64,000 nucleotides of DNA. Origin: Candidatus Woesearchaeota archaeon (lineage in GTDB: Archaea > Nanobdellota > Nanobdellia > Woesearchaeales > WJKL01). The position numbers were made by a program, and so were the translations under genes. The stretch spans positions 1,479 to 65,478 of the forward strand of contig WJJM01000039.1 of assembly GCA_014729675.1 (NCBI GenBank), in the 5' to 3' direction. Positions 1 to 64,000 of this stretch are shown one piece after another. The notes under the pieces were generated by a model. The model was given only the letters and a program-made list of their open reading frames with translations. It was not told where the DNA came from and made no database searches. Within the stretch, counting starts at the first letter, position 1, and every line of letters starts with the position of its first letter.

Positions 1-1
1 T

Positions 2-946
2 TTAAGGCATCTTGGAGCTCAGGGTCCTACTTATTCAGGGGTAATCAGTTATATAAATGGCCTTAATGCAAACCCTGCTTTTAATGAGTTTGCATCTGAT
101 TGGCATCTTGCATCGCAGACTGAAATGGATTTTCTTATAAATAATTACTCTCTTGATAATATTAGTTCTCATTTTGGTTATGCTAAGTTTCAACAGTCAG
201 GAGGTTCAAGAAAAAGGTGGTATTACGGCAGATATGAAAATGTGCCCTCGTCAGGATATCACAGCAGATGGAGATTTATCAAGGACTATGATGATTCCTA
301 TTATAATATTGGTTTTGATTCAGTTGATGACACTTCAAGAACATGGGATACTGCAGCCTGGATAACAGCAACTTTTAATTCTTATAATGTTACTAAGCCG
401 GCTGGTTCAGGATATGATTTGTATGATTCATATGGAAATTCAATTGTTAATTCCACTTACAAGAAAACTATAATTGCACAGATAGGTGGAGATGTTAAGG
501 TTGAATTTGAGATAAATGCAAGCATAAACTTAAGTGAAGTTTTTGTTGATGCAGATTCTACAAGTACAGTCGTTGCTAATCTTGGAGAGGTAGATGGAGT
601 TACTGGGAACCATACTTTATATGTGCCTGTTGTTGAAGAGATAGGAGTTTATGTATGTCCTGATGCTGAAACATTATCTGAGATAACAACTTCTTGTTCA
701 GGATATGAGCTGTTTGATTATGCTACTGAATGTGATGGAAATACAGCAAAGAATGTTGGAGGAGATAGTGTTATATGCGAGATAGTCTCAGGCAACTATA
801 AATTAAGTGGATTGACTGGATCGGGCGGAGGAGATTATGATCTTCTTGAAGGAGGTTCTGTCCCTGAATTCTCTACAATTGGGATGGTTCTTGCTGTGAT
901 GATTGCAGGAATAGGAATTGTGTTAGTTGTTAAGAAAAGAAAATAA
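2..946 (+). CDS. Secreted surface protein with C-terminal PEF-CTERM-like sorting signal (5-prime partial; frame is open to window start)
   Basis: Frame of ORF 125..946 has no stop back to nt 2. C-terminus GGSVPEFSTIGMVLAVMIAGIGIVLVVKKRK = PEF motif + TM helix + basic tail. Confidence 0.6.
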   Translation, partial: LRHLGAQGPTYSGVISYINGLNANPAFNEFASDWHLASQTEMDFLINNYSLDNISSHFGYAKFQQSGGSRKRWYYGRYENVPSSGYHSRWRFIKDYDDSYYNIGFDSVDDTSRTWDTAAWITATFNSYNVTKPAGSGYDLYDSYGNSIVNSTYKKTIIAQIGGDVKVEFEINASINLSEVFVDADSTSTVVANLGEVDGVTGNHTLYVPVVEEIGVYVCPDAETLSEITTSCSGYELFDYATECDGNTAKNVGGDSVICEIVSGNYKLSGLTGSGGGDYDLLEGGSVPEFSTIGMVLAVMIAGIGIVLVVKKRK

Positions 947-1001
947 ACAACAGAAACATTTTTAAATAATTTTGTTTTTATATTTGAAATAGAGGTTTTT
1001 T

Positions 1002-4000
1002 ATGAAAGAGGGGTCAGATAGAAAAAACAGACTATTAAAGGCATTGCCTTTGGTCATAACTATCATCTTGATGGTTGTCTTGTTCTTTAGCTTAAGCAAT
1101 CTTCTTGGATCTTCTATAGATGTTAAGGATGAAGATGGAAATATAGTTGGAAAGTTTATCGTAGAAGAGAGAGAAGATGGAAAGTATGATCTTAGCCTTG
1201 AAAGTTCAGGTTATTCAGTGGGATCCTCTTCAGAAGAGATTGTCAGCAGTGTAGAAATAAAAGGTTCAGAAACTGATTCTATAAATTCAAGATTGGGCTA
1301 TGTTGATGACAATATGATAAACACTCAAGTTTTTGCAGTTGAAAATGCAAATGTTGAATCTGCAGAGATAACTGTTGAAAAGTTTGGAGATGTTAAACAT
1401 ATATACAAATGCGTTGATTTTGACATCGATAATTTTAGATGCAATGATTGGGAAAAAACAGATATTCCTTTCATCGATAATGGAGAGAGTATAACTTTTA
1501 CTGTAGATGGTTTTTCTGGATATGGTGGAGGAGCTGATATCTTTATCGGATGGGACAAGAAGATAGACTATGTTGGTGAGCATGACAGAGCTTATGATGT
1601 TGTTGTAGATAGTAATGATGATGTATATGTGGTTGGCAGATTGAGTCAAAATCAAACATTTAACTATGATCAGGACTGGTGGATAAAGAAATATAACAGG
1701 ACTGGTTATGAGTTATGGGAGAAAATATATAATAGAAATGGTGGTGATGAAGCTATAGCTGCTGCTTTGGACTCTGATGATAATATCTATATTGCAGGGA
1801 CTGCAGAAAATATAGTTAATGTTTCAAGCGGTGTTGATTGGTGGATAAAGAAACTGGACAGTTCAGGAAATGAGATTATAGTGGGATGGAATAAATCTTT
1901 CAGCGGAGATAGTTTGCTTGGGAATGATTATCTTCATGATATTGCAGTGGATTCTGAAGATAATGTTTATGTCGCAGGATATGGGATTGATCTTATCAGT
2001 GGAGGATCAAATTATGATCCCTGGTTAATGAAATTTAATTCTTCAGGTCATAAAGAATGGGAAAAAATATATAACTTTGGTTCTCCTGCAGAGTTTCAGG
2101 ATATTGGGCTGGATTCTGAGGATAATGTCTATGTAGTGGGTAGCACTTCAGCATCACCTCTAGAAAAAGGATGGCTTATAATGAAATTCAGCCCTTCTGG
2201 AAATGGATATTGGAATAAGACCCTTGATCTTTCACAATACGGCTCTGGCGCTTATGCAGTTGCATTAGATGATGAAGATAATATTTATGTGGGTGGCTTT
2301 GCTACCAATTATGTATCTGAAATTCCTACTAGCTCGGCAGATGTGGTGATAAAGAAATTCAATTCAAGCGGAATTGAAGATCCAAATTTGAACTTGAGTT
2401 TTGATTATAACTGGCAAGCTGATATCATCAGATCGATGATTATAGAAAATGGATCTCTTTATACTGCAATACAAGCTGGACAATCTTCTGGAGATTCTAT
2501 GTGGGGCATAAAAAAATTCAATCTTTCAGGTGATGAAGATCCTAATTGGAATATGACATTTATCAGTGAAGCTATCACTAGCACATATAGCCATGCTATC
2601 CTTTTTGGAATAGATTCTGATAGTTTTAATGATATATATGTGGCTGGATTTGGGACTGATCTTGTAGATGATGATAGCGGTAATGATTGGTGGATAAAGA
2701 AATTTTCAGGGAATTTAACACAAGCAGAGTATAATGAATCACTCTTAAAAGATGTTATAATCGAGCTTGTTGAGCCTTCTTCAAACTCAGAAGTTGAAAA
2801 AAATAAATTCTTTGATTTTACTGTAAATGTTACATGCACAGATGATGAAGATTGTGGTCTGCTTAATGTAAGCCTTGATCCGGTATCATGGTGGGATGGT
2901 GATTGGAGATATAGAAATACTATAACAATCCCAAGTGGAAAGGTAAGTTCTGATCTTGAAGATTTTCCTATGCTTGTGAAGTTTGATTCAGATGATATTG
3001 ACTTTACAGATGCAAAATCAGGAGGAGAGGATATAAGATTTTTAGATTCTGATGAGAATCTTCTTTCATATGAGATAGAAAGATGGGACAGTTCAGAGCA
3101 GAAAGCTGAAGTTTGGGTTAAAGTTCCTGTTATTAGTTCAACTGAATCTACTGTATTGTATCTGTATTACGGCAATGATGATGCTTCAGATGCTCAGGAT
3201 CCTGATGATGTATGGGATGATAATTTTAATGGTGTTTGGCACTTAACAGAGAATGTTTCTGGAACTGGTGATACTGGAGTATATATTGATTCAACAGACA
3301 ACAACAATGACGGAACAGATTATGTTTCTTCTGATTCTAAAATCGGAAAAATACAAGGAGGACAGGGATTTGATGGGGATGATTATATAGATGTCCCTGA
3401 TGATTCTAGTTTGGACAATTCAGTGTATACTATAACTGCATGGATCAATATGAGCAGTGGAGGATATCAACTTGATGGAATATTTGCCGCACAGACCTAT
3501 GATTATATTATTGCAGGGGGAAATGGAGATTTTGAAGCTATAAGGGGTAATAAATATTTTAAAGATGTGGGAACTAATCTAGATGATGGCCAATGGCATC
3601 ATGTTGTGTATAAATATGATGGTGTGGATGATCTTTTCTTTATAGACGGCATATCTGAAACTCCAGGAGCAACAGGTTCAGCATCTTATACTGATATGAT
3701 AGCAATTGGAAGAAGCAAATGGGGTTATTTTGATGGAGATATAGATGAAGTCAGGGTTTCTAATTTTGCAAGAAGTGATGCATGGATTATAGCTGAATTT
3801 GATAATACTAATGATCCTTCAGATTTTTATAATTTAGGAGAAAAGGAAATTGGATCAAAATCAGGATTAATATCTACTGAAATAGGAGAAACTCCATTTT
3901 ATACAACAACAGACAACCCATATCAGGTTGATCTTGATTCAGGCGAGTCTCAGCTTGTAACCTGGGAAGTTAATGCTACAGGATTATACAGCATAGTACA

Positions 4001-6974
4001 TGAGTTTTTCGCTTATGCATCTTTAGATGATAATTTATATATATTGAATGAGAGTGAGAGGATAAATATAACCATAACAGACCAAGAAGATCCATCTGTT
4101 GAGCTTGAATCTCCTGCAGATGAAAAGGTTCTTACAGTAACTTTTGAAACATTTGTATGCAATGTTTCAGACAATTATGGCCTTTCAAATATCACTCTAA
4201 TGGTATGGGATTCTGAAGGTAATGTTGAATATTCATATAGTAAAGAATCAGCAGGTTCAGAAGATAATCTTGAGAAACAATATGTTTTCAGTTCTTCAGA
4301 GGATTACGATTGGAACTGTATAGCTTATGATAGTTTTGGCAACAGAGGAATTGCAGGTTCAAACAATTCACTGAATGTACAGATACCTTCTTTAAATATT
4401 CAGCTTGTAGATCCTGATTCAAATGTGAGCTGGACACAAAATAAATTTGGAAATTTTACTGTGAATTTTTCATGCAATGATTATGATTGCGGAGAGGTTA
4501 ATGTAACCTTAGATCCTTTGGCTGAATGGAGCAATTCGAAACTTGTAAAGATAGACAATGCAGGCAATACTGAACTGATAAATAATAGTGTAAAGATAAT
4601 TTTTGATACACAGAGTGAGATAGCAGAAGGAGATATGCAAGATGATTGTGATGATATAAGATTTATGGATACAGATGATTCAACTGCCTTAGATTATTGG
4701 CTTGATTCTGATACATGTGATACAGAAGAAACAGAGATATGGGTCAAGATACCATCTATAGATTCTAACAGCATAAAGTACATCTATCTTTATATGGGCA
4801 ATGAAAGCGCTGAACAGGGATCAGATGCTAAAGGTGTTTTTCCTAATCAAAATATAAACCATCCTGACTTAAGCGGATATACTGATGTCATATATGTCGA
4901 TGCTGAACTTGGAAATGATATTTCAGGAGATGGAAGCTTAGACAATCCTTATCAGACATTGAGAGAAGCGGCAGATTATGATGATCCAGATGATGCTATT
5001 TATCTTATGCCTGGAACTTATGAAGAAAGAGGGGGTGGCCCTACATTAGATGGGGATCTTATAGGTGCTTTAGGTGGAAAGGTGATTATCAATGCAGGTG
5101 TTTATGGAAATACATGGAGAAGAGCAATATGGCTTACAAACAATGAGCATAATTTCTATAATATCATCTTTGAGCATTATAATGGATCAGACGGATCAAA
5201 CTATTATTTTGGAGATGTGGGTTCTGACAGCATATATTTTTACAACTGTGTTTTCAGCAATGCGGTCTATGATGGGCTTTATCAAGACAGTTATTTCAGG
5301 AATATAGATTATGTGTACTTAAACAATTCATTTGAGAATACGTATCTTAAGTCATTGGGGCAGGCAGAGGTAAAAATATCATTGAATTCAGTAATGAATG
5401 ACTCTGAGTCCTTTACACTTCAGACTACAAGCCTTTATGCAAATGAAACCTCCTATGATTCAGAGTGGCAATTGACATCAGGAGAGTGGGAAAATGAAGG
5501 GACAGGTACAAATCCTGATGGAACTAAGGCCAATATAGGAGTATATGGAGGGGAATATGCATGGGGTTATTGGGGTCCTGCAACTTCTGTAAATGAGAAA
5601 GGCAGAGTTTCAACTATAGTTGGAGATATTCCTTTTTATACAATAACTGACAATCCTTATATAACTGATCTTGATGCAGGTGAATCTCAGATTATAACAT
5701 GGCAAGTAAATGCTACAGGACCTATAGATAATACTTATCTTTTCTTTGTCCATGCAAACTCAACAAGTGACAGCACTATAAATTACAGGACTGAAGATAT
5801 CTATATAACTATAACAGATGAAGGATGCACTGATTCAGATTCAGATGGTTATGATGCTTGTGATCTGAACGGAAATCCGATAGCTGGATGTGATAATCCC
5901 TGTGATTGCAATGATACAGAATTAAATATCAATCCTGGAGAAGAACAGTGCGGGAACTGCATAGATGATGATGCAGATACATATATTGATTATCCTGCTG
6001 ATACAGATTGTTCAAGTTTGGATGATACAACTGAAGATGATGGAGCAGGAGGGAATGAACCTGTATGGGCTGACATATCAGTTGTTGTAACTGATGAAGA
6101 CCTTACAGACACAACGACTACGCTTTCAGATTATATTGTTTCAGGCTGCGATCTTGGCTGCACTTATACTGTTCAGTCAGATTCTGCAGGCATAACTGCA
6201 GATGTAATAAACGGAAATACATTAAGAGTAGTTCCTGATGGAAATTACAGGGGTTATGGAAATGTAACTGTAAGAGCTGCAAATCTTGAAGGGCATTCAG
6301 ATGAATATATTGATGTTAAAGTGTTATCTATACCTGACTTTGGAACAGATATACAGTTGGATGAAAACTATTTTAACGGAGAGAATACCACTGATATTAG
6401 TGCTCTTACAGATATTGTTGGAGGATATCAAAATGAATCTGATCCTCTTCATGCATACTCTAATTCAGTATATTTCTTCTCATTAGAAAGAACACTCATA
6501 GGAAAGGTTACATTTGAAGGATATTTCCCTTTTGTATGGGATCTTCTGCTTTCAGCGTCAAATGTTGTTATAGAGGAAGGATACATCTCTGTTGACTCTG
6601 ACTCTATATTCAAAAAAGTAAGCTACTGGATACATCATCCAATGGCAAAAGTTGAACTTTACAATATAGATCCTGCAGAATATGTGACTGATGGAGAAGG
6701 AGTTCCGATAGTTTATAGGGATGAAGATTTCCATCTTGCAGATGAGGACAGAACAGGCTGGCCTGAATGTGGATCAAATTGTGAGCCAGTTACATGGAAC
6801 AGTACAACCGGAACACTTACCTTTTATGTAGATGAGTTCTCATCACATACTCTTGATAAGTCTAATGGACAAGATCCTCCAGGAGGAGTTCCTGAGTTTT
6901 CTGCAATAGGTATGATCATCGCTATGATTCTAATGGGGATAGGCATGACCATAATTATACATAAGAAGAAATGA
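1002..6974 (+). CDS. Giant (1990 aa) secreted multidomain surface protein with PEF-CTERM anchor; beta-propeller WWIKK repeats, two DUF2341-like jellyroll modules, LamG-like lectin domain, beta-helix-like segment, Cys-rich module
   Basis: AGAGG SD 7 nt before ATG; N-terminal TM/signal LLKALPLVITIILMVVLFF; about 8 repeats of the D..D.VYV.G...(D)WWIKK motif; IRF.D.....L.YEIE.WD....A.VWVKVP......IYLYYGN twice; LamG-like WHHVVYKYDGV; C-terminal GGVPEFSAIGMIIAMILMGIGMTIIIHKKK. Confidence 0.7.
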   Translation: MKEGSDRKNRLLKALPLVITIILMVVLFFSLSNLLGSSIDVKDEDGNIVGKFIVEEREDGKYDLSLESSGYSVGSSSEEIVSSVEIKGSETDSINSRLGYVDDNMINTQVFAVENANVESAEITVEKFGDVKHIYKCVDFDIDNFRCNDWEKTDIPFIDNGESITFTVDGFSGYGGGADIFIGWDKKIDYVGEHDRAYDVVVDSNDDVYVVGRLSQNQTFNYDQDWWIKKYNRTGYELWEKIYNRNGGDEAIAAALDSDDNIYIAGTAENIVNVSSGVDWWIKKLDSSGNEIIVGWNKSFSGDSLLGNDYLHDIAVDSEDNVYVAGYGIDLISGGSNYDPWLMKFNSSGHKEWEKIYNFGSPAEFQDIGLDSEDNVYVVGSTSASPLEKGWLIMKFSPSGNGYWNKTLDLSQYGSGAYAVALDDEDNIYVGGFATNYVSEIPTSSADVVIKKFNSSGIEDPNLNLSFDYNWQADIIRSMIIENGSLYTAIQAGQSSGDSMWGIKKFNLSGDEDPNWNMTFISEAITSTYSHAILFGIDSDSFNDIYVAGFGTDLVDDDSGNDWWIKKFSGNLTQAEYNESLLKDVIIELVEPSSNSEVEKNKFFDFTVNVTCTDDEDCGLLNVSLDPVSWWDGDWRYRNTITIPSGKVSSDLEDFPMLVKFDSDDIDFTDAKSGGEDIRFLDSDENLLSYEIERWDSSEQKAEVWVKVPVISSTESTVLYLYYGNDDASDAQDPDDVWDDNFNGVWHLTENVSGTGDTGVYIDSTDNNNDGTDYVSSDSKIGKIQGGQGFDGDDYIDVPDDSSLDNSVYTITAWINMSSGGYQLDGIFAAQTYDYIIAGGNGDFEAIRGNKYFKDVGTNLDDGQWHHVVYKYDGVDDLFFIDGISETPGATGSASYTDMIAIGRSKWGYFDGDIDEVRVSNFARSDAWIIAEFDNTNDPSDFYNLGEKEIGSKSGLISTEIGETPFYTTTDNPYQVDLDSGESQLVTWEVNATGLYSIVHEFFAYASLDDNLYILNESERINITITDQEDPSVELESPADEKVLTVTFETFVCNVSDNYGLSNITLMVWDSEGNVEYSYSKESAGSEDNLEKQYVFSSSEDYDWNCIAYDSFGNRGIAGSNNSLNVQIPSLNIQLVDPDSNVSWTQNKFGNFTVNFSCNDYDCGEVNVTLDPLAEWSNSKLVKIDNAGNTELINNSVKIIFDTQSEIAEGDMQDDCDDIRFMDTDDSTALDYWLDSDTCDTEETEIWVKIPSIDSNSIKYIYLYMGNESAEQGSDAKGVFPNQNINHPDLSGYTDVIYVDAELGNDISGDGSLDNPYQTLREAADYDDPDDAIYLMPGTYEERGGGPTLDGDLIGALGGKVIINAGVYGNTWRRAIWLTNNEHNFYNIIFEHYNGSDGSNYYFGDVGSDSIYFYNCVFSNAVYDGLYQDSYFRNIDYVYLNNSFENTYLKSLGQAEVKISLNSVMNDSESFTLQTTSLYANETSYDSEWQLTSGEWENEGTGTNPDGTKANIGVYGGEYAWGYWGPATSVNEKGRVSTIVGDIPFYTITDNPYITDLDAGESQIITWQVNATGPIDNTYLFFVHANSTSDSTINYRTEDIYITITDEGCTDSDSDGYDACDLNGNPIAGCDNPCDCNDTELNINPGEEQCGNCIDDDADTYIDYPADTDCSSLDDTTEDDGAGGNEPVWADISVVVTDEDLTDTTTTLSDYIVSGCDLGCTYTVQSDSAGITADVINGNTLRVVPDGNYRGYGNVTVRAANLEGHSDEYIDVKVLSIPDFGTDIQLDENYFNGENTTDISALTDIVGGYQNESDPLHAYSNSVYFFSLERTLIGKVTFEGYFPFVWDLLLSASNVVIEEGYISVDSDSIFKKVSYWIHHPMAKVELYNIDPAEYVTDGEGVPIVYRDEDFHLADEDRTGWPECGSNCEPVTWNSTTGTLTFYVDEFSSHTLDKSNGQDPPGGVPEFSAIGMIIAMILMGIGMTIIIHKKK

Positions 6975-6979
6975 TTATC

Positions 6980-8035
6980 TTATTTATTCTTTTTTGAAGG
7001 TTTCTTTTTCATCCATCTTTTGAACAATGACAAGATGATGAAGAATGTTACAGCAAACCATATTATCCTTGCATTAGAGTGGAAAAGCTGTATGCCCAAT
7101 CCTGGGAAAAATATCCATACAAGGAAAAATAAAAATACCCTCATAGAGTCAAGCAAAAAATGAAGTAAAAATCCCATAAAAAAACCAAGAGCATATCTTA
7201 TCCTGTTAAGCTCCTTATAATTTACAACTCCATACAATAGCCAAAAGAAGATAAATGAGTAAAACATAACTTTTCCACTGCATCCAAGACTGTGATTTAC
7301 TGCTTGAGTCTTGTATCTTAGAGTGAACCCTAGATATTCAACAGTCATAGTCATCGAAGTGAATATTTTGCTTAGAAAAAAAGCTCCTAATTTTGCAGAA
7401 TGTACAGCAAGAAGAGCAAAGTAATAGCTGATTGTATGCATTATAGTCCCTTCTGATCTCACATGTTCAAAATAGTTGATAAATAAAAAAACATAGGAAG
7501 ATGCAAGTGCAAGAGATATAAGGATCTCTTTATACAGTTTTTTTGCAAGTTTCTTTATATCCTGTATAGAAAAGAGCAACAATACAGCAGATGATACATA
7601 GATGAATCCTGCCAAGTGCCAAAGCAAACTTGCCAATATCAGATTTTCCTGGGCAAAGGTTGTTGATTTTCCCAAAAATATCGTAAACCAAAATATAAAT
7701 GCATACGAGATTGCATGAAAAGGAATATATCTAAGATTGATCACATCTTTTTCCGATCTGAAATTTTTGATCTTTTTAAATCCTATCAGTATGAATATTA
7801 GCGGAAGATAAAAAAGAAAATCCTGGGTCAATGATCCTCTTATCAAAGGAGAAGCCTGATAAACAAGGGCAAATCCGCCCCTATTTGCAGTATCTACTCG
7901 AACTCCAAGAAAAAAAGCTTCTAATAGTGTAAGAATAATAAAAAATGTAATTTTTGAAAGGAGCAGATTATCTTTAATCTTTGCATATATTTTGTCTTTA
8001 AAAGAGATAATCTCTTTTGGCGCATATCTTTTCAA
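6980..8035 (-). CDS. Polytopic membrane protein, candidate archaeosortase (exosortase/archaeosortase family) for the PEF-CTERM substrates
   Basis: 8 or more predicted TM helices; CSG motif (NHSLGCSGKV) and a downstream Arg (DSMRVF) spaced like the Cys/Arg active-site pair of exosortase-family transpeptidases; convergent with and 6 nt from the giant PEF-CTERM gene. Confidence 0.4.
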   Translation of the reverse strand: MKRYAPKEIISFKDKIYAKIKDNLLLSKITFFIILTLLEAFFLGVRVDTANRGGFALVYQASPLIRGSLTQDFLFYLPLIFILIGFKKIKNFRSEKDVINLRYIPFHAISYAFIFWFTIFLGKSTTFAQENLILASLLWHLAGFIYVSSAVLLLFSIQDIKKLAKKLYKEILISLALASSYVFLFINYFEHVRSEGTIMHTISYYFALLAVHSAKLGAFFLSKIFTSMTMTVEYLGFTLRYKTQAVNHSLGCSGKVMFYSFIFFWLLYGVVNYKELNRIRYALGFFMGFLLHFLLDSMRVFLFFLVWIFFPGLGIQLFHSNARIIWFAVTFFIILSLFKRWMKKKPSKKNK

Positions 8036-8101
8036 TTTAACATCCTCTTTTTGATTGATTATATCTTGTCATGTATATAAAACTTTCTTCCTGATCCATA
8101 C

Positions 8102-8317
8102 TTGTGCAAAAAGTTTATATATGTTAAGTTCTATTTTGATGTTATGGACAGAGTAATAAGCTTTGCTGCAGGGGGATGTTTCTTAGGTACATTGATAGCT
8201 TTTTATCTTAATAATTATCAGGCAAATCCTTTTCTTCTGTTTCTGCTGCCTATGTGGGGAATGGTTTTAGGGATATCTTTGGCAAGAGCTATGAAGCCAA
8301 AAAAAGTTGTCAAATGA
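8102..8317 (+). CDS. Small membrane protein (two TM helices), hypothetical
   Basis: ORF only; hydrophobic segments; no recognisable motif. Confidence 0.25.
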   Translation: MCKKFIYVKFYFDVMDRVISFAAGGCFLGTLIAFYLNNYQANPFLLFLLPMWGMVLGISLARAMKPKKVVK

Positions 8318-8352
8318 AAAACTTTAAAAACTAATTCTTAATAACAAAACTT

Positions 8353-10113
8353 ATGGAAGCAAAAGAGCTTGTAAAGAAATATCTGGAATTTTTCAAGAGC
8401 AAAGAGCATGCAATGATAGAGTCAGCTTCACTGATCCCAGAGCATGATCCTACTGTTCTTTTTACAACTGCAGGGATGCATCCTTTAGTGCCTTTCCTGA
8501 TGGGAGAGCCTCATCCTTTGGGAAAACGACTGACTGATGTGCAAAAATGCATAAGGACAGGAGATATAGATGAAGTAGGGGATGCTTCTCATCTTACTTT
8601 TTTTGAGATGCTTGGAAACTGGAGCTTGGGGGATTATTTCAAGAAAGAAGCTATTGAGTGGAGTTTTGAGTTTCTGACAGAAGTTCTTGGATTTGATGCT
8701 GAAAAATTAAGTGTTACATGCTTTGCAGGAGATGATGATGCTCCAAGGGATGACGAATCTGCAAAGATATGGAAATCATTAGGGATTCCTGAAGACAGGA
8801 TATATTTTTTGCCTAAGGAAGATAATTGGTGGGGGCCTGCAGGAGAAACAGGGCCTTGCGGACCTGACACTGAGATGTTCATCGATACAGGCAAAGAAAA
8901 GTGCAGCCCAGAGTGCAGGCCTGGATGCGGCTGCGGAAAGTATTTTGAAGTTTGGAATGATGTTTTTATGCAGTATAATAAGACAAAAGAGGGCAAATAT
9001 GAACAGCTTAAGCAGAAGAATGTTGATACAGGCATGGGTGTAGAAAGGACTATAGCAATGATGCAGGGAAAAGAGACAGTATATGGGACCGGGCTTTTCA
9101 AGCCCATGATAGATCAGCTGAAAAAGCTTGCAGGTATTGAGAATTTTATCCAGGACCAGACAAAAAGCGTAAGAGTGATATGCGATCATATGCGAGCAGC
9201 TACGTTTATCCTTGGGGATGAAAGAGGAGCTGCTCCTTCAAATGTTGACCAGGGCTATATCTTAAGAAGATTTATCAGAAGAGCGATAAGGCATGGAAAA
9301 CTTTTAGGGATAGAAGGGGATCTGTGCAGGCCTTTGGCAAAGATAGTCATTAACCTGTATAAGGAAAGATATCCTGAGCTTGATAAGAAGACAGAATTTA
9401 TAATGGACGAGTTCCTGAAAGAAGAAAAAAAATTCAGGGAAACTTTAGAGAAAGGGTTGAAGGAATTTGGAAAGATCGCAGACAAAGACATAAGCGGAGA
9501 GGATGCTTTTTTGCTTTTCCAGTCTTATGGTTTTCCTCTTGAGATTACAAAAGAACTAGCCAATGAGAAAGGGATAAAGGTTGACGAAGAAGGATTTGAC
9601 AAAGAGTTTAAGAAGCATCAGGAATTAAGCAGAAAAGGAGCTGAGCAGAGATTCAAAGGAGGATTGTCTGAAGCTTCAGACATGACTGCAAAACTGCATA
9701 CAGCAACCCATCTTCTTGGAGAGGCTTTAAGAAAAGTTCTTGGAGATCCTGATATAAAACAGAAGGGAAGCAATATAACACCTGAAAGGCTTCGTTATGA
9801 TTTTAACTTTGATAGAAAGCTGACTGATGAGGAGAAGAAAGCAGTCGAGGATGAGGTCAACAAGCAGATAGAAGCTGGACTGGATGTCAGGAAAGAAGAG
9901 ATGAAGCTGCAGGATGCGCTGGATGCAGGAGCTCAGTCTGAGTTCGGAGCAAAATATCCTGAGAAGGTATGGGTCTACAGTGTTGGAGATTATTCCAAAG
10001 AGATATGCATGGGACCTCATGTTTCAAACACTTCTGAACTTGGTCATTTCAGGATAAAGAAAGAAGAATCAAGTTCTGCAGGTGTTAGGAGAATCAAAGC
10101 TGTTCTGGAATAG
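8353..10113 (+). CDS. alaS: Alanyl-tRNA synthetase, unusually short form (586 aa) with catalytic core and editing domain, no C-Ala domain
   Basis: N-terminal PTVLFTTAGM...RTGDIDEVGD..HLTFFEMLGNWSLGDYFK class-II AlaRS core; editing-domain His/Cys signature HTATHLL...CMGPHV near C-terminus. Confidence 0.8.
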   Translation: MEAKELVKKYLEFFKSKEHAMIESASLIPEHDPTVLFTTAGMHPLVPFLMGEPHPLGKRLTDVQKCIRTGDIDEVGDASHLTFFEMLGNWSLGDYFKKEAIEWSFEFLTEVLGFDAEKLSVTCFAGDDDAPRDDESAKIWKSLGIPEDRIYFLPKEDNWWGPAGETGPCGPDTEMFIDTGKEKCSPECRPGCGCGKYFEVWNDVFMQYNKTKEGKYEQLKQKNVDTGMGVERTIAMMQGKETVYGTGLFKPMIDQLKKLAGIENFIQDQTKSVRVICDHMRAATFILGDERGAAPSNVDQGYILRRFIRRAIRHGKLLGIEGDLCRPLAKIVINLYKERYPELDKKTEFIMDEFLKEEKKFRETLEKGLKEFGKIADKDISGEDAFLLFQSYGFPLEITKELANEKGIKVDEEGFDKEFKKHQELSRKGAEQRFKGGLSEASDMTAKLHTATHLLGEALRKVLGDPDIKQKGSNITPERLRYDFNFDRKLTDEEKKAVEDEVNKQIEAGLDVRKEEMKLQDALDAGAQSEFGAKYPEKVWVYSVGDYSKEICMGPHVSNTSELGHFRIKKEESSSAGVRRIKAVLE

Positions 10114-10158
10114 GTTTTGTATTTTCTGAGATTTATCTATTTAAAAAACAATAACCTC

Positions 10159-10352
10159 TAGGTCAACAAGTTGCCCTGCGATAATTATTCAAAAATAATA
10201 ATAATCCATAACGCTCGCTTTGCTCGATACTATAGCGCTGAGACAGAGGCGTTGAGTTCTGGCTTCGCTTAAGCGAATTGAGCACTCAGATTGGCTCGTA
10301 CTGAGACTGTGCACGAACAGCGAAGCTGTGAGTGCCATAGGTGGGATTGATT
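10159..10352 (+). repeat. Copy A of dispersed GC-rich structured element family (taggtcaaca...gataacgctcgctttgctcg...gagacagaggcgttgagttctgg...gagactgtgcacga...gtgagtgccata.gtgggattga)
   Basis: Conserved blocks shared with copies at 18070, 52965, 61990 and 41285(-); TATA-like tttaaaaaa about 12 nt upstream; internal hairpin ACAGCgaaGCTGT; intergenic after alaS. Confidence 0.6.
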
Positions 10353-10595
10353 TGTATTTTGATTAAGGAATATTTTCTAATAAAGTTATTTGCCATGGAT
10401 TGAGATCTTTAAAATCCTGATCGCAAGGCAGGCTTTAAAAAATATATCCAATCTGGCTTAGGGATAGGATCAATAATCTTTAATCTTTTATCAAGAAAAT
10501 CATGAACTAAGTTATTAAAATTTAAATATATCTTATTATCTTTATCTTTGCATCAAAACTAAATATTTTTAAAGCTGAGTGTTTTGCTTTTTATC

Positions 10596-11390
10596 ATGAG
10601 GGGGTTAACTATAGATCTAGAGGACTGGTTCCAGGTATATAATTTCAGCAGGATAATAAAACAGGAAGACTGGGGCAAGCAGAGAGAGAGGGTCATAAGG
10701 AACACTGACAGGCTGCTGGATGTTCTTGATGAATACGATACTAAAGCTACATTCTTTGTCCTTGGATGGATAGCTGAAAAATATCCTTTTCTTGTGAATG
10801 AGATCGCGACAAGAGGCCATGAGATAGGATGTCATGGTTACAGCCATAAGCCTGTATTTCTTATGAGCAAAGAAGAGTTTGAGCATGATCTTGAAAGATC
10901 TGTAAAAGCAATAAAAAAAGCATGCGGAGCAAGGCCAAAAGGATACAGGGCTCCAAGTTTTTCTATAACAAAAAAGACATTGTGGGCATTGGATGTCCTG
11001 AAGGAAAATGGATTTGAGTATGATTCTTCTATGATGCCCACTGACAAACATCCTGATTATGGGATAAAAGGAATTCCACGGAAACCATTTATGATAAAAG
11101 GCATAAAAGAGATTCCTTTGACAACAGTACATGGACTGCCTGTAGGTGGAGGATATTTCAGGGCATACCCTTATATCTTGACAAGGTATCTGATGAAAAA
11201 AGACAAGAATTCTATATTTTATATCCACCCATGGGAGTTTGATCCAAAGATTCCAAGATACAATCTTCCTTTGTTGAAAAGGTTCAGGCATTATGTTGGA
11301 CTGAAAAAAACGAGAAAGAAGTTCAGGAAACTATTGAGGGATTTTAGATTTGATAAGCTGGATAATATCATCAAAAAGGACTTCTCTTGA
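10596..11390 (+). CDS. Polysaccharide deacetylase (NodB-homology), exosortase/PEP-CTERM-locus-type subfamily-like
   Basis: N-terminal LTIDLEDWFQV motif and TFFVLGWIAEKYP...GHEIGCHGYSH NodB core. ORF track starts at TTG 10584; ATG at 10596 preferred. Confidence 0.65.
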   Translation: MRGLTIDLEDWFQVYNFSRIIKQEDWGKQRERVIRNTDRLLDVLDEYDTKATFFVLGWIAEKYPFLVNEIATRGHEIGCHGYSHKPVFLMSKEEFEHDLERSVKAIKKACGARPKGYRAPSFSITKKTLWALDVLKENGFEYDSSMMPTDKHPDYGIKGIPRKPFMIKGIKEIPLTTVHGLPVGGGYFRAYPYILTRYLMKKDKNSIFYIHPWEFDPKIPRYNLPLLKRFRHYVGLKKTRKKFRKLLRDFRFDKLDNIIKKDFS

Positions 11391-13053
11391 AATATCTTGT
11401 ATGCAAAAGTTTTTCTGACTTTTTAGACAAAGGTTTGCCTAAGAATTCTTCATATATCTGTTTTATCATAGGATTTTCATGAGATTTTCTTAAAGGCAAT
11501 CTTTTGTCTTCTTCATAGATTGCTTCTATTCTTTTCTTTATCTTTTCTTTTTCATAAGGCAAAGGCTGACCTCCTCCACTTATACAGCCTCCAGGGCATG
11601 CCATGATCTCTATGAAATCAAATTTATCTTTCTCTTTAAGAAGTTCTCTTGCGTTTTTCAGGCCATTTGCAACTGCAAACCTTATCTTTTTTCCGTCAAG
11701 ATCAACTTTCCCTGTCTTTATACCATCTAACCCTCTTGTCTCTTTAAAATCAACACTTTTAAGCTCTTTTCCTGTTGCCAGTTCATAAGCTGTCCTTAAT
11801 GCTGCTTCCATTACCCCTCCTGTTGCGCCGAATATAGCTGCAGCTCCTGTGGACATGCCAAGCACAGGGTCAAAATCTTCATCAGAAAGATTTTTGAAAT
11901 CAATGTTGAAGTGCTCTATAAGCCTTGCTGTCTCTCTTGTTGTCAGAACATAATCAACTCCTGACTTCAGTTCAGGACGGGTCGACTCAAACTTCTTTGC
12001 TGTACAGGGCATTATGGATACAACTATTATATCCTCCTTAGGAATGTTTGCCTTTTTAGCATAATATGTTTTTATAAGGCTGCCAAGCATCTCGTGAGGA
12101 GATTTGCATGATGACATGTTCTTGTTTTTTATGAGATCATGATAGAAATGTTCCATGAACTTTATCCAGGCAGGGCAGCAGGTTGTTATCATAGGAAATC
12201 CTTTATTTTCTTTTATCCTCTTCAGAAGTTCAGAGCCTTCTTCCATGATCGTAAGGTCAGCTCCGAAGTTTGTGTCAAAAACTTTGTCAAAACCGCATCT
12301 TCTTAATGCAGCAACCATCTTTCCTGTAACTAAAGTTCCAGGAGGAAGATCAAATTCCTCTCCTAATGATGCTCTTATAGATGGAGCAGTCTGGACAACA
12401 ACATGTTTCTTTTTGTCTTTAAGAACCTTCAAAACTTCCTGCAGATGCTCTCTTTCTGAGATGGCTCCTACAGGGCATGCAGCTATACACTGTCCGCATT
12501 TTATGCATGCTACATCATTTAAGTTCTTTTCAGAATAAGGAGTTACGTGTTCATGATGAGCTCTTTGTGCAAAGTCTATAGCCCATGTTGACTGTATCTT
12601 GTCGCATACAGCAACACATCTTCCGCAATTTATGCAAAGATTATCATCTCTTATTACAGAAGCTCCTAAGTCAACCTTATATTTCTTTTTTGGATCAAAT
12701 CTTACTTCTCTAATGCCCAGTTCATGGATCAGTCTGCAAAGATCATGATTCTTGTTTTCTCTGAAGCATTTATCCATATGTTCTGGCATGAGAAGCTCTG
12801 CATTTACTTTTCTTGCCCTTTTTACTTTCTCAGAGTTTGTCTTTATCTCCATACCTTCTTTTGGATATGAACTGCAGGATGTTATCAGTTTTCCATCTTT
12901 TGTCTCAACAATACATAACCTGCATCTTGCTTCTGGCTCAAGGTTTTCCTGATAGCATAATGTAGGGATATTTATTCCGTTATCTTTGCATACTTGAAGA
13001 ATAGTCTTTCCTTCTTCACATTCAATTTTTTTGTTGTTGATCTTTATATTCAT
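11371..13053 (-). CDS. hydA: [FeFe]-hydrogenase catalytic subunit (HydA/HndD-like) with N-terminal 2Fe-2S and 4Fe-4S ferredoxin domains
   Basis: H-cluster motifs L1 TTCCPAW, L2 MPCTAKKFE, L3 EIMACPGGCISGGGQP; CINCGRCVAVC and CIKCGQCIAACP ferredoxin motifs. Confidence 0.85.
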   Translation of the reverse strand: MNIKINNKKIECEEGKTILQVCKDNGINIPTLCYQENLEPEARCRLCIVETKDGKLITSCSSYPKEGMEIKTNSEKVKRARKVNAELLMPEHMDKCFRENKNHDLCRLIHELGIREVRFDPKKKYKVDLGASVIRDDNLCINCGRCVAVCDKIQSTWAIDFAQRAHHEHVTPYSEKNLNDVACIKCGQCIAACPVGAISEREHLQEVLKVLKDKKKHVVVQTAPSIRASLGEEFDLPPGTLVTGKMVAALRRCGFDKVFDTNFGADLTIMEEGSELLKRIKENKGFPMITTCCPAWIKFMEHFYHDLIKNKNMSSCKSPHEMLGSLIKTYYAKKANIPKEDIIVVSIMPCTAKKFESTRPELKSGVDYVLTTRETARLIEHFNIDFKNLSDEDFDPVLGMSTGAAAIFGATGGVMEAALRTAYELATGKELKSVDFKETRGLDGIKTGKVDLDGKKIRFAVANGLKNARELLKEKDKFDFIEIMACPGGCISGGGQPLPYEKEKIKKRIEAIYEEDKRLPLRKSHENPMIKQIYEEFLGKPLSKKSEKLLHTRYFKRSPF

Positions 13054-14192
13054 CTTGCTGTCCTTTTTCTTGTCTTCTTCTCTTTAACCCTTTCTTCAAA
13101 CTCACTTCTGAAATATTTTAGAGCATTGAGAAGGTGGTTTGTTGAGGTCTGGCCAAGGCCGCAGAAGGATGTCTCCTTTATGACTTCTGCAAGCTCTTTT
13201 AGAGTGTCAAGATCTTTCATGTCTGCATTTTTCATAGATATGTTTTCAAGTATGTTCAGGATACGATATGTGCCTTCTCTGCAGGGAGTGCATTTTCCGC
13301 AGGATTCAAACTCATAAAATTTGGCTATGTTTGTAACTAAATCTACTATCGATTGTTTTTCATCTACTGCTATTATAGTGCAGGAGCCAAGCATGCATTC
13401 TTTTCCGCAAATAGCATCTGGGTGAAGAGGGATGTCACAATGAGGGATACACCCTCCAAAGCATCCAAAGAACACTGCTTTTATAGGATTTTTTGGTCTT
13501 CCAAGCTTAATCAGATCACATAAAGGAGTTCCTAAAGGAAGTTCATATACTCCTGGTCTTGTAACATTTCCGGACAATGAATATAATCTTAAGTTCTTGT
13601 TCCAATCATCATAGAGCATAGCCAGAGGAACATTTGCTAAAGTTTCAACATTATTGATCACTGTTGGCTTGCTATATAATCCTCTTACTGTTGGAAAAGG
13701 AGGTTTTGTTCTTGCCTGTCCTCTTTTGCCCTCTATTGATTCCAGGATCGCGGTTTCATCTCCGCATATATATGCTCCTGCTCCGATAACTATCTCAATA
13801 GGTGTTTCTGATCCTGTCCTGTTTTTTATCTTAGTTATTGCTTTTTTTAGTTTTGATTCTAAATAGTCATATTCTCCTCTTAAGTAGATGAATGCTTTTT
13901 TTGCTTTGATTGCATAGGCTGCTATAAGGATGCCTTCTATAAGTGCTTCTGGATTTTTTTCTATTATAAATTTGTCTTTGAAAGTTCCTGGCTCTCCTTC
14001 GTCAGCATTGCAGATGAGATATTTTTCAGAATCCTTTTCTTTTGAGACCATCTCCCATTTTGACCCTGTTGGAAAGTTAGCCCCTCCTCTTCCTGAAAGG
14101 CCTTTTTTCTTTATCAGGTCTATAGTCGCTTTTGAACCTAGTTTTATTGCTTTTCTATATGCTCTTTGAAGAGGTTTTCTTAGTATCTGCAT
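13050..14192 (-). CDS. hydB: NuoF-like NAD(P)H-binding flavoprotein subunit of hydrogenase (HydB/HndC-like)
   Basis: GRGGANFPTGSKW FMN/NADH motif; ESCGKCTPCREG 4Fe-4S motif; 4-nt overlap with hydA. Confidence 0.8.
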   Translation of the reverse strand: MQILRKPLQRAYRKAIKLGSKATIDLIKKKGLSGRGGANFPTGSKWEMVSKEKDSEKYLICNADEGEPGTFKDKFIIEKNPEALIEGILIAAYAIKAKKAFIYLRGEYDYLESKLKKAITKIKNRTGSETPIEIVIGAGAYICGDETAILESIEGKRGQARTKPPFPTVRGLYSKPTVINNVETLANVPLAMLYDDWNKNLRLYSLSGNVTRPGVYELPLGTPLCDLIKLGRPKNPIKAVFFGCFGGCIPHCDIPLHPDAICGKECMLGSCTIIAVDEKQSIVDLVTNIAKFYEFESCGKCTPCREGTYRILNILENISMKNADMKDLDTLKELAEVIKETSFCGLGQTSTNHLLNALKYFRSEFEERVKEKKTRKRTAR

Positions 14193-14596
14193 TATTTTAG
14201 CCCCTTTATTATTTCGTCAATCTTCTCTTTTGTCAAAGAAGTATACACTTCTTTGCCTATCTTCATGGCAGGAGCTTTATCACAGCAGCCGATGCATGAA
14301 CAGATATACAATGAAAATCTTTTGTCTTCTGTTGTCTGGCCTGATTTGATTTTAAGTTTTTTTTCAAGATATTTTATTATGTTTAATGAACCATTAAGAT
14401 AGCAGGAAGGAGAGTTGCATATCTCTATTATATGTTTTCCCTGAGGTTTAGTGTGGAGCTGTGAATAAAATGTTGCTGCAGCATATATCTTTGCTACAGG
14501 AATATTCATCTTTTTGCTGAGCTTTTTCATAGAATCTTCTGAGATATAGCCTTTTTTTCCCTGTATCTGTTTTAATTCTTTTAATAATAAAGACAT
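14192..14596 (-). CDS. hydC: NuoE-like thioredoxin-fold 2Fe-2S subunit (HydC/HndA-like)
   Basis: CNSPSCYLNGS...CSCIGCCDKAP cysteine pattern; internal ATG 14596 preceded by AGAGGTG SD preferred over the 218-aa ORF whose first 84 aa are low-complexity. Confidence 0.6.
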   Translation of the reverse strand: MSLLLKELKQIQGKKGYISEDSMKKLSKKMNIPVAKIYAAATFYSQLHTKPQGKHIIEICNSPSCYLNGSLNIIKYLEKKLKIKSGQTTEDKRFSLYICSCIGCCDKAPAMKIGKEVYTSLTKEKIDEIIKGLK

Positions 14597-14647
14597 TTTA
14601 CACCTCTTATTCTGATGGAGTGTTCTTTTGTTTAAATAGTTTTTTAT

Positions 14648-15274
14648 TTGATAATTGTAATGATGAATCATGATTTTAGAAAAATATTTAAACTGAACAA
14701 GTATCTTTTTATTATGTATGAATTTGAGAATGTAAAGAAGTTTTTTGACATTTCTGATTATAATTATAGTTCCATGTATAAATATATAGAATTGTTTATC
14801 TTTTCTGCTGCAGGATTTTTTATACCTTTTTTTATAGGGCATCCTCAAATAGTTGTGGGGATAATAGTGAACAGTTTTCTGATAAGTTCTTCATTAAAGT
14901 TTAAAGATTATAAGATATTGCCTGTAGTTGTGATGCCTTCATTGGGGGCTTTGTCAAGAGGGTTGTTGTTTGGGCCATATACTCCTTTTTTATTTTATAT
15001 GATTCCTTTTATTTGGATTGGAAATTATCTTTTAGTCTATGCTTTTAGGCAGTTTAAGCTTAAGAAGAAGCTTAATTATTGGCTTAGTCTTGGGATGGGT
15101 ATCGTTTTCAAGGCAGGATTCTTGTTTTTAACTGCTTACATATTCTATATTTTTGGAGTTGTTCCAGCTGTATTTTTGACTGCGATGGGAGTTATGCAGG
15201 CTATAACTGCTTTTGGAGGAGGAGTTGCTGCTTTTGGTTATGAGAAAATCAGCAGATGGGTCAATAGAAGTTAG
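14648..15274 (+). CDS. Integral membrane protein, hypothetical
   Basis: Multiple hydrophobic helices; no motif recognised. Confidence 0.35.
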   Translation: MIIVMMNHDFRKIFKLNKYLFIMYEFENVKKFFDISDYNYSSMYKYIELFIFSAAGFFIPFFIGHPQIVVGIIVNSFLISSSLKFKDYKILPVVVMPSLGALSRGLLFGPYTPFLFYMIPFIWIGNYLLVYAFRQFKLKKKLNYWLSLGMGIVFKAGFLFLTAYIFYIFGVVPAVFLTAMGVMQAITAFGGGVAAFGYEKISRWVNRS

Positions 15275-16349
15275 TCAATCTTTTAAGAGCATAAAGCCTG
15301 TCTTTTTTTCCAAGTTTTGCTTTTCTTACTGCATCTCTTAATATCTGCGTATTATTGTCCATCAGTTTTTTGTCTACAGGATAAGGGATGCAGTCTTTCC
15401 CTCCGTGAGCAAATGAATATTTTACTGGATCTTTCCAGGAGGCCGGCTTTCCGTGGACAATGTCTGCGATCATAGCCAGGCTTCTTATGGTCTTAGGGCC
15501 AACACCTTTGACTGAAAGAAGCTGTTCATAATTCTCAGGCTGGATCTCATATGCTTTCTGCAGGGTCTGGATGTTTATCTTTTTCATGTCTATGATGTCA
15601 TGCCGCGGGTTGAATGTAATTTCAGGGGCTTTTTCTGAGAAACTGTCTAATGTCATCTGGGGCGGCTTTTTTATGTATCTTTCAAGATGTTTTGGGTTGT
15701 CTTTTACAATATCAAGGCAGATACTTTTATTTTCCCTGCTTTTTTTAGAGGTCATGTCAAGGACATTGTCCTGTTTTTTATCGCAGCAGATGCCTTCATG
15801 AGGTTCTTCTATGTAGGATCCCACATTGTCTGAAAGCCAGTGATATCTTCTTGCATAGTGGTCGTTCATGCCCTGCTGGATCACTGCATATCTTCCTTTT
15901 TCTGTGAATATGAAAACATGATGGTAGAGGTTATAAGAATCCTGCACCAATGATGTATCAACTTTTGCTGTTATCTTTGAAGCGTATTTCAGTTTTTCAA
16001 GTTTTTGTGTGGAAATAGATAACTGAGAGTTTTCTATCTCTGAAGGAGTCTTTCTTGAAGCTGCTCCTTTTCCTCCTGCTATAGTTATACCGAGATTGAG
16101 GGAGTTGATGGATTCTTTCAATGCGCCGCAGGTTGTGGTCGTGGTTCCTGATGAATGCCAGTCAAAACCAATCACACAGGAAAGTGCCTGGAAGAAATAA
16201 GGGTTTGAGAGTCTTCTTATAAATTCTTCTGAGCCATATTCATCCACTATCATCTCTGAAATTACTCCTGAAAGTTTTTTCATACGCGGAAACAGCCACT
16301 TTGGGCATTTTCCTGTATGCAATGGGAGGTTTACTGTTCCTGTTCTCAT
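15261..16349 (-). CDS. Conserved archaeal protein, DUF763-like
   Basis: N-terminal MRTGTVNLPLHTGKCPKWLF and FDWHSSGTTTT segment resemble the DUF763 family as remembered; not verified. Confidence 0.4.
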   Translation of the reverse strand: MRTGTVNLPLHTGKCPKWLFPRMKKLSGVISEMIVDEYGSEEFIRRLSNPYFFQALSCVIGFDWHSSGTTTTTCGALKESINSLNLGITIAGGKGAASRKTPSEIENSQLSISTQKLEKLKYASKITAKVDTSLVQDSYNLYHHVFIFTEKGRYAVIQQGMNDHYARRYHWLSDNVGSYIEEPHEGICCDKKQDNVLDMTSKKSRENKSICLDIVKDNPKHLERYIKKPPQMTLDSFSEKAPEITFNPRHDIIDMKKINIQTLQKAYEIQPENYEQLLSVKGVGPKTIRSLAMIADIVHGKPASWKDPVKYSFAHGGKDCIPYPVDKKLMDNNTQILRDAVRKAKLGKKDRLYALKRLTNFY

Positions 16350-17489
16350 GGATTATTGGAAGAATTCTTTGTTTAAATAATCTTTCAGGGCGTTTGAACA
16401 GTGGTATTACCTGACTAACTCTTTTAGAAGCTTAAAACAGTCTTTTGTGTCTTCCAAGACATAATGATAATCTTTTGATATAAGGTTGAACAATGAAAGC
16501 ACCAGAAGTAGAAAGATGATGTGCATCGCTATTATTGTGTTATTTATGAGTGGCATTATATCAGCAATATGATTATGATAATTACTGTAAGGAAAAAGGG
16601 CGCTGCAGATATAGCTGCTTTGGCCGGCTTTTCCTTCAGTTTAGGTATTATTCGTCTATCGTATGCCATCATCTTAATAATAAAAAGAGGGAAAGGTCCT
16701 GTTTAAAAACCTTTCCTCAAAAATAAAAATCAACTGTTGTTTGTCTTGCAAGCGAGAGTCTAAGATAGCCCGAAAATTTTCTCGCAGACAGGCATCGCCT
16801 CGTCTGCTTCCATCAGCAGGCTGAGTCTGCGGTTTTGCAGGGCCATACTTCAGGAACTTGCTCGACTTTTGACAGAAGAGGAAATTGTCCTTTGCTTCAA
16901 GGGTTAAATTTCTCTTCAGTGATGCGCAGTCTGACAGCACGCAGCACCTTATCTTCTGTTCAGTCTTGATTTTTTTGTTAGAGAAAAAGGGAACAAAAGT
17001 TCCCTCTCCCTAAACACCTCTTTTTCCCGAAGGCATGTGATAGAGTGTGCAAGATTCCAAGCCTTGCTTGGAATCCAATGTGATGTAATGAGGATGAATA
17101 AAGGCTCCCTTTTGTGTGAGGGGTGTGTTTTAGAATTAAGGTGGGAGCCTTTAGTTGATCATGAAGAGCAGGTAAACGATTCCCCGGATGGATTGAATTT
17201 CAGGTTGCGCTTGTCCATGACATATCTTACCTGGACAAGTATATTGTCTTTCAAAAACTCTTCCTGGAAATGAAGACATTTTGGGGATATATCGTTTATT
17301 TTCATCTTATCACCTTAATTATCTAATATACCTACTAGTATATAAATGTACCTATTTTGTATACTGGTGTATAGATATGTTTTTTAGGCAATTTTAAGAA
17401 TTTTAGCATTATAGGGCCTGAAGTGTTGAAATTCTGTTATGAGTACTTTAAAGTACTAAACTGTAAAAAATCAAGAATTTTGGTAAAAA

Positions 17490-17960
17490 TTATTTGTATT
17501 CTTTTCTTATCCTGTATTTTTTCGGGTTAAAAGTCTGGATCATGGATATCATCTTTTCTATGCAGGACATGAAGAAGACATCTTCCCTGGATTTTTCTGA
17601 GAAGCTATTTCCGTCAAACACAAGCCCGTTCCAAAGATAATTGATATATAGTGCAGGATTTTCAAGCTTTTCCAGCCTGCTTCTGATGTACGAATCATCC
17701 TTTAATGCTGCAGTTTCAAGGAATTCCAGATCTACATAGAAAGGAATGGATCTTGCTTTTCTGAAAATCTTTTCCATCTTAGAAACTTGCTTTTTATTGT
17801 TTTCATCTTCTATAAGGAGCATATCTATATCACTTTCTTCATGCATTGTGTTCTTTGCAACAGATCCGTGGAGTATTATATAATCAAAACATCCTGATCC
17901 ATATGCAAGAGATGCAAGTTCAACAGCATAGTCCATCTGTTTCATAGAAGATATTGTCAA
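17490..17960 (-). CDS. Minimal nucleotidyltransferase (Pol-beta superfamily) domain protein
   Basis: ILHGSVAKNTMHEESDIDMLLIED = GS..(D/E).D.D nucleotidyltransferase motif. Confidence 0.5.
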   Translation of the reverse strand: MTISSMKQMDYAVELASLAYGSGCFDYIILHGSVAKNTMHEESDIDMLLIEDENNKKQVSKMEKIFRKARSIPFYVDLEFLETAALKDDSYIRSRLEKLENPALYINYLWNGLVFDGNSFSEKSREDVFFMSCIEKMISMIQTFNPKKYRIRKEYK

Positions 17961-18069
17961 TCGTGTTTTTTAAAGATGAGGTTTTATTGACATTATATAG
18001 TTTAAAGTTTAATCTTTAAGTTATAAATTAGTCAGCTGCTTGTGATGATAGTTTAAAAATAATTATATT

Positions 18070-18292
18070 TAGGTCAACAAATTTGTTTTGTAGATTATTA
18101 AAAAGTTCAATCCTTACTGATAACGCTCACTGCGTTCGCTAACTCTACCTCTGAAACAGATGCGTTGAGTTCTAAATTATCTTAACTGGATGCTTCAGTT
18201 GATTAGAATCAAAGCCAGAAATCAGCTTAGCTGCGGAGAGAGACTGTGCACGACCATTGAAGTTGTGAGTGTCATCAATGAGATTGAAGGAT
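18070..18292 (+). repeat. Copy B of dispersed GC-rich structured element family
   Basis: taggtcaaca... gataacgctcac... gcgttgagttct... gagactgtgcacga... gtgagtg.cat... gattgaagg; TATA-like tttaaaaata about 10 nt upstream; 5-prime ttcaatcc and 3-prime ggattgaa-type ends complementary. Confidence 0.55.
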
Positions 18293-18425
18293 TTTAAACT
18301 TAAGAAAATAAATAATGTATCATATCTAGGATTGAATCTTAGTTTGCTTTTTGAGAATAATAAAAAATCCTGATCTTAAAGCAGACTTTCTCAAAAAACA
18401 ATATATGTCTTTAGATTTAAAATAT

Positions 18426-20303
18426 CTATTTTTTAAAGAAATCTTCTATCTTTTCTTTATACATGTTGGTTATCTGGGTGTTCCATTCTGAAGGAAAGTA
18501 TTTTCTGTAGGTGTTCCAGACATATCTTTCGTCAAGGAAGATTATCACTCCCCTGTCTTTTCCAGTACGGATACATCTTCCAGCTGACTGGAAGCATTTT
18601 GTCATCGCAGGGAATATGTATCCATATTCTGTCCCGTTCCTGAACTTGTCTTCATAATAATCTATCAGCTCTTTTGTCTCCAAGTCAGGCCTTTGCAGCG
18701 GCAGGCCTACGACTATGACAGCTTTTAGAAGATCTCCCGGCAGATCTATGCCTTCTGCAAAATTTGCCGAAGATACCCCAAGCAGGACAGCACCTGTCTT
18801 TTCATAGCTCTTGAACCTTTCCAGAAGATCCTGTTTTTCTTCTTTGCTTAGTCTTGGCTGTTCTGAAAATATAGTCTTTGTGCATATGTTCTTGAAGTAT
18901 TCATTTACTTCATCTCTTAACTTGTAGCTTGGGAAGAATACAGCAGAGTTTCCTGGAACTGAATTTATTGTCCTTGCAAGTATGGCTGCTATACGTTTAT
19001 ATTCTGAGACAGATCTTCTTGTGAATTTTGTTGTTGTGTGGGGGATTATCATAGAAAGCCTGTTTTCAGGAGGAAAAGGGGACGGATATTCTTTTTCTAA
19101 AGTCATATCTTTTGGAAATCCGAGAAGGTCTCTGTACATAGAAGTAGGAGATAATGTTCCTGACATGATAATCGTGGAGTGTGCATTCTGGATTATCTCT
19201 TTAGTCAAAAGAGAGGGATCAAGGCACCTGTAGGCAAGGATAATCTGCTTTTTACCACGGAACATCTTTTTTGTCAAGATTCTTGCAAATGACTTGTCTT
19301 CTCCAAGCCATGCTTCAAGAAATGAAGCGATGCCGCCCATAGATGATTTCTGCTGTTTTTTCTTTATCTCTTCGCTTATGAACTCAAAATGGGCAATAAG
19401 CTCATCATACTTTTCTATACTATTTATCTTATCCATGAACTCCTGTTTTTTTATTAGTTTTTCCTGCTCTGGAAAATTATCTTCAAATACAGCAAGCTCT
19501 TCAAGTGCATCTCTTATAGATTCAAGGTAGGATTCTGTGTCATTGTATTTGAATTTCCTTGCTTCCTTAATGGCTCTCTGGATCATGAATGTTGAGAGTT
19601 TGTCTGTCATCAGGTCTCTTATCCTTCTTGGAAGGTTGTGGCCTTCATCTATTATTACGATGCAGTCTTCGATAGATTTCTTTGTCTTGTTGAAGATGAG
19701 CTCCCTTATATGGGGGTTGAATATATAAGAATAATCAGAGATTATGACTTTTGCTTTCTCTGCTACCATAGCAGATATCTCATAAGCGCAGAGTTTCTCT
19801 TTTTCGCATTCTTTTACTATCTCTTCGCAATGGTAAGGTGTTTCAAGTTTTGAAAGAAAATACTCTGCCTGCACTGTCGGCTTGCCTGATTTTTTTCTTG
19901 TATTTGTATGATGTTCGCATTTGTTTTCCTCTTTTTGTGTCTTGCAGTATTCGTAAAACTCATTTGAGTAAAGTTCTCTCACACCAGGAACAGGGCACAT
20001 GCTTTGCTTTCCTATTAGGTCTGCTGTCCTGAAGTCAAGTTTGTGCTTTTGCTTCATAATCTTTAATGTTTCGATAGCTATCTGATGTTGTGTGTGCTTG
20101 GAAGTCAGGAAGAATATGGTCAGGTCCTTTTTCATAGCATAGAACAATGCAGGAGCAAGAGCTGCTGCTGTCTTGCCTAATCCGGTAGGTGCATGCGCGA
20201 CAAGGTTCTTTTTGTCTTTGATGCAGTCATGTATATCCTGCACAAGCTGGGTTTGCTTGTCTCTTATCTTTGAATGAGGAAAAAATATCTCTTCGGCGTT
20301 CAT
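18426..20303 (-). CDS. xpd: XPD/Rad3-family DNA helicase with 4Fe-4S domain
   Basis: APTGLGKT Walker A; DEGHNL DEAH box; four-Cys FeS insert (CPVPG...C...C...C). ORF track extends to 20531; internal ATG (20303, alt 20321) fits the XPD N-terminus better. Confidence 0.8.
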   Translation of the reverse strand: MNAEEIFFPHSKIRDKQTQLVQDIHDCIKDKKNLVAHAPTGLGKTAAALAPALFYAMKKDLTIFFLTSKHTQHQIAIETLKIMKQKHKLDFRTADLIGKQSMCPVPGVRELYSNEFYEYCKTQKEENKCEHHTNTRKKSGKPTVQAEYFLSKLETPYHCEEIVKECEKEKLCAYEISAMVAEKAKVIISDYSYIFNPHIRELIFNKTKKSIEDCIVIIDEGHNLPRRIRDLMTDKLSTFMIQRAIKEARKFKYNDTESYLESIRDALEELAVFEDNFPEQEKLIKKQEFMDKINSIEKYDELIAHFEFISEEIKKKQQKSSMGGIASFLEAWLGEDKSFARILTKKMFRGKKQIILAYRCLDPSLLTKEIIQNAHSTIIMSGTLSPTSMYRDLLGFPKDMTLEKEYPSPFPPENRLSMIIPHTTTKFTRRSVSEYKRIAAILARTINSVPGNSAVFFPSYKLRDEVNEYFKNICTKTIFSEQPRLSKEEKQDLLERFKSYEKTGAVLLGVSSANFAEGIDLPGDLLKAVIVVGLPLQRPDLETKELIDYYEDKFRNGTEYGYIFPAMTKCFQSAGRCIRTGKDRGVIIFLDERYVWNTYRKYFPSEWNTQITNMYKEKIEDFFKK

Positions 20304-20457
20304 ACTGGAAAGAAAAGACATCTGGTTTATAAGGATTTTGCAAGCAGGTGAACAGTGGATTAGAAAAACTCCAAAAAACGAAATATTTAAATACTTGCTG
20401 GGTTCTCTATTTTTTGAAATATATTTTATAAGACAATCATTTGGGGGAAGATTTTTT

Positions 20458-20727
20458 ATGGGAAAAGAAAAAATTTTTAATGTTTTTTTCAGGGAAAAGC
20501 CGGCTATGATGCTGGTGAGCTTAAAGAACACGAAGGGTGCTGTATATGCGTCTTCTTTGGCAAAAAAGATAGACTGTACATATTCTCATGTTGTGAAGAT
20601 CCTACAGGAAATGGAAAAGTCAGGGCTTGTCAGCTTTGAAAAGCAGGGAAGGTTGAAACTTCTAAGCCTGACTAAGAAAGGTTCAGATGTTGCTGAGAAC
20701 ATTACAAGCATAAGAAACCTATTATAA
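20458..20727 (+). CDS. Small winged-helix transcriptional regulator (ArsR/MarR-like)
   Basis: ATG 20458 preceded by GGGGGA SD; SLAKKIDCTYSHVVKILQEMEKSGLV wHTH; the upstream TTG-initiated part of the ORF looks non-coding. Confidence 0.5.
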   Translation: MGKEKIFNVFFREKPAMMLVSLKNTKGAVYASSLAKKIDCTYSHVVKILQEMEKSGLVSFEKQGRLKLLSLTKKGSDVAENITSIRNLL

Positions 20728-20788
20728 TATCTTTCAGAAAGGCTTTTGAATCTTTATTTCTATAATTTATATCTTTAAAAAAATAAAT

Positions 20789-21034
20789 TTATTGAGTGCA
20801 GCTTTCTATTTTATCATGTACACATAATGAAGCTTCGCATGATTCAGGGTATAAGCAGATATCTTCTGTGCATCGGTCATCGTCATCACAATCAGCGTCT
20901 TCAGAACATTCGCATACTGGAGCTATTGCGGCTCCGGTTATCTCGCTTTCGAAATTGTTGATCATTATGCCTACACTAAGCATGAATGCTATAAGAACGC
21001 TTACTGTTATAGCTGATTTTACCTTGTAATTCAT
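20789..21034 (-). CDS. Small secreted acidic Cys-rich protein (signal peptide + 8-Cys module)
   Basis: N-terminal hydrophobic signal; CECSEDADCDDDDRCTEDIC...C...C pattern. Confidence 0.35.
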   Translation of the reverse strand: MNYKVKSAITVSVLIAFMLSVGIMINNFESEITGAAIAPVCECSEDADCDDDDRCTEDICLYPESCEASLCVHDKIESCTQ

Positions 21035-21081
21035 TTTTATCTATCTAGTGTTTTAAATTTATAAACCTTTCGAAAATAGAT

Positions 21082-22488
21082 CTAGGATGCTGTCTTTTGT
21101 TTCAAGATATCTTCGGCAGCAGCTATGAACTCTTCTTCTTTTTCTACAGGAACAAGTGCTCCAGCAGCATGCATATGGCCTCCTGCTTCTCCCCCCACCT
21201 TGTCTGTTATCTCCTTCATCACACCTCTCATGCCACCGTCTTCCTGATTCTTCCGGCTGCTGATCCTTAGAGAAACTTTTGTGGTCTCTTTGTCTGTCCT
21301 TGCCAAAGACATTATGTATGTATTTTCATCTATATCATTTGATTTCGACACTATGGATGCAAGTGTTCCTATTATTGTAGAAAGGACATTGTCTCTTGCA
21401 TTGATTATCATGTAATTTTTTCCTTTTTTTATGTCACTGATTTTCTTGTTGTCATGATACCAATTTATGGCCTTAACAATCTCTTTTTTGTATTCATCTA
21501 ATGTCTTGAGTGCTTTTCTTTTTTCTTCTTTTATTCCCAGGCAGGCTCCTATCCCCAGGGATGCCCTGTCAAGCCTTCCGCAGGCGTTAAGCAGTGTAGC
21601 AAATTCCCTTGCATCTCTCATTGTAGAGCCTTCCTTCTCATTCGGAAGAGTGTAGATATTTCCAAGAACATCTTCAGGAGAGGTTTCTCCAAATCTTTTC
21701 ATTATGACTCCTGCTACAAGTTTTTTCATCTCTTCTTCATTGAGATGTATAAGTTTTCTCCATCCTTTTTTATCTTTTGGGTTGATGCCTATCTGGTGCA
21801 GGAACTGGATGGCGCCAGATTCTGAGCCTGAGACACCAGGGATATACGGATCTGTGCTGTATTCAAGAACTTTGTGGATAGGCTTTGTCTGAGAGCCGAA
21901 AACTCTCAGGCCCTTGCTTAAACTTAGGTTTCCCTTTTCGACAGCGTCCTGAAGTATATCATGGTTGAGCTTCTTGAATCCCTGCTCTTCCTGGACATCT
22001 CCCAAAGCTCCGATAATAGCAAGGTGTGCTATGTTCTTGTATCTTTCATCTACTGTCCTTGCAAACAGATAAACAACCCCTGCTCCGGATACCTCGTGAG
22101 AGCCGTCTATGTCAAAAAGATGAGGGTTTATATGTGTTATATTTTCTGCAGAGATGTCTTCTATCTCGTGATGGTCAAGTATTATTATCTTTTTCTCTTT
22201 CATGATATCTTTTATATCATTTATCTGGCCTGAGCCAAGGTCTGTGAAGATGTAATGCTTAAAATCTTCTTTTGCCAGTTCTGAAACCTTTTCCCTGTCC
22301 AGCTGTTGAAGGATAGATATAGAGTATTTCCTGTTTTCCTCGTTCATCAGATTTATGATTATAGCGCCTGCTGTTATACCATCTGCATCCAGGTGAGAGA
22401 TTATCCTTATTGTTTCAGAATTGTCTATGGATTTAAATCTTTCAGCTGCTTTTCTAAGTGATTCATAGAATCTTTCGTATCTGTCCAT
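21082..22488 (-). CDS. DHH-superfamily phosphoesterase, RecJ-like nuclease
   Basis: HLDADGITAG (motif I), IILDHHE (DHH motif), GGGH near C-terminus (DHHA1). Confidence 0.7.
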   Translation of the reverse strand: MDRYERFYESLRKAAERFKSIDNSETIRIISHLDADGITAGAIIINLMNEENRKYSISILQQLDREKVSELAKEDFKHYIFTDLGSGQINDIKDIMKEKKIIILDHHEIEDISAENITHINPHLFDIDGSHEVSGAGVVYLFARTVDERYKNIAHLAIIGALGDVQEEQGFKKLNHDILQDAVEKGNLSLSKGLRVFGSQTKPIHKVLEYSTDPYIPGVSGSESGAIQFLHQIGINPKDKKGWRKLIHLNEEEMKKLVAGVIMKRFGETSPEDVLGNIYTLPNEKEGSTMRDAREFATLLNACGRLDRASLGIGACLGIKEEKRKALKTLDEYKKEIVKAINWYHDNKKISDIKKGKNYMIINARDNVLSTIIGTLASIVSKSNDIDENTYIMSLARTDKETTKVSLRISSRKNQEDGGMRGVMKEITDKVGGEAGGHMHAAGALVPVEKEEEFIAAAEDILKQKTAS

Positions 22489-22533
22489 TTTAAGATAAAA
22501 AAAGCTGCATAATATGCAGCACCAATAAAAACT

Positions 22534-22989
22534 TTATTCTACGTAGAGTCTAATCCTCTCAGGATGATATTTCCATTCTTCTGCAAGATTTCCTGCTCTT
22601 TTATGATATCTTGCAAGAGATTTTAACTTACTTTCTGTAAGGATAAGCCCTCTCTTGGCTGATTCGTCCTTGTGATTTTCCTCAAGATGTTTTCTTATAG
22701 CGATGCTTCTCTTTATAAGTGCCATAAGATCTTCAGGAATTTCAGAAGTTATCTTGTTTTCTTTAAGTATCTTCTGTATCTTCTTTTTTGTAACTTCTTT
22801 TACAGAAGGTATTCCATAGGAATCTCTCAGGAATATACCTATCTGCGAAGATGTTTTTCCTTTTTTTGCCAGTTTAACTATAAGCATCTCTATCTCTTTT
22901 GGTTTGTATCTTATCCACGATGGTGCTGTCTTTCTTTCAGGTTTGTGTGAGCCTGCTTTTCCTTTTTTTCTTGAATATTTTCTTGCCAT
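22534..22989 (-). CDS. rps15: Ribosomal protein uS15 (archaeal S15P / eukaryotic S13e type, with N-terminal extension)
   Basis: 151 aa; basic N-terminal extension and conserved YHKRAGNLAEEWKYHPER C-terminal region typical of archaeal/eukaryotic S15. Confidence 0.85.
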   Translation of the reverse strand: MARKYSRKKGKAGSHKPERKTAPSWIRYKPKEIEMLIVKLAKKGKTSSQIGIFLRDSYGIPSVKEVTKKKIQKILKENKITSEIPEDLMALIKRSIAIRKHLEENHKDESAKRGLILTESKLKSLARYHKRAGNLAEEWKYHPERIRLYVE

Positions 22990-23499
22990 ATTTCCACCTT
23001 ATATTTTTTTTCAGGAGAATAAAGAATTTTTGCTTTATCTCCAGCGTAATCCAGCTTGCACCAGATCACCTCTTGATATTATCAGTTATTTTTGTCTGGT
23101 TTAAAAAGGTTGCTGTTTTTGAGTTGATCTTTGTGATTTACAATTTAATTTGATTATTGTCTGTTGGAGCAAAAATAATTTTAGCTTAAGATTTAATCAT
23201 TATCAATCATTGGTTTGTCGGACACTTTTACAATGACGTTAAGCAGACAAACGTAAAGAAACTTTCGGTTGATAACAATGTCTTTGCATAACAGATAGAT
23301 TTATATGTTTCGGTGTTTTTTATCTTGTTATGGCAGAAAAAGATTTTGTTGAGATGATGCTGAAGAAGGCAAAAGAGAAAAAAGAGACTGAGGCACAGGA
23401 CAGGACAGGGAATACTGGCCACAGGGAGATAGAAGATCTCGTTGAGTCAATAAGAGAATGGAAGCAGAAGAAAAAAGAGTGATTCCAATCAAAACAAAG

Positions 23500-23625
23500 A
23501 AAATAGCCCTGCTGTTTGAACCTGAGGGTTAACACCCTACAGCTACCTGTTGTGGGTTTCGCAGGTGAAAAGTTAGATTCGCTTCGCTCATCTAGAAACC
23601 TGCTCAAGCCCACCAAACAAAGATA
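23500..23625 (-). repeat. tRNA-Gln-flanking conserved element, copy 1 (about 125 nt, immediately 3-prime of tRNA-Gln(TTG) on the minus strand)
   Basis: 97% identical to 24653..24776; proximal end mimics the tRNA T-arm/acceptor 3-prime half (GGTTCAAACAGCAGGGCT vs GGTTCAAATCCGGGCAGGGCT). Confidence 0.55.
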
Positions 23626-23646
23626 ATAAATAAAGAATAAACAAAT

Positions 23647-23740
23647 AGCCCTGCCCGGATTTGAACCGAGGTCCCAGGACCCAAAATCCTGGATGATTGG
23701 CCATTGTGCACAGCTTAAAGCTGTTCTACACTACAGGGCT
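23647..23740 (-). tRNA. tRNA-Gln (anticodon TTG) with a noncanonical 21-nt intron in the D-loop
   Basis: Manual fold: acceptor AGCCCTG/CAGGGCT, anticodon stem CAGGA/TCCTG with loop TTTTGGG, T-arm CTCGG-TTCAAAT-CCGGG. Relative to the paralog at 24794, AACAGCTTTAAGCTGTGCACA is inserted after GTGTAG. Confidence 0.6.
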
Positions 23741-23780
23741 GTAGATACTCTGAGAATTATGAATCTGTTTATAAAATTTA

Positions 23781-24140
23781 TTATTTAAAATAAGTTTGAG
23801 ATGATTTTATCGCTTTTATCTTTTCTTTTTCTAGATTGACTATAAGCTTGAGATAAGGAAAAAGGTCTTTTTCTTTCTGTTGGGTCATCTTTAGCCCTTT
23901 GTCGGTCAGCTTTAGAAACTGGGTTTCATATCTTATGAATTTTTTCTTTTCAAGTATCTCCAAGTTTTTGTACAGGCCTCTTTGGGACTTATCTATTATC
24001 TTCAGGGACTGCAGGAGCCTGATGAAATCTATCTTTGAGACTGAAGCTTCCAGAGGCTTGTCTTCAAATTTCCTGTTAAGTTTTTTAAGATATGTTTTTA
24101 ATGCATATAATATGAACTCATATTTTTTGTTCAGCTTCAT
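23781..24140 (-). CDS. Hypothetical protein (K-rich, possibly nucleic-acid binding)
   Basis: ORF only. Confidence 0.3.
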   Translation of the reverse strand: MKLNKKYEFILYALKTYLKKLNRKFEDKPLEASVSKIDFIRLLQSLKIIDKSQRGLYKNLEILEKKKFIRYETQFLKLTDKGLKMTQQKEKDLFPYLKLIVNLEKEKIKAIKSSQTYFK

Positions 24141-24241
24141 ACTGCAAAGTATTGTTTTTTGGCTATATAAGCTTTTTGTTTGGATTGACTACAATAGTGT
24201 TAAAAGTAATTTTTATATAGTATCAGGTTATCTTTAGTATT

Positions 24242-24643
24242 ATGGCTAAGAAAATACTTTTTGTCTGCCTTGGGAATCTTGTGAGAAGCCAGATGGCTGA
24301 AGCTTATTATAATCATCTTACAAGATCGAAAAAAGCTTCAAGCGCAGGAATACTTGGTTATGTTTCAGAAAAAAACAATAAACCTTCTAAAAAAGCGATA
24401 AAAGTGATGAAAGAAGAGGGCATAGATATCTCTAAAAGTGATGTTACTGCACTTGATCTGGATATAATCGATGAGAGTGATGAGATATATGTGCTTTGCA
24501 GCAAGCAGGAATGCCCTTATTATCTTAGAAATTCAGAAAAAGAAACAAATTATTGGGATATTGATGATCCTATAGGCAAGAGCATAGAAGAGTACAGGAA
24601 GGCAAGAGATCAGATAAAGAAGCTTGTTCTTGAGATAGTTTAA
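24242..24643 (+). CDS. Low-molecular-weight protein-tyrosine phosphatase / ArsC-type arsenate reductase family
   Basis: ILFVCLGNLVRSQMAEA = C(X)4-5 R S P-loop of the LMW-PTP family. Confidence 0.65.
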   Translation: MAKKILFVCLGNLVRSQMAEAYYNHLTRSKKASSAGILGYVSEKNNKPSKKAIKVMKEEGIDISKSDVTALDLDIIDESDEIYVLCSKQECPYYLRNSEKETNYWDIDDPIGKSIEEYRKARDQIKKLVLEIV

Positions 24644-24652
24644 GAAAAAAAT

Positions 24653-24776
24653 AAAATAGCCCTGCTGTTTGAACCTGAGGGTTAACACCCTACAGATACC
24701 TGTTGTGGGTTTCGCAGGTGAAAAGTTAGATTCGCTTCGCTCATCTAGAAACCTGCTCAAGCCCACTAAACAAAGA
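24653..24776 (-). repeat. tRNA-Gln-flanking conserved element, copy 2
   Basis: Near-identical to 23500..23625; lies 3-prime of tRNA-Gln(CTG). Confidence 0.55.
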
Positions 24777-24793
24777 CAAAGAATAAAGAAAAT

Positions 24794-24891
24794 AGCTCCG
24801 GGCAGATTTGAACTGCCGTCCACGGATTTCACTTTTGAGCTGGGGGCTCAAAACCAGAGTCCGCGATGATTGGCCACTACACTACGGAGCT
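24794..24891 (-). tRNA. tRNA-Gln (anticodon CTG) with about 26-nt intron at the canonical 37/38 position
   Basis: Acceptor AGCTCCG/CGGAGCT; anticodon stem GCGGA/TCCGT; loop CTCTGG + intron hairpin TTTTGAGC-CCCCA-GCTCAAAA; T-arm GGCAG-TTCAAAT-CTGCC. Confidence 0.6.
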
Positions 24892-24990
24892 GTAATTATT
24901 CTGGAAAATCGCGGCTATTTTTAAAAGTTCCTAATATTTTTGGTTAAATTTATAAATGGGCTGGACATTAGAAATTAAAAAGAGGGGAAG

Positions 24991-25446
24991 ATGAATCTTA
25001 GGCTTTTTAAACAGGTTATCAGAAGAAGTAATGCTCTTAGGCAGAAGGCTCAGATAAGCATGGAGTACCTTATCATAGTGGGTTTTGTGGCTGCAGTTAC
25101 TGTTCCTATGATAATAATATTTACAACACATTCTACTGAGATGAATGAGAGCATAATATCAAATGAGGCTGAAAACATAGCTGCAAAGATAGTGGATGCA
25201 GCTGAGTCTGTATATTATCTTGGAGAATTCTCAAAGACCACATTCAGGGTGAGCATGCCTAAGAACATAAATTCTATAACTTTGGGGAATAATGAGGTTG
25301 TTATCTTTGTAGATAAGATGAATGGTTTTGATGAAGTTGTCAAGTACTGTCCTGTACCTATAAACGGAAGTGTGTCCAAGGAGCCGGGACTGTATGACAT
25401 AGTGGTAGAGTCAAGAGGGGATTATGTGTGGGTAGAAAGCAACTAA
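24991..25446 (+). CDS. Type IV pilin-like protein with class III (prepilin) signal peptide
   Basis: Leader ending ...RQKA then QISMEY (Gln+1, Glu+5) followed by hydrophobic helix LIIVGFVAAVTVPMIIIF. Confidence 0.6.
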   Translation: MNLRLFKQVIRRSNALRQKAQISMEYLIIVGFVAAVTVPMIIIFTTHSTEMNESIISNEAENIAAKIVDAAESVYYLGEFSKTTFRVSMPKNINSITLGNNEVVIFVDKMNGFDEVVKYCPVPINGSVSKEPGLYDIVVESRGDYVWVESN

Positions 25447-25835
25447 CTTTATCTGGAAAAGCTCAAGTTTCTATGGAGTTTGTATTTTTGGTGAGTCTGG
25501 CTTTTATGATCATGACGGTATTCATAGCTTCGACAAGAAGCGAGTTTGATGAGTTGAGGAGCGAGGAAGAGAGGACATTGGTCAGGGATGTGGGGATGAT
25601 GGCACATTCTGAACTGGTTATAGCGTCAAATGTTGAGGACGGTTACAGGAGGATCTTTGATATTCCTGAAAAGCTTGACGAATCTATAGAATATGACATT
25701 GAGATATCAAACAATACTCTTTTGGTATATACTGACGATTATGAATCTGTGTTCAATGTGCCTTCAGTCACAGGACAGATACAGAAAGGCAACAACAGAA
25801 TAAACAAGACAGGCGGAACAATATATTTGAATTAA
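25428..25835 (+). CDS. Type IV pilin-like protein with class III signal peptide
   Basis: GTG start; ...SGKA then QVSMEFVFLVSLAFMIMTVF; overlaps preceding pilin gene by 19 nt. Confidence 0.55.
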   Translation: MGRKQLTLSGKAQVSMEFVFLVSLAFMIMTVFIASTRSEFDELRSEEERTLVRDVGMMAHSELVIASNVEDGYRRIFDIPEKLDESIEYDIEISNNTLLVYTDDYESVFNVPSVTGQIQKGNNRINKTGGTIYLN

Positions 25836-25836
25836 G

Positions 25837-26310
25837 ATGGAAAAAAAATCCCAGATATGGTTTACAGATTTTATCATAGGTGTGATGATATTCCTTATAG
25901 TTGTTCTTATATATTATGGGTATTCTTACAGTTTAAACAGTGATCCCGGAGATATCACAAAAGATCTCATAATGGAGGCAAAGAGCATAAGCTCAGCACT
26001 TATCAGCAGGGGTTCTCCTTCAGACTGGAACAAGAGCAATGTGGAGGTTATAGGCCTTACAGACGGGAACCAGAGGATCGTGGAGGAAAAACTGGGAATG
26101 TTTGCAGAGATGGATTATGAAGAGACAAGAGATATATTCAGGACGCCTTATGATTATCATTTTTTTCTCAAGGAAGCAAACGGCAGCATAGTTGATGAAA
26201 ATGGGGAAATTGGCCTTAGTGGGAACAGTTCAGACAATCTTGTTTCCATAACAAGAATAGTTATATACGATTCAAGGCTTGTAAATATGGTGGTGCATGT
26301 ATGGGACTGA
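25837..26310 (+). CDS. Membrane-anchored pilin-like / minor pilin candidate
   Basis: N-terminal KKSQIWFTDFIIGVMIFLIVVLIYYG helix, rest soluble; within pilus locus. Confidence 0.4.
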   Translation: MEKKSQIWFTDFIIGVMIFLIVVLIYYGYSYSLNSDPGDITKDLIMEAKSISSALISRGSPSDWNKSNVEVIGLTDGNQRIVEEKLGMFAEMDYEETRDIFRTPYDYHFFLKEANGSIVDENGEIGLSGNSSDNLVSITRIVIYDSRLVNMVVHVWD

Positions 26311-28196
26311 GAAAAGCCATGTTCTTCACTACAGATGCATTAGTTGCATCATCTATCCTTCTTGGAGGTATATTGATCATATCATCTATATACATAAGTG
26401 AGCAGACCACATCACATCTCAACTATCTTTCTCAGGATATAATAAATTCGTTAGAGGCATTGAAGATAAGGGAGATTAACAACAGCTATGTAGATGAGCT
26501 TGTCAGCAACGGAAATATAACTGACCTTAACAATTCTATACTCCAGCAGGCAGGGGAATTCTGGGCTGAAGATAAGATAGGTCTTGCAAGTGATTTTCTT
26601 GAGAATACAACTGACCAGCTAATCCCTGAAGTTTATGGATTTGGGATATGGATAAACAACGAGCAGATATACAAGAGAGACAACCCGCCTCCAAGATCTA
26701 CATCATCTGCAAAGAAAATAATCAGCGGGATAGACAAGGAAAAACCTATAGACGGTTTCATCTCAAAAGCAAGGGCAAACAACTTTGTAAAAAGAAGTAC
26801 AAGAATAATATCTTTTTCGCCTGAAGGCGCAGGATGGGATGGAAATGACTGGGATAATCCTGGAGAGGCTGTAATAGACAAATATTTTGAGCTTTCTTCA
26901 GGAATGAACATAACAAACTCTACGATGTATGTTTCCCTGCATATAGAGGACGACGGTCCAGACTGGGAGGTTGTAAATATAAACAATGGAACATGCACTG
27001 TAAACAGAGACGAGATAAATTTTTTAGGAGGGGAAGGAACATTTGATATAATAGATGTTTTTGGCTGTATAAATACAGGACAGAACAGCATAAGGCTAAG
27101 GCTCAGGAATCTGGGATATAATGGGCATGTACATCCCGGAATGCTGTTAAGAGTTGATTATACTGTCAATGAGTCAGCCGGTTCATATAATGACAGTTTT
27201 TCAGAAAGATATTTTTTTGACAATGTGGTAAGTAATGAAGGGGCTGACGGAGAGAGTGGGGCATGGAGCATGGTGCCTTTCTTTATCCCTGAGAATGCAG
27301 AGAACATAACTGTCACAGCCCACATCGAGGGAAGAAATATAAGGGATTATACTGGATGGGGATTGTTCTATTCATGGAGCGGATGGAGATGGGCGAGAGA
27401 TTATGACTATATTTTCTTTATAAATGATGATGATTTTTTTGATAGGGATGGGAGTCCTTCTATGAATCCTTCTTATGATTATTCTGCTGAGAATCTTGAA
27501 GATGAGATAGTAGAGGGTACAAATGTTGTCAGTGTATATTTCAACAATTATGCAGACTATGAGTGGGGTTCAGGGCAGCCGCAGATATATTCTGACCCTT
27601 TTGATGACCCTGACGGTTCATCATATATAGAAGTCAATTACACTCTTCCTGAAACCGAAGCCCCTTACGGAAGCATAAAGATAAATGAGATAAAGGAGTT
27701 CGGAGGGTTGGCAAACAGGGAGAAAGAGGAGCATTTTAGCTTTCCTTCACAGGCTGTCCAGATGGGAGAGATTCTTCTTCATCTTGTGCAGCAGTATTCA
27801 TATATTGTGGATGTGTGGGCAAGCACATACAGCCCTGCTGACAATCTTGTATTTTCTGCTCCATCTTCCAGAGCAGTCCCCACTACAATGTTTGTACAGA
27901 ATGATAATTTTGAAATATCATCTTCTGCAAACAATTATGTAAGGGCGAGAGACAGGAACCTTAATGAGATACTTCCTGAAACAGCTGTAGAGTATAATTT
28001 TTATCTTCCTTCTTTTGTAGGCTATGGAGATGTTTTCTCAAGCCAGGAGGGAGCTGAGCAGGATGCTCTTGACAGGCTTAATCAAACTCTTGGAGATTTT
28101 ATATCTTCAGACGATATTCTCGTAGAGTCCAGTGATATGAGAAATGTTCCTACTATGTGGGGTCCTGCTGTGATGGAGGTGAGGGCATGGCACTAG
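26301..28196 (+). CDS. Large N-terminally anchored secreted protein of pilus locus (possible tip adhesin/minor pilin)
   Basis: RKA then MFFTTDALVASSILLGGILII prepilin-like N-terminus; 631 aa; overlaps flanking genes (operon). Confidence 0.4.
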   Translation: MGLRKAMFFTTDALVASSILLGGILIISSIYISEQTTSHLNYLSQDIINSLEALKIREINNSYVDELVSNGNITDLNNSILQQAGEFWAEDKIGLASDFLENTTDQLIPEVYGFGIWINNEQIYKRDNPPPRSTSSAKKIISGIDKEKPIDGFISKARANNFVKRSTRIISFSPEGAGWDGNDWDNPGEAVIDKYFELSSGMNITNSTMYVSLHIEDDGPDWEVVNINNGTCTVNRDEINFLGGEGTFDIIDVFGCINTGQNSIRLRLRNLGYNGHVHPGMLLRVDYTVNESAGSYNDSFSERYFFDNVVSNEGADGESGAWSMVPFFIPENAENITVTAHIEGRNIRDYTGWGLFYSWSGWRWARDYDYIFFINDDDFFDRDGSPSMNPSYDYSAENLEDEIVEGTNVVSVYFNNYADYEWGSGQPQIYSDPFDDPDGSSYIEVNYTLPETEAPYGSIKINEIKEFGGLANREKEEHFSFPSQAVQMGEILLHLVQQYSYIVDVWASTYSPADNLVFSAPSSRAVPTTMFVQNDNFEISSSANNYVRARDRNLNEILPETAVEYNFYLPSFVGYGDVFSSQEGAEQDALDRLNQTLGDFISSDDILVESSDMRNVPTMWGPAVMEVRAWH

Positions 28197-29143
28197 GAAA
28201 AAAAGGTGTGTTTTTTACTTTTGTGGCAGTTGTCTTTCTCTCACTGCTTATCTTTTCTTTGTCAGTAGGAAATAACTATCGGCTCAGGCAGAGAACATTT
28301 GCTCTTGAGACAAGGATAGACAGCATGAGCAAGTTTATCTCAAATATCGAAAACGATATGGAAAGAGGCATATATATCTCGGGATTCAGAGCATTGATAT
28401 GTCTTGAAGAACATGTTATAGAAAACGGAGAGTATCTTGATGATCTTGATTCTAGTTTTAGGGAGATGTTCTTCAATGGGACTGTCAACAGTACAAATTC
28501 TTCTCTTATGATAAACAATACATTTACAGATTGGATGGAGAATATAAAGACAGAGGCAGACAAGATAGATATAATATTGAACATATCTGTAAAGAACATA
28601 AGCCTGTACCATGATAATCCATGGCAGGCAAGGATAGATGTCGAGGCTGAAACAACAATACATGACAAGAAACAGACATCAAGCTGGACAAGAGACAAGA
28701 ACATAACTGCATATATAGATCTTGAGGGTTTTGAGGATCCATTCTACAGATTGGGAACAAACGGTCTTATGGAAAATAGGATAGAAAGGAAAAACCACAG
28801 CCAGCTTGTTTTAGGAACAGATATCTCTAATCTTCTTGATCATTGCGAAAAGGGGGATTATATAGCTTTCAGCGGAGCTCCAAGCTTCCTTATGAGGCTT
28901 GAAGGAAATTTTTCAGAGTCAGAGTATGGGATCGAGAGTCTCGTAGATATAGAAGAGCTTGAGCTTATCGGGCTTACACCTAAAGACAAGAGCATAGTGG
29001 ATCACATCTATTTTGGAGCTGAAGATCCTGATAAATATCATATACAGGGGGCACCTTCCTGGTTTGAACTGGACAATGGGACAAACATGAACGGAAGCAT
29101 ACATAGGCATGAAGCTTATGAAGTTGAAGATATTGTAGGTTAA
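28157..29143 (+). CDS. N-terminally anchored pilus-locus protein (minor pilin candidate)
   Basis: GKKG then VFFTFVAVVFLSLLIF prepilin-like N-terminus (alternative ATG start at 28187). Confidence 0.4.
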   Translation: MGSCCDGGEGMALGKKGVFFTFVAVVFLSLLIFSLSVGNNYRLRQRTFALETRIDSMSKFISNIENDMERGIYISGFRALICLEEHVIENGEYLDDLDSSFREMFFNGTVNSTNSSLMINNTFTDWMENIKTEADKIDIILNISVKNISLYHDNPWQARIDVEAETTIHDKKQTSSWTRDKNITAYIDLEGFEDPFYRLGTNGLMENRIERKNHSQLVLGTDISNLLDHCEKGDYIAFSGAPSFLMRLEGNFSESEYGIESLVDIEELELIGLTPKDKSIVDHIYFGAEDPDKYHIQGAPSWFELDNGTNMNGSIHRHEAYEVEDIVG

Positions 29144-29226
29144 GAAAATGCAGTATAGACGTACACTTAGGAGATTATTGGCAAAAAGAAAGCTTTTAAA
29201 TATGAATTTAGATATTATCAGTTAAT

Positions 29227-30399
29227 ATGGGAAAAAACACTATCCAGACAGATATAGATAATCTTGTTTCTGTTGTCCAGGAGCAGGAAAGGATATCTGT
29301 GAAGGATGCTGCAAAAAGGCTTAATGTTCCTGAAGAGACAGTAAGTGAATGGGCAAGTTTTCTTGAAGAGGAAGGTATAATAAATATAGAATACAAGTTC
29401 ACAAAGCCTTTTCTTGTAAAGAAAAAGCTTACTCCTGAGCAGTTGGACAATCTTAAAAGTGAAGTCAAGGAAGAGAAAGGCATATTTGACAGGAAAAGTA
29501 AATCTACACTGAATTATCTGAATAAGCTTGAGACTGAGGTTGATTCTCTGAAGGATATGTTCAATGATCTTGGGAATCATTTTAACAAGAGGCTTTCAGG
29601 GGTAAAAGGGGAACTCAAGCAGTTAAAGAAGATGGAAGATGAGAAGGAGAATCTCAATAAAGACATCCTTGAATCTAAACAGGAATTTATGAAGAAGATA
29701 TCTGATATAAACAAGCAGCTGTATTCTCAGGAGAAGAACTATAAAGAAATGTATGATGTTCTTTGCAGCCAGGCAAAGGTCGGAAGCGAGATCCTTAGCA
29801 TACAGGAAGACGAGATGGATTTTATAAAACAGACAGACAAGATGATCAGCAAGAAGCTAAAAAGCATAAAGAAAAAGCTTGATAAGAAGAAAAAAGGCAA
29901 AAAGAGCAAAAGCAAGGAAAAGCTTACAAAGGAGTCTGAGTCAGAACTGAAGGCGCTTGAGAAAAAATATGAGGAGCTCAGGGATTTTCTTGATAAGGAA
30001 AAAAATATGATGGAGTCACTTATAGACGAGAACAAGAAACAGGAATCAGAGATGGACAAGCTTAACAAGGACATTCTTGGGAAGGTAAAGAAAAGCGGCA
30101 CATTAATAGATTCAAAACTTAAGGAAGTAGAAGAGATACCCAAGAAATTCAAGATATTTATGAAGAAGAAAGATAAGATACTCAAGATGCTGGACCATAT
30201 AAGCTATAATGAAGGGATACTGAAAAAGAAGCTTAATGATCTGGTGAAAAAAGGTTCTGCCCTGGATCTCACAGGGAATCCGGATGATGTCATGGAAGAG
30301 ATAAAGGATCTTGAGGAAGAACTTGATGATCTTTCAAAGAAAAAAGGCACATTTGAAAAAGAGATTAAAAAGATTTTTAAACTGTTGCATCTAAAGTAG
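29227..30399 (+). CDS. Coiled-coil protein (K/E-rich) with N-terminal helix-turn-helix-like segment, pilus-locus associated
   Basis: Long heptad-like K/E/L repeats across about 300 aa; sits immediately upstream of FlaI-like ATPase. Confidence 0.4.
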   Translation: MGKNTIQTDIDNLVSVVQEQERISVKDAAKRLNVPEETVSEWASFLEEEGIINIEYKFTKPFLVKKKLTPEQLDNLKSEVKEEKGIFDRKSKSTLNYLNKLETEVDSLKDMFNDLGNHFNKRLSGVKGELKQLKKMEDEKENLNKDILESKQEFMKKISDINKQLYSQEKNYKEMYDVLCSQAKVGSEILSIQEDEMDFIKQTDKMISKKLKSIKKKLDKKKKGKKSKSKEKLTKESESELKALEKKYEELRDFLDKEKNMMESLIDENKKQESEMDKLNKDILGKVKKSGTLIDSKLKEVEEIPKKFKIFMKKKDKILKMLDHISYNEGILKKKLNDLVKKGSALDLTGNPDDVMEEIKDLEEELDDLSKKKGTFEKEIKKIFKLLHLK

Positions 30400-30416
30400 G
30401 TTAAAAGGGGTGTAGT

Positions 30417-32063
30417 ATGGCAAAAAAGAGGAAAAAAAGAGCTTCAGCAAAATCAAGGTCCAGCCATAGGCATATTTCTAGAAAGAATCAAAAAGATCAA
30501 AAGATCCATAAGACAAAACACAGCATGAAAAGCAAGCATGTTTCAAAACAAGGATCCAAAAAAAAGGAAAGCGGCAAGACTGGATCAAATATAAAACTTC
30601 TAAATTCATATAATATCCGTTCAGGAGGCATACCTGTAACAGTTAAGATATATTCTCAAGAAGATGAGTTTGTACCTTTATATACTGTCCAGCTTTCTAC
30701 TCTGGGAAAGACTACAGCTATGATGCTGGAGAAGATAAGGGAGGAGCTTATCGACAGGGTAAATCTGGGGATTGTAGATATTTCTGACAAGAAAAATGCA
30801 GACATTGCTGAGAAGAAATTTTCTGAGGCTACACTTACACTGATAAAGAAATATTTTCCAAGCCTTGATGCTGAGACAGAAAGGTTTCTTACATCTTATC
30901 TTGTGAAGAAAAGTTTAGGGATGGGTGATCTTGAACTTCTTATGAGCGATGCAAATCTTGAAGAGATAGCTGTAAATTCTGCAAGCGAGCCAATATGGGT
31001 GTATCATAAGCAGTTCGGTTGGCTAAAGACAAATATTATACTTGATAATGAAGCCCAGGTGCAGCATTATGCTACTATGATAGGAAGAAGGGTAAACAGG
31101 CAGATAACAGTACTTGAGCCCCTGATGGACGCTACTCTTCTTACAGGGGACAGGGTGAATGCAACACTTAATCCTATATCTTCCACAGGAAATACCATAA
31201 CTATAAGAAAGTTCGCAGCCCAGCCCTGGACAATAACAGATTTTTTAAGGGTAAGGAGCATATCTCCAAGCGCAGCTGCTTTGATATGGGAATGTGTTCA
31301 TTATGAGATGTCAGGGCTGATAGCAGGAGGAACTGCTTCTGGAAAGACAAGTATGCTGAATGTGGTGAGTAATTTTTTCCCGCCTAACCAAAGGATAATA
31401 AGCATAGAGGATACAAGAGAGATAAAGCTGCCTAAGTTTCTGCATTGGGTGCCAATGGTTACAAGGCTGGCTAATAATGAAGGGAAGGGAGAAGTAACTA
31501 TGCTTGATCTTCTTGTGAATAGCCTTAGGATGAGGCCGGACAGGATAATAGTCGGGGAGATAAGAAGGAAAAAGGAAGCAGAGGTACTTTTTGAATCAAT
31601 ACATACAGGGCACAGTGTATATGCAACTGTTCATGCGAACAATACAGAAGAGACCATAACAAGGCTGACAGCTCCGCCTATAGAGGTGCCGAAAAGCATG
31701 CTTCCAGCAGTGTCTATGCTCATAGTCCAGTACAGGAACAGAAGGTCAGGACTTAGGAGGACGTTTGAGTTTTCTGAGATAAAGAAAGACGGAGATCCTA
31801 ATGTTTTGATGAGATATGATGTTTCAAAAGATGTACTACAGAGAAAGTCAAATTCAGTAGCTATAAGGGACAATCTTGAACTTTATACAGGGGCATCCCG
31901 CAGCAGCATAAAAAAGGAGCTGGCAGAAAAAGAATCTGTGCTTAAGTGGCTTGTAAAGCAAAAGATAAATTCTGTAGACAGTGTAGGAAGAGTGATGGCA
32001 GAGTACTATACAAATAAAGACCATCTTATGAAGATTGTAAGATCAAACAAGCCTTTGAGGTGA
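30417..32063 (+). CDS. Type IV pilus/archaellum assembly ATPase (FlaI / PilB / TadA / VirB11 family)
   Basis: GGTASGKTS Walker A; IISIEDTREIKLP and RPDRIIVGEIR (Asp/His boxes) typical of secretion ATPases; basic low-complexity N-terminus. Confidence 0.8.
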   Translation: MAKKRKKRASAKSRSSHRHISRKNQKDQKIHKTKHSMKSKHVSKQGSKKKESGKTGSNIKLLNSYNIRSGGIPVTVKIYSQEDEFVPLYTVQLSTLGKTTAMMLEKIREELIDRVNLGIVDISDKKNADIAEKKFSEATLTLIKKYFPSLDAETERFLTSYLVKKSLGMGDLELLMSDANLEEIAVNSASEPIWVYHKQFGWLKTNIILDNEAQVQHYATMIGRRVNRQITVLEPLMDATLLTGDRVNATLNPISSTGNTITIRKFAAQPWTITDFLRVRSISPSAAALIWECVHYEMSGLIAGGTASGKTSMLNVVSNFFPPNQRIISIEDTREIKLPKFLHWVPMVTRLANNEGKGEVTMLDLLVNSLRMRPDRIIVGEIRRKKEAEVLFESIHTGHSVYATVHANNTEETITRLTAPPIEVPKSMLPAVSMLIVQYRNRRSGLRRTFEFSEIKKDGDPNVLMRYDVSKDVLQRKSNSVAIRDNLELYTGASRSSIKKELAEKESVLKWLVKQKINSVDSVGRVMAEYYTNKDHLMKIVRSNKPLR

Positions 32064-32095
32064 TATGAATCTTTGACTCAACATCTGAGAGAATA

Positions 32096-32884
32096 GTGCA
32101 GTCCATCCCTTCTCTTAAATTCAAGCTTAAGCAGGCAGGGATGAAGGATAATCCTGTCAGTTTTGTAAAAAAGACGTTGTTTACATCTTTTTATATGACT
32201 ACAGGGCTTATACTCGTAGCTCTTGCTATGCTTTCAGAAAAAATAGTCCTGATGATAATACTTATCCTTCTTTTCCCTTTGATATTTGCATTGATGTTCT
32301 TTTATTTTGTGAAGCTTCCAGATATGAAGATAATAAAGAAGAGGAAGGCGATAGACAGAGAGGTTGTATATGCAGGAAGATTTTTGATAGTGGAACTAGA
32401 GTCAGGAGTGCTGCTGTATAAGGCTATGGCAAATGTCGCTGAAAGCTATGAGGAGATAGGCAAGGCTTTCCAGGATATAATAACAAGCGTAGATCTTGGA
32501 ACAAGCATAGAAGATGCTTTGAATCACACTGTAGAGTTTACACCTTCTCCAGATTTCAGGAGACTTCTTTGGCAGATAATAAATGCCCTGAAGACAGGTT
32601 CAAATGTTTCTGAGTCTCTTAAGTCTGTTGTAGAGCAGATAACAAAGGAGCAGACTATAGAGATCAAGACATATGCAAGAAAACTTAATCCATTTGCTAT
32701 GTTTTATATGATCATAGCTGTGATACTCCCTTCACTGGGAATAACCATGCTTATAGTATTGTCAAGTTTCTTGTCCATAAACCTAAGCCTTCCTATACTT
32801 ATAGCTGTTGCAGTCATGCTAGGGATACTTCAGCTGATATTTTATGTTGTTATAAAATCTTCAAGACCTGCGGTGAGCGTATGA
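32096..32884 (+). CDS. FlaJ/TadC-like polytopic membrane protein (T2SS-F domain), first half of split platform protein
   Basis: TM helices flanking a cytoplasmic helical domain; 4-nt overlap with next gene. Confidence 0.55.
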   Translation: MQSIPSLKFKLKQAGMKDNPVSFVKKTLFTSFYMTTGLILVALAMLSEKIVLMIILILLFPLIFALMFFYFVKLPDMKIIKKRKAIDREVVYAGRFLIVELESGVLLYKAMANVAESYEEIGKAFQDIITSVDLGTSIEDALNHTVEFTPSPDFRRLLWQIINALKTGSNVSESLKSVVEQITKEQTIEIKTYARKLNPFAMFYMIIAVILPSLGITMLIVLSSFLSINLSLPILIAVAVMLGILQLIFYVVIKSSRPAVSV

Positions 32885-33933
32885 AATTTTTCCAGAAGAT
32901 AAAGGAAAAAATTGAGAAAAAGAAGAAGAAAAAGCTTGAGAAAAAGTTAAAGAGGCAGACAAAGCATTATATGCTTGACCAATACCTGAAAAAGGCAGGT
33001 ATAAGCATACAATCCCATCTACTGTCCAGAGGACTTTTTAAGTTTATACTCTTTATAAATATCATATTATCTATCTATGTGCTTTTCCTTCTGGCTTCAA
33101 AAGGAGGATATCCTCTTGCATATATAATATTCATAATACTGCTGATATGGGTGTTTGCATTTTTCCTTTTTTTAGGAGTGGTGTGGCTTGGGTTCTATAT
33201 ATTTATCGACTGGAGGATATTCCAGAGAAAACTCAGTATAGAAGAGGTTCTTCCTGATTTTCTTTATCTTACTGCAACCAATATAAGGAGCGGGATGACT
33301 ATAGACAAGGCATTGTGGGTAGCTGTAAGGCCCAGGTTTGGAGTGCTGGCCAGAGAGATAGAGACAGTCTCAAAAGAAGTGATGAGCGGAAAAGAGCTTA
33401 CAGATTCCTTGCAGGCATTTGCAGACAAGTATGAGTCTGATATTTTGAAAAGAAGTATAAATCTTCTCATAGAAGGTATAAAAAGCGGTGGAGAGATAGG
33501 GGAATTGTTAAACAGGATAGCGACAAACATACAGGAAAGCAGAATAATGAGAAAAGAGATGGCTGCAAATGTCATGACCTATGTCATCTTTATAACTTTT
33601 GCAGCTATAGTTGCAGCTCCTGCATTGCTTGCTTTGGCAAGCCAGCTTATAATGATAATAGGGAACTTAACTTCAAGGTTAGATGTCCCTGCAACAGGAA
33701 GCATGATGTTTTCCCTGACTGAAGTTGCTGTTACTCCAGGAAACTTTAAGATATTCTCTTATATATCTTTGTCTATGACAGCTTTCTTTTCAGCTATAAT
33801 AGTGGCAACAATACAGAAAGGAAATGTTAAAGAAGGATTGAAGTATATTCCTATCTTTATAGCTGTGGCTATTAGTCTGTTTATAGCATTTTCTTATATA
33901 ATGGATAAAGTGCTTAGCGGAATATTTGTTTGA
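32881..33933 (+). CDS. FlaJ/TadC-like polytopic membrane protein (T2SS-F domain), second half
   Basis: Same architecture as preceding ORF; together about 610 aa, matching the size of a single FlaJ. Confidence 0.55.
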   Translation: MKFFQKIKEKIEKKKKKKLEKKLKRQTKHYMLDQYLKKAGISIQSHLLSRGLFKFILFINIILSIYVLFLLASKGGYPLAYIIFIILLIWVFAFFLFLGVVWLGFYIFIDWRIFQRKLSIEEVLPDFLYLTATNIRSGMTIDKALWVAVRPRFGVLAREIETVSKEVMSGKELTDSLQAFADKYESDILKRSINLLIEGIKSGGEIGELLNRIATNIQESRIMRKEMAANVMTYVIFITFAAIVAAPALLALASQLIMIIGNLTSRLDVPATGSMMFSLTEVAVTPGNFKIFSYISLSMTAFFSAIIVATIQKGNVKEGLKYIPIFIAVAISLFIAFSYIMDKVLSGIFV

Positions 33934-34007
33934 GGTTTATTTAGAAATATTTATATAAGGTTATATGTTTTTTATTCTAAAATAATTATAAATGAGGTGC
34001 ATAGATA

Positions 34008-35876
34008 ATGAAAAAACTAGTTTTAATGTTAAGTTTGATTTTAATGATGAGTTCTTTTGCTTTTGCAGCTGGAAATGATGTAGATACTGTGTTATTATTG
34101 CACATGGATGGTGATGAAAGTGCATCTGAACATGTTGCTACTGTTAATGGTGACCCAGTTCTTGATGCTGGAGAGTATAAGTTTGATGGAAGTATGTATT
34201 TTGATGGTTCTGATGATTATTTGGCTGTTGCTGACAGCACTGATTGGAATTTTGGCTCAAATGACTTCACTATAGATTTTTGGGTTAATTTTGACCAGCT
34301 TACAGTGCATGATGCTGGACTTCAAACACTAATATCTTCAGGAACAGATTATGGTAGCAATTACTGGGCTTTGATGTATGGTGATGGTACTTATCCTACA
34401 AATACTGGAATTGGTTTTATAGATAAAGGGCAGGGAATAGAAGATTGTTTCCAAGGGGATCAGGATGGATGGAATGCAGAAACATGGTATCATATAGCTT
34501 TAGTTAGTTCTGGTAATACCCTTACAATCTATCGTAATGGGGTTGCTGTTCATTCGTGTAGCATTGGCAGTCTTACTGATTACAATTCTCCTATAAGGAT
34601 TGGCTCAAACCCTGAAGCAAGAAGAGAGTTTGGAGGATACATCGATGAACTAAGGATATCAAACAATGCACGCTGGACATCAGACTTTTCTTCAAGCTTG
34701 CCAAGCTCACCTTACACAGCAGATGCTAACACTAAATTATTATTAAGTCTTGATGGAGATGTTGCTGAAGGTGCATCAAATGATCATGATGTGACTTTCC
34801 ATGGTAATATTAAAATGAATGCAACAGAAAAACCTTCATCTGATTTTGAGGGCAGTTATTATTTTGACGGCAGTGATTTTTTGACAATACCTGATGACCC
34901 AGAAATTGAACTTGGAAGTGATGATTTTACAATTGACTTCTGGTTCAAAAGATTTGGCGGACATGGAAGTTTGGATGTCATCTTAGCAAAACAGGATGAT
35001 GGCCATACAAATGACCATTCGTATGGTATTAATTTTGGCACAGGAAATGAATTAAGTGCACAAATCTCTGATTCCAGCAGTTACAATACAGTTACATCAA
35101 CAACTTTATTTGGTTCAGGTGATACTGACTGGCATCATGTTTCTTTTATCCGTGAAGGTAGTAGAATGCTGCTTTACATAGATGGAATTTTAGAAGATAA
35201 TTTAACTGCGTCTGTAACTTCACAAGACACAAGTTATCCTTTGACAATCGGTAGATATGGTCAGACTAATTACTATTATACAAACTCATTTATTAGTGAT
35301 TTGAGGATAGTCAAAGGCGAAGCAATTATTCCTCCGGCTGGAGGTCCTACTGGTCCTTATGATGATTCAACTCCATGTACAGATGTAGATGATGATGACT
35401 ACTGTGATGAAGCAGAAATTTCTGGATGTGATAATACTATTTGTCCAACAGGATGGGATGACTGTGATGACAATACAGGGGATGATCCAACAGGATGTGC
35501 AAGTGCAACATGTACATTCAATTCAGGGTTAAGATTGTACAATGGAACTGGCTGCGCTAAATGTAAGTATGTACTAAGAGACGGACTTTGGCTTGATGAT
35601 AACTTGGATTACACAAAGGATGTACCTGGTTCAACAGATGATGTTTGTACAAGCAATGCATATAATGTTGATATGACTGCTTATGGAGGACCTTCATCTG
35701 CAGTTTATTATATGGGTTCAGCAAGTCCTGATGAGCAATATGCAGATCCTGCAAATGAACCTTTTAATTCAGGCGGAGAAGGAAATGGAGTTCCTGAGTT
35801 CTCATCTATAGGGATGGTTCTTGCACTGCTTATAGCTGGATTAGGAATAGTGTTCGTTATAAAGAAAAGAAGATAA
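34008..35876 (+). CDS. Secreted LamG/concanavalin-like lectin-domain protein with PEF-CTERM anchor
   Basis: GAGGTG SD; signal peptide; two LamG-like modules (DFTIDFWVNF...WYHIALVSSGNTLTIYRNG); Cys-rich region; C-terminal GNGVPEFSSIGMVLALLIAGLGIVFVIKKRR. Confidence 0.65.
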   Translation: MKKLVLMLSLILMMSSFAFAAGNDVDTVLLLHMDGDESASEHVATVNGDPVLDAGEYKFDGSMYFDGSDDYLAVADSTDWNFGSNDFTIDFWVNFDQLTVHDAGLQTLISSGTDYGSNYWALMYGDGTYPTNTGIGFIDKGQGIEDCFQGDQDGWNAETWYHIALVSSGNTLTIYRNGVAVHSCSIGSLTDYNSPIRIGSNPEARREFGGYIDELRISNNARWTSDFSSSLPSSPYTADANTKLLLSLDGDVAEGASNDHDVTFHGNIKMNATEKPSSDFEGSYYFDGSDFLTIPDDPEIELGSDDFTIDFWFKRFGGHGSLDVILAKQDDGHTNDHSYGINFGTGNELSAQISDSSSYNTVTSTTLFGSGDTDWHHVSFIREGSRMLLYIDGILEDNLTASVTSQDTSYPLTIGRYGQTNYYYTNSFISDLRIVKGEAIIPPAGGPTGPYDDSTPCTDVDDDDYCDEAEISGCDNTICPTGWDDCDDNTGDDPTGCASATCTFNSGLRLYNGTGCAKCKYVLRDGLWLDDNLDYTKDVPGSTDDVCTSNAYNVDMTAYGGPSSAVYYMGSASPDEQYADPANEPFNSGGEGNGVPEFSSIGMVLALLIAGLGIVFVIKKRR

Positions 35877-36008
35877 TCTTCTTTTTTCTTTTTATTTTTT
35901 TAAATATCCATATGAAGAGAACAAGTTCTCAGATATAAATATCCTGGAAATCTAATTTCCATAATATTTATATATAGCTTATCATTTAATAGTCTAAGAG
36001 GTGTTAAT

Positions 36009-36491
36009 GTGATAAGATATCAGAAAGATAAATTTCCTGAGTATGTTCAAAATCTTAGATTTTGCAAGAAAGCACAAGCAGCGATGGAGTTCTTGATGAC
36101 TTACGGCTGGGCTTTACTTGTAGTGCTGGCAGCTATAGGAGCATTAGCATATTTTGGAGTGTTGAGTCCTGGGAAGTTTGTTCCTGATCAATGCGTTTTA
36201 GTTCCTGGATTAGCATGTTTAGATTCGAGTGTTACAAGCAGTGAGATAAATCTAGTTTTGGCAAACAGCCTTGGAAGAGATATACAGGTTAATGGATTGA
36301 GTGTTGGAGGATGCAATAAGACTCTTGATGTGCTGTTTGAAAATGGAGATAAAAGGACATTCAATATAACTGGCTGTGATAATGGAGAACCAGAAGAGAA
36401 GTTTTCAGGAGATATAATTATAGATTATACTAACAGAGATTCAGGGCTTTCAAAGACTATAACCGGAAAGTTGACATCTAAGGTACAATGA
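36009..36491 (+). CDS. Type IV pilin-like protein with class III signal peptide
   Basis: GAGGTG SD then GTG; ...CKKA then QAAMEFLMTYGWALLVVLAAIGALAYFG. Confidence 0.6.
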   Translation: MIRYQKDKFPEYVQNLRFCKKAQAAMEFLMTYGWALLVVLAAIGALAYFGVLSPGKFVPDQCVLVPGLACLDSSVTSSEINLVLANSLGRDIQVNGLSVGGCNKTLDVLFENGDKRTFNITGCDNGEPEEKFSGDIIIDYTNRDSGLSKTITGKLTSKVQ

Positions 36492-36760
36492 TATCGTCAA
36501 GAAACGATATGTTAGTATGGTATATAACCAGTTTGATAGTTCTTGTTGTAGCTGTAAGTGGATTGTATGGTTTTGGGATGTTTGGTTCAGAAGATTCTTT
36601 GTTTCAAGAAAACAGGGTAACTGCTGCTGCAGTAAAGGTTCCAAGCCAGAATAATCCTGTTGAAGATGATATTTGTGATGAAGAAAACATCACCAACACT
36701 ATAGAGAAACCAAGTCTTGAAGATGAGCAGGAAGAAGTTATGCAGTATGATGGAAGCTGA
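36488..36760 (+). CDS. Small N-terminally anchored acidic protein, hypothetical
   Basis: ORF with TM helix then D/E-rich tail; 4-nt overlap with pilin gene. Confidence 0.3.
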   Translation: MISSRNDMLVWYITSLIVLVVAVSGLYGFGMFGSEDSLFQENRVTAAAVKVPSQNNPVEDDICDEENITNTIEKPSLEDEQEEVMQYDGS

Positions 36761-36969
36761 ATTTTATTTTGATTGTTCAAATTAGATTTTATATCTTGCA
36801 GCCTGCTTTGGTCAGGAATTTTTATTATCTCCTTGCTATCAAAAATAATTCTAAAAATTAATCGAAACATTTATATATCAGTATAGTAATGTGTATACTA
36901 TTTTGGTAGTTATAAACTATCAAAAGAACAGCAAATCAATTTTATTTGCAAACAAAGAGGTGAAAACAA

Positions 36970-37407
36970 ATGTATAAGAAAGCACAGGCGGCAATGGAGT
37001 TCTTAATGACTTATGGTTGGGCCATATTAGTAGTATTAGCAGCTATAGGCGCTTTGGCATATTTCGGAGTTCTTAGTCCGGACAGGTTCTTGCCAGAGAA
37101 ATGTACATTGCCATCAGGAATTGCGTGCCTGGATTTCAGGTATAGCGGAACTGCAATAGAGATGTCTATACAGAATGGAGCAGGATTTGACATGACTAAT
37201 GTTAGTGTTGAGGTAAATGGAACTGGATGCCAAGCAACAGATTCAACAACACAAACTACACTGACAAATGGTCAGAAAGCAACTTATAGTGTTACATGCA
37301 GTCCAAGTTCTGGTAAGTTTAAAGGAGATGTAACCTTTGACTATACAAACCAGGCAACAGGAATGCCGCATACTAAAGTTGGTGAGATTATCCTGAAGAT
37401 ACCATAA
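36970..37407 (+). CDS. Type IV pilin-like protein with class III signal peptide (short leader MYKKA)
   Basis: AGAGGTG SD; MYKKA then QAAMEFLMTYGWAILVVLAAIGALAYFG; paralog of 36009 gene. Confidence 0.65.
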   Translation: MYKKAQAAMEFLMTYGWAILVVLAAIGALAYFGVLSPDRFLPEKCTLPSGIACLDFRYSGTAIEMSIQNGAGFDMTNVSVEVNGTGCQATDSTTQTTLTNGQKATYSVTCSPSSGKFKGDVTFDYTNQATGMPHTKVGEIILKIP

Positions 37408-37547
37408 ACATAAGTATTTTTTTTATTTTTTATTTTTTTAGAAATTCTTTGAACTCATCCAAATTATATTGTTGTTTTGCATCTACGTTTTCTGCCGTAG
37501 CCACAGATATGCAATGCAAGACATAAAGTCTTGCGGAACGATCATTA

Positions 37548-38267
37548 TCAGTATAGATATGGATCTATCTCTTCTAGAAATTCTTTGAACTCATCCAAAT
37601 TATATTGTTGTTTTGCATCACATAGTGCTTTTTCAGGAAAAGGGTGTGTTTCTATCATCAATCCATCTGCTCCTGCAGCTATAGCTGCTTTTGCTAATGG
37701 AAGTATAAGTTCTTTTTTCCCTGATGAATGAGATGGATCAAATATTATCTTAAAATCAGTTTTTTGTTTTATTATAGGGATAGCGTCAATATCTGCAGTG
37801 TTTCTTGTTTCTGTCTCAAAGGTTCTTATGCCTCTTGCGCACATTATTATATCATTGTTTCCTTGTTTTTGGATATATCCTGCAGATTTTATCCATTCAT
37901 CTATAGTTGCTGCCAGGCCTCTTTTCAATAGTATAGTTTTTCCTGTTTTTCCAGCCTCTATCAAAAGCGGGAAGTTTTGCATATTTCTTGCACCTATCTG
38001 TATTATGTCTATGTTTTTAAATAGATGGATATCTCTTGCATCCATAAGTTCTGTAACTATCTTCATATCTATTTCTTTTTTTGTTCTTTCAAGGATAGAA
38101 ATGCCTTTTTCTTTTAATCCCTGGAAAGAACCAGGATCAGTTCTTGGCTTAAAGGCCCCGCCTCTTAAGTAAGATATACCTAGTTTTTTAAGAGTTTCTG
38201 CTGCTTTTATCATCTGCTCTTCTGATTCAACTGCACATGGTCCTGCTATTATTAGATTGTATTTCAT
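37548..38267 (-). CDS. DAHP synthase / KDO8P synthase family aldolase (type I-beta, likely aroA-type 3-deoxy-7-phosphoheptulonate synthase)
   Basis: IIAGPCAVES...LRGGAFKPRT...KIIFDPSHS motifs of the class I-beta DAHP/KDO8P synthase family. Confidence 0.6.
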   Translation of the reverse strand: MKYNLIIAGPCAVESEEQMIKAAETLKKLGISYLRGGAFKPRTDPGSFQGLKEKGISILERTKKEIDMKIVTELMDARDIHLFKNIDIIQIGARNMQNFPLLIEAGKTGKTILLKRGLAATIDEWIKSAGYIQKQGNNDIIMCARGIRTFETETRNTADIDAIPIIKQKTDFKIIFDPSHSSGKKELILPLAKAAIAAGADGLMIETHPFPEKALCDAKQQYNLDEFKEFLEEIDPYLY

Positions 38268-38286
38268 CTTATCTTTAGTTTTTTGG

Positions 38287-39018
38287 TTATTGCCACTGTT
38301 TTAAGGCATCTTCTTCTACAAAATGCAGATTTCCAGGTATTATTAAACATTGCGGTGTATGCTTTAGTTCTATGTCTTTTATTTGTTCTGCTGTCCTTGC
38401 TATTATCTCTTTTTTTTCTGAGCCTAATGCTGAACATGCAATACATAATTGATCTTCTTTTAATCCTAATTTTAGAAGTCTTTGTATAGCTTCTTTAATT
38501 GTCAGGAATCTGTTGTTTATAGGATTCAGGTCTAATAAAAACAATGTATGCAGGCCTATGCTCTGATTTTTCTTAAAAAAATCATAGAAGCTGTTAGCTT
38601 TTTCATCAAAAGGGATAGAAACAGTCCTTCCGAACTTGTAGAGCTCTAATCCCATGATTCCTATAGCATTTAATATGGATGTGTTGTTTATTACTTTAGT
38701 TTCTATCTTTAGTTCTTTTGCTCTTAGCATAAGATCTGTATGTGTTGTCGCTCCAAATGGGTCTCCTATCACAAGGAAAGCTGTATCTTGTGTTTTTGCA
38801 TCTTTAAGTATGGTCGATTCTGCCTGTTTTTCAACCATGTCCCTGTCTGCCAATATTATATCTTTACCGTAAAGTTTTTCCAGAGATTCTTTAGAACATT
38901 GAAGTTTTGAAGTGTAGGATTCTAGATAGATCTTATTGCAGGATTTGATCGCTTCTAATCCTTTTAATGTAATGTCTTTTTCATTGTTTAATCCTAGTCC
39001 TATGAAATATAATGTCAT
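38287..39018 (-). CDS. dphB: Diphthine synthase (tetrapyrrole-methylase fold)
   Basis: MTLYFIGLGL...DITLKGLEAIKSCNKIYLE N-terminus and overall 243-aa size typical of Dph5/DphB. Confidence 0.8.
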   Translation of the reverse strand: MTLYFIGLGLNNEKDITLKGLEAIKSCNKIYLESYTSKLQCSKESLEKLYGKDIILADRDMVEKQAESTILKDAKTQDTAFLVIGDPFGATTHTDLMLRAKELKIETKVINNTSILNAIGIMGLELYKFGRTVSIPFDEKANSFYDFFKKNQSIGLHTLFLLDLNPINNRFLTIKEAIQRLLKLGLKEDQLCIACSALGSEKKEIIARTAEQIKDIELKHTPQCLIIPGNLHFVEEDALKQWQ

Positions 39019-39828
39019 GGGTTAAGTTAGGAGATGGAGTTTTTAAAGGTTGCTGATTGACTTATATAATACAGATTTAGTATACATTTTAGCGACCAAT
39101 TTTTTTGTAGTGTTCAAAAAGTTATGTTTTAAACGAATAATGCTTAAAAAGCCTCCTTACATTTATAGGAGAATGGAAGAACATAAGGTTTTTATTTCAA
39201 ATAAGCTTCAAAAAAGGCTATCTGATTAGGATTATGTCAATAAGATTGCAAAAAAGCTGAAAAAGAACCTTATCAAGGAGATTCAGTTTATAAGAGATTT
39301 TTGAGGGAAAATAGATTTGAAGGGAGAAGAATTTACTGGCATATATATATAAGAATTTTTGATGGTTTTGATTGTGGGAGAGTCTGGAAAAAAGATTAAC
39401 AGGCCACAATAGATGAAATTAAAAAATTACTGCATGTATTTATGGAAGAAGCAGAAAAAATACATAAGAATTTTTAAGCAATTCTTTTAATATTTCCAGC
39501 CTTTAAATCAGCTAGAGAATCTGCTATCTGTTTCAATAAATCATCGTCTATTTTTTCTTTTGCTTTCAGCTCTTTATACTCTTTTTCAGAAATACAGATT
39601 TGTTTTTTTTCATTATAAAGCAACCTCAATAAATTATAAATTTTTATACCTTATAAAGATTTCTATTTTGTAGTTTAATTCTACTAAAATTTCTCAACAA
39701 TTCCCCTCTTTTTTGAATAATTAAAATTAGAATTATCATCAAAAAGTTTATTTAACATGTATAATGCAGAATAGAAATATTTATATATGAGTTTTAATAT
39801 TTAAAATAATATTGATTAAAGTCGGTTT

Positions 39829-39900
39829 TTTGGCGGAAACCGAGTTTATATGGCGTGTGTGTTTAAAATTTGGCGATTTCAAACACAAAATGTTTGGCGT
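39829..39900. promoter_or_regulatory. Four TGGCG boxes at about 20-bp spacing in the 1-kb AT-rich region upstream of ftsZ
   Basis: tTGGCGgaaac / aTGGCGtgtgt / tTGGCGatttc / tTGGCGtttt at 39831, 39851, 39871, 39895. Confidence 0.3.
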
Positions 39901-40005
39901 TTTCTCAAGAGGTAGTAAGATAAACCTATATATAAATGTTTATTTACTCAGAAGTATATTTTCGAGTATATAAATTAAAAAAATAAAAAAAGGGGGAATG
40001 AAAAA

Positions 40006-41076
40006 ATGGATTTTGTCGTGGAAAATGCTGTAAAAAATGCAGCTGAACAAAACGTAGGAGATACAAACGTAGGTCAGGCCAATATAAAGGTTATTGGTGT
40101 TGGCGGAGCTGGTAACAATATGGTTGGCTGGCTATACAACAAAGGTATTAAAGGAGCTGAAATATTAGCGGTTAATACAGATCAACAACATCTGGATATT
40201 ACTGATTCTGACAGTAAATTTCTGCTGGGAAGAGAGGTGACAAGAGGCTTAGGCTGTGGAGGATATCCTCAAAAAGGAACTGAAGCAGCTCAAGAAAGCC
40301 TTAATGAGCTGAAGGAATCCCTGAAGGATTCTGATATGGTATTTGTCTGTGCTGGAATGGGCGGAGGAACAGGTACAGGTGCTGCTCCAGTGGCTGCACA
40401 GGTAGCTAAAGATGCAGGTTCAATTGTTATCGGAACTGTAACTATGCCTTTTAACATAGAAAGAGCAAGAGTGGATAAGGCTGAATTCGGACTACAGCAG
40501 TTAAGACAGATATCTGATACAGTTATCGTAATTGATAACAACAGATTAGTCAATATTGCAGGAAACCTGCCAATACAGCAAGCATTTGCTGTCGCTAATG
40601 AGCTTATCAGTACAATGATCAAGGGAATCGTAGAGACAATCGCCGTCCCTTCATTAGTCAACCTGGATTATGCAGATGTAAAGGCTATCATGACTAATGG
40701 CGGAGTTGCTGCTATCGGCGTAGGCTCAAGTGATACAAATAACAAGGTAGAAGAAGCTGTTAAAGGCGCTCTAAGCAATCCTTTATTGGATATAAGCTAT
40801 GAAGGTGCTACAGGCGCTCTGATACATGTTTGCGGCGGACCTGATATGACACTGGAAGAAATCTCCAAAGTAGGAGAACTGGTCACTGAATCCTTGGATG
40901 ACGATGCAAATGTTATCTGGGGAGCTAGAGTTTCAGAGGACATGAAAGGGAAGCTTACAGTTATGACCATTGTGACAGGAGTAAACAGCCCATGGATACT
41001 TGGAAAAGTAGACCATAAGAACCCTAGTCCACAGGCAAAACAGATGAGTGAAGAGCTTGGAATAGAGATAGTATAG
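40006..41076 (+). CDS. ftsZ: Cell division GTPase FtsZ (tubulin/FtsZ family)
   Basis: GVGGAGNN and GMGGGTGTGAAPV tubulin-signature GTP-binding motifs; GGGGGA SD. Confidence 0.8.
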   Translation: MDFVVENAVKNAAEQNVGDTNVGQANIKVIGVGGAGNNMVGWLYNKGIKGAEILAVNTDQQHLDITDSDSKFLLGREVTRGLGCGGYPQKGTEAAQESLNELKESLKDSDMVFVCAGMGGGTGTGAAPVAAQVAKDAGSIVIGTVTMPFNIERARVDKAEFGLQQLRQISDTVIVIDNNRLVNIAGNLPIQQAFAVANELISTMIKGIVETIAVPSLVNLDYADVKAIMTNGGVAAIGVGSSDTNNKVEEAVKGALSNPLLDISYEGATGALIHVCGGPDMTLEEISKVGELVTESLDDDANVIWGARVSEDMKGKLTVMTIVTGVNSPWILGKVDHKNPSPQAKQMSEELGIEIV

Positions 41077-41117
41077 ATATAATCTATACTTTTTAATTTT
41101 CTTTTTTAGGGATTTCT

Positions 41118-41165
41118 TGCCTTCATTTTAACTCCCTAACCACCCCCAAACCCAAATGAAGGCAA
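41118..41165 (+). terminator. Perfect 12-bp inverted repeat (ttgccttcattt / aaatgaaggcaa) with 24-nt loop downstream of ftsZ, followed by T-run
   Basis: Seen directly; a T7 run follows about 30 nt later. Confidence 0.35.
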
Positions 41166-41284
41166 ATACTTGGTCTCTTCCTGCTCTGCAGGGGGAGATT
41201 TTTTTATTTTATTCATTAGATGATTCTATATTGTTTTGAAAATCTCTAAATTCTAAGATTTAATATTCCTAAAAATCAAAAAAG

Positions 41285-41400
41285 ATTTCAATCCTATCGA
41301 TGGCACTTACAAGCTTCGCTTGTTCGTGCACAGCCTCAATACGATATAAGCTGAGTTCTGGCTCTGTTGTAGAAATAAGAGCTCTCTGTGACATTAGCAT
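41285..41400 (-). repeat. Copy E (minus orientation, 5-prime-shortened) of dispersed GC-rich element family
   Basis: rc reads ...agccagaactcagc..ggctgtgcacgaacaagcgaagcttgtaagtgccatcgataggattgaaatc; closest to copy D. Confidence 0.5.
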
Positions 41401-41421
41401 AATGGATGAAATTAAAGAATA

Positions 41422-41958
41422 TTATCTCTTAAAGACTATCTTTTTCTGGCCAGAATATAACCCCATCTTTGTCATGGCTTCAAATTGGTCCTTGCTTACA
41501 ATTAAAGGGGAGACTATGAAATCGTATTTTTCTCTTATCTCTCCGCAGATCTCTTTTATCTTACCATTATCTATATTTTCTCCAATCAGCATGAGATTGG
41601 CTCTTTGGTTGGACTCTTCTCCATGCAGTACAACTGCTTTTATCTCATATATGTTCCTTATCTTATCTATGAATAATTGCAGGACTTGCTTGTCTTTCTT
41701 TAGCATCTCATAGAGAAATCCTGTCCTTTCTGTATGCCTGAACTTATAGAATTTAGAGTTTTTTCTGACTATAGGATCTATGATCTCAAAATCCATGAGC
41801 TTTACAAGAATGCGGTATGTTGAAGCTGGTGAGACCTTTGCTGCCTTGGAGATCTCTCTCAGATACATGCCTTCTTCAGAATTATCATTAGCTAATATCT
41901 GCAGGATCGACAAAATCTTCTGATCAAACAATTGTTGGAGAAGCTCTATATCCTTCAT
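41422..41958 (-). CDS. Winged-helix transcriptional regulator (TrmB/MarR-like) with C-terminal domain of unknown function
   Basis: LREISKAAKVSPASTYRILVKLMDFEII HTH. Confidence 0.45.
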   Translation of the reverse strand: MKDIELLQQLFDQKILSILQILANDNSEEGMYLREISKAAKVSPASTYRILVKLMDFEIIDPIVRKNSKFYKFRHTERTGFLYEMLKKDKQVLQLFIDKIRNIYEIKAVVLHGEESNQRANLMLIGENIDNGKIKEICGEIREKYDFIVSPLIVSKDQFEAMTKMGLYSGQKKIVFKR

Positions 41959-42162
41959 ATTTTAATAGTATAGCTTAGTTTTATTTAAATGTTTCTTTTT
42001 TGAAACAATGTTCCATATTTGAAATTCTTTTTTTGTTGAAAATTTTAGATTATATTTTTAGCAAAGATTAGGAAATTTCAGGGTATTTATTTTCTATTTT
42101 GGAGAATATTCTATATCCCCAAGAACCTAAAAATCTTACTCTTTGTTTCAATCTAAAGCAAA

Positions 42163-43938
42163 TTATCTGTTTCTCTGCCTTTGGGATCTGTAGAATTCTT
42201 TTATCTGTTTTAGGTCTGAAACTTCTTCCAGGGGTTTGTCCTGCCTTAATCTTACCAATCTTGGGAATCTTAAGGCAAATCCTGAAGAGTAGGTAGGGGA
42301 AGCTTGTATTTCTTCATAGTCAACTTCAATGACTATCTTGGGCTTTACATCTACATGCTTTGCTTTTTCTTTTGTTATCAGGGGCTTTAGCATCTTTGTA
42401 AGCTGTTCAAAAGTGATGCCTTCTGTGCCTTTTTCTTTTATTCCAGTTCCTACACGGCCTATTTCCTTAAATTCCCCATTGTCTTTGCATGATATTATAA
42501 AGCTGGAAAGCCAGTTTGCTCTTTTTCCTTCTCCCCATTCTGCTCCAGTTATCACTAAATCTAATGTTTCCATGGTCGGTTTTACCTTAACTCCATAGCC
42601 TACCCTGCTTCCTGGCTTATATGGAGCTTCAAGATTCTTTACCATGATCCCTTCATTTCCAAGCGAGAGGGCTTTTTGATAGAACTCATTGGCTTTTTCC
42701 AGATCGTCTGTTATTATCTGTTCTGCTATAGCTATCCTGAATTCTGCAGGATTTGTTATATCTTCTATCTGTTTTCTTCTTTGTTGGAAGGGTGTTTTTA
42801 TGAGATCTTTTTTGTTTACAAGTATAGCATCAAATATATTTACCATTACAGGTATGTCTTTAGCCATCTGTTCTATGTTGTATTTTCTTTTTATCCTTTG
42901 AGATATGTCCTGAAATGGCTTGTATTTGCCTGTTCTGCGGTCAATTCCTATTATCTCAGCATCAAGTATGAATGAGTCTGCATCGATGTTCTCTTTTATG
43001 TATCTTATGACATCTGGGAACTGTCTTGATACATCTTCTAACCTCCTTGTGAAGAGTTTTATCTTATTGTCTTTTTTATGTATCTCAAGCCTGAATCCGT
43101 CATATTTATATTCTATGGCTGCTGGAGAGCCTACGCGCTCAAAAGCATCCTCAATATCTTCTGCTTTCTTGAAAAGCATGAGGTTTATAGGGGTATTTAC
43201 CTTAAGTTTTACCTTGTTTAAGCCCTCCAGACCTGAATCTTTTGCTATTTCAGCTACTTCTGAGAACTGGTTGAGCATATCATAGGCATTCTGGACTGCA
43301 TCTGAGTATCTATTGTATAATTTTCTTTTTTCTTCATCCAGGTTGATATCATTCTCTTCTTTGTTATAGATTATCCCTATCTTTTCTCCAAAATAAGCCC
43401 AGACAATAGCATCCCTTAGAGAGCCTTCTCCTACACCAATCCTAAGGTCCTGGAGAACTGTTCTTGTTATGTATTTTGCTTCTAATGGCTCTGCTGAAGT
43501 CAATAATTCTGCTATTAGCTTGACTTTCCTGTCAACAGTGCCCTGGCCTTCCAATAATGCAAGATTCTGGAAGTTTTCAAATACTTTTTTAATATCTAAT
43601 TTACTGGAGAAAAGTGTTGACTGCTCTTTTTTTGAGAATATGCTTTCAGCCACATCTCCCAGATCACCTGCTTTTTTCCACATGTCCTCTATCTTCACTG
43701 CAGATATTCCAGAAGCTATATTCATGGATTTAAGTACAATCCTTGAGGCTACACCTAATTCTCTCTGATCCCATTTTGGAAATATCCTTCCTTCTAACAA
43801 TGGAAGGATTATAGAAAGCTCTTTTTTTGGTGTTTTCTTTAGGAGTTCTGCAATCGCAGCTGTCTTTTCCAGGCGCTTTGTTGTTTTTTCCAGAGCTGAA
43901 TAAGTTTTTGTCAGGTCTTTGTAGTCCATAGTTTTCAA
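42163..43938 (-). CDS. lig: ATP-dependent DNA ligase (archaeal/eukaryotic type)
   Basis: Adenylation motif KYDGFR (motif I), EGIMVK, DLVITGAEWGEGKRANWLSSF (motif V region), OB-fold C-terminus. Confidence 0.85.
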   Translation of the reverse strand: MKTMDYKDLTKTYSALEKTTKRLEKTAAIAELLKKTPKKELSIILPLLEGRIFPKWDQRELGVASRIVLKSMNIASGISAVKIEDMWKKAGDLGDVAESIFSKKEQSTLFSSKLDIKKVFENFQNLALLEGQGTVDRKVKLIAELLTSAEPLEAKYITRTVLQDLRIGVGEGSLRDAIVWAYFGEKIGIIYNKEENDINLDEEKRKLYNRYSDAVQNAYDMLNQFSEVAEIAKDSGLEGLNKVKLKVNTPINLMLFKKAEDIEDAFERVGSPAAIEYKYDGFRLEIHKKDNKIKLFTRRLEDVSRQFPDVIRYIKENIDADSFILDAEIIGIDRRTGKYKPFQDISQRIKRKYNIEQMAKDIPVMVNIFDAILVNKKDLIKTPFQQRRKQIEDITNPAEFRIAIAEQIITDDLEKANEFYQKALSLGNEGIMVKNLEAPYKPGSRVGYGVKVKPTMETLDLVITGAEWGEGKRANWLSSFIISCKDNGEFKEIGRVGTGIKEKGTEGITFEQLTKMLKPLITKEKAKHVDVKPKIVIEVDYEEIQASPTYSSGFALRFPRLVRLRQDKPLEEVSDLKQIKEFYRSQRQRNR

Positions 43939-44084
43939 TAAAAAGCTTTTATTTAATTATTTTATTGTTTTGTCTTTTATTAATACTTTTATTAAAAAAC
44001 CATCTTAGTCCTGAGTCTTAATTGTTTTAGATTGAATAATTCAAAATCATAAAGCTTATATAGATAAAATTATATGTTTTTGTT

Positions 44085-44837
44085 ATGGATGTTTATGAAG
44101 CTATAAAACAGAGAAGGAGCATAAGGAAATATCTTGACAAGCCTGTTGAGTGGGAAAAAGTTTCTTCTGTTATAGATGCAGGAAGATTGGCTCCCAGTTC
44201 AGGAAACATACAGAACTGGAAGTTTATCGTTGTTAATGATACAGACAAGAGAAAAGAGCTGGCTGAAGCTGCATTGAAGCAGGTATGGATAGAGACTGCT
44301 CCTGTGCTTATAGTTGTATGTGCAGAGCCAGTTACAGCAGGAAGATTTTATAATAACAGAGGAGAGGAGCTTTATACAAAACAGAATTGTGCAGCAGCTA
44401 TAGAAAATATGCTTCTTGAAGCTACTGAACTTGGCCTTGGAACATGCTGGGTAGGTGCTTTTGAAGAGAAGATGGTGAAAAAAACACTTGGAGTTGAAAG
44501 CAAGGTTGAAGTACATGCCATCATAACCCTTGGCTATGCTGCTGAAGAAGTTCCAGAGCCTGCAAATTTCCCGCTTGAGCATGTTACTTATTTCAACGGA
44601 TGGATGGGAAAGATAAAGGATGTTCCAGGGTATATGGGCTGGCAGTCAATGAAGAATCCAGCAAGGATAGAAAAAGCAAAAGAAGTTTCAAAAACAGCTG
44701 GTGAGAAAGCTGCTCAGGCTGGGAAAGAGATAGGAAAGAAAGCAAGAGATATATATGAAAATATAGCTTCAAGGATAAAAGCAAAGAAAGAAAAGCAGAA
44801 GATAATGAAAGAGTATGAGAAAATCTACGGCAAGTAA
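44085..44837 (+). CDS. Nitroreductase-family flavoprotein with K-rich C-terminal tail
   Basis: EAIKQRRSIRKY...SSGNIQNWKFIVV nitroreductase signature. Confidence 0.7.
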   Translation: MDVYEAIKQRRSIRKYLDKPVEWEKVSSVIDAGRLAPSSGNIQNWKFIVVNDTDKRKELAEAALKQVWIETAPVLIVVCAEPVTAGRFYNNRGEELYTKQNCAAAIENMLLEATELGLGTCWVGAFEEKMVKKTLGVESKVEVHAIITLGYAAEEVPEPANFPLEHVTYFNGWMGKIKDVPGYMGWQSMKNPARIEKAKEVSKTAGEKAAQAGKEIGKKARDIYENIASRIKAKKEKQKIMKEYEKIYGK

Positions 44838-44876
44838 TCAGCAGTTTTATAAATAGAATTTTCTAATTGTTCTTTT

Positions 44877-46934
44877 ATGTGCGGGATAATAGGAGTATTT
44901 AATCGCAAGGATAGTGTCAAGTTAGTTGAATCTGGATTGAAAGTTATATCTTATAGAGGAAAGGATCATACAGGAGGGTCTAAAGTTAATGATGGATGCA
45001 TAGGCCATTGCCTTCATTCTGTTGTTGATTCAGTGAAACAGCCGATAGATGGCAGATTTACAGTTAACTGCGAAGTTTATAATTGGAAGGAGTTGGATGA
45101 TAAATATTCTTTAGAAGCTAAGAATGATGCAGATATGCTTTTCAATCTTCTTGAAAAAAAAGGCGTATCTGAAGAAGTTCTTGATGAGCTTGATGGAGTT
45201 TATGCTTTTGCCTATGTTAAAGATAATAAATTATATATTGCAAGAGATATAATAGGGATAAAGCCAGTTTGGTATAGTCATTCTGAAGGATTTGCATTTG
45301 CTTCTGAGAAGAAGGCTTTGGAGTCTATTGGTTATATAGATATTGTTGAGCTTAATCCAAGAAAGATTATAGAGTATGATATTGTATCTGATAGATTGTC
45401 TTTTGTTGAAAGAGATTTTTTTTCTATAAAGCCTGAGCTGAAGGAGAGTAAAGAAGGGATTATAAATAGGCTTAGCAGGCTGCTTGATGATGCTGTATCT
45501 AAGAGGATCCCTTCAAGGAAATTTGGATTGTTATTTTCCGGAGGAGTAGATAGTACATTTTTGGCTATGATGCTGAAGAATAAAGGATATGATTTTACAT
45601 GCTATACAGCTGTATTGGATCATCCAGATTTTAGGGTTCCTGAAGATTTGATTTATTCTAAGAAGATTGCAGATTCTTTAGGTCTTGATCTGAAAGTTGT
45701 GAAGATCAAGCTTGATGATATTGAAGAGTATATTAAAAAAATTGTTCCCCTTATCGAGAATTCAAATGTTGTTAAGGTTGGAGTGGCTTTAACTTTTTTT
45801 AAGGCATGTGAGGAAGCTTCTAAAGATGGATGTAAGGTAATCTTTTCTGGGTTAGGTTCAGAGGAGATATTTGCAGGATATGAAAGGCACAAGAATTCAA
45901 GAAACATAAACGAAGAATGCGTTTCTGGATTATTGAAGATGTATGAAAGAGATCTTTATAGGGATGATGTTATAACGATGTTCAACAGTCTTGAATTAAG
46001 GGTCCCTTTTTTAGATAAAAGATTAGTTGAATATTCTTTGAAAATTCCTGAGAAGTTTAAGCTGACTTCTTCAAACAATAAGATGATATTTCGTGATGTT
46101 GCTCTTGATATGGGGCTTTCAGAAGAGTTTGCTTTAAGAGGAAAGAAAGCTGCGCAGTATGGGAGTAATTTTCATAAGTCATTGGAGAAACTGGCTAAGA
46201 AAAATAAGTTTAAGTATATTTCTGAATATTTGCGCCAGTTTTATCCAGGGCATAATGTCAAGTTAGGAGCATTAGTCAGCAGTGGAAAGGATTCAATATA
46301 TGCTATGCATGTCATGATGAGGCAGAACTATAAGATAAACTGTATGATAAGCCTTTTTAGCTCTAATCCTGATTCTTATATGTTCCATACGCCTGCTGTT
46401 GATCTTGTCAATCTGCAGGCTGAGTCTATAGGCCTGCCTTTATTGCAGTTTAAGACTGAAGGGAAGAAAGAAGATGAGCTTGAAGATCTTAAGAAAGCAC
46501 TTCTAAAGGCTAAGGAAGAATATTGTATTGAAGGGATTGTTACAGGAGCTTTGTTTTCCAACTATCAAAGAGAGAGGATAGAAAAGGTTGCAGATTCTTT
46601 GGGATTGAAGATATTTGCTCCTTTGTGGCATATCAACCAGGAGACAGAGATGAGAGAGATAATTGATAATGGTTTTAAGTTTATAATCGTAAAAGTTATG
46701 GCTGACGGGCTGGATAAAAGCTGGTTGGGAAGAGTTATTACAGATGAAGATGTTGATAGATTGGTTGAGTTGGATTCAAAAATGGGTTTTAATGTCGCTG
46801 GAGAGGGTGGCGAGTACGAGACACTTATGATAGATGGGCCAATATTTAATAAAAAGATAAAGATTGTTGAAAGTTCTACTGAAGAAGAATCTTCTATTGT
46901 TGCTGAGCTGAAGATTGAGAGGGCTGAATTATAA
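44877..46934 (+). CDS. Three-domain fusion: class-II glutamine amidotransferase + AsnB-type PP-loop synthetase + Dph6-type diphthine-ammonia ligase PP-loop domain
   Basis: MCGIIGVF (Ntn Cys1); FSGGVDSTFLA (first PP-loop); VSSGKDSIYAMHV...EGIVTGALFSNYQRERIEKVADSLGLKIFAPLW (MJ0570/Dph6-like second PP-loop). Confidence 0.55.
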   Translation: MCGIIGVFNRKDSVKLVESGLKVISYRGKDHTGGSKVNDGCIGHCLHSVVDSVKQPIDGRFTVNCEVYNWKELDDKYSLEAKNDADMLFNLLEKKGVSEEVLDELDGVYAFAYVKDNKLYIARDIIGIKPVWYSHSEGFAFASEKKALESIGYIDIVELNPRKIIEYDIVSDRLSFVERDFFSIKPELKESKEGIINRLSRLLDDAVSKRIPSRKFGLLFSGGVDSTFLAMMLKNKGYDFTCYTAVLDHPDFRVPEDLIYSKKIADSLGLDLKVVKIKLDDIEEYIKKIVPLIENSNVVKVGVALTFFKACEEASKDGCKVIFSGLGSEEIFAGYERHKNSRNINEECVSGLLKMYERDLYRDDVITMFNSLELRVPFLDKRLVEYSLKIPEKFKLTSSNNKMIFRDVALDMGLSEEFALRGKKAAQYGSNFHKSLEKLAKKNKFKYISEYLRQFYPGHNVKLGALVSSGKDSIYAMHVMMRQNYKINCMISLFSSNPDSYMFHTPAVDLVNLQAESIGLPLLQFKTEGKKEDELEDLKKALLKAKEEYCIEGIVTGALFSNYQRERIEKVADSLGLKIFAPLWHINQETEMREIIDNGFKFIIVKVMADGLDKSWLGRVITDEDVDRLVELDSKMGFNVAGEGGEYETLMIDGPIFNKKIKIVESSTEEESSIVAELKIERAEL

Positions 46935-46938
46935 TAAA

Positions 46939-47044
46939 CGCTCCCTCAGGGATTTGAACCCTGGTTTTAGCCTTATTGCAAATGAGCATCTTTAGAATGC
47001 AGTTACCGCAAGGCTACGTACTATCCAGGCTATACTAAGGGAGC
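46939..47044 (-). tRNA. Intron-containing tRNA (about 32-nt intron in anticodon loop); anticodon most likely GCG (Arg), GAT (Ile) not excluded
   Basis: Acceptor GCTCCCT/AGGGAGC, D-arm GTAT..GTAC with A20, anticodon stem TAGCC/GGCTA enclosing 39 nt, T-arm CAGGG-TTCAAAT-CCCTG, discriminator G. Confidence 0.55.
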
Positions 47045-47071
47045 ATTAAAAAACAGAAATCAGAGGATTAT

Positions 47072-47794
47072 TTAAATGTTGCTTGTCTTTTGTTCTTTAA
47101 GGATTATCAGATGATCATAAAGATTGTCCAGCTGCCTGTTGAATGGGACATTCATGAAAGCATCCACGACAGCAGGGTGGAACTCTATGCCTTTTTTCTC
47201 TTTTATTATCGCTACAGCCCTTTCATGCTCCATCCTTTGGTTTTCTTTTCTTCTGTATAATCTTTTGGATCTCATGGCATCATATGCGTCTGCAACATGA
47301 AGTATCCTTGCTCCAAGAGGTATTTCATCTTCTGAGAGCTTATCAGGATATCCTGAGCCGTTATGGTGTTCGTGATGATGCAATATTATACTATAGACCT
47401 CTTTATCAAAATACATTGAAAGTTCAGGATAATTAATCTTGAGATCATTTCTAAGATTTTCTCCTGAGCAAATAGGATGGCTTTTTATGATATTCTTGTG
47501 AAATCCTGAAAGAACATCTTTCTTTTTGTCCCTCATCACATCGGGCCATATCATCTTCATATAATCATGATGGCTGGCTGCAAGCTGAAGCTTTTTTATG
47601 TATTCTTCTGTCAATTCAGAATCATAGGATATATCTAATTCTTTCATCTCATAAGCAAGGTCTAAGGAGATTGCAGCTGTACGTTTCATATGCCTTATAT
47701 CTCTTTGCTGGAATTCGGAGAGAGGCCTATGGTGATTAAACTGGCTGTACACTTTTTTGGTTATTTCATTAAGTTTCATCCTAGATGATGCCAA
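47072..47794 (-). CDS. HD-GYP domain phosphohydrolase
   Basis: ASHHDYMK (HD), HHHEHHNGSGYPD (HHExxDGxGYP), HVADAYDAMRSKRLYR motifs. Confidence 0.7.
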   Translation of the reverse strand: MASSRMKLNEITKKVYSQFNHHRPLSEFQQRDIRHMKRTAAISLDLAYEMKELDISYDSELTEEYIKKLQLAASHHDYMKMIWPDVMRDKKKDVLSGFHKNIIKSHPICSGENLRNDLKINYPELSMYFDKEVYSIILHHHEHHNGSGYPDKLSEDEIPLGARILHVADAYDAMRSKRLYRRKENQRMEHERAVAIIKEKKGIEFHPAVVDAFMNVPFNRQLDNLYDHLIILKEQKTSNI

Positions 47795-47920
47795 TCTTTA
47801 CAAAAAAATACTAGATCTCTGATAAAGTGAAGTCTCTAGTTCCCTAAAAAACCCCTTTACAAGAATATATATGTTTTTAGGATATAAAAAGATTTCGAAA
47901 ACCTATTTAAATCAGCAATA

Positions 47921-49411
47921 TTAACGGATTATTGTTTGCTGAGGTTCAGGACCTGTGGAAATCATCGCTACTTTTCCGCCTGTGAAAGATTCAAGGTATT
48001 CTATGGATTCTTTTAGGCTTGGAGGCAGATTGCCATAATTTGTCTCGCCTGTTATATTCTGATAGCCTGGGTATGTGCTGAATTTGGGAGTTATCCTTCT
48101 CAAAAAGTTTTCATCGTCATCAAATGTTTTTACTATATTGTCTCCATCATTATAGCCATCGCAAAGCCTGAATTCTTCTGCTTCTCCAAGAACATCTGCT
48201 TTTGTCAATATAAGATTAGGGCCATTTATACCCACTGCATATTTTAGTGCTACTAGATCTGTCCAACCGGTCCTTCTCGGTCTTTTTGTAGTTGCTCCAT
48301 ATTCTTCCCCCATCATCCTGATACCTACACCCTGTGTAAAAGGGCAACTTGAATCAATCAGCCCAATCACTTTTTCTGGATTTGATCTCATGTAATCTAC
48401 TACTTCTTTCTCTTTTTTATCCAGCAATACCTTATTTTTCTCTTTTTGTGCTTTTCTTATCTTAGATAGATCTATGTCCATTCCAAGATACTCTTTTGCC
48501 TCAAAGAATATATCACAGTCAAGATCATTTGCGCAATGTATCTCAGAAATATCTTCTCCAAGCTCTGAAGGGAAAGGTCCTCCTCCAACCCGAGTCATAT
48601 AAGGAAACTTTGCTATACCGTATGTTTCGACTATAGATCCAGGCAGACCTACTCCTGAAGCTGTTCCGTTTGCAGAAGGGCTTGAAGATGTAACATAAGG
48701 ATATGTCCCAAACTCTATATCGAGCAATAATCCCTGGGCTCCTTCCAGTGATATCTTTTTTCCTTTATTTACAAATTTATGTATTTCAGCGATAGTGTTT
48801 CTTACAAAAGGATATATCCTTTCTGCATAAGGTTCTATGTAGCTTATAATATCATCTATATTTATATCAGGATAGTATCCTTTTGCTTTCTCAAGACGCT
48901 TGGCCATCATATCTCTGTTGAAAAGGTCTCTTACTCTTACTCCATGCCTTAGTATCTTGTCTCCATAAGCAGGGCCTATCCCTCTTCCTGTAGAGCCTAT
49001 CCCTCCTTTTTTTTGGGATTTGTTTTTCTTTTGATCTTTTTCAATCTGATGAGGGAGGATAACATTAGCTCTGTCACTTATCATAAGATTATTGTAGGGA
49101 ATGTTTTCTTTGTCAAGTTCGTCCATTTCTTCTGTCAAAACTTTCAGGTCTAGGACCATGCCGTTTCCAAGAATATTCGTTTTGCCTTCCTTATCATAGA
49201 TTATGCCTGCAGGGAGTAAATGAAATATACGCTTTTTTCCGTTTATAACAACAGTGTGTCCTGCATTGTTTCCCCCTGTACCTCTTGCTATAACATCTGC
49301 CCAATTTGCTGCAAAATAATCTGAGAATTTTCCTTTTCCAGTGTCTCCCCACTGGTTGCATACTATAGATATTATCTGCTTGTCCTTTACCATATCCTCT
49401 AATCTTGACAT
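47921..49411 (-). CDS. purA: Adenylosuccinate synthetase
   Basis: QWGDTGKGKFSDY P-loop, GTGGNNAGHTV, GTTKRPRRTGW motifs. Confidence 0.85.
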   Translation of the reverse strand: MSRLEDMVKDKQIISIVCNQWGDTGKGKFSDYFAANWADVIARGTGGNNAGHTVVINGKKRIFHLLPAGIIYDKEGKTNILGNGMVLDLKVLTEEMDELDKENIPYNNLMISDRANVILPHQIEKDQKKNKSQKKGGIGSTGRGIGPAYGDKILRHGVRVRDLFNRDMMAKRLEKAKGYYPDINIDDIISYIEPYAERIYPFVRNTIAEIHKFVNKGKKISLEGAQGLLLDIEFGTYPYVTSSSPSANGTASGVGLPGSIVETYGIAKFPYMTRVGGGPFPSELGEDISEIHCANDLDCDIFFEAKEYLGMDIDLSKIRKAQKEKNKVLLDKKEKEVVDYMRSNPEKVIGLIDSSCPFTQGVGIRMMGEEYGATTKRPRRTGWTDLVALKYAVGINGPNLILTKADVLGEAEEFRLCDGYNDGDNIVKTFDDDENFLRRITPKFSTYPGYQNITGETNYGNLPPSLKESIEYLESFTGGKVAMISTGPEPQQTIIR

Positions 49412-49412
49412 C

Positions 49413-50924
49413 TTATTTTACCCCCTCATAGTTTGGCGCCTCTTTTATCATCTTTAGGTCATGCGGATGACTTTCCTTCAATCCAGCAGGGCTTATCCTG
49501 TCAAATCTAACATTTTCATGAAGCGCTTTTATATTTTCAGCCCCTGCATAGCCCATCCCTGATCTAAGGCCTCCAAGATACTGGAATATGATATTTCTTA
49601 CAGAGCCTTTATAGGGAACTCCCCCTTCTATGCCCTCTGGCACCAGCTTGTCCTTTGAAGATTTTTCTTGTTTGTATCTTTCTTTTGAGCTTTCTGATCC
49701 TTTCATGGCTTTTAGAGAGCCCATGCCTATATATTCTTTGTACAGGTTACCTTTATCATCAGTCTTTATATCTCCTGGTGATTCTTCTGTTCCTGCAAAA
49801 AGGCTTCCAGTCATTATAGAGGATGCTCCTGCTGCAAGTGCTTTTGTTATATCTCCTGGATATCTTATCCCACCATCTGCTATCACAGGCCTCCCATATT
49901 TTTCTCCTGCTTTTGCAGTTTCATGAATTGCGCTGACCTGGGCCCTTCCTGCGCCTGAGACTATCCTTGTCGTGCAGATGGATCCAGGGCCTACACCTAC
50001 TTTTACTGCATCTGCTCCTGCCTTGAAAAGGTATTCAGCCCCTTCGTAGGTTGCAGCATTGCCTGCTATAATATCAAATTCATGACTGCTGAACTGTTTT
50101 TTTAGTTCTAAGACAGTGTCTCTTACATTTTTTGAATGGCCGTGTGCGGTTCCTACAAGAAGAGCATCGCACTTCTTTTTAAGAAGCCTTTCAGCTCTTT
50201 CAAAATCATGGACACCTACATTTGCACCCACTACCAACTGGCCTTTTTTGTCCCTGTTGTATAAAGGAGTAATGCCTTCGATTATAGATTTTACATCTGT
50301 ATAACAGAACAGGCCTTTTGGAGTATTTTCTTCTGTTATTATCAGTTTTGCGATCCTGTTGGTCTTCATAAAATCATAAGCTTCCTGAACTGTAAAATCT
50401 TTTTCAGAGGTTACAGGATTGCTGACCATGTAATCTTTGACAATCTCTGAACCATGTCCAAACTGGTATTTATCTTTGGTAAGAAGTCCTGTCACCTTGT
50501 TTTCCTTGTCCACTACAACCAGGGAAGAGAATTTATTTCCGTAATGCTCTAACTTTTTAGCAGCATCTTCTAATGTATCAGATTCAAAGACAGTTACAGG
50601 ATTTTCTATCCTTGCATTGAATGTATATTTTACTTCATCAAGCCAGTCTTCCTGTTCCTCTATGCTGCTTTTCCACAGGAATCCAATGCCTCCTTGTTTT
50701 GCAAGCTCGATAGCCATATCTGCTTCTGTAACAGTACTCATATCTGCGCTTGTTATCGGAGAATTCAATGGGATGTTTGCTGACAGCCTTGTTTCAAGAT
50801 CAACATCTGAAGGCACTACCTCGCTTTTTCCAGGCTTTATAAGAACATCATCGAAAGTCAGGCCTTCAAACTCAAACTTCTTAAAGAAATCATTTAAATA
50901 AACATTAGCCATTTTTCCCACCAT
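49413..50924 (-). CDS. guaB: Inosine-5-prime-monophosphate dehydrogenase with tandem CBS domains
   Basis: Catalytic loop [34 protein letters not shown]; CBS pair in N-terminal half. Confidence 0.85.
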
Positions 50925-50985
50925 TTATATTTCCTTGTGAAATAGATTATATTTATATTTTTGTTTTCTGTATCAGTGACGAAGA

Positions 50986-52557
50986 TTAAACTTTCAAACC
51001 TTTCTGGCCTTTTCTTTTCAATGGGGAAGCTATCTCTACTTTCTGGCCAACCTGTTCTTTTATCTTGATGGCTGTCTTTTTTCCTACTATCTGTGAGAGC
51101 TTTAGCGGGTCTGATCTCTTGACATCTCTTATGGTCTTTATCCTGTTGCTGAAGAGTTTTCTTGCCCTTACCCTGCCTATGCCTTTAAGCTTTAATAAAG
51201 GAAGCAGTTCTTCTTTTGCTCCGTGCTTGAGCCTAAGCCTTAGCTTTGTGAGTTCTTTTAGGATGTCTTTCTTTTTTATCATCCTTGCAAATTCTGTTGA
51301 GCAGTAGAAAAGCCAGTCAGCAAGGTTAAGCTTTATCCTTGTCTCTCCAGGCCTTATCGAGTATTTTTCAAGGATGGCCTCTTCATCTATCTCGTTTATC
51401 CAGTCTTTGAAGAACAATGCTGTCTTTACAGAGTTAAGGAACTCCACATATTCTTCGTCATACATAGAAGGTTCTTCCTGGAGCATAGAATCAGAATATT
51501 TTACAAGAGCTTCTTCTATATCCTCGTATTCTTTTTTCCTTACTCTTAATAGAGGCCTCATCTCTAAGGTTGAGGCGATCATCTGCAGGAAGGAAAGCTC
51601 TGAGATCTCTTTTTTTTCAGATGCTTTTAATGCCTGGATAATATGGTTGGCTGTGTAAGGATCTATATATAGTTCTGCAACCCTTTTCCCTATTGGCGTA
51701 GCTTTGTATTCATGGTTGAACATGTCTGCTGCTGACTGGAACTCATTTTCCTCTTCAGTCGAGGTTATGAATCTATAGTCTTTCAACAGTTTCAGCATCT
51801 TTTCTATGATTGAAGTTAGTTTAGTCATGTCCTTGTACTGGAATGCCCAGAATGTTTTTGAGAAAAAATCTATTATCTGTTTCTTGTCCTTTACAAATCC
51901 TGCTGCTATCAGTGAAAGAAGATAGGTTCTTAAGACAGGCTCGACTGCAAGTTTGGAGTATACTTCTTCCGGCTCTCCTTTTACATATCTTTCATAAATC
52001 TCATCTTTTATAGGCTCAGTTGAAGCTATGGCTATAGCCTGGCCTGTTATGTCATATTTCGGGCGGCCAGCGCGGCCAGCCATCTGAAGATATTCCAATG
52101 TAGGGATCCAATCAAGACCTCTGTGTCCGAATCTTCTTAGGTCTTTCATTATTGCTCTATAGGCCGGCAAGTCGAGGCCAAAACTAAGTGTCGGCGTGGC
52201 ACAGATAGTTTTTATCAACCCTTTCCTGAAGCTGTCTTCTATAATCTCTTTCTGCTTATGGACAAGGCCTGCATGATGAAAAGCTATTCCTTTTTTTAGG
52301 CAGAAAGCAAGACGTTTGCACTGCTTTGTAGGTGTTGATAATGTGTTTAATGCCTTTTCTGAAAGCTCTTCATATTCTTTTGTTTCTTTTTCTGACAATG
52401 ATCTTTGTTTTCCTATTGCTTTTGCTATATCTTCTGCTGTCTTCTCTGCTGAGCGTTTTGTGTTTGCAAATACAATAGCCTGTTTTAGCTTGTTTATCGT
52501 GTCAAGAACTAAGTCTATTGTCTGGTCTCCTGTCTCTGAAGCTATTGTCTCATGCAT
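50986..52557 (-). pseudogene. Hel308/Ski2-like DNA helicase lacking the N-terminal RecA1 (Walker A/DEAD) domain: truncated gene or split gene
   Basis: Begins at RecA2 domain (TPTLSFGLDLPAYRAIM...QMAGRAGRPKYD motif VI), then winged-helix, ratchet and HhH (LKGIGRVRARKL). Upstream in-frame sequence hits a stop after about 40 non-helicase codons; region upstream is the 47-bp tandem array. Confidence 0.5.
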
Positions 52558-52706
52558 ATCTGTTGAGAAAGAGAGAAGGTATTTAAAATTGTTTATTATT
52601 GGCTGTTTGATTAGTATGTTGATATCTAACCTGCTTTTGGTTATTTTTAAGTCAGGAAATTTTTTGTATAGAATAATTCAATCTTAGTCTCTAAGTCAGG
52701 AAAACC

Positions 52707-52847
52707 TGCCCTGCGATCAGGATTTTCAATCCTAATCTTTAGGTCAACATAGTTGCCCTGCGATCAGGATTTTCAATCCTAATCTTTAGGTCAACATAGT
52801 TGCCCTGCGATCAGGATTTTCAATCCTAATCTTTAGGTCAACATAGT
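52707..52847 (+). repeat. Perfect tandem array, 3 x 47 bp (tgccctgcgatcaggattttcaatcctaatctttaggtcaacatagt), representing the 5-prime module of the dispersed element family
   Basis: Seen directly; unit contains taggtcaaca.agttgccctgcgat shared with copy A 5-prime end; a partial fourth unit precedes. Confidence 0.8.
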
Positions 52848-52964
52848 ACATGTGATAACATTTTAAAATAAAATTCAATATTTTTCTTCTAAGTCAGCAT
52901 AGCTACATTGCAATTATTATTACCAATTAAAGTTTTCATATGTAATAATCTAAAAATCCCTATC

Positions 52965-53142
52965 GATAACGCTCGCTTTGCTCGCTAACCTTACCACTGA
53001 GACAGAGGCGTTAAGTTCTGGTTTAGATTAAAAGGACTGAGCACTCGACTTAAATCGGAGAGAGACTGTGCACGAGCAGGTTTCCAGACGAGTGAAACGA
53101 GTCTGACTTTTCACCTACGAGTGCCACAAATGGGATTGAAAG
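52965..53142 (+). repeat. Copy C core of dispersed GC-rich structured element family
   Basis: gataacgctcgctttgctcg...gagacagaggcgttaagttctgg...gagactgtgcacga...hairpin CAGAC-11nt-GTCTG...gagtgccacaaatgggattgaaag. Confidence 0.6.
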
Positions 53143-53269
53143 TTCTAATTCTGCTTTTTATCAAAAAATAAAATATGCCAAAAATAATTTACTATGGGCA
53201 GGATTTCAATAATAGATTAAAGCCTGACTTAGAAATAGAATTAAAAACTTTTAAAATCAAGATAAAAAA

Positions 53270-55522
53270 CTATCTGTCATGAGGGATGTAATAAACAACC
53301 ATCTCTCCTGATTCTGCTTTCCTGGCTGGTCTTGGCCTTTCTGAGACTATAACTGAAAATTCTTTTTCAATATAGTCTGTGCCGTCAGAGATTACTGCTT
53401 TTACTTTTTTTGTTCCAGGAGTTACAAAGTATCTTTTCAGTTTTGGCTTTGAGTCTTCTATCTTCTCGAAAAGGCCTGTTTTCCATGTGTATGTAAGGTT
53501 GTCTTCATCAGGGTCAGAGGCTTCTATAGTGAATAATACTGACTGGCCTGTATATATCTTTTCTTTTGACTGTTCTGCTTTTTCTATAACAGGGGCTCTG
53601 TTTACGTCATTTACTATGATAGTTGCCTTGTAGCCGCTAGTGTTTGTGCCGTCATCTGCTATAAACACCACATCATAATCCTTTTGCTCTTCTTCTTTAA
53701 GCACTGCATCGTAGGAAGGCTTCCAGCTAAGGCTGTCATTTGTAAATGTTGAGTTGTCTGGCTTTTGTTCAACTGAAACCTCTATATCTTCTCCGTCAGG
53801 ATCTGAGACTTCTGGAGTTATGGTTACTGTCTCTCCTTCATCTGTTTCACCAGGTTTTATATTTTTGAACTCTGGAGGCCTGTTTACGTTCTTAACTGTA
53901 AGTGTGAAACTTGTACTGTCTTCTAATTCTCCGTCAGAAGCAGAGACATTTATCACGTAGGTTCCTGCAGAATCATATCCTGTCTTCCACTCTCCGTTGT
54001 TTCCTACAGGCTCTGATATATAGAATGCAACCCTGTCATTGTCATATTCAATCACTTTTGGATTGATCCTGATAGTGTCTCCTTCTTTTATAGTAATATC
54101 CTCCAGTTCCAATAATCTAGGCGGCCTGTTTACGTTCTCAACTGTTATCTTTATTGTCTGGGATGATGATTTTTCCTTTCCTGCAGCAGTAACATCTATA
54201 TAGAAGTTTTTAATGTCTCTGTATACTATGCTGTCTAGCCTTATCTTTTGCAGGATACTGTTCAACTTGTTGTCGGGTTTTTGTATAGTCTCGTAATCTG
54301 TTGAAAATGATATTATGTTTCCTGTTATCTGTGCATTTTCCGGCAGGGACTCTGCTGTGAAGGTTACCATATCTCCGTCAGGATCTGTAGCTTTAAGCTT
54401 TATATTTACATTTTCTTCTTCTTTTATATTTATCGATTCAACCTCTTCAAAAACAGGAGCACGGTCAACATCAAGAACAGTTATAAGCACTTCTGTCTCA
54501 TCTACAAGTTTTCCGTCTGTTACCATGACATTAATAGGGTATACACCTGCATCATCATAGCCAGTTTCCCATATCTTGTCGTTTCCTATGGGTTCTGCTA
54601 TGGAATATTTTAGCTCGTCTCCGTCAGGATCTTCTGCTTTAAGATCCAGCTTGACTGTTTCCCCTTCTTTTACTGAGATATCTCTTATATGTTCTATCGA
54701 AGGGGCTCTGTTTACATTTTCAACCTCTAAATTCCAGGATTCTGAGATTATATAATCTCCGTCAGATACTTTAACCTCGACTTCATGGCTTCCTGCTGAA
54801 TCATAGTCAGCTTTATATGTATAATCCTCATCTGAAGAGACCTCTTCTTCATCCAAAAGCCAGATATAGCTTAATTTATCTTTGTCAGGATCTTCTGCAG
54901 AGACTGAAAATTCGACTTCTTCTGTCTCGTCTATGCTTATCTCTTTTTCTTCAGGATCAGAATCTTCTATAGATGGTTCTCTGTTAAGGTTTTCTACAGT
55001 AAGTTTGAAATCATAAGAAGTTGTATGCTGGCCGTCTGTGGCTGTTATAGTTACAGAATATTCTCCTGCGTCTTCGTAACCAGTCTTCCACTCCATGTCA
55101 TCTCCAACCGGGTCTGATACAGAAATAGTAAGGTCTTCTATATCTTCATCTTCTATAACAGGGGAAATCTCCACTGTTTCAGTCTCTTTGATTACTACAT
55201 TATCTATAGGCTCTATGATCGGAGGCCAGTTTACCTTGTTCACTATAAGAAGGACACTTTTTGTTGTTTTTGCCGAACCGTCTGAGACAGTTATGTTCAG
55301 AGGGTATTTACCATAATCTCCATATGTTGTCTGCCATTGGCCTGTAGAGTTAAGAGGAGAAGGATAATCTATAGTTAAGTTGTCTTCATCAGCATCCTGA
55401 GCATCTACCTTTATATTCACCAGCTCTGTCTCATCAACTTCTATCTCTTTTACACTTTCAGAAACAACTATGCTGCTAAGTACAAGAAAGAAAAAAAAGA
55501 TTGAAATTGAAGTTTTTTTCAT
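53270..55522 (-). CDS. Secreted surface protein with about 7 tandem Ig-like (cadherin-like / He_PIG-type) domains
   Basis: Signal peptide; recurring VNR(A/P)P..E.....(K/E)EGE.V...........DPDGD.L.Y.........W.TGYD.AG.Y...V.VSDG motif. Confidence 0.6.
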   Translation of the reverse strand: MKKTSISIFFFFLVLSSIVVSESVKEIEVDETELVNIKVDAQDADEDNLTIDYPSPLNSTGQWQTTYGDYGKYPLNITVSDGSAKTTKSVLLIVNKVNWPPIIEPIDNVVIKETETVEISPVIEDEDIEDLTISVSDPVGDDMEWKTGYEDAGEYSVTITATDGQHTTSYDFKLTVENLNREPSIEDSDPEEKEISIDETEEVEFSVSAEDPDKDKLSYIWLLDEEEVSSDEDYTYKADYDSAGSHEVEVKVSDGDYIISESWNLEVENVNRAPSIEHIRDISVKEGETVKLDLKAEDPDGDELKYSIAEPIGNDKIWETGYDDAGVYPINVMVTDGKLVDETEVLITVLDVDRAPVFEEVESINIKEEENVNIKLKATDPDGDMVTFTAESLPENAQITGNIISFSTDYETIQKPDNKLNSILQKIRLDSIVYRDIKNFYIDVTAAGKEKSSSQTIKITVENVNRPPRLLELEDITIKEGDTIRINPKVIEYDNDRVAFYISEPVGNNGEWKTGYDSAGTYVINVSASDGELEDSTSFTLTVKNVNRPPEFKNIKPGETDEGETVTITPEVSDPDGEDIEVSVEQKPDNSTFTNDSLSWKPSYDAVLKEEEQKDYDVVFIADDGTNTSGYKATIIVNDVNRAPVIEKAEQSKEKIYTGQSVLFTIEASDPDEDNLTYTWKTGLFEKIEDSKPKLKRYFVTPGTKKVKAVISDGTDYIEKEFSVIVSERPRPARKAESGEMVVYYIPHDR

Positions 55523-55545
55523 TTTAAAATTAAAAAAATAAAAAA

Positions 55546-56652
55546 TTATTCCTCCTGAACAATGTCTATTATTTCAGGAGCTTTGTTTATGTCTTCTACG
55601 ATTACAGTCACTTCGAGAGTTGTTGTTGATTCTTCATCTTCAGCTTTGATAGTCACTGTATATTCTCCGTGGTCTGTGTAGTCGGTTTCCCAGGTTCCAT
55701 CGTTCCCTACCGGGTCTGAGATAGTTACTGTGACATCGTCTTCATTAAGGTCTGTCACTTCAGGCTCAAGCACCAGAGTGTCTCCTTCCTGTATCTCTAT
55801 GAACTCTTCAACACCTTCTATTTTTGGAGCTACATTTTTTTTGTTGATAGTTACTTTTACTGTCTGTTCTGATTCAAGCTCTTCGTCAGTGGCTTTTATG
55901 ATTATATCATACTCTCCATTGTCAGTATAGCCTGTCTCCCAGATGCCGTCGTTCCCTACCGGGTCTGAGATAGTTACAGTAACTTCATCGCCGTTTGGAT
56001 CTGCGATAACAGGTTCAAGCACAAGTGTTTCTCCTTCATCAAGTGAAACGCTCTTGATGTTTTCTATCTCCGGAGCTACATTTACCTTCTCAACAACAAG
56101 CAATACATCTTTTGATGTTTCTGCTTTACCATCTGTAGCTGTAACTGTTACAAGATACTCCCCAGCATCTCCGTAATCTGTCTGCCATCTTCCGTCCTCA
56201 TCCAATGGTGATGTGAAAGTATATGTGATATCGTCTTCGTCAAGATCTTTTGCTTTAGGCTTTAGGCTTACTTTTTCGCCTTCTTTTACATCGATAGTTA
56301 TATCGGCTTTAAGGTCTTCTGCTACCTCTTCAACAACTTCTTCTGCTACCTCTTCAACAACTTCTTCTGCAGTCTCTTCAACAACTTCTTCTGTTTCTTC
56401 AACAACTTCTTCTGTCTCTTCTACTTCTTCAGATGTTTCTTTTTCAAGTTTATCTGTAGCTTCTTCGGTTTCTTGTTCCAGCTCTTCTATCAGCTCATCA
56501 AGCTCGTCTTCTGACTCATCTTCGTCTTTTTCAGTCAGCAGGGAATATGGCTTATCTTCCTCGACATTGCCTGCTATGTAATCTGAAACAGCGCAGCCTG
56601 TCATCAAGACAGCTATCATAAGAATTCCTGCAATCATTAGTTTATTTTTCAT
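55546..56652 (-). CDS. Lipoprotein-signal surface protein with acidic E/V/T low-complexity linker and three Ig-like domains
   Basis: MKNKLMIAGILMIAVLMTGC lipobox-like; EEVVEETEEVVEE repeats (DNA-level tandem repeats about 56330-56420); VN(V/K)APEI...D.N.D.VT.T...P...DG.WETDY.D.GEY domain x3. Confidence 0.55.
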   Translation of the reverse strand: MKNKLMIAGILMIAVLMTGCAVSDYIAGNVEEDKPYSLLTEKDEDESEDELDELIEELEQETEEATDKLEKETSEEVEETEEVVEETEEVVEETAEEVVEEVAEEVVEEVAEDLKADITIDVKEGEKVSLKPKAKDLDEDDITYTFTSPLDEDGRWQTDYGDAGEYLVTVTATDGKAETSKDVLLVVEKVNVAPEIENIKSVSLDEGETLVLEPVIADPNGDEVTVTISDPVGNDGIWETGYTDNGEYDIIIKATDEELESEQTVKVTINKKNVAPKIEGVEEFIEIQEGDTLVLEPEVTDLNEDDVTVTISDPVGNDGTWETDYTDHGEYTVTIKAEDEESTTTLEVTVIVEDINKAPEIIDIVQEE

Positions 56653-56798
56653 TTAAAAATCCCCCTCCGTAATGTATTTTTAATTGTTTAGTGTCAATAA
56701 ATAGAACTCATATAAATAATTTACTATTTTAAAATAGCAAAAATATTGTCACAATGTCATGACGAATAAACAGGATATCTGTTTTTAGAGTGATAGAA

Positions 56799-56943
56799 AT
56801 GATGAGCCCTCGTATTCGAACTAAGGATTAGCATCCTTAGGAACCTGTTGGACTATCCCTCACTTTGCTCGGGATAGGCCGAAACAAGAGCAGGAAAATG
56901 ATGAGCCCGCCGTGATTTGAACACGGGACCTCCGCCTGTCTGA
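56799..56943 (+). other. Two elements of about 45-90 nt each, each starting AAATGATGAGCCC (box C-like RUGAUGA), second ends CTGA: candidate box C/D sRNA(s) or degenerate tRNA-derived sequences
   Basis: ATGATGA at 56799 and 56898; CTGA at 56940; GC-rich; minus strand carries tRNA-like T-arms (CCGTG-TTCAAAT-CACGG) but no full cloverleaf could be folded. Confidence 0.2.
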
Positions 56944-57124
56944 AACCGAAGAGCAAGACTATGGTGCTTTCGATCAGATATATCAGAGCGGCGCTCTATT
57001 GTCCATAAGCAAATATATGGCTTATACCAGACTAAGCAACGGGCTCAGTAATAAAAGGTGCCCTGGGGCAGACCCAGGGCTCTGGCATAAATACTTGTTT
57101 AAATGTGTTCATGCCCATATTGTA

Positions 57125-57211
57125 CGCCCCGAGCAAGACTCGAACTTGCGACCTTGCGGTTTCAGCTTTTGGCTTAACAGCCGCACGCTCTACCTGCTAA
57201 GCTATCGGGGC
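57125..57211 (-). tRNA. tRNA-Asn (anticodon GTT) with about 14-nt intron after position 37
   Basis: Acceptor GCCCCGA/TCGGGGC, D-arm GCTT-AGCAGGTA-GAGC, anticodon stem TGCGG/CCGCA, loop CTGTTA(A), T-arm GCAAG-TTCGAGT-CTTGC, discriminator G. Confidence 0.6.
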
Positions 57212-57278
57212 ATCTAGCAGAAAGGAATTATGATGATTTATAAAAGTTTCTTTTTAAGGGCTGGAAAAACAAACCTAA

Positions 57279-58553
57279 ATGTTTTTATATTGGCATTTAT
57301 TATATATAGGTATGAGGCGCGAAGCACTGGAAATAAGCCGCAGCATCAAGGAATTTATAGATTCTGCTAATAATATCATCTCTGAAGCAAGGCAGGAGCT
57401 GGCAGAAAGCAGGGAAATATCTGCATTCCTGAAAGGCAAGACAGGGCAGATGCTTGAGAAGACTATCCATGTTCTTGAGACATACGATGACTTTCTTAAA
57501 GCTGCAGGATTCAAGAAAACTATCAAGAAGATAAAAAAAGCGCTGATTAAGTGTTCTATCCTGGCTGAGAGACTAGATAAAAGCAATTTTCATAAATTTA
57601 AAGCATGGATGGAGATTGTAGAGAATCTTTCAAGAGAGATAAACTCGATATTAACTACATTGATCGGATCAAGAAGCTTATCCCATGGGTGGGTTCTTGA
57701 CCAGTTAAGAAGAGAAGAAAATTTTTTGCTGATACTGCATAGGCTCGGGAGTTCCAGAAGAAAAAATAAGGGAATAGAAAGGGATGTGGATATAGCAAAT
57801 AATATCGCAAGGACAGTACAGCTGCATCAAAAAAGTTTCTTAAGGACATTTCAGATATCTATGGACAGCGATATGTTCTGGATAGAGCATAAAGGCAGGG
57901 CAAGTATCTATTTTGGGCATCCGTCAACTGCAAGGCACCTGCTGAAAGTAAGAAAAGCAAAACAGGTAATGGCCCTTAGAAACAAGTCTGGAGTTGCACT
58001 TCCAGAAAACGTGTTCAAAAGGATGGATCCTGAACTACATATAAGCATAGAGCTGAAATTCGGCATAGGCGACAGCTGGAAAGCGGTCAAAACACTGATT
58101 GACACATTAAATGATTACGGGCTGCTGCAGAGGGTTACATTCCAGTCACAAAACCTTTATCTTCTGGATCTTGTGAAGAGTTATTCACGAAAACTTCCGA
58201 CATTTCTTTTTTCAAAAGGAAGAAGCCTTATGCGATTTCATCTGCCTATCCACTTTTCCTGGAATGAGATGTTTAACAAACCAGCACATCTCTCATTATC
58301 CTGCCTTCCGGGTTATGTGGATGGAATGATGGAGCATAATCCTCCAAAAGACATAATAAGATACAAGGCATATGCAGATTCCTTCAAGAAACAGGGGAAA
58401 TTATGCATGCCTTTTATAATCAATGCATTCATGAGAACGCAACATGGAAAAACTGCAAGAAACAGGATAATGCAGGCATATCTTGCAGGCTGCCATGGCG
58501 GCTTTGTAGAAAAGAGTTCTGTAGAGCCTTTGATAGACCTCATAAAAGACTAA
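57279..58553 (+). CDS. Hypothetical protein; C-terminal half weakly glycerophosphodiester-phosphodiesterase-like
   Basis: IELKFG and VTFQSQN segments reminiscent of GDPD motifs; N-terminal 190 aa helical; weak. Confidence 0.3.
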   Translation: MFLYWHLLYIGMRREALEISRSIKEFIDSANNIISEARQELAESREISAFLKGKTGQMLEKTIHVLETYDDFLKAAGFKKTIKKIKKALIKCSILAERLDKSNFHKFKAWMEIVENLSREINSILTTLIGSRSLSHGWVLDQLRREENFLLILHRLGSSRRKNKGIERDVDIANNIARTVQLHQKSFLRTFQISMDSDMFWIEHKGRASIYFGHPSTARHLLKVRKAKQVMALRNKSGVALPENVFKRMDPELHISIELKFGIGDSWKAVKTLIDTLNDYGLLQRVTFQSQNLYLLDLVKSYSRKLPTFLFSKGRSLMRFHLPIHFSWNEMFNKPAHLSLSCLPGYVDGMMEHNPPKDIIRYKAYADSFKKQGKLCMPFIINAFMRTQHGKTARNRIMQAYLAGCHGGFVEKSSVEPLIDLIKD

Positions 58554-58629
58554 ACAGATTTAAATACCGATACAACAATTATAAAGAATGGGAAAATTTA
58601 ACCTTTATTCGAGATTTGAAGGAAGATAC

Positions 58630-59193
58630 ATGAAGCAGCTTCAGGATTTCAGAGAGTGGATCTTTGCTCCTTTATTAAAAATCCTGCTTAGGTTTAGTAT
58701 AAGGCCAGACCATATCAGCCTTCTTTCAGTATTTTTCGGAATATTGTTCCTGTTTTTTATCCAAAAAAATATCAGGCTGTCATTATTTTTTTTAGTCATA
58801 TCTTTTTTTCTTGATACCCTGGACGGCACTTTAGCCAGAAAACTAGGCATATCCTCTATGGGCGGAACTATAGTTGATGCATCATCTGATACAGCAGTTA
58901 TAATATTGACATCTTTCGGCTTTTTTGTAATAGGGCTTATCCAGTTAGAAGTCCTTGTAGCTTATATTCTAACCTATATGATAATTGTGGGGCTGTCTAT
59001 CTGGAGAAACTCAAAAAACATCCCTTACATGTTTGTGATTAGGCCAAGACTTTTAGTCTATCTGTTTTTTGCCATCTATGTCATCTGGGGGATAAATATA
59101 CTTAATGTTTCGATGGCATTGTTCTCTCTGCTCATGTTTGTAGAATCTTCTTTCACTCTTAGGTTTTTCTTCTATAATAAAAAACAGAAGTGA
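58630..59193 (+). CDS. CDP-alcohol phosphatidyltransferase family protein (paralog 1)
   Basis: DTLDGTLARKLG...GGTIVDASSD = D(x)2DG(x)2AR...G(x)3D(x)3D; ATG 58630 with GGAAG SD preferred over 58588. Confidence 0.65.
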   Translation: MKQLQDFREWIFAPLLKILLRFSIRPDHISLLSVFFGILFLFFIQKNIRLSLFFLVISFFLDTLDGTLARKLGISSMGGTIVDASSDTAVIILTSFGFFVIGLIQLEVLVAYILTYMIIVGLSIWRNSKNIPYMFVIRPRLLVYLFFAIYVIWGINILNVSMALFSLLMFVESSFTLRFFFYNKKQK

Positions 59194-59722
59194 TGTTGAG
59201 AATAAGGAAAAGTATGTTGAATACTATTATAAGATACATGAAAACAGGCATGCCTGTGAAGAAGACAAAGAAGATGAGTACTGCGTCTCCCCAGACAGGA
59301 AGGTTCTTGTTGATCCGGAGATTTTTCTTATCTATAATATAGGCAAACAACGGACTGATGATGACAGTGAAAAGTGTTGCAAGGGCAAGGCTGTAGCTGA
59401 AAAAGCTGTTATATGCAAGTATGATATAGCCTGCTCTTCTTAAGATATAATCTGAGCTTTTGTCAATGATGTTTCCGAATCCTGTTACATTGTCTGTCTT
59501 TCTTGCTATCATCCCGTCAAGCCCGTCAAAGAAGTGGTCTATGATAAGGGCGGTCCCTGCAAGTATCAGCTGGTTTTTGAAGAGGAAGTATAATGAGGCA
59601 AGCTTGAATATGAGAGAGATGAGCGTGGCTCTTATAGGAGTAAGGCCTACACTGTAGAGGGCTTCAGCCAGTTTTTTGCTGTCAAGTATTCTTGCTTTTT
59701 TTCTTAAATAAGGGATTATCAT
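59159..59722 (-). CDS. CDP-alcohol phosphatidyltransferase family protein (paralog 2)
   Basis: DHFFDGLDGMIARKT...GNIIDKSSD motif. Confidence 0.65.
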   Translation of the reverse strand: MIIPYLRKKARILDSKKLAEALYSVGLTPIRATLISLIFKLASLYFLFKNQLILAGTALIIDHFFDGLDGMIARKTDNVTGFGNIIDKSSDYILRRAGYIILAYNSFFSYSLALATLFTVIISPLFAYIIDKKNLRINKNLPVWGDAVLIFFVFFTGMPVFMYLIIVFNILFLILNITSVFYYRRKT

Positions 59723-60894
59723 CTTAATGACCTGTATACTGAAAGAAGCTTTTTTGATGTGTTTTCTATAGAATGCGGCTTTACGTTCTTTTCTGCATTT
59801 TCTGACATTTTTCTCATCAGATCTTTGTCATCAAGAAGCTTTACTGCCTCTTTGCTGAACCTGTCTATAGATTCCGGCACTAAGATCCCGTCTTTGTTAT
59901 GGACAATCGTGTCTACAGATCCAGGCGCTTTTACTGCAATTGTGGGAAGGCCTGCTGCTTTTGCCTCAAGAAAGATTATGCCCTGGGTCTCTGTCTTTGA
60001 TGCAAAGACAAAAAGGTCTGCAGCAGCATAATAAGAAGGGATATCTTTATGAGGAACAGAGCCTGCAAGCATTACATTTTTCTTAAGGCTGTTCTTTTCT
60101 ATGAATTCTTTTACTTTTTCTTCCTCAGGACCGCAGCCGGCTATCAGGAGTTTTGTATCCGGAAGAGACTTGATCATCTTTTTGAAGGATTTTAGAAGGA
60201 AGAATATATTTTTTTCCAGGCCTATCCTGCCTACATAAAGAAGAAGATTCTCATCTTCTTTTACATTGTACTTTTTCCTTATCTTGTTTTTTTCCAGGCC
60301 TTGGAATTTTTTAATATCTATCCCTGTAGGGATTATTTCTATCCTTGTTTTTACCTTGTTCTTTAGGAGATATTTTTTTATAGATTCAGTAGGAGCTATC
60401 ACGCAGTCACATTTGCTGCAGTAATGCAGGCTTAGCTTTTTTGCTATGATAGAGGTTATGTCCTGATCAAAAGGAAGGTAATGGGCGTATTTTTCATATT
60501 GGGTGTGATATGTGAATACAAGGGGGATGTTGTATTTCTTTGCAAAATATTTTGCTGCATTTCCTATGATCCATGGATGGTGGGAATGGATTATGTCAAG
60601 ATCTAGTTTTTTTATTATCCCGGGAATCCTGTTGGACAGAACAGGGAAGGTAAGGCTCTTTATAGGATTGAATTCAGAATCTATCGATATATCAATTGAC
60701 TTATACCTATGTATCTTTTCTTCTTTTCTCTTCTTTTCTGCAGTGTAATAATGAGGTGCAAATATATGGACTTCCTGATCAAGAGCTTCAAGGCCTCTTT
60801 TGAATGAGTCTACGCTTACGACAACTCCGGTAAGTACAGGCCTGTAGGTGTTTGTGAACATTCCTATTTTCATATTGGGATGCTGTTTTTTCAT
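59719..60894 (-). CDS. Glycosyltransferase family 4 (GT-B fold)
   Basis: C-terminal ...SKTETQGIIFLEAKAAGLPTIAVKAPGSVDTIVHNKDGILV (E-x7-E region); 4-nt overlap with upstream paralog 2. Confidence 0.75.
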   Translation of the reverse strand: MKKQHPNMKIGMFTNTYRPVLTGVVVSVDSFKRGLEALDQEVHIFAPHYYTAEKKRKEEKIHRYKSIDISIDSEFNPIKSLTFPVLSNRIPGIIKKLDLDIIHSHHPWIIGNAAKYFAKKYNIPLVFTYHTQYEKYAHYLPFDQDITSIIAKKLSLHYCSKCDCVIAPTESIKKYLLKNKVKTRIEIIPTGIDIKKFQGLEKNKIRKKYNVKEDENLLLYVGRIGLEKNIFFLLKSFKKMIKSLPDTKLLIAGCGPEEEKVKEFIEKNSLKKNVMLAGSVPHKDIPSYYAAADLFVFASKTETQGIIFLEAKAAGLPTIAVKAPGSVDTIVHNKDGILVPESIDRFSKEAVKLLDDKDLMRKMSENAEKNVKPHSIENTSKKLLSVYRSLR

Positions 60895-60961
60895 GTTTAA
60901 TAAGTTTTCTTTTTGTTTCTAATCCAAAAATATTTAAACAGGTTTTGGCTGTTGTTTTTGT

Positions 60962-61447
60962 ATGGTGAATATTCCCAACCTGCTGACTGCCTTGAGGATT
61001 GCTTTTGCTCCTTTGGTACTTTACTTTATCCTTATCTCAAGGCAGTATCTTGCATCTGTCTTGTTTGTGGCAATTGTTCTTAGTGATGCTTTTGACGGCT
61101 ATATAGCCAGAAAATATAATCAAGGTTCCAGAGTAGGCAAGATACTTGATCCCATTTCAGACAAGCTGCTTTATGTTTTTGTTCTTTTAGGGGTACTCAT
61201 CAGGGAAAAGTATTTTTTATGGCTCTGGTTTTTTGGGATATTATCTTTAATGTTTATCGTAGGATATACTATCATATTAAGAAAAGGGATAAAATTTCCT
61301 ACAAGGCTTGGAAGAATATGCAATCTTGCAGAGGTCATACTTCTTGCACTGATGATACTTTCTGTCAATAAAGTTATTCTTGTGCTTTTTTCTTCTTTTA
61401 TACTTGTTTCAGCATTTAGCTATGCTTACACACTGATAAAGAAATAG
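60962..61447 (+). CDS. CDP-alcohol phosphatidyltransferase family protein (paralog 3)
   Basis: MVNIPNLLTALRIAFAPL N-terminus and DAFDGYIARKYNQGSRVGKILDPISD motif. Confidence 0.7.
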   Translation: MVNIPNLLTALRIAFAPLVLYFILISRQYLASVLFVAIVLSDAFDGYIARKYNQGSRVGKILDPISDKLLYVFVLLGVLIREKYFLWLWFFGILSLMFIVGYTIILRKGIKFPTRLGRICNLAEVILLALMILSVNKVILVLFSSFILVSAFSYAYTLIKK

Positions 61448-61866
61448 ACAAACAACGAGGATATTATTCCTATTATCGCTCCTACTAATACTTCCAGAGG
61501 CGTATGGCCGAGAGCATATTGCCTTTCAGGAATCTTAAGTTTTACAGACCTTATTATCCTGTTTATTGTTTTTCCTTCTTCTCCTGCTGTCCTTCTTACT
61601 CCCATAGCATCCCTTATGACTATAAGTGCAAGGACCAATGACAGGACAGAGAGATCTGTGATCCCTTCAGTGAGGAAGAGTATCAATACAAGTGAGACAA
61701 CAACTGAAGAATGAGAGCTTGGCATGCCTCCTGTGAGGAAGATGTCTTTTAGATGGACCTTTTGCTCTTTCTTTATTATCATAAGATGCATCTTTGCAAA
61801 TTGTGCAAGAGCCCAGGCTATAAATACAGAAAGAAATACCTTGTTAGCCAGGAGTTCTGCTATCAT
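61426..61866 (-). CDS. DUF212 / acid-phosphatase-vanadium-haloperoxidase-related membrane protein
   Basis: GGMPSSHSSVVVSL signature; 4 TM helices. Confidence 0.5.
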   Translation of the reverse strand: MIAELLANKVFLSVFIAWALAQFAKMHLMIIKKEQKVHLKDIFLTGGMPSSHSSVVVSLVLILFLTEGITDLSVLSLVLALIVIRDAMGVRRTAGEEGKTINRIIRSVKLKIPERQYALGHTPLEVLVGAIIGIISSLFVYFFISV

Positions 61867-61989
61867 GCTATATGTTTCTTTTTTGTCTTTTAATTATTTT
61901 GCTGACTATCAGATGATGGTTACAGATTGTTTGTTTAATTTTAAGGTAGGGGTTTCGATGATTCAACTTATTTTATTTGCATTACAAAA

Positions 61990-62158
61990 ATGATTCAATC
62001 TTAACCTATAAGCGGAAATTTTTCAAATTTCCGCAATATAGCGCGGAAGCAGAGCCGTAGAGTCTAAATAAGTTATCAAGCCAGAGCTAAACTTAAATCG
62101 TACTGGGGCTGTGCGCGAGCAGATGAAGCCTACGAGTGCCATAGATAGGATTGAAAGG
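61990..62158 (+). repeat. Copy D of dispersed GC-rich element family (5-prime block divergent)
   Basis: ...agccagagct..aaatcgtactggggctgtgcgcgagcag...cgagtgccatagataggattgaaagg; strong upstream hairpin GCGGAAATTT-TTCA-AATTTCCGC. Confidence 0.5.
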
Positions 62159-62314
62159 AAAATCTTGATCTACCTTTTTATTCAACAAAAATCAGCATCT
62201 GCCATGGACGGGATTGGAATTTAATCTGCTTAAGAAGGATATTTAACTATGGATCATGCTGTGCTCAATCTTTGAAAATGCCTAAATATAATGGGAAAAA
62301 TCTCTTTAAATATT

Positions 62315-63796
62315 TTATTTAAAAGGCTGGGCTTCTGTATTTCTTGATATGACTTTTGCTGGAACTCCTCCTGCAATTACATTTTTAGGTACATTTCCGA
62401 CCACAACAGATCTAATACTAATTTGAGAATTATCTCCAATATTACATCCCATTATTATTGATTCCGAGCCTATCTTACAATTATTTCCAACAATTATTTT
62501 CGTTGGATTACCGTTCAGATCATATGGTCTAAATATAACCCCGTCTCCTATTAAAGTCTTATCACCTATTTCTACTAATTCGGGATGTACTGCATCGATG
62601 TATACTCTTGGAGCAGAAGTTATATGGCCTTTAATCTTAACACCCAATAATTTATGAAGTCTATTCTTTAGATTAATTGCAGGCAACCGCTCAATAAAAG
62701 GCAGTCTCCCAATCAAAGGAATATCTTTGGGAACAGGATCATAAGGTATTATTTTACAAAGGCTCATTACCCAATGTACAAATTTATGAACCAATTTTTC
62801 ATAAGCTGTACCACTCATAGCTTTTTCTAGAAATTTTATGTATTGAGGATCAGCATTGTCATACACTTTTAATCTTTCTGGAATATTTCGTAAAACAACT
62901 GAATGTGATTTTACTCTAACATTTTTACCAATTTCAACAGGACCAACAAAGCAATTATCTTCAATAACAACTTCACTGTGAATTGTTAATGGTGCAAAAG
63001 CATACTTCTTAATGCTAAAATCATGTGTCCAGAGTTTGGTATTATTCCCAATAACCACATTATCTTCTATTCTTATTAATTCTGGATAAAAATAATCAAA
63101 TTGGACATTTTTTCCAATCGTAACATTGTCTCCAATGTAAACTCCTATAAGCCTTAGAAGATATATTCTTGTTTGAGTTGGTAAATTTTTACTGATCTCT
63201 ATCAATCCTGCCTTGTAGGCTGTTCTAAAAAATCCGCCTATATGATACCAGCTCCTTGAAGGGTGATCTGTTCCATGAAAGTATGTTAATAACCTTTTTT
63301 TACTAAACTTTTCAATATCTGCTTTTGCCAAAGCTTCTCCCCTTTCTGGCCTATGGCTTGTCGATATTTTTATATCAGGGTCAACACCATAAAATTCCAA
63401 TCTTTTTTTTATTTCAGACATAGTCTTTTTTTTCTTAATCTCAGTATCATGAAAACACTCGTAAACCTCAACAATAAGATTATTTAGAAAACTGATCTCG
63501 ATCTTGTTTAATTCAGAATAATTCTGTTCTTTCAACAATGATTTAATTTTTAATAAAAGAGCTTCTAATGTGTTAAAAGAATCTCTACACTCCCCTACAA
63601 GTAAATCTTTATGTTTTTGTAAACCAATAATTGTCTTAACTAATTTATTAATTCTTGTGTTTGTTTCCTTCTTGAACCAGACATCCTTCTCTTTTGGAAA
63701 AACGTTTCTTCTTAATCTGTACAATAATCGATGAAAAAAGTATTTCTGGAACATCAGTATTAAATAATTTACTTGATATATAAATCTAACTATCAC
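62315..63796 (-). CDS. Two-domain protein: N-terminal unknown domain + C-terminal left-handed beta-helix (hexapeptide-repeat) acyl/acetyltransferase
   Basis: Repeated [LIV]GxxxxI hexapeptides in last about 170 aa (IGDNVTIGKNVQF..., IGDNSQISIRSVVVGNVPKNVIAGGVPAKVI). Confidence 0.6.
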   Translation of the reverse strand: MIVRFIYQVNYLILMFQKYFFHRLLYRLRRNVFPKEKDVWFKKETNTRINKLVKTIIGLQKHKDLLVGECRDSFNTLEALLLKIKSLLKEQNYSELNKIEISFLNNLIVEVYECFHDTEIKKKKTMSEIKKRLEFYGVDPDIKISTSHRPERGEALAKADIEKFSKKRLLTYFHGTDHPSRSWYHIGGFFRTAYKAGLIEISKNLPTQTRIYLLRLIGVYIGDNVTIGKNVQFDYFYPELIRIEDNVVIGNNTKLWTHDFSIKKYAFAPLTIHSEVVIEDNCFVGPVEIGKNVRVKSHSVVLRNIPERLKVYDNADPQYIKFLEKAMSGTAYEKLVHKFVHWVMSLCKIIPYDPVPKDIPLIGRLPFIERLPAINLKNRLHKLLGVKIKGHITSAPRVYIDAVHPELVEIGDKTLIGDGVIFRPYDLNGNPTKIIVGNNCKIGSESIIMGCNIGDNSQISIRSVVVGNVPKNVIAGGVPAKVISRNTEAQPFK

Positions 63797-64000
63797 TTAA
63801 GGCCCAGCCTATTTGCTTAATCAGAGATTTTGCTTTTATTCTTTTTCTTTATTGTGCTTCACACTTGATAGAACGGTATTTTCAAAAACTCTTCGGATGA
63901 AGTTTGACTGTGTTTCGTATGGTCAAAGAGTGTAACAGGAATTCCGATGTTATATTGAAAAATCCTAAACGACACATTTATATAGAGAATCGACAATTTT

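Follow-up and report, generated by a model that had tools for sequence, protein, structure and literature searches.

In bacteria, EpsH/XrtA genes lie in EPS loci, yet the enzymes are partnered with PEP-CTERM proteins (TIGR02602, TIGR03006), and the TIGR03006 deacetylase family is defined by its position near an EpsH/exosortase homologue in the EPS locus of a PEP-CTERM organism. The sole archaeal relative to have been studied experimentally is ArtA of Haloferax volcanii, which acts on Sec and Tat substrates, couples Cys-dependent C-terminal processing to lipid anchoring and has critical residues at Cys173, Arg214 and Arg253 (PMC9263693; PMC7157517), the first of these being critical for catalysis by mutagenesis (PMC9263693). 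In the ArtC/PEF-CTERM system, enzyme and tail are likewise paired in one genome (PMC5244752). The triad suspected for the family is Cys/Arg/His, and tripartite C-terminal sorting signals have been given six attributes: they lie at the C-terminus, occur in several copies per genome, have a signature with at least three invariant residues, continue with a hydrophobic helix, end in a basic cluster and belong to proteins that have N-terminal signal peptides (Haft 2023, bioRxiv 10.1101/2023.06.07.544157).

Here we analyse a 64,000-nucleotide stretch of DNA (the window), taken from a single contig of its genome, for which a PEF-CTERM system with a candidate archaeosortase had been proposed from the sequence alone. 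The genome had been called DPANN-like, and it is indeed a MAG of Candidatus Woesearchaeota archaeon. We consider it probable (roughly 70%) that the window encodes a compact protein-sorting system of the exosortase/archaeosortase kind, with a mechanism read from homology. The features concerned are collected in Table 1.

Table 1. Features of the proposed sorting system, with positions counted from the first letter of the window
Feature	Position	Strand	Remarks
Substrate A (candidate), 3' part of a surface-protein gene truncated by the beginning of the window	2..946	+	tail VPEFSTIGMVLAVMIAGIGIVLVVKKRK at 860-943
Substrate B (candidate), 1990-aa secreted giant surface protein	1002..6974	+	tail VPEFSAIGMIIAMILMGIGMTIIIHKKK at 6888-6971
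Candidate sorting enzyme, 351-aa polytopic membrane protein	6980..8035	-	conserved core aa 250-343 = nt 7007-7288
Codon for Cys252 of the 351-aa protein	7280-7282	-	
Codon for Arg299 of the 351-aa protein	7139-7141	-	
Codon for His319 of the 351-aa protein	7079-7081	-	
268-aa NodB-type polysaccharide deacetylase, XrtA-system subfamily	10584..11390	+	TIGR03006 304.7 bits vs cutoff 276.2
Substrate C (candidate), 622-aa secreted protein with two LamG/ConA-like lectin domains	34008..35876	+	tail VPEFSSIGMVLALLIAGLGIVFVIKKRR at 35790-35873

The locus resembles the ArtC/PEF-CTERM pairing (TIGR03762/TIGR03024; Methanosarcinales, ANME-2 and others) in being archaeal, in having Pro-Glu-Phe immediately ahead of a TM helix, with a basic cluster after the helix, and in encoding a polytopic superfamily enzyme in the same genome. 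It differs in that the enzyme has no match to the ArtC model, the tails, at 11.5-16.2 bits, fall short of the cutoff of 23, their signature extends further (VPEFS-x-IGM), the organism is a DPANN archaeon and not a euryarchaeote, and DxxR stands in place of NxxR. ArtA with its PGF-CTERM proteins provides the mechanistic template for the proposed system, although the signal in the window is VPEFS rather than PGF and the enzyme does not match the ArtA model. No clear PssA/PssD partner was found in the window, where none of the three CDP-alcohol phosphatidyltransferases (58.6-61.4 kb) reaches an equivalog cutoff.

Three surface proteins with a common C-terminal module

Exactly three ORFs in the window, the same three for which a VPEF-type tripartite tail had been noted, end in a common 28-residue module made up of VPEFS-x-IGM, about 17 hydrophobic residues and a basic end (KKRK, HKKK or KKRR). 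Across all six frames of the 64 kb, VPEF occurs only in these three places, each exactly 28 codons upstream of a stop. The tails are 45-71% identical to one another in protein sequence, whereas the 19 residues that precede them are 5% identical. Of the identical tail residues, between 8 of 22 and 9 of 15 are encoded by differing codons, and the likeness has therefore been maintained in the protein and does not reflect a recent DNA copy.

The N-termini of the two complete proteins look by eye like signal peptides: that of substrate C is canonical (MKKLVLMLSLILMMSSFAFA), and that of substrate B is a signal or an anchor. Profile scans of substrate B returned SBBP beta-propeller repeats, two DUF2341 domains, Laminin_G_3 and a DUF1565-like stretch, which agrees with the beta-propeller and lectin content foreseen for it. 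A Pfam scan of substrate A found no domain, bar weak matches to generic anchor models. The gene for substrate C has genes for type IV pilus assembly on one side and pilin-like genes on the other.

Assignment of the tails to the PEF-CTERM class, as first proposed, holds for their layout but not for their scores. All three come from an archaeon and place Pro-Glu-Phe immediately ahead of a TM helix, with a basic cluster closing the C-terminus. As isolated tails they score 12.9, 11.5 and 16.2 bits on the PEF-CTERM model TIGR03024, whose cutoff is 23 bits, and a full-length scan of the 622-aa protein gives 12.4 bits. None of the three passes any curated sorting-signal model. Loki-CTERM (NF033507) is the best or second-best sub-threshold match for each, at 14.8-17.2 bits against a cutoff of 19.9, and the generic anchor models LPXTG_anchor and NPXTG give weak scores. 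The tail scan contains no match to PGF-CTERM, and the tails themselves have no PGF motif; a PGF-CTERM match had been named beforehand as speaking against the proposal. On sequence grounds we class them as PEF-like, yet not PEF-CTERM by the curated models. The VPEFS tail has all six attributes listed by Haft, with three copies in 64 kb, at least five invariant residues (VPEFS) abutting the helix and, in the two complete proteins, signal peptides as read by eye.

A membrane protein of the exosortase/archaeosortase family

The gene for the candidate enzyme is convergent with that for substrate B, as predicted, and the gap between them is 5 nt (6975-6979) rather than 6; being convergent, the two are not co-transcribed. 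An identical protein has been deposited as hypothetical protein GF336_04080 of Candidatus Woesearchaeota archaeon. Taken by itself the protein misses the TIGR04178 (exo_archaeo) cutoff, with 19.3 bits against 23 (E=1.1e-3), while aligning to profile positions 5-96 of 97. Neither the Pfam scan, which included PF09721 Exosortase_EpsH, nor the ArtC model TIGR03762 (cutoff 100 bits) gave a match at E<=1, and the ArtA and Xrt models did not match.

Its relatives do pass family models. In phmmer searches against 1.84e9 proteins the 351-aa protein finds P0004 at E=7.2e-7 and P0005 at E=4.3e-4. The first scores 40.4 bits on TIGR04178, has a PF09721 Exosortase_EpsH match on record and reaches merely 31 bits on the ArtC model against its cutoff of 100; the second scores 35.8 bits on TIGR04178, above the cutoff. 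A further member is an exosortase ORF on a metagenome contig (L009), with 55.7 bits on the same model. The 351-aa protein matches it in composition-adjusted BLASTP (E=5e-9) and in hhalign (probability 97.6%, E=4.7e-12, 218 columns), and an HMM built from alignment A1 recovers it at E=1.9e-16 with nothing else above noise. By way of these relatives, the sequence comparisons identify the 351-aa protein as a real, very divergent exosortase/archaeosortase homologue. The predicted archaeosortase is thus upheld as a member of the family, though not as ArtC, and the proposed system keeps its outline: a family homologue whose gene neighbours those of proteins ending in a tripartite tail of PEF type. 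Tail and enzyme are both rare. Among 241 million metagenome records, 3 loci were confirmed to carry the PEFS-x-IGM tail, and the enzyme clade has only 4 relatives among the 1.84e9 representative proteins.

Gene neighbourhoods and the deacetylase

Three independent loci combine an enzyme gene with tail-bearing genes. The window has two substrate genes directly adjoining the enzyme gene. On the 6.4-kb L009 contig, a secreted protein with an IPEFSTIGM tail is encoded 3 kb from the exosortase-family gene. For this enzyme the highest scores come from models of bacterial exosortases (XrtE 64 bits, EpsH 33, XrtA 28), and the IPEFS tail of its neighbour barely passes PEP_CTERM (17.1 vs 16). In a locus of Candidatus Peribacteria, the P0005 exosortase gene is immediately preceded by two genes whose products share VPD(L/I)(P/S)WWS, a helix and a basic tail.

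The two closest relatives of the window enzyme, P0002 and P0003, sit instead in glycan-biosynthesis loci (GT1, GT2, GT4, Wzy_C, Polysacc_synt, Bac_transf). The DNA examined around them, contigs of 7.6-8.7 kb for P0002 and 17 kb of a 27-kb contig for P0003, showed no genes for tail-bearing proteins. Together with the weak scores of the tails on LPXTG_anchor and NPXTG, this would suit another account, which we consider unlikely, in which the VPEFS tails are unprocessed membrane anchors with a lineage-specific juxtamembrane motif and the 351-aa protein works in the biogenesis of envelope glycans or EPS. An EPS-locus setting is, however, also that of bacterial EpsH/XrtA paired with PEP-CTERM, and the contigs of the relatives are short. 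Plain anchors would hardly account for the three independent cases of enzyme and tail genes side by side, or for five invariant residues set directly against the helix.

The deacetylase and exosortase-like genes are 2.5 kb apart, with AlaRS between them and a [FeFe]-hydrogenase operon after the deacetylase. Its product begins with MLFIMRGLTIDLEDWFQV, has no signal peptide and matches Polysacc_deac_1 (PF01522) and DUF3473 (PF11959) in Pfam; an H-x-x-x-H motif (HGYSH) and a RAP motif are visible in its translation. It passes TIGR03006 (Table 1), in agreement with its predicted place in the exosortase-locus subfamily. The tie to the enzyme is one of proximity alone, across AlaRS, and no polysaccharide or EPS genes stand beside either gene in the window. 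No deacetylase was seen in the loci of the enzyme's relatives. It is possible that the deacetylase is an accessory gene of the enzyme, the link being their proximity.

These neighbourhoods also allow a comparison with bacterial XrtA/EpsH and PEP-CTERM. Alike are the short distance of a TIGR03006 deacetylase from an EpsH-like gene, the glycan-biosynthesis loci of the enzyme's relatives, as for EpsH, and the affinity of the L009 enzyme and its neighbour's tail to bacterial models. Unlike the bacterial system, the window belongs to a single-membrane archaeon, the tail is PEF and not PEP, the enzyme has no match to an Xrt model, and EPS genes adjoin neither the enzyme nor the deacetylase.

Active-site motifs and proposed mechanism

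The 351-aa protein contains G-C252-S-G, D296-S-M-R299 and F-H319-S, in which C252-S-G254, D296-x-x-R299 and H319 align in register with the CSG, NILR and FHS of the L009 member. Residues C252, G254, R280, G288, R299, LFHS317-320 and W341 are invariant in alignment A1, as are the CxG, (N/D)xxR and His of the family pattern. The CSG motif and downstream Arg noted in the original prediction are therefore conserved. The Cys/Arg/Asn triad that it named is not the one suspected for the family, Cys/Arg/His (Haft 2023), which is conserved here; the Asn is an Asp in this protein.

This change of NxxR to DxxR, found in all three Woesearchaeota-type members of A1, could mean altered activity. Joined with scores below threshold on every family model, it raises the prospect of a degenerate, catalytically altered homologue, for instance a pseudo-enzyme or chaperone, the tails being processed by another protease or by none. 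We judge this quite improbable. Sequences with only 22-35% identity all keep the Cys, both Arg, the His and the Gly, Leu, Phe, Ser and Trp around them unchanged, which argues for purifying selection on the active-site motifs, and Asp is a conservative replacement for Asn that is itself kept within the clade. It is scarcely credible that the adjacency is coincidental and the HMM match an artefact of hydrophobic composition in an unrelated polytopic membrane protein: the empty Pfam scan, a TIGR04178 E-value of just 1.1e-3 and a PDB fold search that gave generic helical matches only would fit, but the BLASTP, hhalign and A1-HMM results on the L009 ORF, with motifs in register, effectively refute a composition artefact, and phmmer reaches P0004, a PF09721 member, at E=7e-7 against 1.84e9 proteins.

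No structure of an exosortase or archaeosortase is available in the PDB. Family members are polytopic, with about 8 TM segments and the motifs on the extracytoplasmic side; an AF2 model of the 351-aa protein has 8-9 long helices and is confident in the C-terminal half only. Loop K/R counts fit an N-in, C-in arrangement with Cys252 and His319 in K/R-poor loops, if helix 200-224 is not membrane-spanning; following the positive-inside rule, these loops would lie outside because they are K/R-poor.

These data allow us to propose how a sorting system might operate here. The surface proteins would be exported through Sec by their N-terminal signal peptides, and the C-terminal helix, with its K/R stop-transfer tail, would keep them in the membrane for a time. 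The polytopic enzyme would recognise VPEFS, abutting the helix at the outer membrane face, and Cys252, aided by Arg299 and His319, would cleave the tail. By analogy with ArtA, the new C-terminus would then be transferred to a lipid of the membrane or to some other acceptor in the envelope, so that the lectin and beta-propeller cargo would end on display at the cell surface. One may speculate that the cargo serves cell-cell attachment of an episymbiont. A tiny archaeon of symbiont type encodes a previously unannotated, very divergent relative of the exosortase/archaeosortase anchoring enzymes beside giant lectin-like, VPEFS-tailed surface proteins.

A broader reading of this sorting system, which we advance tentatively and consider unlikely, would group the window enzyme with the two Woesearchaeota-type, the Peribacteria (CPR) and the metagenome relatives. 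They would form an undescribed clade of small dedicated exosortase-like enzymes common to ultra-small DPANN and CPR organisms, each co-evolved with its own tail (VPEFS-x-IGM or IPEFS; VPDxxWW) and placed in or beside glycan-modifying genes. If so, the adhesin or lectin cargo might go onto a glycan or glycolipid acceptor and not a plain lipid, and in that event the TIGR03006 deacetylase would prepare the acceptor.

The membrane enzyme and its family

The 351-aa membrane protein is identical to a Candidatus Woesearchaeota archaeon database entry annotated as "hypothetical protein" (GF336_04080, encoded on a contig of 65.8 kb), and a Pfam scan gave no match. Its sole NCBIfam match was TIGR04178, at 19.3 bits against a cutoff of 23 (E=1.1e-3), in an alignment over the whole length of the model (positions 5-96 of 97). 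When 1.84 billion representative proteins were searched in full with HMMER, only four relatives emerged. P0002, from a metagenome (26% GC; E=3.6e-31), and P0003, from another Woesearchaeota MAG (E=6.5e-30), also score below the TIGR04178 cutoff (21.4 and 17.1 bits). The other two pass it: P0004, on a short Logan contig (E=7e-7), reaches 40.4 bits, has PF09721 Exosortase_EpsH on its record and matches ArtC weakly (31 bits), and P0005, from a Candidatus Peribacteria (CPR) MAG (E=4e-4), reaches 35.8 bits.

We further compared the enzyme with a partial exosortase-family ORF on L009, a metagenome contig found through its tail, which scores 55.7 bits on TIGR04178. The two align by BLASTP (E=5e-9, 27% identity over 199 residues), and the five-sequence alignment of the enzyme and its relatives (A1) aligns with the ORF by hhalign (probability 97.6%, E=4.7e-12, 218 columns). 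An HMM built from A1 recovers this ORF at E=1.9e-16 and found nothing further above noise in the window or the fetched loci. These sequence comparisons provide good support for the predicted membership of the exosortase/archaeosortase superfamily; they do not support placement in ArtC or in another named subfamily. Word-index protein searches with the enzyme and with A1 returned just the enzyme itself and P0005, and a profile search of genome contigs with A1 returned the Peribacteria contig alone. No match came from viral contigs scanned with alignments A1 and A3, from tblastn of the L009 exosortase against plasmids, or from Rfam in the region of the finding.

Features of the proposed sorting locus, its neighbours and the pilus-like locus
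Feature	Position	Strand	Remarks
Putative substrate A, partial ORF	2-946	+	ORF listing
Putative substrate B, 1990-aa ORF	1002-6974	+	ORF listing
Membrane enzyme, 351-aa ORF	6980-8035	-	convergent with the giant gene, 5-nt gap
AlaRS	8353-10113	+	ORF listing
Deacetylase, 268-aa ORF	10584-11390	+	ORF listing
T2SSE ATPase	30417-32063		pilus-like locus
Two T2SSF membrane proteins	32096-33933		pilus-like locus, ahead of the VPEFS-tailed LamG gene
Putative substrate C, 622-aa ORF	34008-35876	+	ORF listing
Two pilin-like genes	36009-36491, 36970-37407		after the LamG gene; common N-terminus KKAQAAMEFLMTYGWA

Invariant across the five sequences of A1 are C252, G254, R280, G288, R299, L317-F-H319-S320 and W341, positions that correspond to the family motifs CxG, NxxR and His, and in the bona fide L009 member the enzyme's motifs have CSG, NILR and FHS as their counterparts. 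The Asn of NxxR deviates to Asp in the three Woesearchaeota-type members. Cys/Arg/His is the triad suspected of catalysis in this family (bioRxiv 10.1101/2023.06.07.544157), and the Cys/Arg/Asn triad of the original prediction is wrong or at least lacks support; ArtA activity needs Cys173, Arg214 and Arg253 (PMC9263693). Loop K/R counts, read by the positive-inside rule, fit a predicted topology in which both termini are cytoplasmic and the outer loops that carry Cys252 and His319 are poor in K/R. The AF2 model of the enzyme is confident in the C-terminal half only, and the PDB contains no homologue with which to compare it. A small putative ORF of 71 aa (8102-8317, +), whose C-terminus has a hydrophobic helix and a basic end, is located between the divergently oriented sortase-like and AlaRS genes.

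The tail module and its pairing with the enzyme

VPEF occurs exactly three times in the six frames of the window, each time 28 codons ahead of a stop, and the resulting tails are VPEFSTIGMVLAVMIAGIGIVLVVKKRK, VPEFSAIGMIIAMILMGIGMTIIIHKKK and VPEFSSIGMVLALLIAGLGIVFVIKKRR. A six-frame scan for C-terminal ends with a helix and K/R residues returned five ORFs, namely the three tailed proteins, the membrane enzyme and an unrelated ORF at 60938-61447. The tails share 45-71% pairwise identity, against 5% in the 19 residues that precede them, and codons differ at between 8/22 and 9/15 of the identical tail residues. Given these differing codons and dissimilar flanks, the module is conserved at the protein level rather than copied by recent DNA duplication. 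Both complete tailed proteins (B and C) have signal-peptide-like N-termini and, with these included, the module displays all six attributes of tripartite C-terminal sorting signals listed by Haft (bioRxiv 10.1101/2023.06.07.544157).

When the tails were scored in isolation they fell below the models for PEF-CTERM (11.5-16.2 bits, cutoff 23), Loki-CTERM (14.8-17.2, cutoff 19.9) and PEP-CTERM (at most 13.1, cutoff 16), and the sole model passed was the generic LPXTG_anchor, once (16.9 against 15.9). With its motif VPEFS-x-IGM, the signal is of the PEF type but a variant, outside TIGR03024 by the curated cutoff, and the predicted PEF-CTERM membership was not borne out. Lectin and propeller domains abound in the cargo proteins (SBBP, LamG, DUF2341 and a DUF1565-like stretch), and a candidate role in adhesion is reasonable. 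The tailed LamG protein (C) is enclosed by a type IV pilus-like locus (30417-37407) and scores 49.6 bits, below threshold, against the TafC fimbrial family. Two more surface-type proteins at 53270-56652 (-), with cadherin-like, PKD and Big_9 domains, are without the VPEFS tail, which indicates that only a subset of surface proteins uses the signal.

We evaluated the pairing of enzyme and tail in other loci. A tail-alignment scan of 241 million metagenome records confirmed three loci, two of them distinct, and a protein-database word search with the same alignment gave no match, with just 2 candidates sharing words. On L009 (6.4 kb), the exosortase-family ORF is 3 kb away from the gene of a 128-aa secreted protein that ends in IDIPEFSTIGM...RRKRK. 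A second contig, L008, with the tail IVPEFSTIGM, belongs to the metagenome that also yielded the P0002 locus. On the Peribacteria contig (CAZBSN010000020.1), genes for 458-aa and 78-aa proteins (within 2839-5831) stand directly upstream of P0005 (5828-6820) and have a C-terminal module in common, ...(H)(M/I)RITVYYT..VPD(L/I)(P/S)WWSVL, then a helix and FRLPRKF.NAPRT. The module has the look of a sorting signal not described before that would serve the neighbouring CPR exosortase specifically; a third gene there (4351-5595) has the N-terminus of the first and is without the tail. Relatives of the enzyme thus stand beside proteins with a common tripartite tail in three independent places, with a signature that varies with the enzyme, as one would expect if enzyme and signal co-evolved in pairs. 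P0002 and P0003 lie in glycan loci, and no tail-bearing gene was found on the examined DNA of their contigs, which counts against the VPEFS tails being substrates; the comparative evidence for them as putative substrates of the window enzyme is nonetheless favourable. The original system-level reading, a candidate sorting enzyme with tailed surface proteins, was largely right.

Deacetylase, proposed mechanism and significance

P0002 and P0003, the closest relatives of the window enzyme, are embedded in polysaccharide-biosynthesis loci (L003, L004 and L005 for P0002; L006 and L012 for P0003 and P0006) with GT1, GT2, GT4, Wzy_C, Wzx-like, Polysacc_synt, Bac_transf and PAP2 genes. This setting resembles that of bacterial EpsH, whereas the window copy is without such neighbours. 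On TIGR03006, "XrtA system polysaccharide deacetylase", the window deacetylase scores 304.7 bits, above the cutoff of 276.2; it combines Polysacc_deac_1 with DUF3473 without a signal peptide, and its gene is 2.5 kb away from the exosortase-like one. Its assignment to the exosortase-locus type was confirmed, but its place in the system was not: the link is weak because AlaRS intervenes, an [FeFe]-hydrogenase operon follows, and no deacetylase was seen in the loci of the enzyme's relatives. A connection between sorting and glycans is plausible given the glycan loci of P0002 and P0003, but we consider a functional link between deacetylase and enzyme less likely than not. The HydABC-type cluster directly after the deacetylase (11371-14848, -) encodes a large subunit with a small-subunit domain, a NuoF-like and a NuoE-like protein, which implies that this DPANN archaeon would have a fermentative H2 metabolism.

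These data allow us to propose a mechanism in which the tailed proteins would be exported via Sec and retained in the membrane by the C-terminal helix. VPEFS would then be recognised by the enzyme at the outer membrane face, and attack by Cys252 would give a thioacyl intermediate, to be resolved onto a lipid amine or other acceptor as modelled for ArtA (PMC7157517). We infer all of the chemical steps by homology, the observations themselves being sequence features and gene adjacency alone.

Reviews (including bioRxiv 10.1101/2023.06.07.544157) place archaeosortases in a subset of Euryarchaeota, the halophiles and methanogens. Our literature search did not find them linked to Woesearchaeota or other named DPANN lineages. 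The predicted system is a very divergent new variant of a known one, in a lineage where that search found none described. DPANN archaea are believed to need physical contact with hosts, for which giant surface proteins are prime candidates. The locus offers a concrete, testable anchoring route, made up of a tail of 28 residues and a candidate enzyme in which three residues are candidates for catalysis. Since current Pfam and NCBIfam models miss this clade, small-genome lineages probably contain more systems of this kind than have been annotated. The N-to-D motif change and the pairing with an XrtA-type deacetylase provide handles on acceptor choice by exosortase-family enzymes.

Archaeal gene content and other features

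The archaeal origin of the window is confirmed by an archaeal/eukaryotic uS15 N-terminal domain, an XPD-type and a Helicase_dom4_arc helicase, a RecJ/DHH-CID protein, an ATP-dependent DNA ligase, a diphthamide synthase and long tRNA genes. A cluster at 58588-61866 holds three CDP-alcohol phosphatidyltransferase paralogues, a divergent PAP2 protein and a GT4 glycosyltransferase whose best sub-threshold match is a monoglucosyl-diacylglycerol synthase. As candidates for a PssA partner like that of ArtA systems, the three paralogues (58.6-61.4 kb) were rejected, all scoring below the archaetidylserine-synthase cutoffs. Rfam identified the unusually long tRNA genes at 46939-47044 (106 nt) and 57125-57211 (87 nt) (-), both of which probably contain introns. 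The first is not detected by ARAGORN, which gives the second an odd 4-base anticodon; a tRNA-Gln at 23646-23715 is called by ARAGORN alone.

Follow-up and report, generated by a model that had tools for sequence, protein, structure and literature searches.

What are the five non-coding repeats that lie between the genes of a Candidatus Woesearchaeota (DPANN) contig, and are they genes for small RNAs or elements that move? The stretch analysed, referred to here as the window, is 64 kb long, its genes are all housekeeping genes, and the repeats, designated copies A, B, C and D (plus strand) and E (minus strand), are all intergenic. The original prediction offered two readings, a multi-copy family of small RNA genes and a structured MITE-like mobile element.

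Copies and architecture of the element

The five copies first noticed were all confirmed at the coordinates given for them. The pattern CTGTGCRCGAN{14,44}AGTGYCANNNNNNNGATTGA has 5 matches in the window, exactly copies A to E, with 0 expected from 100 shuffles, and both nhmmer and a covariance model (R1, filters off) returned the same five copies and nothing further. This corresponds to a density of about 78 per Mb. The cores are indeed GC-rich, at 42-50%, although the background is 36.8% in the window and not the 33% originally given. Copies inside one genome are about 50-55% identical overall, and their best-conserved blocks are internal, 100-250 nt from the element ends, with poorly conserved outer arms. 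The ordered blocks described as common to all copies are so in part: the 3' block, CTGTGC.CGA-hairpin-AGTG.CA-N7-GATTGA, is invariant throughout the family, whereas the first two blocks are found only in A, B and C and loosely in D, and copy E is without the 5' half. The orientation of the copies relative to adjoining genes is inconsistent, and the unit arrays of B, C and D point toward the start of the adjoining gene.

A full composite measures 0.3-0.7 kb, is non-coding and has four parts. An outer arm is followed by 1-6 tandem 5' units of about 47 nt, the number varying by copy, each of which is a palindrome formed by an inverted pair of ~21-nt arms. In the window, composites run to 0.3-0.6 kb, with one to five 5' units and cores of 115-190 nt. 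After the units comes the GC-rich core, 150-260 nt in a full copy, whose last 50 nt hold a hairpin of stem, tandem G-A, stem and GAA; after it stand 1-4 partial duplicates of the core 3' end, with a conserved AT-rich stretch between them, and an inverted outer (terminal) arm. The palindromicity of single 47-nt units gave z values of -3.9 and -4.6, folding of the unit array of C gave -5.4 and -9.2 on its two strands, and in the sequence examined the units occur only alongside cores. Imperfect, weakly conserved outer inverted arms are present in A, B, C and D, and an inverted pair of 8-10 nt, TTCAATCC/GGATTGAA, brackets the core, with T-runs 0-25 nt past GGATTGAA. The terminal 22-24 nt of the core (GAGTGCCATnnATAGGATTGAA) recur 1-3 more times downstream with a period of ~55 nt; this repeat, GAGTGCCATnnATAGGATTGAA(A/T), comes after a structured scaffold. 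Read directly from the sequence, the conserved blocks contain the 6-bp palindromes GTGCAC, AGCGCT and CCATGG.

Copy A (10146..10473, +; core R1 score 87.7 bits) comprises a 5' arm running from taggtcaaca to gttgccctgcgat (10159-10182, +), the core (about 10203-10352, +), a partial repeat of the core 3' end, tgccatggattgag (10391-10404, +), an inverted copy of the unit (10411-10432) and a terminal arm, ctggcttagggataggatcaa (10453-10473). Copy B (18011..18417, +) lies between imperfect outer inverted repeats (AATCTTTAAG, 18011-18020; CTTTAGATT, 18409-18417) and has its core at 18105-18290 (+), a second 3' repeat at 18324-18338 and a unit-like arm at 18366-18386. Copy C (52677..53246, +) carries an array of five 5' units (52677-52900, +) that includes a perfect tandem of 47 nt x 3.0 at 100% identity (52707-52847), then the core (52954-53142, +) and a terminal inverted arm, ctgacttagaaatagaattaaaa (53224-53246). 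The apical loop of its 3' hairpin holds a 43-nt insertion (53074..53116, +) that shares ~86% identity with 23563-23605 and 24716-24758 and gives a net gain of 30 nt over copy A. Copy D (61930..62243, +) has an outer inverted repeat (61930-61949 and 62170-62189), 5' units (61960-62003), a core (61993-62157, +) that includes a 10-bp 5' hairpin (62012-62034), a second 3' repeat (62200-62220) and a terminal arm (62226-62243). Copy E (41233..41400, -) is 5'-truncated and begins directly past the stop codon (41422) of an HTH gene; its intact 3' domain (41287-41366, -) has the best R1 score, 91.5 bits, and is followed by an AT-rich tail with tttaggaatattaaa. The truncation of E and the nested insertion in C count in favour of a mobile element.

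Orthologous sites in a sister genome

Homologs of the elements do occur elsewhere. Genome, metagenome and viral scans, with BLAST against phages and plasmids, found the family only in this contig and in the MAG GCA_964464955.1, which carries four copies, making nine in all. This MAG is a sister of the genome studied: its Hel308 C-terminal ORF is 89% identical to that of the window, its XPD, HTH and DNA ligase share 90% clusters with those of the window, and gene order is common to the two. Model R1, with filters off, gave 0 matches in ~48 kb from seven more distant Woesearchaeota. The copies include mosaics, L58 combining L1-type and L2-type sequence; subfamilies are common to both genomes, and spacer 1 is common to B and L58.

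The original prediction had looked to orthologous loci for signs of mobility, and they provide them. The site of copy B, between XPD and NTase, is empty in sister locus L058, where 39 nt separate the XPD stop from the NTase start, versus 465 nt in the window, and the total extra DNA spans about 17977-18425; the NTase TATA box is retained in both genomes, with or without copy B. At the site of copy C (PKD-helicase) the sister lacks the element, and at that of copy E (HTH-FtsZ) it has only a deleted relic from which the hairpin is missing, while the ninth copy belongs to the sister and lies at a break in synteny, with no counterpart in the window. Presence and absence thus differ at the B, C and E sites and at the extra sister copy, and the retention at orthologous loci that would be expected of an RNA gene fails at B, C and E. 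Because the sister carries its elements at different positions, the family behaves like miniature mobile elements and not like a conserved new RNA gene. On balance it is probably a lineage-specific, non-autonomous composite repeat of the MITE type, modular like BOX, that has spread and decayed within a narrow Woesearchaeota lineage, and its core may have an RNA role.

Movement in trans would fall to an enzyme whose gene lies elsewhere; it might recognise the arm repeats, the conserved hairpin or both as DNA, in single- or double-stranded form. Blocks still conserved where copies are only ~50% identical would be the cis-acting sequences that no successful copy can lose, and unit number would shift through slippage or unequal exchange. 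Transcription, by read-through or of the element itself, would produce an RNA with a tight fold and a possible influence on adjoining genes, an effect that is presumably not why the family exists.

Several observations sit less easily with mobility. Neither the 64-kb window nor ~51 kb of sister loci contains a transposase, TnpB, integrase or RT, and no clean target-site duplication was found at the copies. An 11-nt direct repeat, TTTTTTAAAGA, around copy B (left 17966..17976, +; right 18429-18439) could be its target-site duplication; the left copy overlaps the NTase TATA box on the opposite strand, and both halves partly pre-exist in the sister's empty site, which has similar sequence at both positions. 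At the other copies the AT-rich flanks preclude a call. Conserved internal blocks with weak ends are the reverse of a classical DDE-type MITE, and an identity of ~50-55% points to an unusually great age for a MITE burst and gives the appearance of purifying selection acting on the core. The G-U compatible changes, stabler plus strand and T-runs described below fit a transcribed RNA and count against the mobile reading. The empty B site could in principle reflect a precise deletion in the sister instead of an insertion here.

The conserved hairpin and the alternative readings

In copy A the conserved 3' stem-loop (10307..10338, +) has an outer stem UG(U)GCAC / GUGCCA, tandem GA..GA, a covarying inner stem ACAGC/GCUGU and a GAA loop; homologous hairpins lie within 18244-18275 (B), 53066-53127 (C), 62109-62142 (D) and 41300-41333 (E, -). 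The compensatory variation noticed at the outset is real, with 93.6% of cells paired, 4 pairs changed on both sides and 0 of 500 shuffles reaching the observed level, although the CAGAC/GTCTG stem cited for copy C sits in the C-specific 30-nt insertion and the homologous stem there is GCAGG/CCTAC. Pairs changed on one side only remain G-U compatible on the plus strand. This hairpin of 10-11 bp is the sole helix supported by covariation (n=9 sequences); the middle helices of the core differ between copies, and covariation was looked for in the ttcaatcc/ggattgaa terminal pairing and none was found. The complementarity of these termini, proposed as a pairing of element ends, reads as an inverted repeat: ttcaatcc stands at the core 5' edge only in B and D, whereas C has it in the upstream units alone, A has a degenerate form and E has none. 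In 8 of 8 copies tested the plus strand has the more stable fold, and the z-scores for core folding are modest, with no difference between the strands. A stem-GA-stem-GAA design is also found in another repeat of the same genome. Covariance searches of Rfam 15 gave no match (E <= 5-10) for A, C or L2 and no family match at gathering score over the whole window, so, as far as Rfam 15 goes, the earlier statement that no known RNA class is matched is correct.

The proposed start, taggtcaaca, is not a transcript start but belongs to the 47-nt palindromic unit, of which three identical copies (100%) precede C. In an archaeal promoter a TATA box would not lie as close as 10-15 nt upstream of the start, and the geometry proposed for the tttaaaaa box is unsupported, the motif being part of the palindromic flank repeat.

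Of the two original readings, the mobile element is the one that the sister comparison supports. It is unlikely that the copies form a family of paralogous structured small RNA genes, about 150-260 nt long, that are transcribed independently and act in trans. On this view the AT-rich or unit flank of each gene would hold its promoter and an oligo-T stretch would serve as its terminator; a protein would bind the 3' stem / G-A / stem hairpin, specificity would come from the variable segments, and the palindromic flanks would act in insulation or termination. The copies themselves would stem from ordinary duplication. Blocks common to otherwise diverged copies of two genomes, a hairpin that covaries with G-U on the plus strand, the lower plus-strand folding energy, the T-runs after GGATTGAA, AT-rich TATA-like stretches 22-34 nt upstream of a conserved ATAA(G/C) in B, C, D, L2 and L4, and the recurrence of the hairpin design all agree with this. 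Yet orthologous sites are not kept between genomes ~90% identical in protein (B and C lacking, E decayed), copy E is missing its whole 5' half, a single helix is supported, folding z-scores do not distinguish the strands, Rfam gives no family, and seven related Woesearchaeota loci lack the element.

Clusters of DNA sites for proteins (palindromic operators, insulators or origin-like repeats) regulating adjoining genes, with the core as a by-product, would account for flank units that are long tandem palindromes, for the 6-bp palindromes in conserved blocks and for unit arrays of B, C and D that face a gene start. We regard this as very unlikely, given that adjoining gene class and orientation are inconsistent, that in the sister the B site, with the same TATA box, works although it has no element, that stem covariation with length changes is not expected of a double-stranded site, and that five origins per 64 kb are implausible. 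Equally hard to sustain, and highly improbable, are orphan guide-RNA loci, in which the core would be an omega-RNA/tracrRNA-like scaffold fused to a small repeat-spacer array that arose from the core's 3' end, and would serve a TnpB, IscB or Cas12-like RNA-guided nuclease or transposase, or else a processing enzyme of the Cas6 type, whose gene lies elsewhere. The downstream recurrence of GAGTGCCATnnATAGGATTGAA and a conserved scaffold adjoining more variable flanks suggest it. The core end, ..GGGATTGAAAG, also resembles the 3' end of archaeal type I-B CRISPR repeats, and the GAGTGCCATnnATAGGATTGAA(A/T) end resembles, as a lead only, the 8-nt handle region of archaeal repeats (type I-B/III, ending ..ATTGAAAG). 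The inter-repeat spacers, though, are 85-96% identical to one another and between loci, and correspond by position across loci and across the two genomes; because of this homology they are not CRISPR spacers, and the guide-RNA reading is largely refuted by it. They have no other match in the sequence examined. The window has no CRISPR array and no cas genes by Pfam. None of the nine copies has a tnpB, iscB or cas gene nearby, and neither HEARO nor another Rfam 15 family matches, which also speaks against an omega-RNA (TnpB/IscB) or another Rfam-described RNA.

The copies were originally said to contain no ORF. Short minus-strand ORFs do open at ATGGCACTC in every copy, but since their frame and length are not conserved the elements are non-coding. 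That they are small protein genes starting at ATGGCACTC, with a TATA-like box in the AT-rich spacer, is barely credible, even though an ATG, replaced by GTG in C, precedes GCA CTC in each copy and in the partial 3' repeats, and TTTAATAT lies upstream of TTCAATCC (22 nt apart in L2). The frame of A, B, C, L2 and L4 differs from that of D, E and L1 because the hairpin spans 14 or 16 nt, stops are reached after 17 to 57 codons, and the peptides are unrelated beyond the effect of nucleotide identity; the frame shifts between copies refute such genes.

Relation to known systems

With CRISPR repeats and omega-RNA or tracrRNA scaffolds the family shares a repeat placed after a structured scaffold and a period of ~55 nt, but here the intervening sequences are homologous and cas, tnpB and iscB are not nearby. 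To our knowledge, REP, REPIN and BIME elements have not been described from archaea. The 47-nt unit is, like those bacterial elements (PMC3116915), an inverted doublet with ~21-nt arms that forms a long hairpin, and its tandem clustering resembles REPIN clusters and BIMEs. REPINs are without a large internal core, whereas units here never stand apart from one in the sequence examined, and no RAYT or Y1 transposase gene was seen there.

MITEs too are small, non-coding, folded and multi-copy, have inverted ends and both filled and empty sites, and include copies that are truncated or carry nested insertions. With 105 per Mb, one Woesearchaeal genome has one of the highest MITE densities among archaea (PMC11602168), and the density here is of the same order. 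The family differs from MITEs in its weak outer inverted repeats and conserved internal blocks, and in that no clear target-site duplication or cognate IS or transposase was seen in the window and sister loci.

BOX elements of Streptococcus pneumoniae (boxA - boxB(n) - boxC) combine tandem internal modules with folded structures in a composite repeat (PMC3049150), and are likewise non-coding, intergenic, dispersed and modular. Their tandem module of variable copy number is 45 nt long, compared with 47 nt here, where among copies the number of 5' units ranges from 1 to 6 and that of 3' units from 1 to 4. The tandem module is central in BOX, whereas here tandem modules flank a large conserved GC-rich core, and the copies are far more diverged from one another than BOX copies. 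The hosts belong to different domains of life, across which no relation in sequence would be expected. In both families the terminal modules are mutually complementary and a tight fold is predicted if they are transcribed, copy content varies between related genomes, and the mobilising enzyme is uncertain.

Architecture of the composite copies

All five intergenic loci of the original prediction are present where they had been placed. The 3' block common to them served as a signature (CTGTGCRCGA, 14-44 nt, AGTGYCA, 7 nt, GATTGA), and it matched exactly these five copies in the window, namely A (10146-10473), B (18011-18417), C (52677-53246) and D (61930-62243) on the plus strand and E (41233-41400) on the minus strand, with no match in 100 shuffles. 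The same five copies, and no further match in the window, were recovered with an nhmmer profile and with a filters-off covariance model built on the 3' domain. The family fills about 3% of the 64-kb window. The copies had been described as about 50% GC in a genome of about 33% GC; the window is 36.8% GC, above that estimate, and the cores are 42-50% GC.

The units originally described are cores inside larger composites. Between one and six units, each about 47 nt long, precede every core, and in copy C three tandem units are 100% identical. Within a unit, two arms of about 21 nt (AATCCTAATCTTTAGGTCAAC and GTTGCCCTGCGATCAGGATT) stand in inverted orientation and make it an almost perfect palindrome. 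Single units gave folding z-scores of -3.9 and -4.6, and the array gave -5.4 and -9.2 on its two strands. The motifs taggtcaaca and ttcaatcc, previously read as the conserved start and the 5' end of the element, are both parts of this palindromic unit, and no core-free units were found in the window. On the 3' side, the last 22-24 nt of the core (GAGTGCCATnnATAGGATTGAA) are followed by one to three further repeats of themselves at a period of about 55 nt, separated by AT-rich stretches with tttaggaatattaaag. Homology of these stretches, both with each other and across loci, shows that they are not CRISPR spacers; a CRISPR array, for which cas genes are also missing, was ruled out. At its outer end each composite carries the unit arm in inverted orientation.

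In copy E the 5' half of the element is missing, and copy C carries in its hairpin loop an insertion (a 43-nt stretch that adds 30 nt relative to copy A) that matches another repeat of the same genome. Two core subtypes, GGCUGUGC and GACUGUGC, occur both here and in the related genome GCA_964464955.1, and individual copies are mosaics of the two. The outer arms are weakly conserved; conservation is strongest in the internal blocks and a covarying hairpin, and identity among copies outside the conserved blocks is about 50%. Short minus-strand ORFs open at ATGGCACTC, a detail that the earlier claim of no ORF had passed over, but their frame differs between copies and they stop after 17-57 codons, so the elements are non-coding and a small gene on the minus strand was ruled out.

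The 3' hairpin and comparison with known RNA classes

In the supported 3' hairpin, tandem GA..GA lies between the outer stem UG(U)GCAC/GUGCCA and an inner stem, which is usually closed by a GAA loop. The inner stem varies from ACAGC/GCUGU to ACAAGC/GCUUGU, GCGAA/UUCGC and GCAG(G)/CCUAC. Across the nine copies, 93.6% of cells are paired and both sides vary at four pairs; none of 500 shuffles reached the observed covariation, which upholds the compensatory variation noticed at first. Changes confined to one side number two, both of them G-U on the plus strand. The proposed pairing of the termini (ttcaatcc with ggattgaa) shows no covariation and reads equally well as an inverted repeat. Mid-core helices are inconsistent between copies. 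Folding z-scores of the copies are modest (-1.1 to -4.8) and similar on both strands; the plus strand gives the more stable fold in every copy tested, and assignment of a strand from folding energy was dropped because the z-scores are equal on both strands.

The statement that the element belongs to no known RNA class agrees with searches of Rfam 15, in which neither copies A and C (permissive settings, E up to 10) nor L2, a longer relative from GCA_964464955.1 (E up to 5), had a meaningful match. At gathering score the whole window yielded only intron-containing tRNAs. Inspection by eye ruled out H/ACA RNA (the pseudouridylation pocket is absent), C/D RNA (the boxes are absent), a K-turn (there is no 3-nt bulge beside the G-A pairs) and a bulge-helix-bulge at the terminal helix. 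Also rejected were an omega-RNA or tracrRNA, as there is no effector gene and the sequence after the scaffold is conserved; an integron attC site, as the GGTCAAC/GTTGCCC pair is just 3 nt apart and there is no integrase; and a tRNA-derived SINE, as the likeness of TTCAATCC to a T-loop is too weak.

A second GC-rich repeat, of 146 nt, occurs twice on the minus strand (23492-23637 and 24645-24790; about 95% identical), directly downstream of two tRNA genes. It carries a stem-GA-stem-GAA-stem-GA-stem hairpin built like the 3' hairpin of the element, and it matches the 43-nt insertion in copy C. At its 3' end the repeat imitates the T-arm and the acceptor 3' strand of tRNA-Gln (23646-23715), and permissive Rfam searches with it returned tRNAs only. 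Three tRNA genes on the minus strand have introns of 35, 15 and 29 nt (46939-47044, 57125-57211 and 24793-24891, respectively); ARAGORN miscalls or misses them, and the third was detected only with permissive Rfam settings.

Distribution and orthologous sites in a sister genome

Among about 185,000 species genomes, the signature scan found true relatives in one only, GCA_964464955.1, at three loci. Nothing was found by the same scan in JGI metagenomes and IMG/VR viral contigs, BLAST against plasmids and phages gave no match, and pattern scans with the 5' flank unit and the 3' unit gave only chance matches in coding sequence. The AlaRS adjoining copy A is 82% identical to its closest non-identical homologue, and an unfiltered covariance model found no copies in about 48 kb that cover seven loci of more distant Woesearchaeota (AlaRS about 80% identical).

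By its sequence, GCA_964464955.1 is a sister genome. Its record is titled 'uncultured Methanosarcinales archaeon', a label that is probably wrong, given the synteny of its contigs with the present Woesearchaeota contig and protein identities of 89% to more than 90%; the Hel308 C-terminal ORF is 89% identical, and XPD, HTH and DNA ligase fall in the same 90% clusters.

Presence and absence at orthologous loci, which the original prediction had named as evidence of mobility, do differ between the two genomes. At the site of copy B, the distance from the XPD stop to the NTase start is 39 nt in the sister against 465 nt in the window, the extra DNA is copy B, and the TATA box of the NTase gene is kept in both genomes. 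An 11-nt sequence, TTTTTTAAAGA, flanks copy B and partly pre-exists in the empty site; a target-site duplication and exact termini of the copies were looked for and could not be fixed. The sister's 360-nt PKD-helicase spacer, the site of copy C, is without the element. Two direct repeats of about 120 nt with TTTTCAATTCC and AGATAGGAT lie at this site (sister locus L057, 7600-7900); they did not score against the element profile and may represent either some unrelated repeat or a remnant of great age. At the site of copy E, the HTH-FtsZ spacer of the sister holds only a relic (AGAGGGCTCT..CCAGAA..TGCGCG) from which the hairpin and the GGATTGAA end are gone. A ninth copy is found in the sister only, beside the DUF763 neighbourhood, exactly where its gene order leaves that of the window (window 14648-15274, L058 6269-7550). 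There the window continues with a deacetylase-hydrogenase block and the sister with the element and then a Na/Ca exchanger. This coincidence of break and copy suggests that the repeats mark rearrangement points.

Just 3' of ftsZ lie GC-rich inverted repeats such as TTGCCTTCATTT/AAATGAAGGCAA (window 41086-41200; L059 3865-3975), kept nearly base for base in the sister; a terminator is one possibility, a small RNA with no relation to the family another. Between the methylase gene and ftsZ, a 988-nt AT-rich stretch (39018-40006) has no ORF of at least 80 aa and no Rfam match.

The sizeable ORFs of the window are all housekeeping (AlaRS, FeFe-hydrogenase subunits, XPD, FtsZ, DNA ligase and purine genes, together with a type IV pilus/secretion ATPase and surface proteins), and no transposase, TnpB, IscB, Cas, RT or integrase was found among them. 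AlaRS is only 586 aa (8353-10113), and the Hel308-type helicase is represented by a C-terminal ORF of 523 aa (50986-52557, minus strand). Shortening of either by the element was ruled out; lengths of 586 aa for AlaRS and 517-523 aa for the Hel308 ORF are usual among hundreds of Woesearchaeota homologues, and both genes therefore look split or shortened lineage-wide, not locally damaged.

Mobile repeat or functional RNA

Judged from sequence comparison, the family behaves as a non-autonomous mobile repeat, because copies are gained, lost and decayed at orthologous sites, some are truncated or nested, and the elements combine inverted arms and modular tandem flanks with confinement to a single narrow lineage. 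Of the original prediction, the MITE-like half is thereby supported and the other half, a new small-RNA gene family, is weakened. The main rival, that the core works as RNA, would equally give conserved internal blocks and a covarying hairpin amid about 50% identity, and we consider it unlikely. We take these blocks to be cis-acting sequences that every successful copy must keep, perhaps recognised as a hairpin.

Still less probable, in our judgement, is that the core represents a new class of functional RNA, needed for the element's own spread, for example as template, guide or ribozyme in RNA-mediated mobility, or alternatively as the RNA subunit of a novel RNP in DPANN archaea. The palindromic flanks would then be mere integration scars, and the retained internal blocks, the G-U tolerant covarying hairpin and the poorly conserved outer inverted repeats would all be accounted for. 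Should the core act as RNA, it would be a rare case of a mobile structured RNA in archaea. As matters stand, the main effect of the result is that a candidate new RNA class is struck off and becomes a new repeat family.

The genomes of DPANN archaea are tiny and densely packed. Dynamic repeats on about 3% of 64 kb despite such compactness imply that selfish repeats shape even reduced genomes; here they mark insertion polymorphisms and a synteny break. Such repeats can break assemblies and bins, and the family is a sensitive marker for strain typing and contig linking in this lineage.

An earlier study placed one Woesearchaeal genome among the archaeal genomes with the highest MITE density (PMC11602168). 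The family differs from a textbook MITE in that neither a transposase nor a clear target-site duplication was seen, and in that its internal blocks and covarying hairpin, not its outer arms, are the best conserved parts. Its closest described analogues are MITEs in general and modular composite repeats such as the pneumococcal BOX elements (PMC3049150).

Follow-up and report, generated by a model that had tools for sequence, protein, structure and literature searches.

Does the [FeFe]-hydrogenase operon of this woesearchaeal contig encode an electron-bifurcating enzyme, or one that deals with NADH only? The window, that is, the whole stretch of DNA analysed, is 64,000 nucleotides long. A sequence-only reading had treated an archaeal [FeFe]-hydrogenase as a surprise, a view that is outdated, as trimers of Woesearchaeota were published in 2021 (Huang et al., PMC8421398) and an archaeal survey over nine phyla, including the trimeric type, in 2024 (Greening et al., PMC11216029). 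The operon itself is of this already known kind, the Woesearchaeota/DPANN 'group A3' trimeric [FeFe]-hydrogenase; it is the same enzyme type, with a membrane-protein gene (hyd6TM) alongside and maturases absent. Those two papers and a third (PMC11606122) call the woesearchaeal enzymes bifurcating group A3 from gene context alone. The available sections of PMC8421398 and PMC11216029 say nothing of the short HydB, its non-bifurcating residue signatures, the loss of the His-cluster motif or the four-Cys motif described below, and we found no literature pairing 'Woesearchaeota' with 'non-bifurcating'.

The operon and its host

The genes and the region between the two transcription units are as follows.
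hydC, 14192..14596, minus strand: 134 aa, NuoE-like thioredoxin-fold [2Fe-2S] subunit (PF01257, 2Fe-2S_thioredx, E 2e-44)
hydB, 13050..14192, minus strand: 380 aa, minimal NuoF-like diaphorase (PF01512, PF10531, PF10589)
hydA, 11371..13053, minus strand: 560 aa, catalytic [FeFe]-hydrogenase subunit (Pfam Fer2_4, Fer4 families, Fe_hyd_lg_C, Fe_hyd_SSU)
hydC/hyd6TM divergent intergenic region, 14597..14713, no strand: 117 bp, AT-rich
hyd6TM, 14714..15274, plus strand: about 186 aa, conserved six-helix membrane protein; the ORF opens at 14648

The three hydrogenase genes form one minus-strand run in the order hydC-hydB-hydA. As the sequence-only reading had proposed, they are a HydABC/HndACD-like three-gene operon. 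Their family matches are far beyond chance, and the gene overlaps at 13050-13053 and 14192 were read directly in the sequence: hydB and hydA share an ATGA (...AGATGAAT), and hydC and hydB meet in TAATG with a 1-nt overlap (...AAATAATGCAG). The full hydC ORF spans 14192-14848. We placed the start at 14596 because of a GAGGTG Shine-Dalgarno sequence at 14601-14606, the Pfam match and homologues that align from residues 1-4. The intergenic region, which carries TTTAAATA-like TATA candidates besides this Shine-Dalgarno sequence, is a candidate promoter region. HydA, HydB and HydC would presumably assemble into a heterotrimer.

HydA consists, in order, of an N-terminal [2Fe-2S] domain, a degenerate His-cluster region, two [4Fe-4S] clusters, the H-cluster domain and a fused small-subunit tail. 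It matched Fe_hyd_lg_C of Pfam (E 3.5e-94), TIGR02512 (507.5 bits, cut-off 405.95) and NCBIfam NF040763, 'NADH-dependent [FeFe] hydrogenase, group A6' (788.9 bits, cut-off 765). The best solved relative was the bifurcating T. kivui HydA1 (8a6t_A, E 1.5e-183). The HydA motifs were located as follows.
H-cluster motif P1 TTCCPAW, 12166..12186, minus strand: HydA residues 290-296, aligned to TSCCP of T. kivui HydA1
H-cluster motif P2 MPCTAKKFE, 11986..12012, minus strand: residues 348-356, aligned to homologues
H-cluster motif P3 EIMACPGGCISGGGQP, 11563..11610, minus strand: residues 482-497, aligned to homologues
Degenerate His-cluster motif, 12736..12780, minus strand: H92-MDK-C96-FR-E99-NKN-H103-DL-C106

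The H-cluster signatures are thus all present, as had been claimed; in P1, Cys292 is the proton-relay residue and Cys293 a cluster ligand. HydA is of the catalytic type and not Nar1-like. Together, these results confirm that this small DPANN archaeon has a genuine, intact operon for a three-subunit HydABC/Hnd-like [FeFe]-hydrogenase of group A.

The host is archaeal, judging from the gene content of the window and the 100% identity of HydA to an NCBI protein of Candidatus Woesearchaeota archaeon. The archaeal markers include uS15 with an S13/S15 N-domain, XPD, a DHH-CID RecJ/GAN-like protein, an ATP-dependent DNA ligase, diphthine and diphthamide synthases and archaeal helicase domain 4. A tRNA match of 106 nt in the window suggests an intron. 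In a neighbour-joining tree, the woesearchaeal clade was monophyletic. The enzyme nests among bacterial group A sequences, and Greening 2024 (PMC11216029) inferred that archaea received group A enzymes from bacteria several times. An old horizontal acquisition is plausible because of this nesting. The operon GC (0.36-0.40) matches that of the window, and nothing points to a transfer of recent date.

The diaphorase subunit and the cofactors

HydB matched Complex1_51K (Pfam, E 4e-45) and combines an SLBB domain with a site for FMN and NADH and a single [4Fe-4S] cluster equivalent to N3; its FMN/NADH motifs are retained, as is the CxxCxxC...C cluster. The Pfam scan returned PF01512, PF10531 and PF10589 only, with no N-terminal [2Fe-2S] and no C-terminal 2x[4Fe-4S] domain. 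Consistently, HydB aligned solely to residues 176-564 of T. kivui HydB (630 aa) and 154-533 of A. woodii HydB (599 aa). The Foldseek TM-score of the HydB model, normalised to the target, was 0.78 for A. aeolicus NuoF vs. 0.52-0.59 for bifurcating HydB. Three motifs of HydB bear on its type.
NADH-site motif EGEPG-T70-F-K72-D, 13974..14000, minus strand: non-bifurcating signature
FMN-site motif GAGA-Y141-ICGDETAILESIEG, 13728..13784, minus strand: Tyr is non-bifurcating, Phe bifurcating
Four-Cys motif C244-x3-C248-x13-C262-x3-C266, 13395..13463, minus strand: HydB SLBB domain, clade-specific

By the criteria of Losey 2020 (PMC7311640), extra FeS domains, A/E plus M, F, and GGPSG mark a bifurcating HydB. 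T70/K72 was aligned against EGDPGAFMD of A. mobile HydB and ESEPGSFKD of T. thermophilus Nqo1, and FGCFG occupies the place of GGPSG. HydB is in the non-bifurcating state on all four criteria (no extra FeS domains, T70/K72, Y141, FGCFG). Schut 2022 (PMC9304861) likewise described non-bifurcating homologues as lacking clusters B2-B5, with A202/M204 being Bfu-specific, and according to Furlan 2022, every characterised bifurcating [FeFe]-hydrogenase has the HydB C-terminal domain, whereas the non-bifurcating NAD+-dependent ones do not. The pattern is not peculiar to this genome: 117 of 119 database HydB homologues (346-406 aa) have T/K, Y and a non-GGPSG loop, and all woesearchaeal genome loci surveyed have the non-bifurcating pattern. 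Judged by its sequence, HydB is of the simple NADH-only build, and not of the electron-bifurcating build assumed in the literature.

The other two subunits were compared likewise. HydC retains Cx4C...Cx3C (Cys 60, 65, 101 and 105), and its best solved relative was T. kivui HydC (8a6t_C, E 2.9e-31). In the His-cluster region of HydA, one Cys of the canonical HxxxCxxCxxxxxC is missing, namely the middle one, and the Pfam scan of HydA gave no PF10588 match. The canonical motif was found in none of the 120 closest HydA homologues but is kept in all bacterial relatives. In T. maritima HydABC, the His-ligated [4Fe-4S] lies off the direct electron wire.

The cofactors added in characterised bifurcating HydABC, namely the HydB [2Fe-2S], the HydB 2x[4Fe-4S] and the HydA His-ligated [4Fe-4S], are all absent or degenerate here. 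The C-terminal 2x[4Fe-4S] of HydB is a ferredoxin-interacting domain, and the His-ligated cluster couples two HydA protomers.

A probable NADH-only hydrogenase and its alternatives

Our preferred reading, with a probability of about 0.7, is an enzyme of the Syntrophomonas wolfei Hyd1ABC kind: a reversible, non-bifurcating NADH:H+ oxidoreductase that does not need ferredoxin. Plain NuoEF plus [FeFe]-hydrogenase has been shown by experiment to be non-bifurcating in S. wolfei, S. aciditrophicus and C. churrovis. In the proposed mechanism, NADH would deliver hydride to FMN in HydB, and electrons would pass singly through the HydB [4Fe-4S] to the N-terminal [2Fe-2S] of HydA, and then through the two ferredoxin-type [4Fe-4S] to the H-cluster, where protons would become H2. 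The HydC [2Fe-2S] would lie next to the flavin, in the position that N1a has in complex I. Glycolytic NADH would be re-oxidised by venting H2. Because NADH-to-H2 is uphill under standard conditions, the reaction would require a low H2 partial pressure, and the host would then depend on neighbours that consume H2; if the model is true, glycolytic NADH re-oxidation is tied to low H2 pressure. We infer the coupling stoichiometry and the in vivo direction from the genes. Besides the build of HydB, we counted for the NADH-only model the NF040763 match, the absence of a separate ferredoxin-type gene from the window and the linkage to GAPDH and PGK. In one related locus, hydA overlaps an NAD-dependent GAPDH gene that is followed by PGK, and GAPDH neighbours the operon in about 5 loci.

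The earlier 'possibly electron-bifurcating' assignment fared poorly, since HydB fails every feature tested and HydA lacks the canonical His-ligated cluster. A group A3 HydABC that makes H2 by the joint oxidation of NADH and reduced ferredoxin, or runs in reverse, is improbable. It would fit the HydA/NuoF/NuoE gene organisation, which is HydDB's A3 criterion, and further points count for it and against the NADH-only model: the closest solved HydA is a bifurcating one, and the four-Cys motif could be an extra redox centre, perhaps a replacement cluster, that opens a second electron path. Against it stand the three non-bifurcating residue signatures, the missing N-terminal [2Fe-2S] and C-terminal 2x[4Fe-4S] that every characterised bifurcating enzyme has, and the lack of a nearby ferredoxin-type gene. 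A natural control is provided by a Nanoarchaeota contig, on which the streamlined type is immediately preceded by a canonical bifurcating-type hydCBA. The HydB of this canonical operon (574 aa) has a Trx-like [2Fe-2S], AFM, F and 2x Fer4, and its HydA does match PF10588. The adjacency of the two types argues for different functions.

The same chemistry might run towards H2 uptake, with environmental H2 reducing NAD+ as reductant for a host of low catabolism. Non-bifurcating HydAB and Hyd1ABC work in both directions and perform H2-dependent NAD+ reduction, which is exergonic under standard conditions by the redox potentials, and the anoxic sediments and mats from which, by their record titles, many MAGs of relatives come would suit it. 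We regard this direction as unlikely, given that several relatives have the operon fused to GAPDH-PGK, a sign of glycolytic NADH disposal, that published reconstructions show fermentative Woesearchaeota yielding lactate, acetate and H2 (PMC8421398, PMC11606122), and that the window holds no obvious NADH-consuming respiratory module.

Maturation raises a further alternative, in which HydA lacks the [2Fe] subcluster and is hydrogenase-silent or has another redox role. The window does lack hydE/F/G, as previously noted: Pfam scans found no Radical_SAM or HydF domain in its ORFs, no reading frame of at least 120 aa contains CxxxCxxC, and Walker A checks agree. In 24 related loci, too, no HydEFG gene adjoins the operon, so that activity in vivo would depend on some other maturation route; this counts against the NADH-only model as well. 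This lack is near-universal in archaea, as the 2021 and 2024 papers described, with the full set in 5 of 130 hydrogenase-encoding archaeal genomes (Greening 2024, PMC11216029). In the same study, maturase-less archaeal HydA bound the H-cluster and made H2 after semisynthetic maturation, in assays that covered groups A1, B and E only. The ligands and second-sphere motifs P1-P3 are strictly kept across a deep HydA clade (63-100% identity), which is unexpected for a dead site, and in situ transcription of the [FeFe]-hydrogenase genes of Woesearchaeota has been reported (PMC11606122). A silent HydA is therefore very improbable.

Known systems, the four-Cys motif and hyd6TM

The operon most resembles the non-bifurcating NADH-dependent bacterial type, the S. 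wolfei Hyd1ABC-like one. Both have a HydA with M3-type N-terminal FeS domains, a beta subunit that is a plain NuoF core (FMN plus one [4Fe-4S]), a NuoE-like gamma subunit and the T/S-x-K, Tyr and non-GGPSG signatures. The bacterial short-HydB operons that we found differ in a longer HydB (about 407-415 aa vs. 380 aa) without the four-Cys motif, and bacterial relatives retain the canonical His-ligated [4Fe-4S] of HydA. Unlike the bacterial type, the operon stands beside a divergent S-component-like membrane gene in an archaeon without detectable HydEFG. With bifurcating HydABC (Thermotoga maritima 7p5h, Thermoanaerobacter kivui 8a6t, Acetobacterium woodii 7q4v), it shares subunit homology, the hydC-hydB-hydA order, the direct wire (H-cluster, two [4Fe-4S], [2Fe-2S], HydB [4Fe-4S], FMN) and the HydC [2Fe-2S], but it has neither the N-terminal [2Fe-2S] of HydB nor the C-terminal B3/B4 domain and Zn hinge region of that subunit, nor a canonical A4, and its NADH/FMN-site residues are non-bifurcating. 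In the complex I NADH module (NuoE/NuoF/N-terminal NuoG; Nqo2/Nqo1/Nqo3), HydB superposes on the whole of A. aeolicus NuoF and T. thermophilus Nqo1 and shares S/T-x-K and Tyr; HydC is equivalent to NuoE and the HydA N-terminus to that of NuoG. The output differs, being an H-cluster and not a quinone-reducing chain, and the counterpart of the His-ligated N5 is degenerate.

The four-Cys motif stands where bifurcating HydB has the GGPSG loop. Of 141 woesearchaeal HydB, 125 have the complete set of four Cys, whereas C244, C262 and C266 are missing from all 55 other homologues. The region was modelled with a pLDDT of 67-84 and is a putative extra metal site for Zn or Fe-S.

hyd6TM is transcribed divergently from hydC. 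Sequence searches gave no similarity to solved proteins or to Pfam/NCBIfam families. No EcfA/EcfT genes were found in the window, whose sole Walker A belongs to a pilus ATPase. The match to ECF-transporter S components lies in the predicted fold, which is closest to the riboflavin S component RibU.

Operon layout and the catalytic subunit

The sequence-only reading had described a three-subunit operon of the HydABC/Hnd-like kind, and the three minus-strand ORFs were recovered together with their overlapping junctions:

14192-14596, minus strand: hydC, NuoE-like subunit; the ORF opens at 14848 and the ATG at 14596 was taken as the start
13050-14192, minus strand: hydB, NuoF-like subunit, ORF of 380 aa
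11371-13053, minus strand: hydA, H-cluster catalytic subunit, ORF of 560 aa

The hydC start was placed at 14596 because a Shine-Dalgarno sequence (GAGGTG) is read four bases upstream, the NuoE-family Pfam match of the product starts at this ATG, and the homologues of the product at 22 related loci align from residues 1-4. The HydC protein matches 2Fe-2S_thioredx in Pfam. The hydC/hydB junction (...AAATAATGCAG) is a TAATG overlap and the hydB/hydA junction (...AGATGAAT) is an ATGA overlap; therefore, we consider hydC, hydB, and hydA to be translationally coupled. [quoted passage not shown] A polysaccharide deacetylase/DUF3473 gene (10584-11390, plus strand) converges on hydA, and the two 3' ends share 20 bp (11371-11390).

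Membership in catalytic group A was judged by the motifs P1 (TSCCPxW), P2 (MPCxxKxxE), and P3 (ExMxCxxGCxxGGGQP), with the four cluster cysteines and the proton-relay cysteine. The 560-aa HydA displays the complete group A pattern, with TTCCPAW as P1, MPCTAKKFE as P2, and EIMACPGGCISGGGQP as P3, in agreement with the earlier description of intact H-cluster signatures. Its Pfam matches are Fer2_4, ferredoxin-type 4Fe-4S families, Fe_hyd_lg_C (PF02906; 315.5 bits, E 3.5e-94), and Fe_hyd_SSU (PF02256; 87.6 bits). HydA also scored 507.5 with TIGR02512 '[FeFe] hydrogenase, group A' (cut-off 405.95) and 788.9 with NF040763 'NADH-dependent [FeFe] hydrogenase, group A6' (cut-off 765), a group name that is used unevenly, for bacterial NADH-dependent hydrogenases in one paper and for acetogen genomes in another. 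A non-catalytic Nar1/NARF-like homologue, or a protein with missing H-cluster cysteines, had been named as the finding that would speak against a hydrogenase. Examined by motif, this alternative is excluded because TTCCPAW, MPCTAKKFE, and EIMACPGGCISGGGQP are intact. P1 reads TSCSPGW in most bacterial HydA relatives (L023-L080 of the loci compared) and T(T/S)CCP(A/G)W in the window (12166-12186) and the Woesearchaeal clade, a Cys/Ser difference at the second cysteine position.

The beta subunit and the accessory clusters

Losey et al. 2020 (PMC7311640) separate bifurcating from non-bifurcating beta subunits by four traits. The bifurcating type has extra FeS domains, Ala/Glu plus Met at the NADH site, and Phe at the FMN site, and its SLBB domain carries a GGPSG loop, whereas the non-bifurcating type has Thr/Ser plus Lys/Ser/Ala at the NADH site and Tyr at the FMN site. 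Schut et al. 2022 (PMC9304861) define the Bfu family by the ferredoxin-type domain in BfuB and report that clusters B2-B5 are missing from non-bifurcating homologues. According to Furlan et al. 2022, the C-terminal domain of HydB (B3/B4) is present in all characterised bifurcating [FeFe]-hydrogenases and missing from their non-bifurcating counterparts.

The HydB of the window is a bare NuoF core with Complex1_51K, SLBB, and NADH_4Fe-4S matches. Neither a Fer4 family nor a thioredoxin-like domain was found in it by Pfam, and a motif search of HydB for CxxCxxCxxxC was negative. The protein aligns only to residues 176-564 of T. kivui HydB (630 aa), 154-533 of A. woodii HydB (599 aa), and 180-556 of T. 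maritima HydB (626 aa). Its N-terminal end falls at about T. kivui residue 176, leaving out the N-terminal thioredoxin-like [2Fe-2S] domain, and its C-terminal end lies a few residues past the end of the T. kivui match (residue 564), leaving out the C-terminal 2x[4Fe-4S] ferredoxin-type domain (IPR017896; clusters B3/B4). The AlphaFold model of HydB (pLDDT 87.3) spans the whole of A. aeolicus NuoF, with a target-normalised TM-score of 0.78, but just half or so of the chains of bifurcating HydB (0.52-0.59). HydB thus has the make-up of a non-bifurcating beta subunit, a NuoF core only, with FMN and one [4Fe-4S].

The residues were compared at T. maritima HydB 232/234, equivalent to A. mobile A202/M204 (NADH site), and at T. 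maritima HydB 367 (Phe, FMN site). In the alignment, the bifurcating A. mobile HydB reads EGDPG-A-F-M-D, GAGA-F-VCG, and GGPSG, and the non-bifurcating Nqo1 of T. thermophilus reads ESEPG-S-F-K-D and GAGA-Y-ICG. The window HydB reads EGEPG-T-F-K-D, GAGA-Y-ICG, and FGCFG, that is, T70, K72, Y141, and no GGPSG. None of the bifurcating residues (Ala/Glu with Met, Phe with GGPSG) is present, and each position agrees with the non-bifurcating set (Thr/Ser, Lys/Ser/Ala, Tyr, no GGPSG). Therefore, domain content and residues together indicate the non-bifurcating state by all four traits of Losey et al.

The site of GGPSG is occupied by a four-cysteine motif, C244-x3-C248-x13-C262-x3-C266, in the SLBB domain (residues 244-266; window 13395-13463, minus strand). 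All four cysteines occur in 125 of the 141 HydB proteins of the main Woesearchaeal clade, and the motif is specific to this clade: it is absent from 55 other (bacterial/other) homologues, in which no Cys occurs at three of the four positions. The motif resembles a metal site and may hold Zn or an Fe-S cluster.

The His-ligated [4Fe-4S] of HydA, named FS4C in CpI, has degenerated. In the window HydA, the canonical HxxxCxxCxxxxxC is replaced by H92-MDK-C96-FR-E99-NKN-H103-DL-C106, and PF10588, the Pfam model of this region, gave no match; the canonical His-ligated cluster expected of HydA in bifurcating (Bfu) enzymes is thus not seen. The canonical motif was found in none of the 120 closest HydA homologues; 71 carry H-x3-C-x5-7-H-x2-C and the remainder are more degenerate. 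The motif is kept in all bacterial HydA relatives examined. In T. maritima HydABC this cluster, named A4, lies off the direct wire and joins two HydA protomers, and the direct wire runs from the H-cluster through A1, A2, A3, and the HydB [4Fe-4S] to FMN. Compared with T. maritima HydABC, the window enzyme keeps exactly the direct wire and the HydC cluster, and nothing else. No separate ferredoxin gene or gene resembling the HydB C-terminal domain was found in the 64-kb window, in which the only ferredoxin-type Cys motif lies within HydA.

Distribution, origin, and mode of action

Deposited proteins labelled 'Candidatus Woesearchaeota archaeon', encoded on a 65,792-bp contig, match HydA and HydB of the window at 100% identity; the window thus spans almost all of that contig. 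The combination of T/K, Y, and no GGPSG recurred in 117 of the 119 closest database HydB homologues (346-406 aa, median 372), and on these comparisons the streamlined HydB and HydA traits are clade-wide, not limited to one genome. In a set of 80 loci from species-representative genomes, most HydA relatives with 66-91% identity bear Woesearchaeota/Nanoarchaeota labels. The next tier (~46-55%) is almost all bacterial (Moorella/Neomoorella, Atribacterota, Dehalococcoidia, and others), apart from one Thermoplasmata MAG and two divergent loci with Woesearchaeota labels (L039 and L075). The closest non-Woesearchaeal HydA proteins, at 51-55%, come from Moorella/Neomoorella, Atribacterota, Dehalococcoidia, a MAG with a Deltaproteobacteria label, and one Thermoplasmata MAG. 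The HydB of the bacterial relatives is of three types: a long, bifurcating type with AFM/F/GGPSG; a type of ~407-415 aa with TFK/Y and no GGPSG, as in S. wolfei; and an intermediate Atribacterota type.

A phylogeny of HydA had been proposed as the way to identify the donor of the operon. In the neighbour-joining tree, the Woesearchaeal HydA proteins form a monophyletic group; its branch is long and no sister group is resolved, and therefore no donor lineage is named. The GC content of the operon (0.36-0.40) is the same as that of its surroundings and thus gives no sign of recent import; given this and the depth and monophyly of the clade, a recent horizontal-transfer island was rejected. Several loci labelled 'uncultured Methanosarcinales archaeon' (L003, L006, L009, L010, L013, L018, and L021) or 'Pseudomonadota bacterium' (L016 and L051) have HydA within the Woesearchaeal clade, and several of these MAGs also have hyd6TM, the membrane-protein gene divergent from hydC. 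Their labels are probably binning or labelling errors.

Both types of operon were found on one contig. On L015, an 8.8-kb contig from a Nanoarchaeota MAG, two hydCBA operons follow each other in tandem (558-7810). The HydB of the first (574 aa) has a thioredoxin-like [2Fe-2S] N-terminus, EGDPGAFMN, GAGAFVCG, GGPAG, and two C-terminal Fer4 motifs (2x[4Fe-4S]), and its HydA has the His-cluster motif (HDLNCVTCKKNLSC) and a PF10588 match. Judged by these motifs, the first operon is of the canonical bifurcating type; the second is of the streamlined type of the window. This co-variation of features within one DNA argues that the two types do different jobs.

Across 22 loci, the only consistently linked genes were those of the three hydCBA subunits and hyd6TM. 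At L001 (10001-13874), in a relative with a hydCBA-gap-pgk operon, hydA and the start of an NAD-binding GAPDH gene overlap, as do GAPDH and PGK. GAPDH is a neighbour in 5 of the 22 loci and PGK in 4. This arrangement links the enzyme to the glycolytic step that forms NADH.

By analogy with S. wolfei Hyd1ABC, the window enzyme would be a ferredoxin-independent, reversible NADH:H+ oxidoreductase, and we give this reading a probability of about 0.7. Conversion of NADH to H2 is uphill at standard conditions by the established redox potentials; H2 release would therefore need low H2 pressure, and the streamlined enzyme would release H2 only under that condition. The same enzyme might instead run physiologically in the uptake direction, the exergonic one under standard conditions; this is unlikely in our estimate, and the GAPDH neighbourhood points to the disposal of glycolytic NADH. 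Plain NuoEF-type partners have been shown experimentally to make non-bifurcating enzymes in S. wolfei, in S. aciditrophicus, and in the fungus C. churrovis (PMC13556243). True bifurcation is what the literature assumes. Huang et al. (PMC8421398) report conserved H-cluster cysteines and a monophyletic DPANN clade assigned to the bifurcating group A3, and a 2024 metatranscriptome study (PMC11606122) found Woesearchaeal [FeFe]-hydrogenase genes expressed in situ and called them bifurcating A3. In Greening et al. 2024 (PMC11216029), [FeFe]-hydrogenases are reported in 130 archaeal genomes of nine phyla, A3 is the most widespread type with Woesearchaeales named, and an associated 'hyd6TM' membrane gene is noted. 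The sequence-only reading had likewise called the enzyme possibly electron-bifurcating. This was not borne out by a HydB with T70/K72, Y141, FGCFG, and no extra FeS domains or by a HydA that has lost its His-cluster motif, and we consider bifurcation decidedly unlikely.

The protein might also be unmatured and inactive. As had been noted, no HydE, HydF, or HydG was found in the 64-kb window by Pfam scans and motif search, and no ORF with a radical-SAM-type CxxxCxxC motif; around the operon at 24 related loci, ~310 kb held none of the three maturases and no radical-SAM-type ORF that could be HydE/G. Greening et al. 2024 (PMC11216029) give a full HydEFG set in only 5 of 130 archaeal genomes, list the maturases as absent from 122, and propose another maturation route. 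As described there, archaeal enzymes of groups A1, B, and E, the assayed groups, which do not include A3, were active once semisynthetically matured. With these enzymes and the in situ expression on the other side, we regard an inactive protein as very improbable and retain the NADH-linked oxidoreductase as the preferred reading.

Given the papers of Huang et al., Greening et al., and the metatranscriptome study, the operon finding was already known: Woesearchaeal operons that combine an [FeFe]-hydrogenase with NuoE/NuoF partners have been published, and the lack of maturases is a recognised problem. Our literature search found no paper pairing 'Woesearchaeota' with 'non-bifurcating', and so the non-bifurcating re-reading, not the operon, may be new. 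What is added here is evidence, from motifs and domain content, for a simple NADH-only type in place of a bifurcating one; the observation in the sequence-only reading stands and its interpretation is partly supported. If the enzyme is NADH-only, these very widespread DPANN archaea of sediment and groundwater could, on thermodynamic grounds, make H2 only where H2 pressure is very low; they would depend obligately on methanogens, sulfate reducers, or other H2 consumers, and the electron balances in published metabolic reconstructions would change. Non-bifurcating NuoEF-type [FeFe]-hydrogenases, of which bacterial examples were reported in 2017 and 2020 and a fungal example in 2026, would then be known from all three domains.

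The hyd6TM neighbour and the rest of the window

14714-15274, divergent from hydC: hyd6TM, six-helix membrane protein, ~186 aa

The hyd6TM product matched nothing meaningful in Pfam/NCBIfam at E 10, and searching PDB sequences by profile likewise yielded no match even at E 10. It is predicted with high confidence to be a six-helix bundle (pLDDT 90.4), and the model is consistent with the six-helix fold of an ECF-transporter S component. It did not fall in an S-component sequence family, and neither an EcfT/EcfA partner nor an ABC ATPase was found in the 64-kb window. Weak homologues are also found next to hydA at four bacterial loci (L020, L031, L047, and L064); in the two where the whole of HydB can be seen, L020 and L047, it is of the short type.

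A supply of riboflavin for the FMN of HydB is a reasonable guess for the function of hyd6TM, and a role in equipping the H-cluster of maturase-less cells is a long shot. The wider idea that the hydrogenase module is equipped from outside the cell, with hyd6TM importing a cofactor or precursor and the four-cysteine motif forming a new redox or metal centre in place of the lost clusters, seems to us highly doubtful. In its modest version the cargo would be riboflavin for HydB; in its bold version it would be a [2Fe] subcluster precursor scavenged from the host or community, which, if true, would explain an active H-cluster in maturase-less DPANN archaea. The S-component-like neighbour, the four-cysteine motif, and the tandem L015 operons offer handles on cofactor supply in genome-reduced archaea.

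The window carries archaeal genes for uS15 with an S13/S15 N-terminal domain, XPD, a DHH-CID RecJ/GAN-like protein, ATP-dependent DNA ligase, diphthine and diphthamide synthases, an archaeal helicase domain 4 protein, and a type IV pilus locus. The diphthine-synthase-like TP_methylase gene lies at 38287-39018, and a 685-aa ORF (44877-46934, plus strand) fuses a glutamine amidotransferase/asparagine-synthase module to a Diphthami_syn_2 domain. The type IV pilus or archaellum-like locus (24991-37407, plus strand) encodes a T2SSE ATPase, two T2SSF membrane proteins, a 622-aa Laminin_G_3 protein, and several small proteins whose N-termini resemble class III signal peptides (...QAAMEFLMTYGWA...). 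Three tRNA calls were recorded, on which the two tools disagree:

23646-23715, minus strand: tRNA-Gln, found by ARAGORN and not in the Rfam list at the gathering threshold
46939-47044, minus strand: tRNA of 106 nt, found by Rfam and missed by ARAGORN
57124-57212, minus strand: tRNA of 89 nt, found by ARAGORN with a four-base 'anticodon'

The 106-nt tRNA probably has an intron, as probably does the 89-nt tRNA. In a Hel308-like ORF (50986-52557, minus strand, 523 aa), the matches are limited to Helicase_C, archaeal helicase domain 4, and HHH_5; an N-terminal DEAD/RecA1 domain was not found in this ORF, and the gene may be split, frameshifted, or mis-set at its start. Three CDP-alcohol phosphatidyltransferase paralogues (58588-59193, plus strand; 59159-59722, minus strand; 60962-61447, plus strand) share a cluster with a GT4 glycosyltransferase and a PAP2 protein that is divergent, and the region (58588-61447) looks like a lipid head-group locus. 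Large surface proteins are common in DPANN genomes. Those predicted here are a 1990-aa ORF with DUF2341, Laminin_G_3, and beta-propeller repeats (1002-6974, plus strand) and large cadherin-like and PKD proteins (53270-55522 and 55546-56652, both minus strand).
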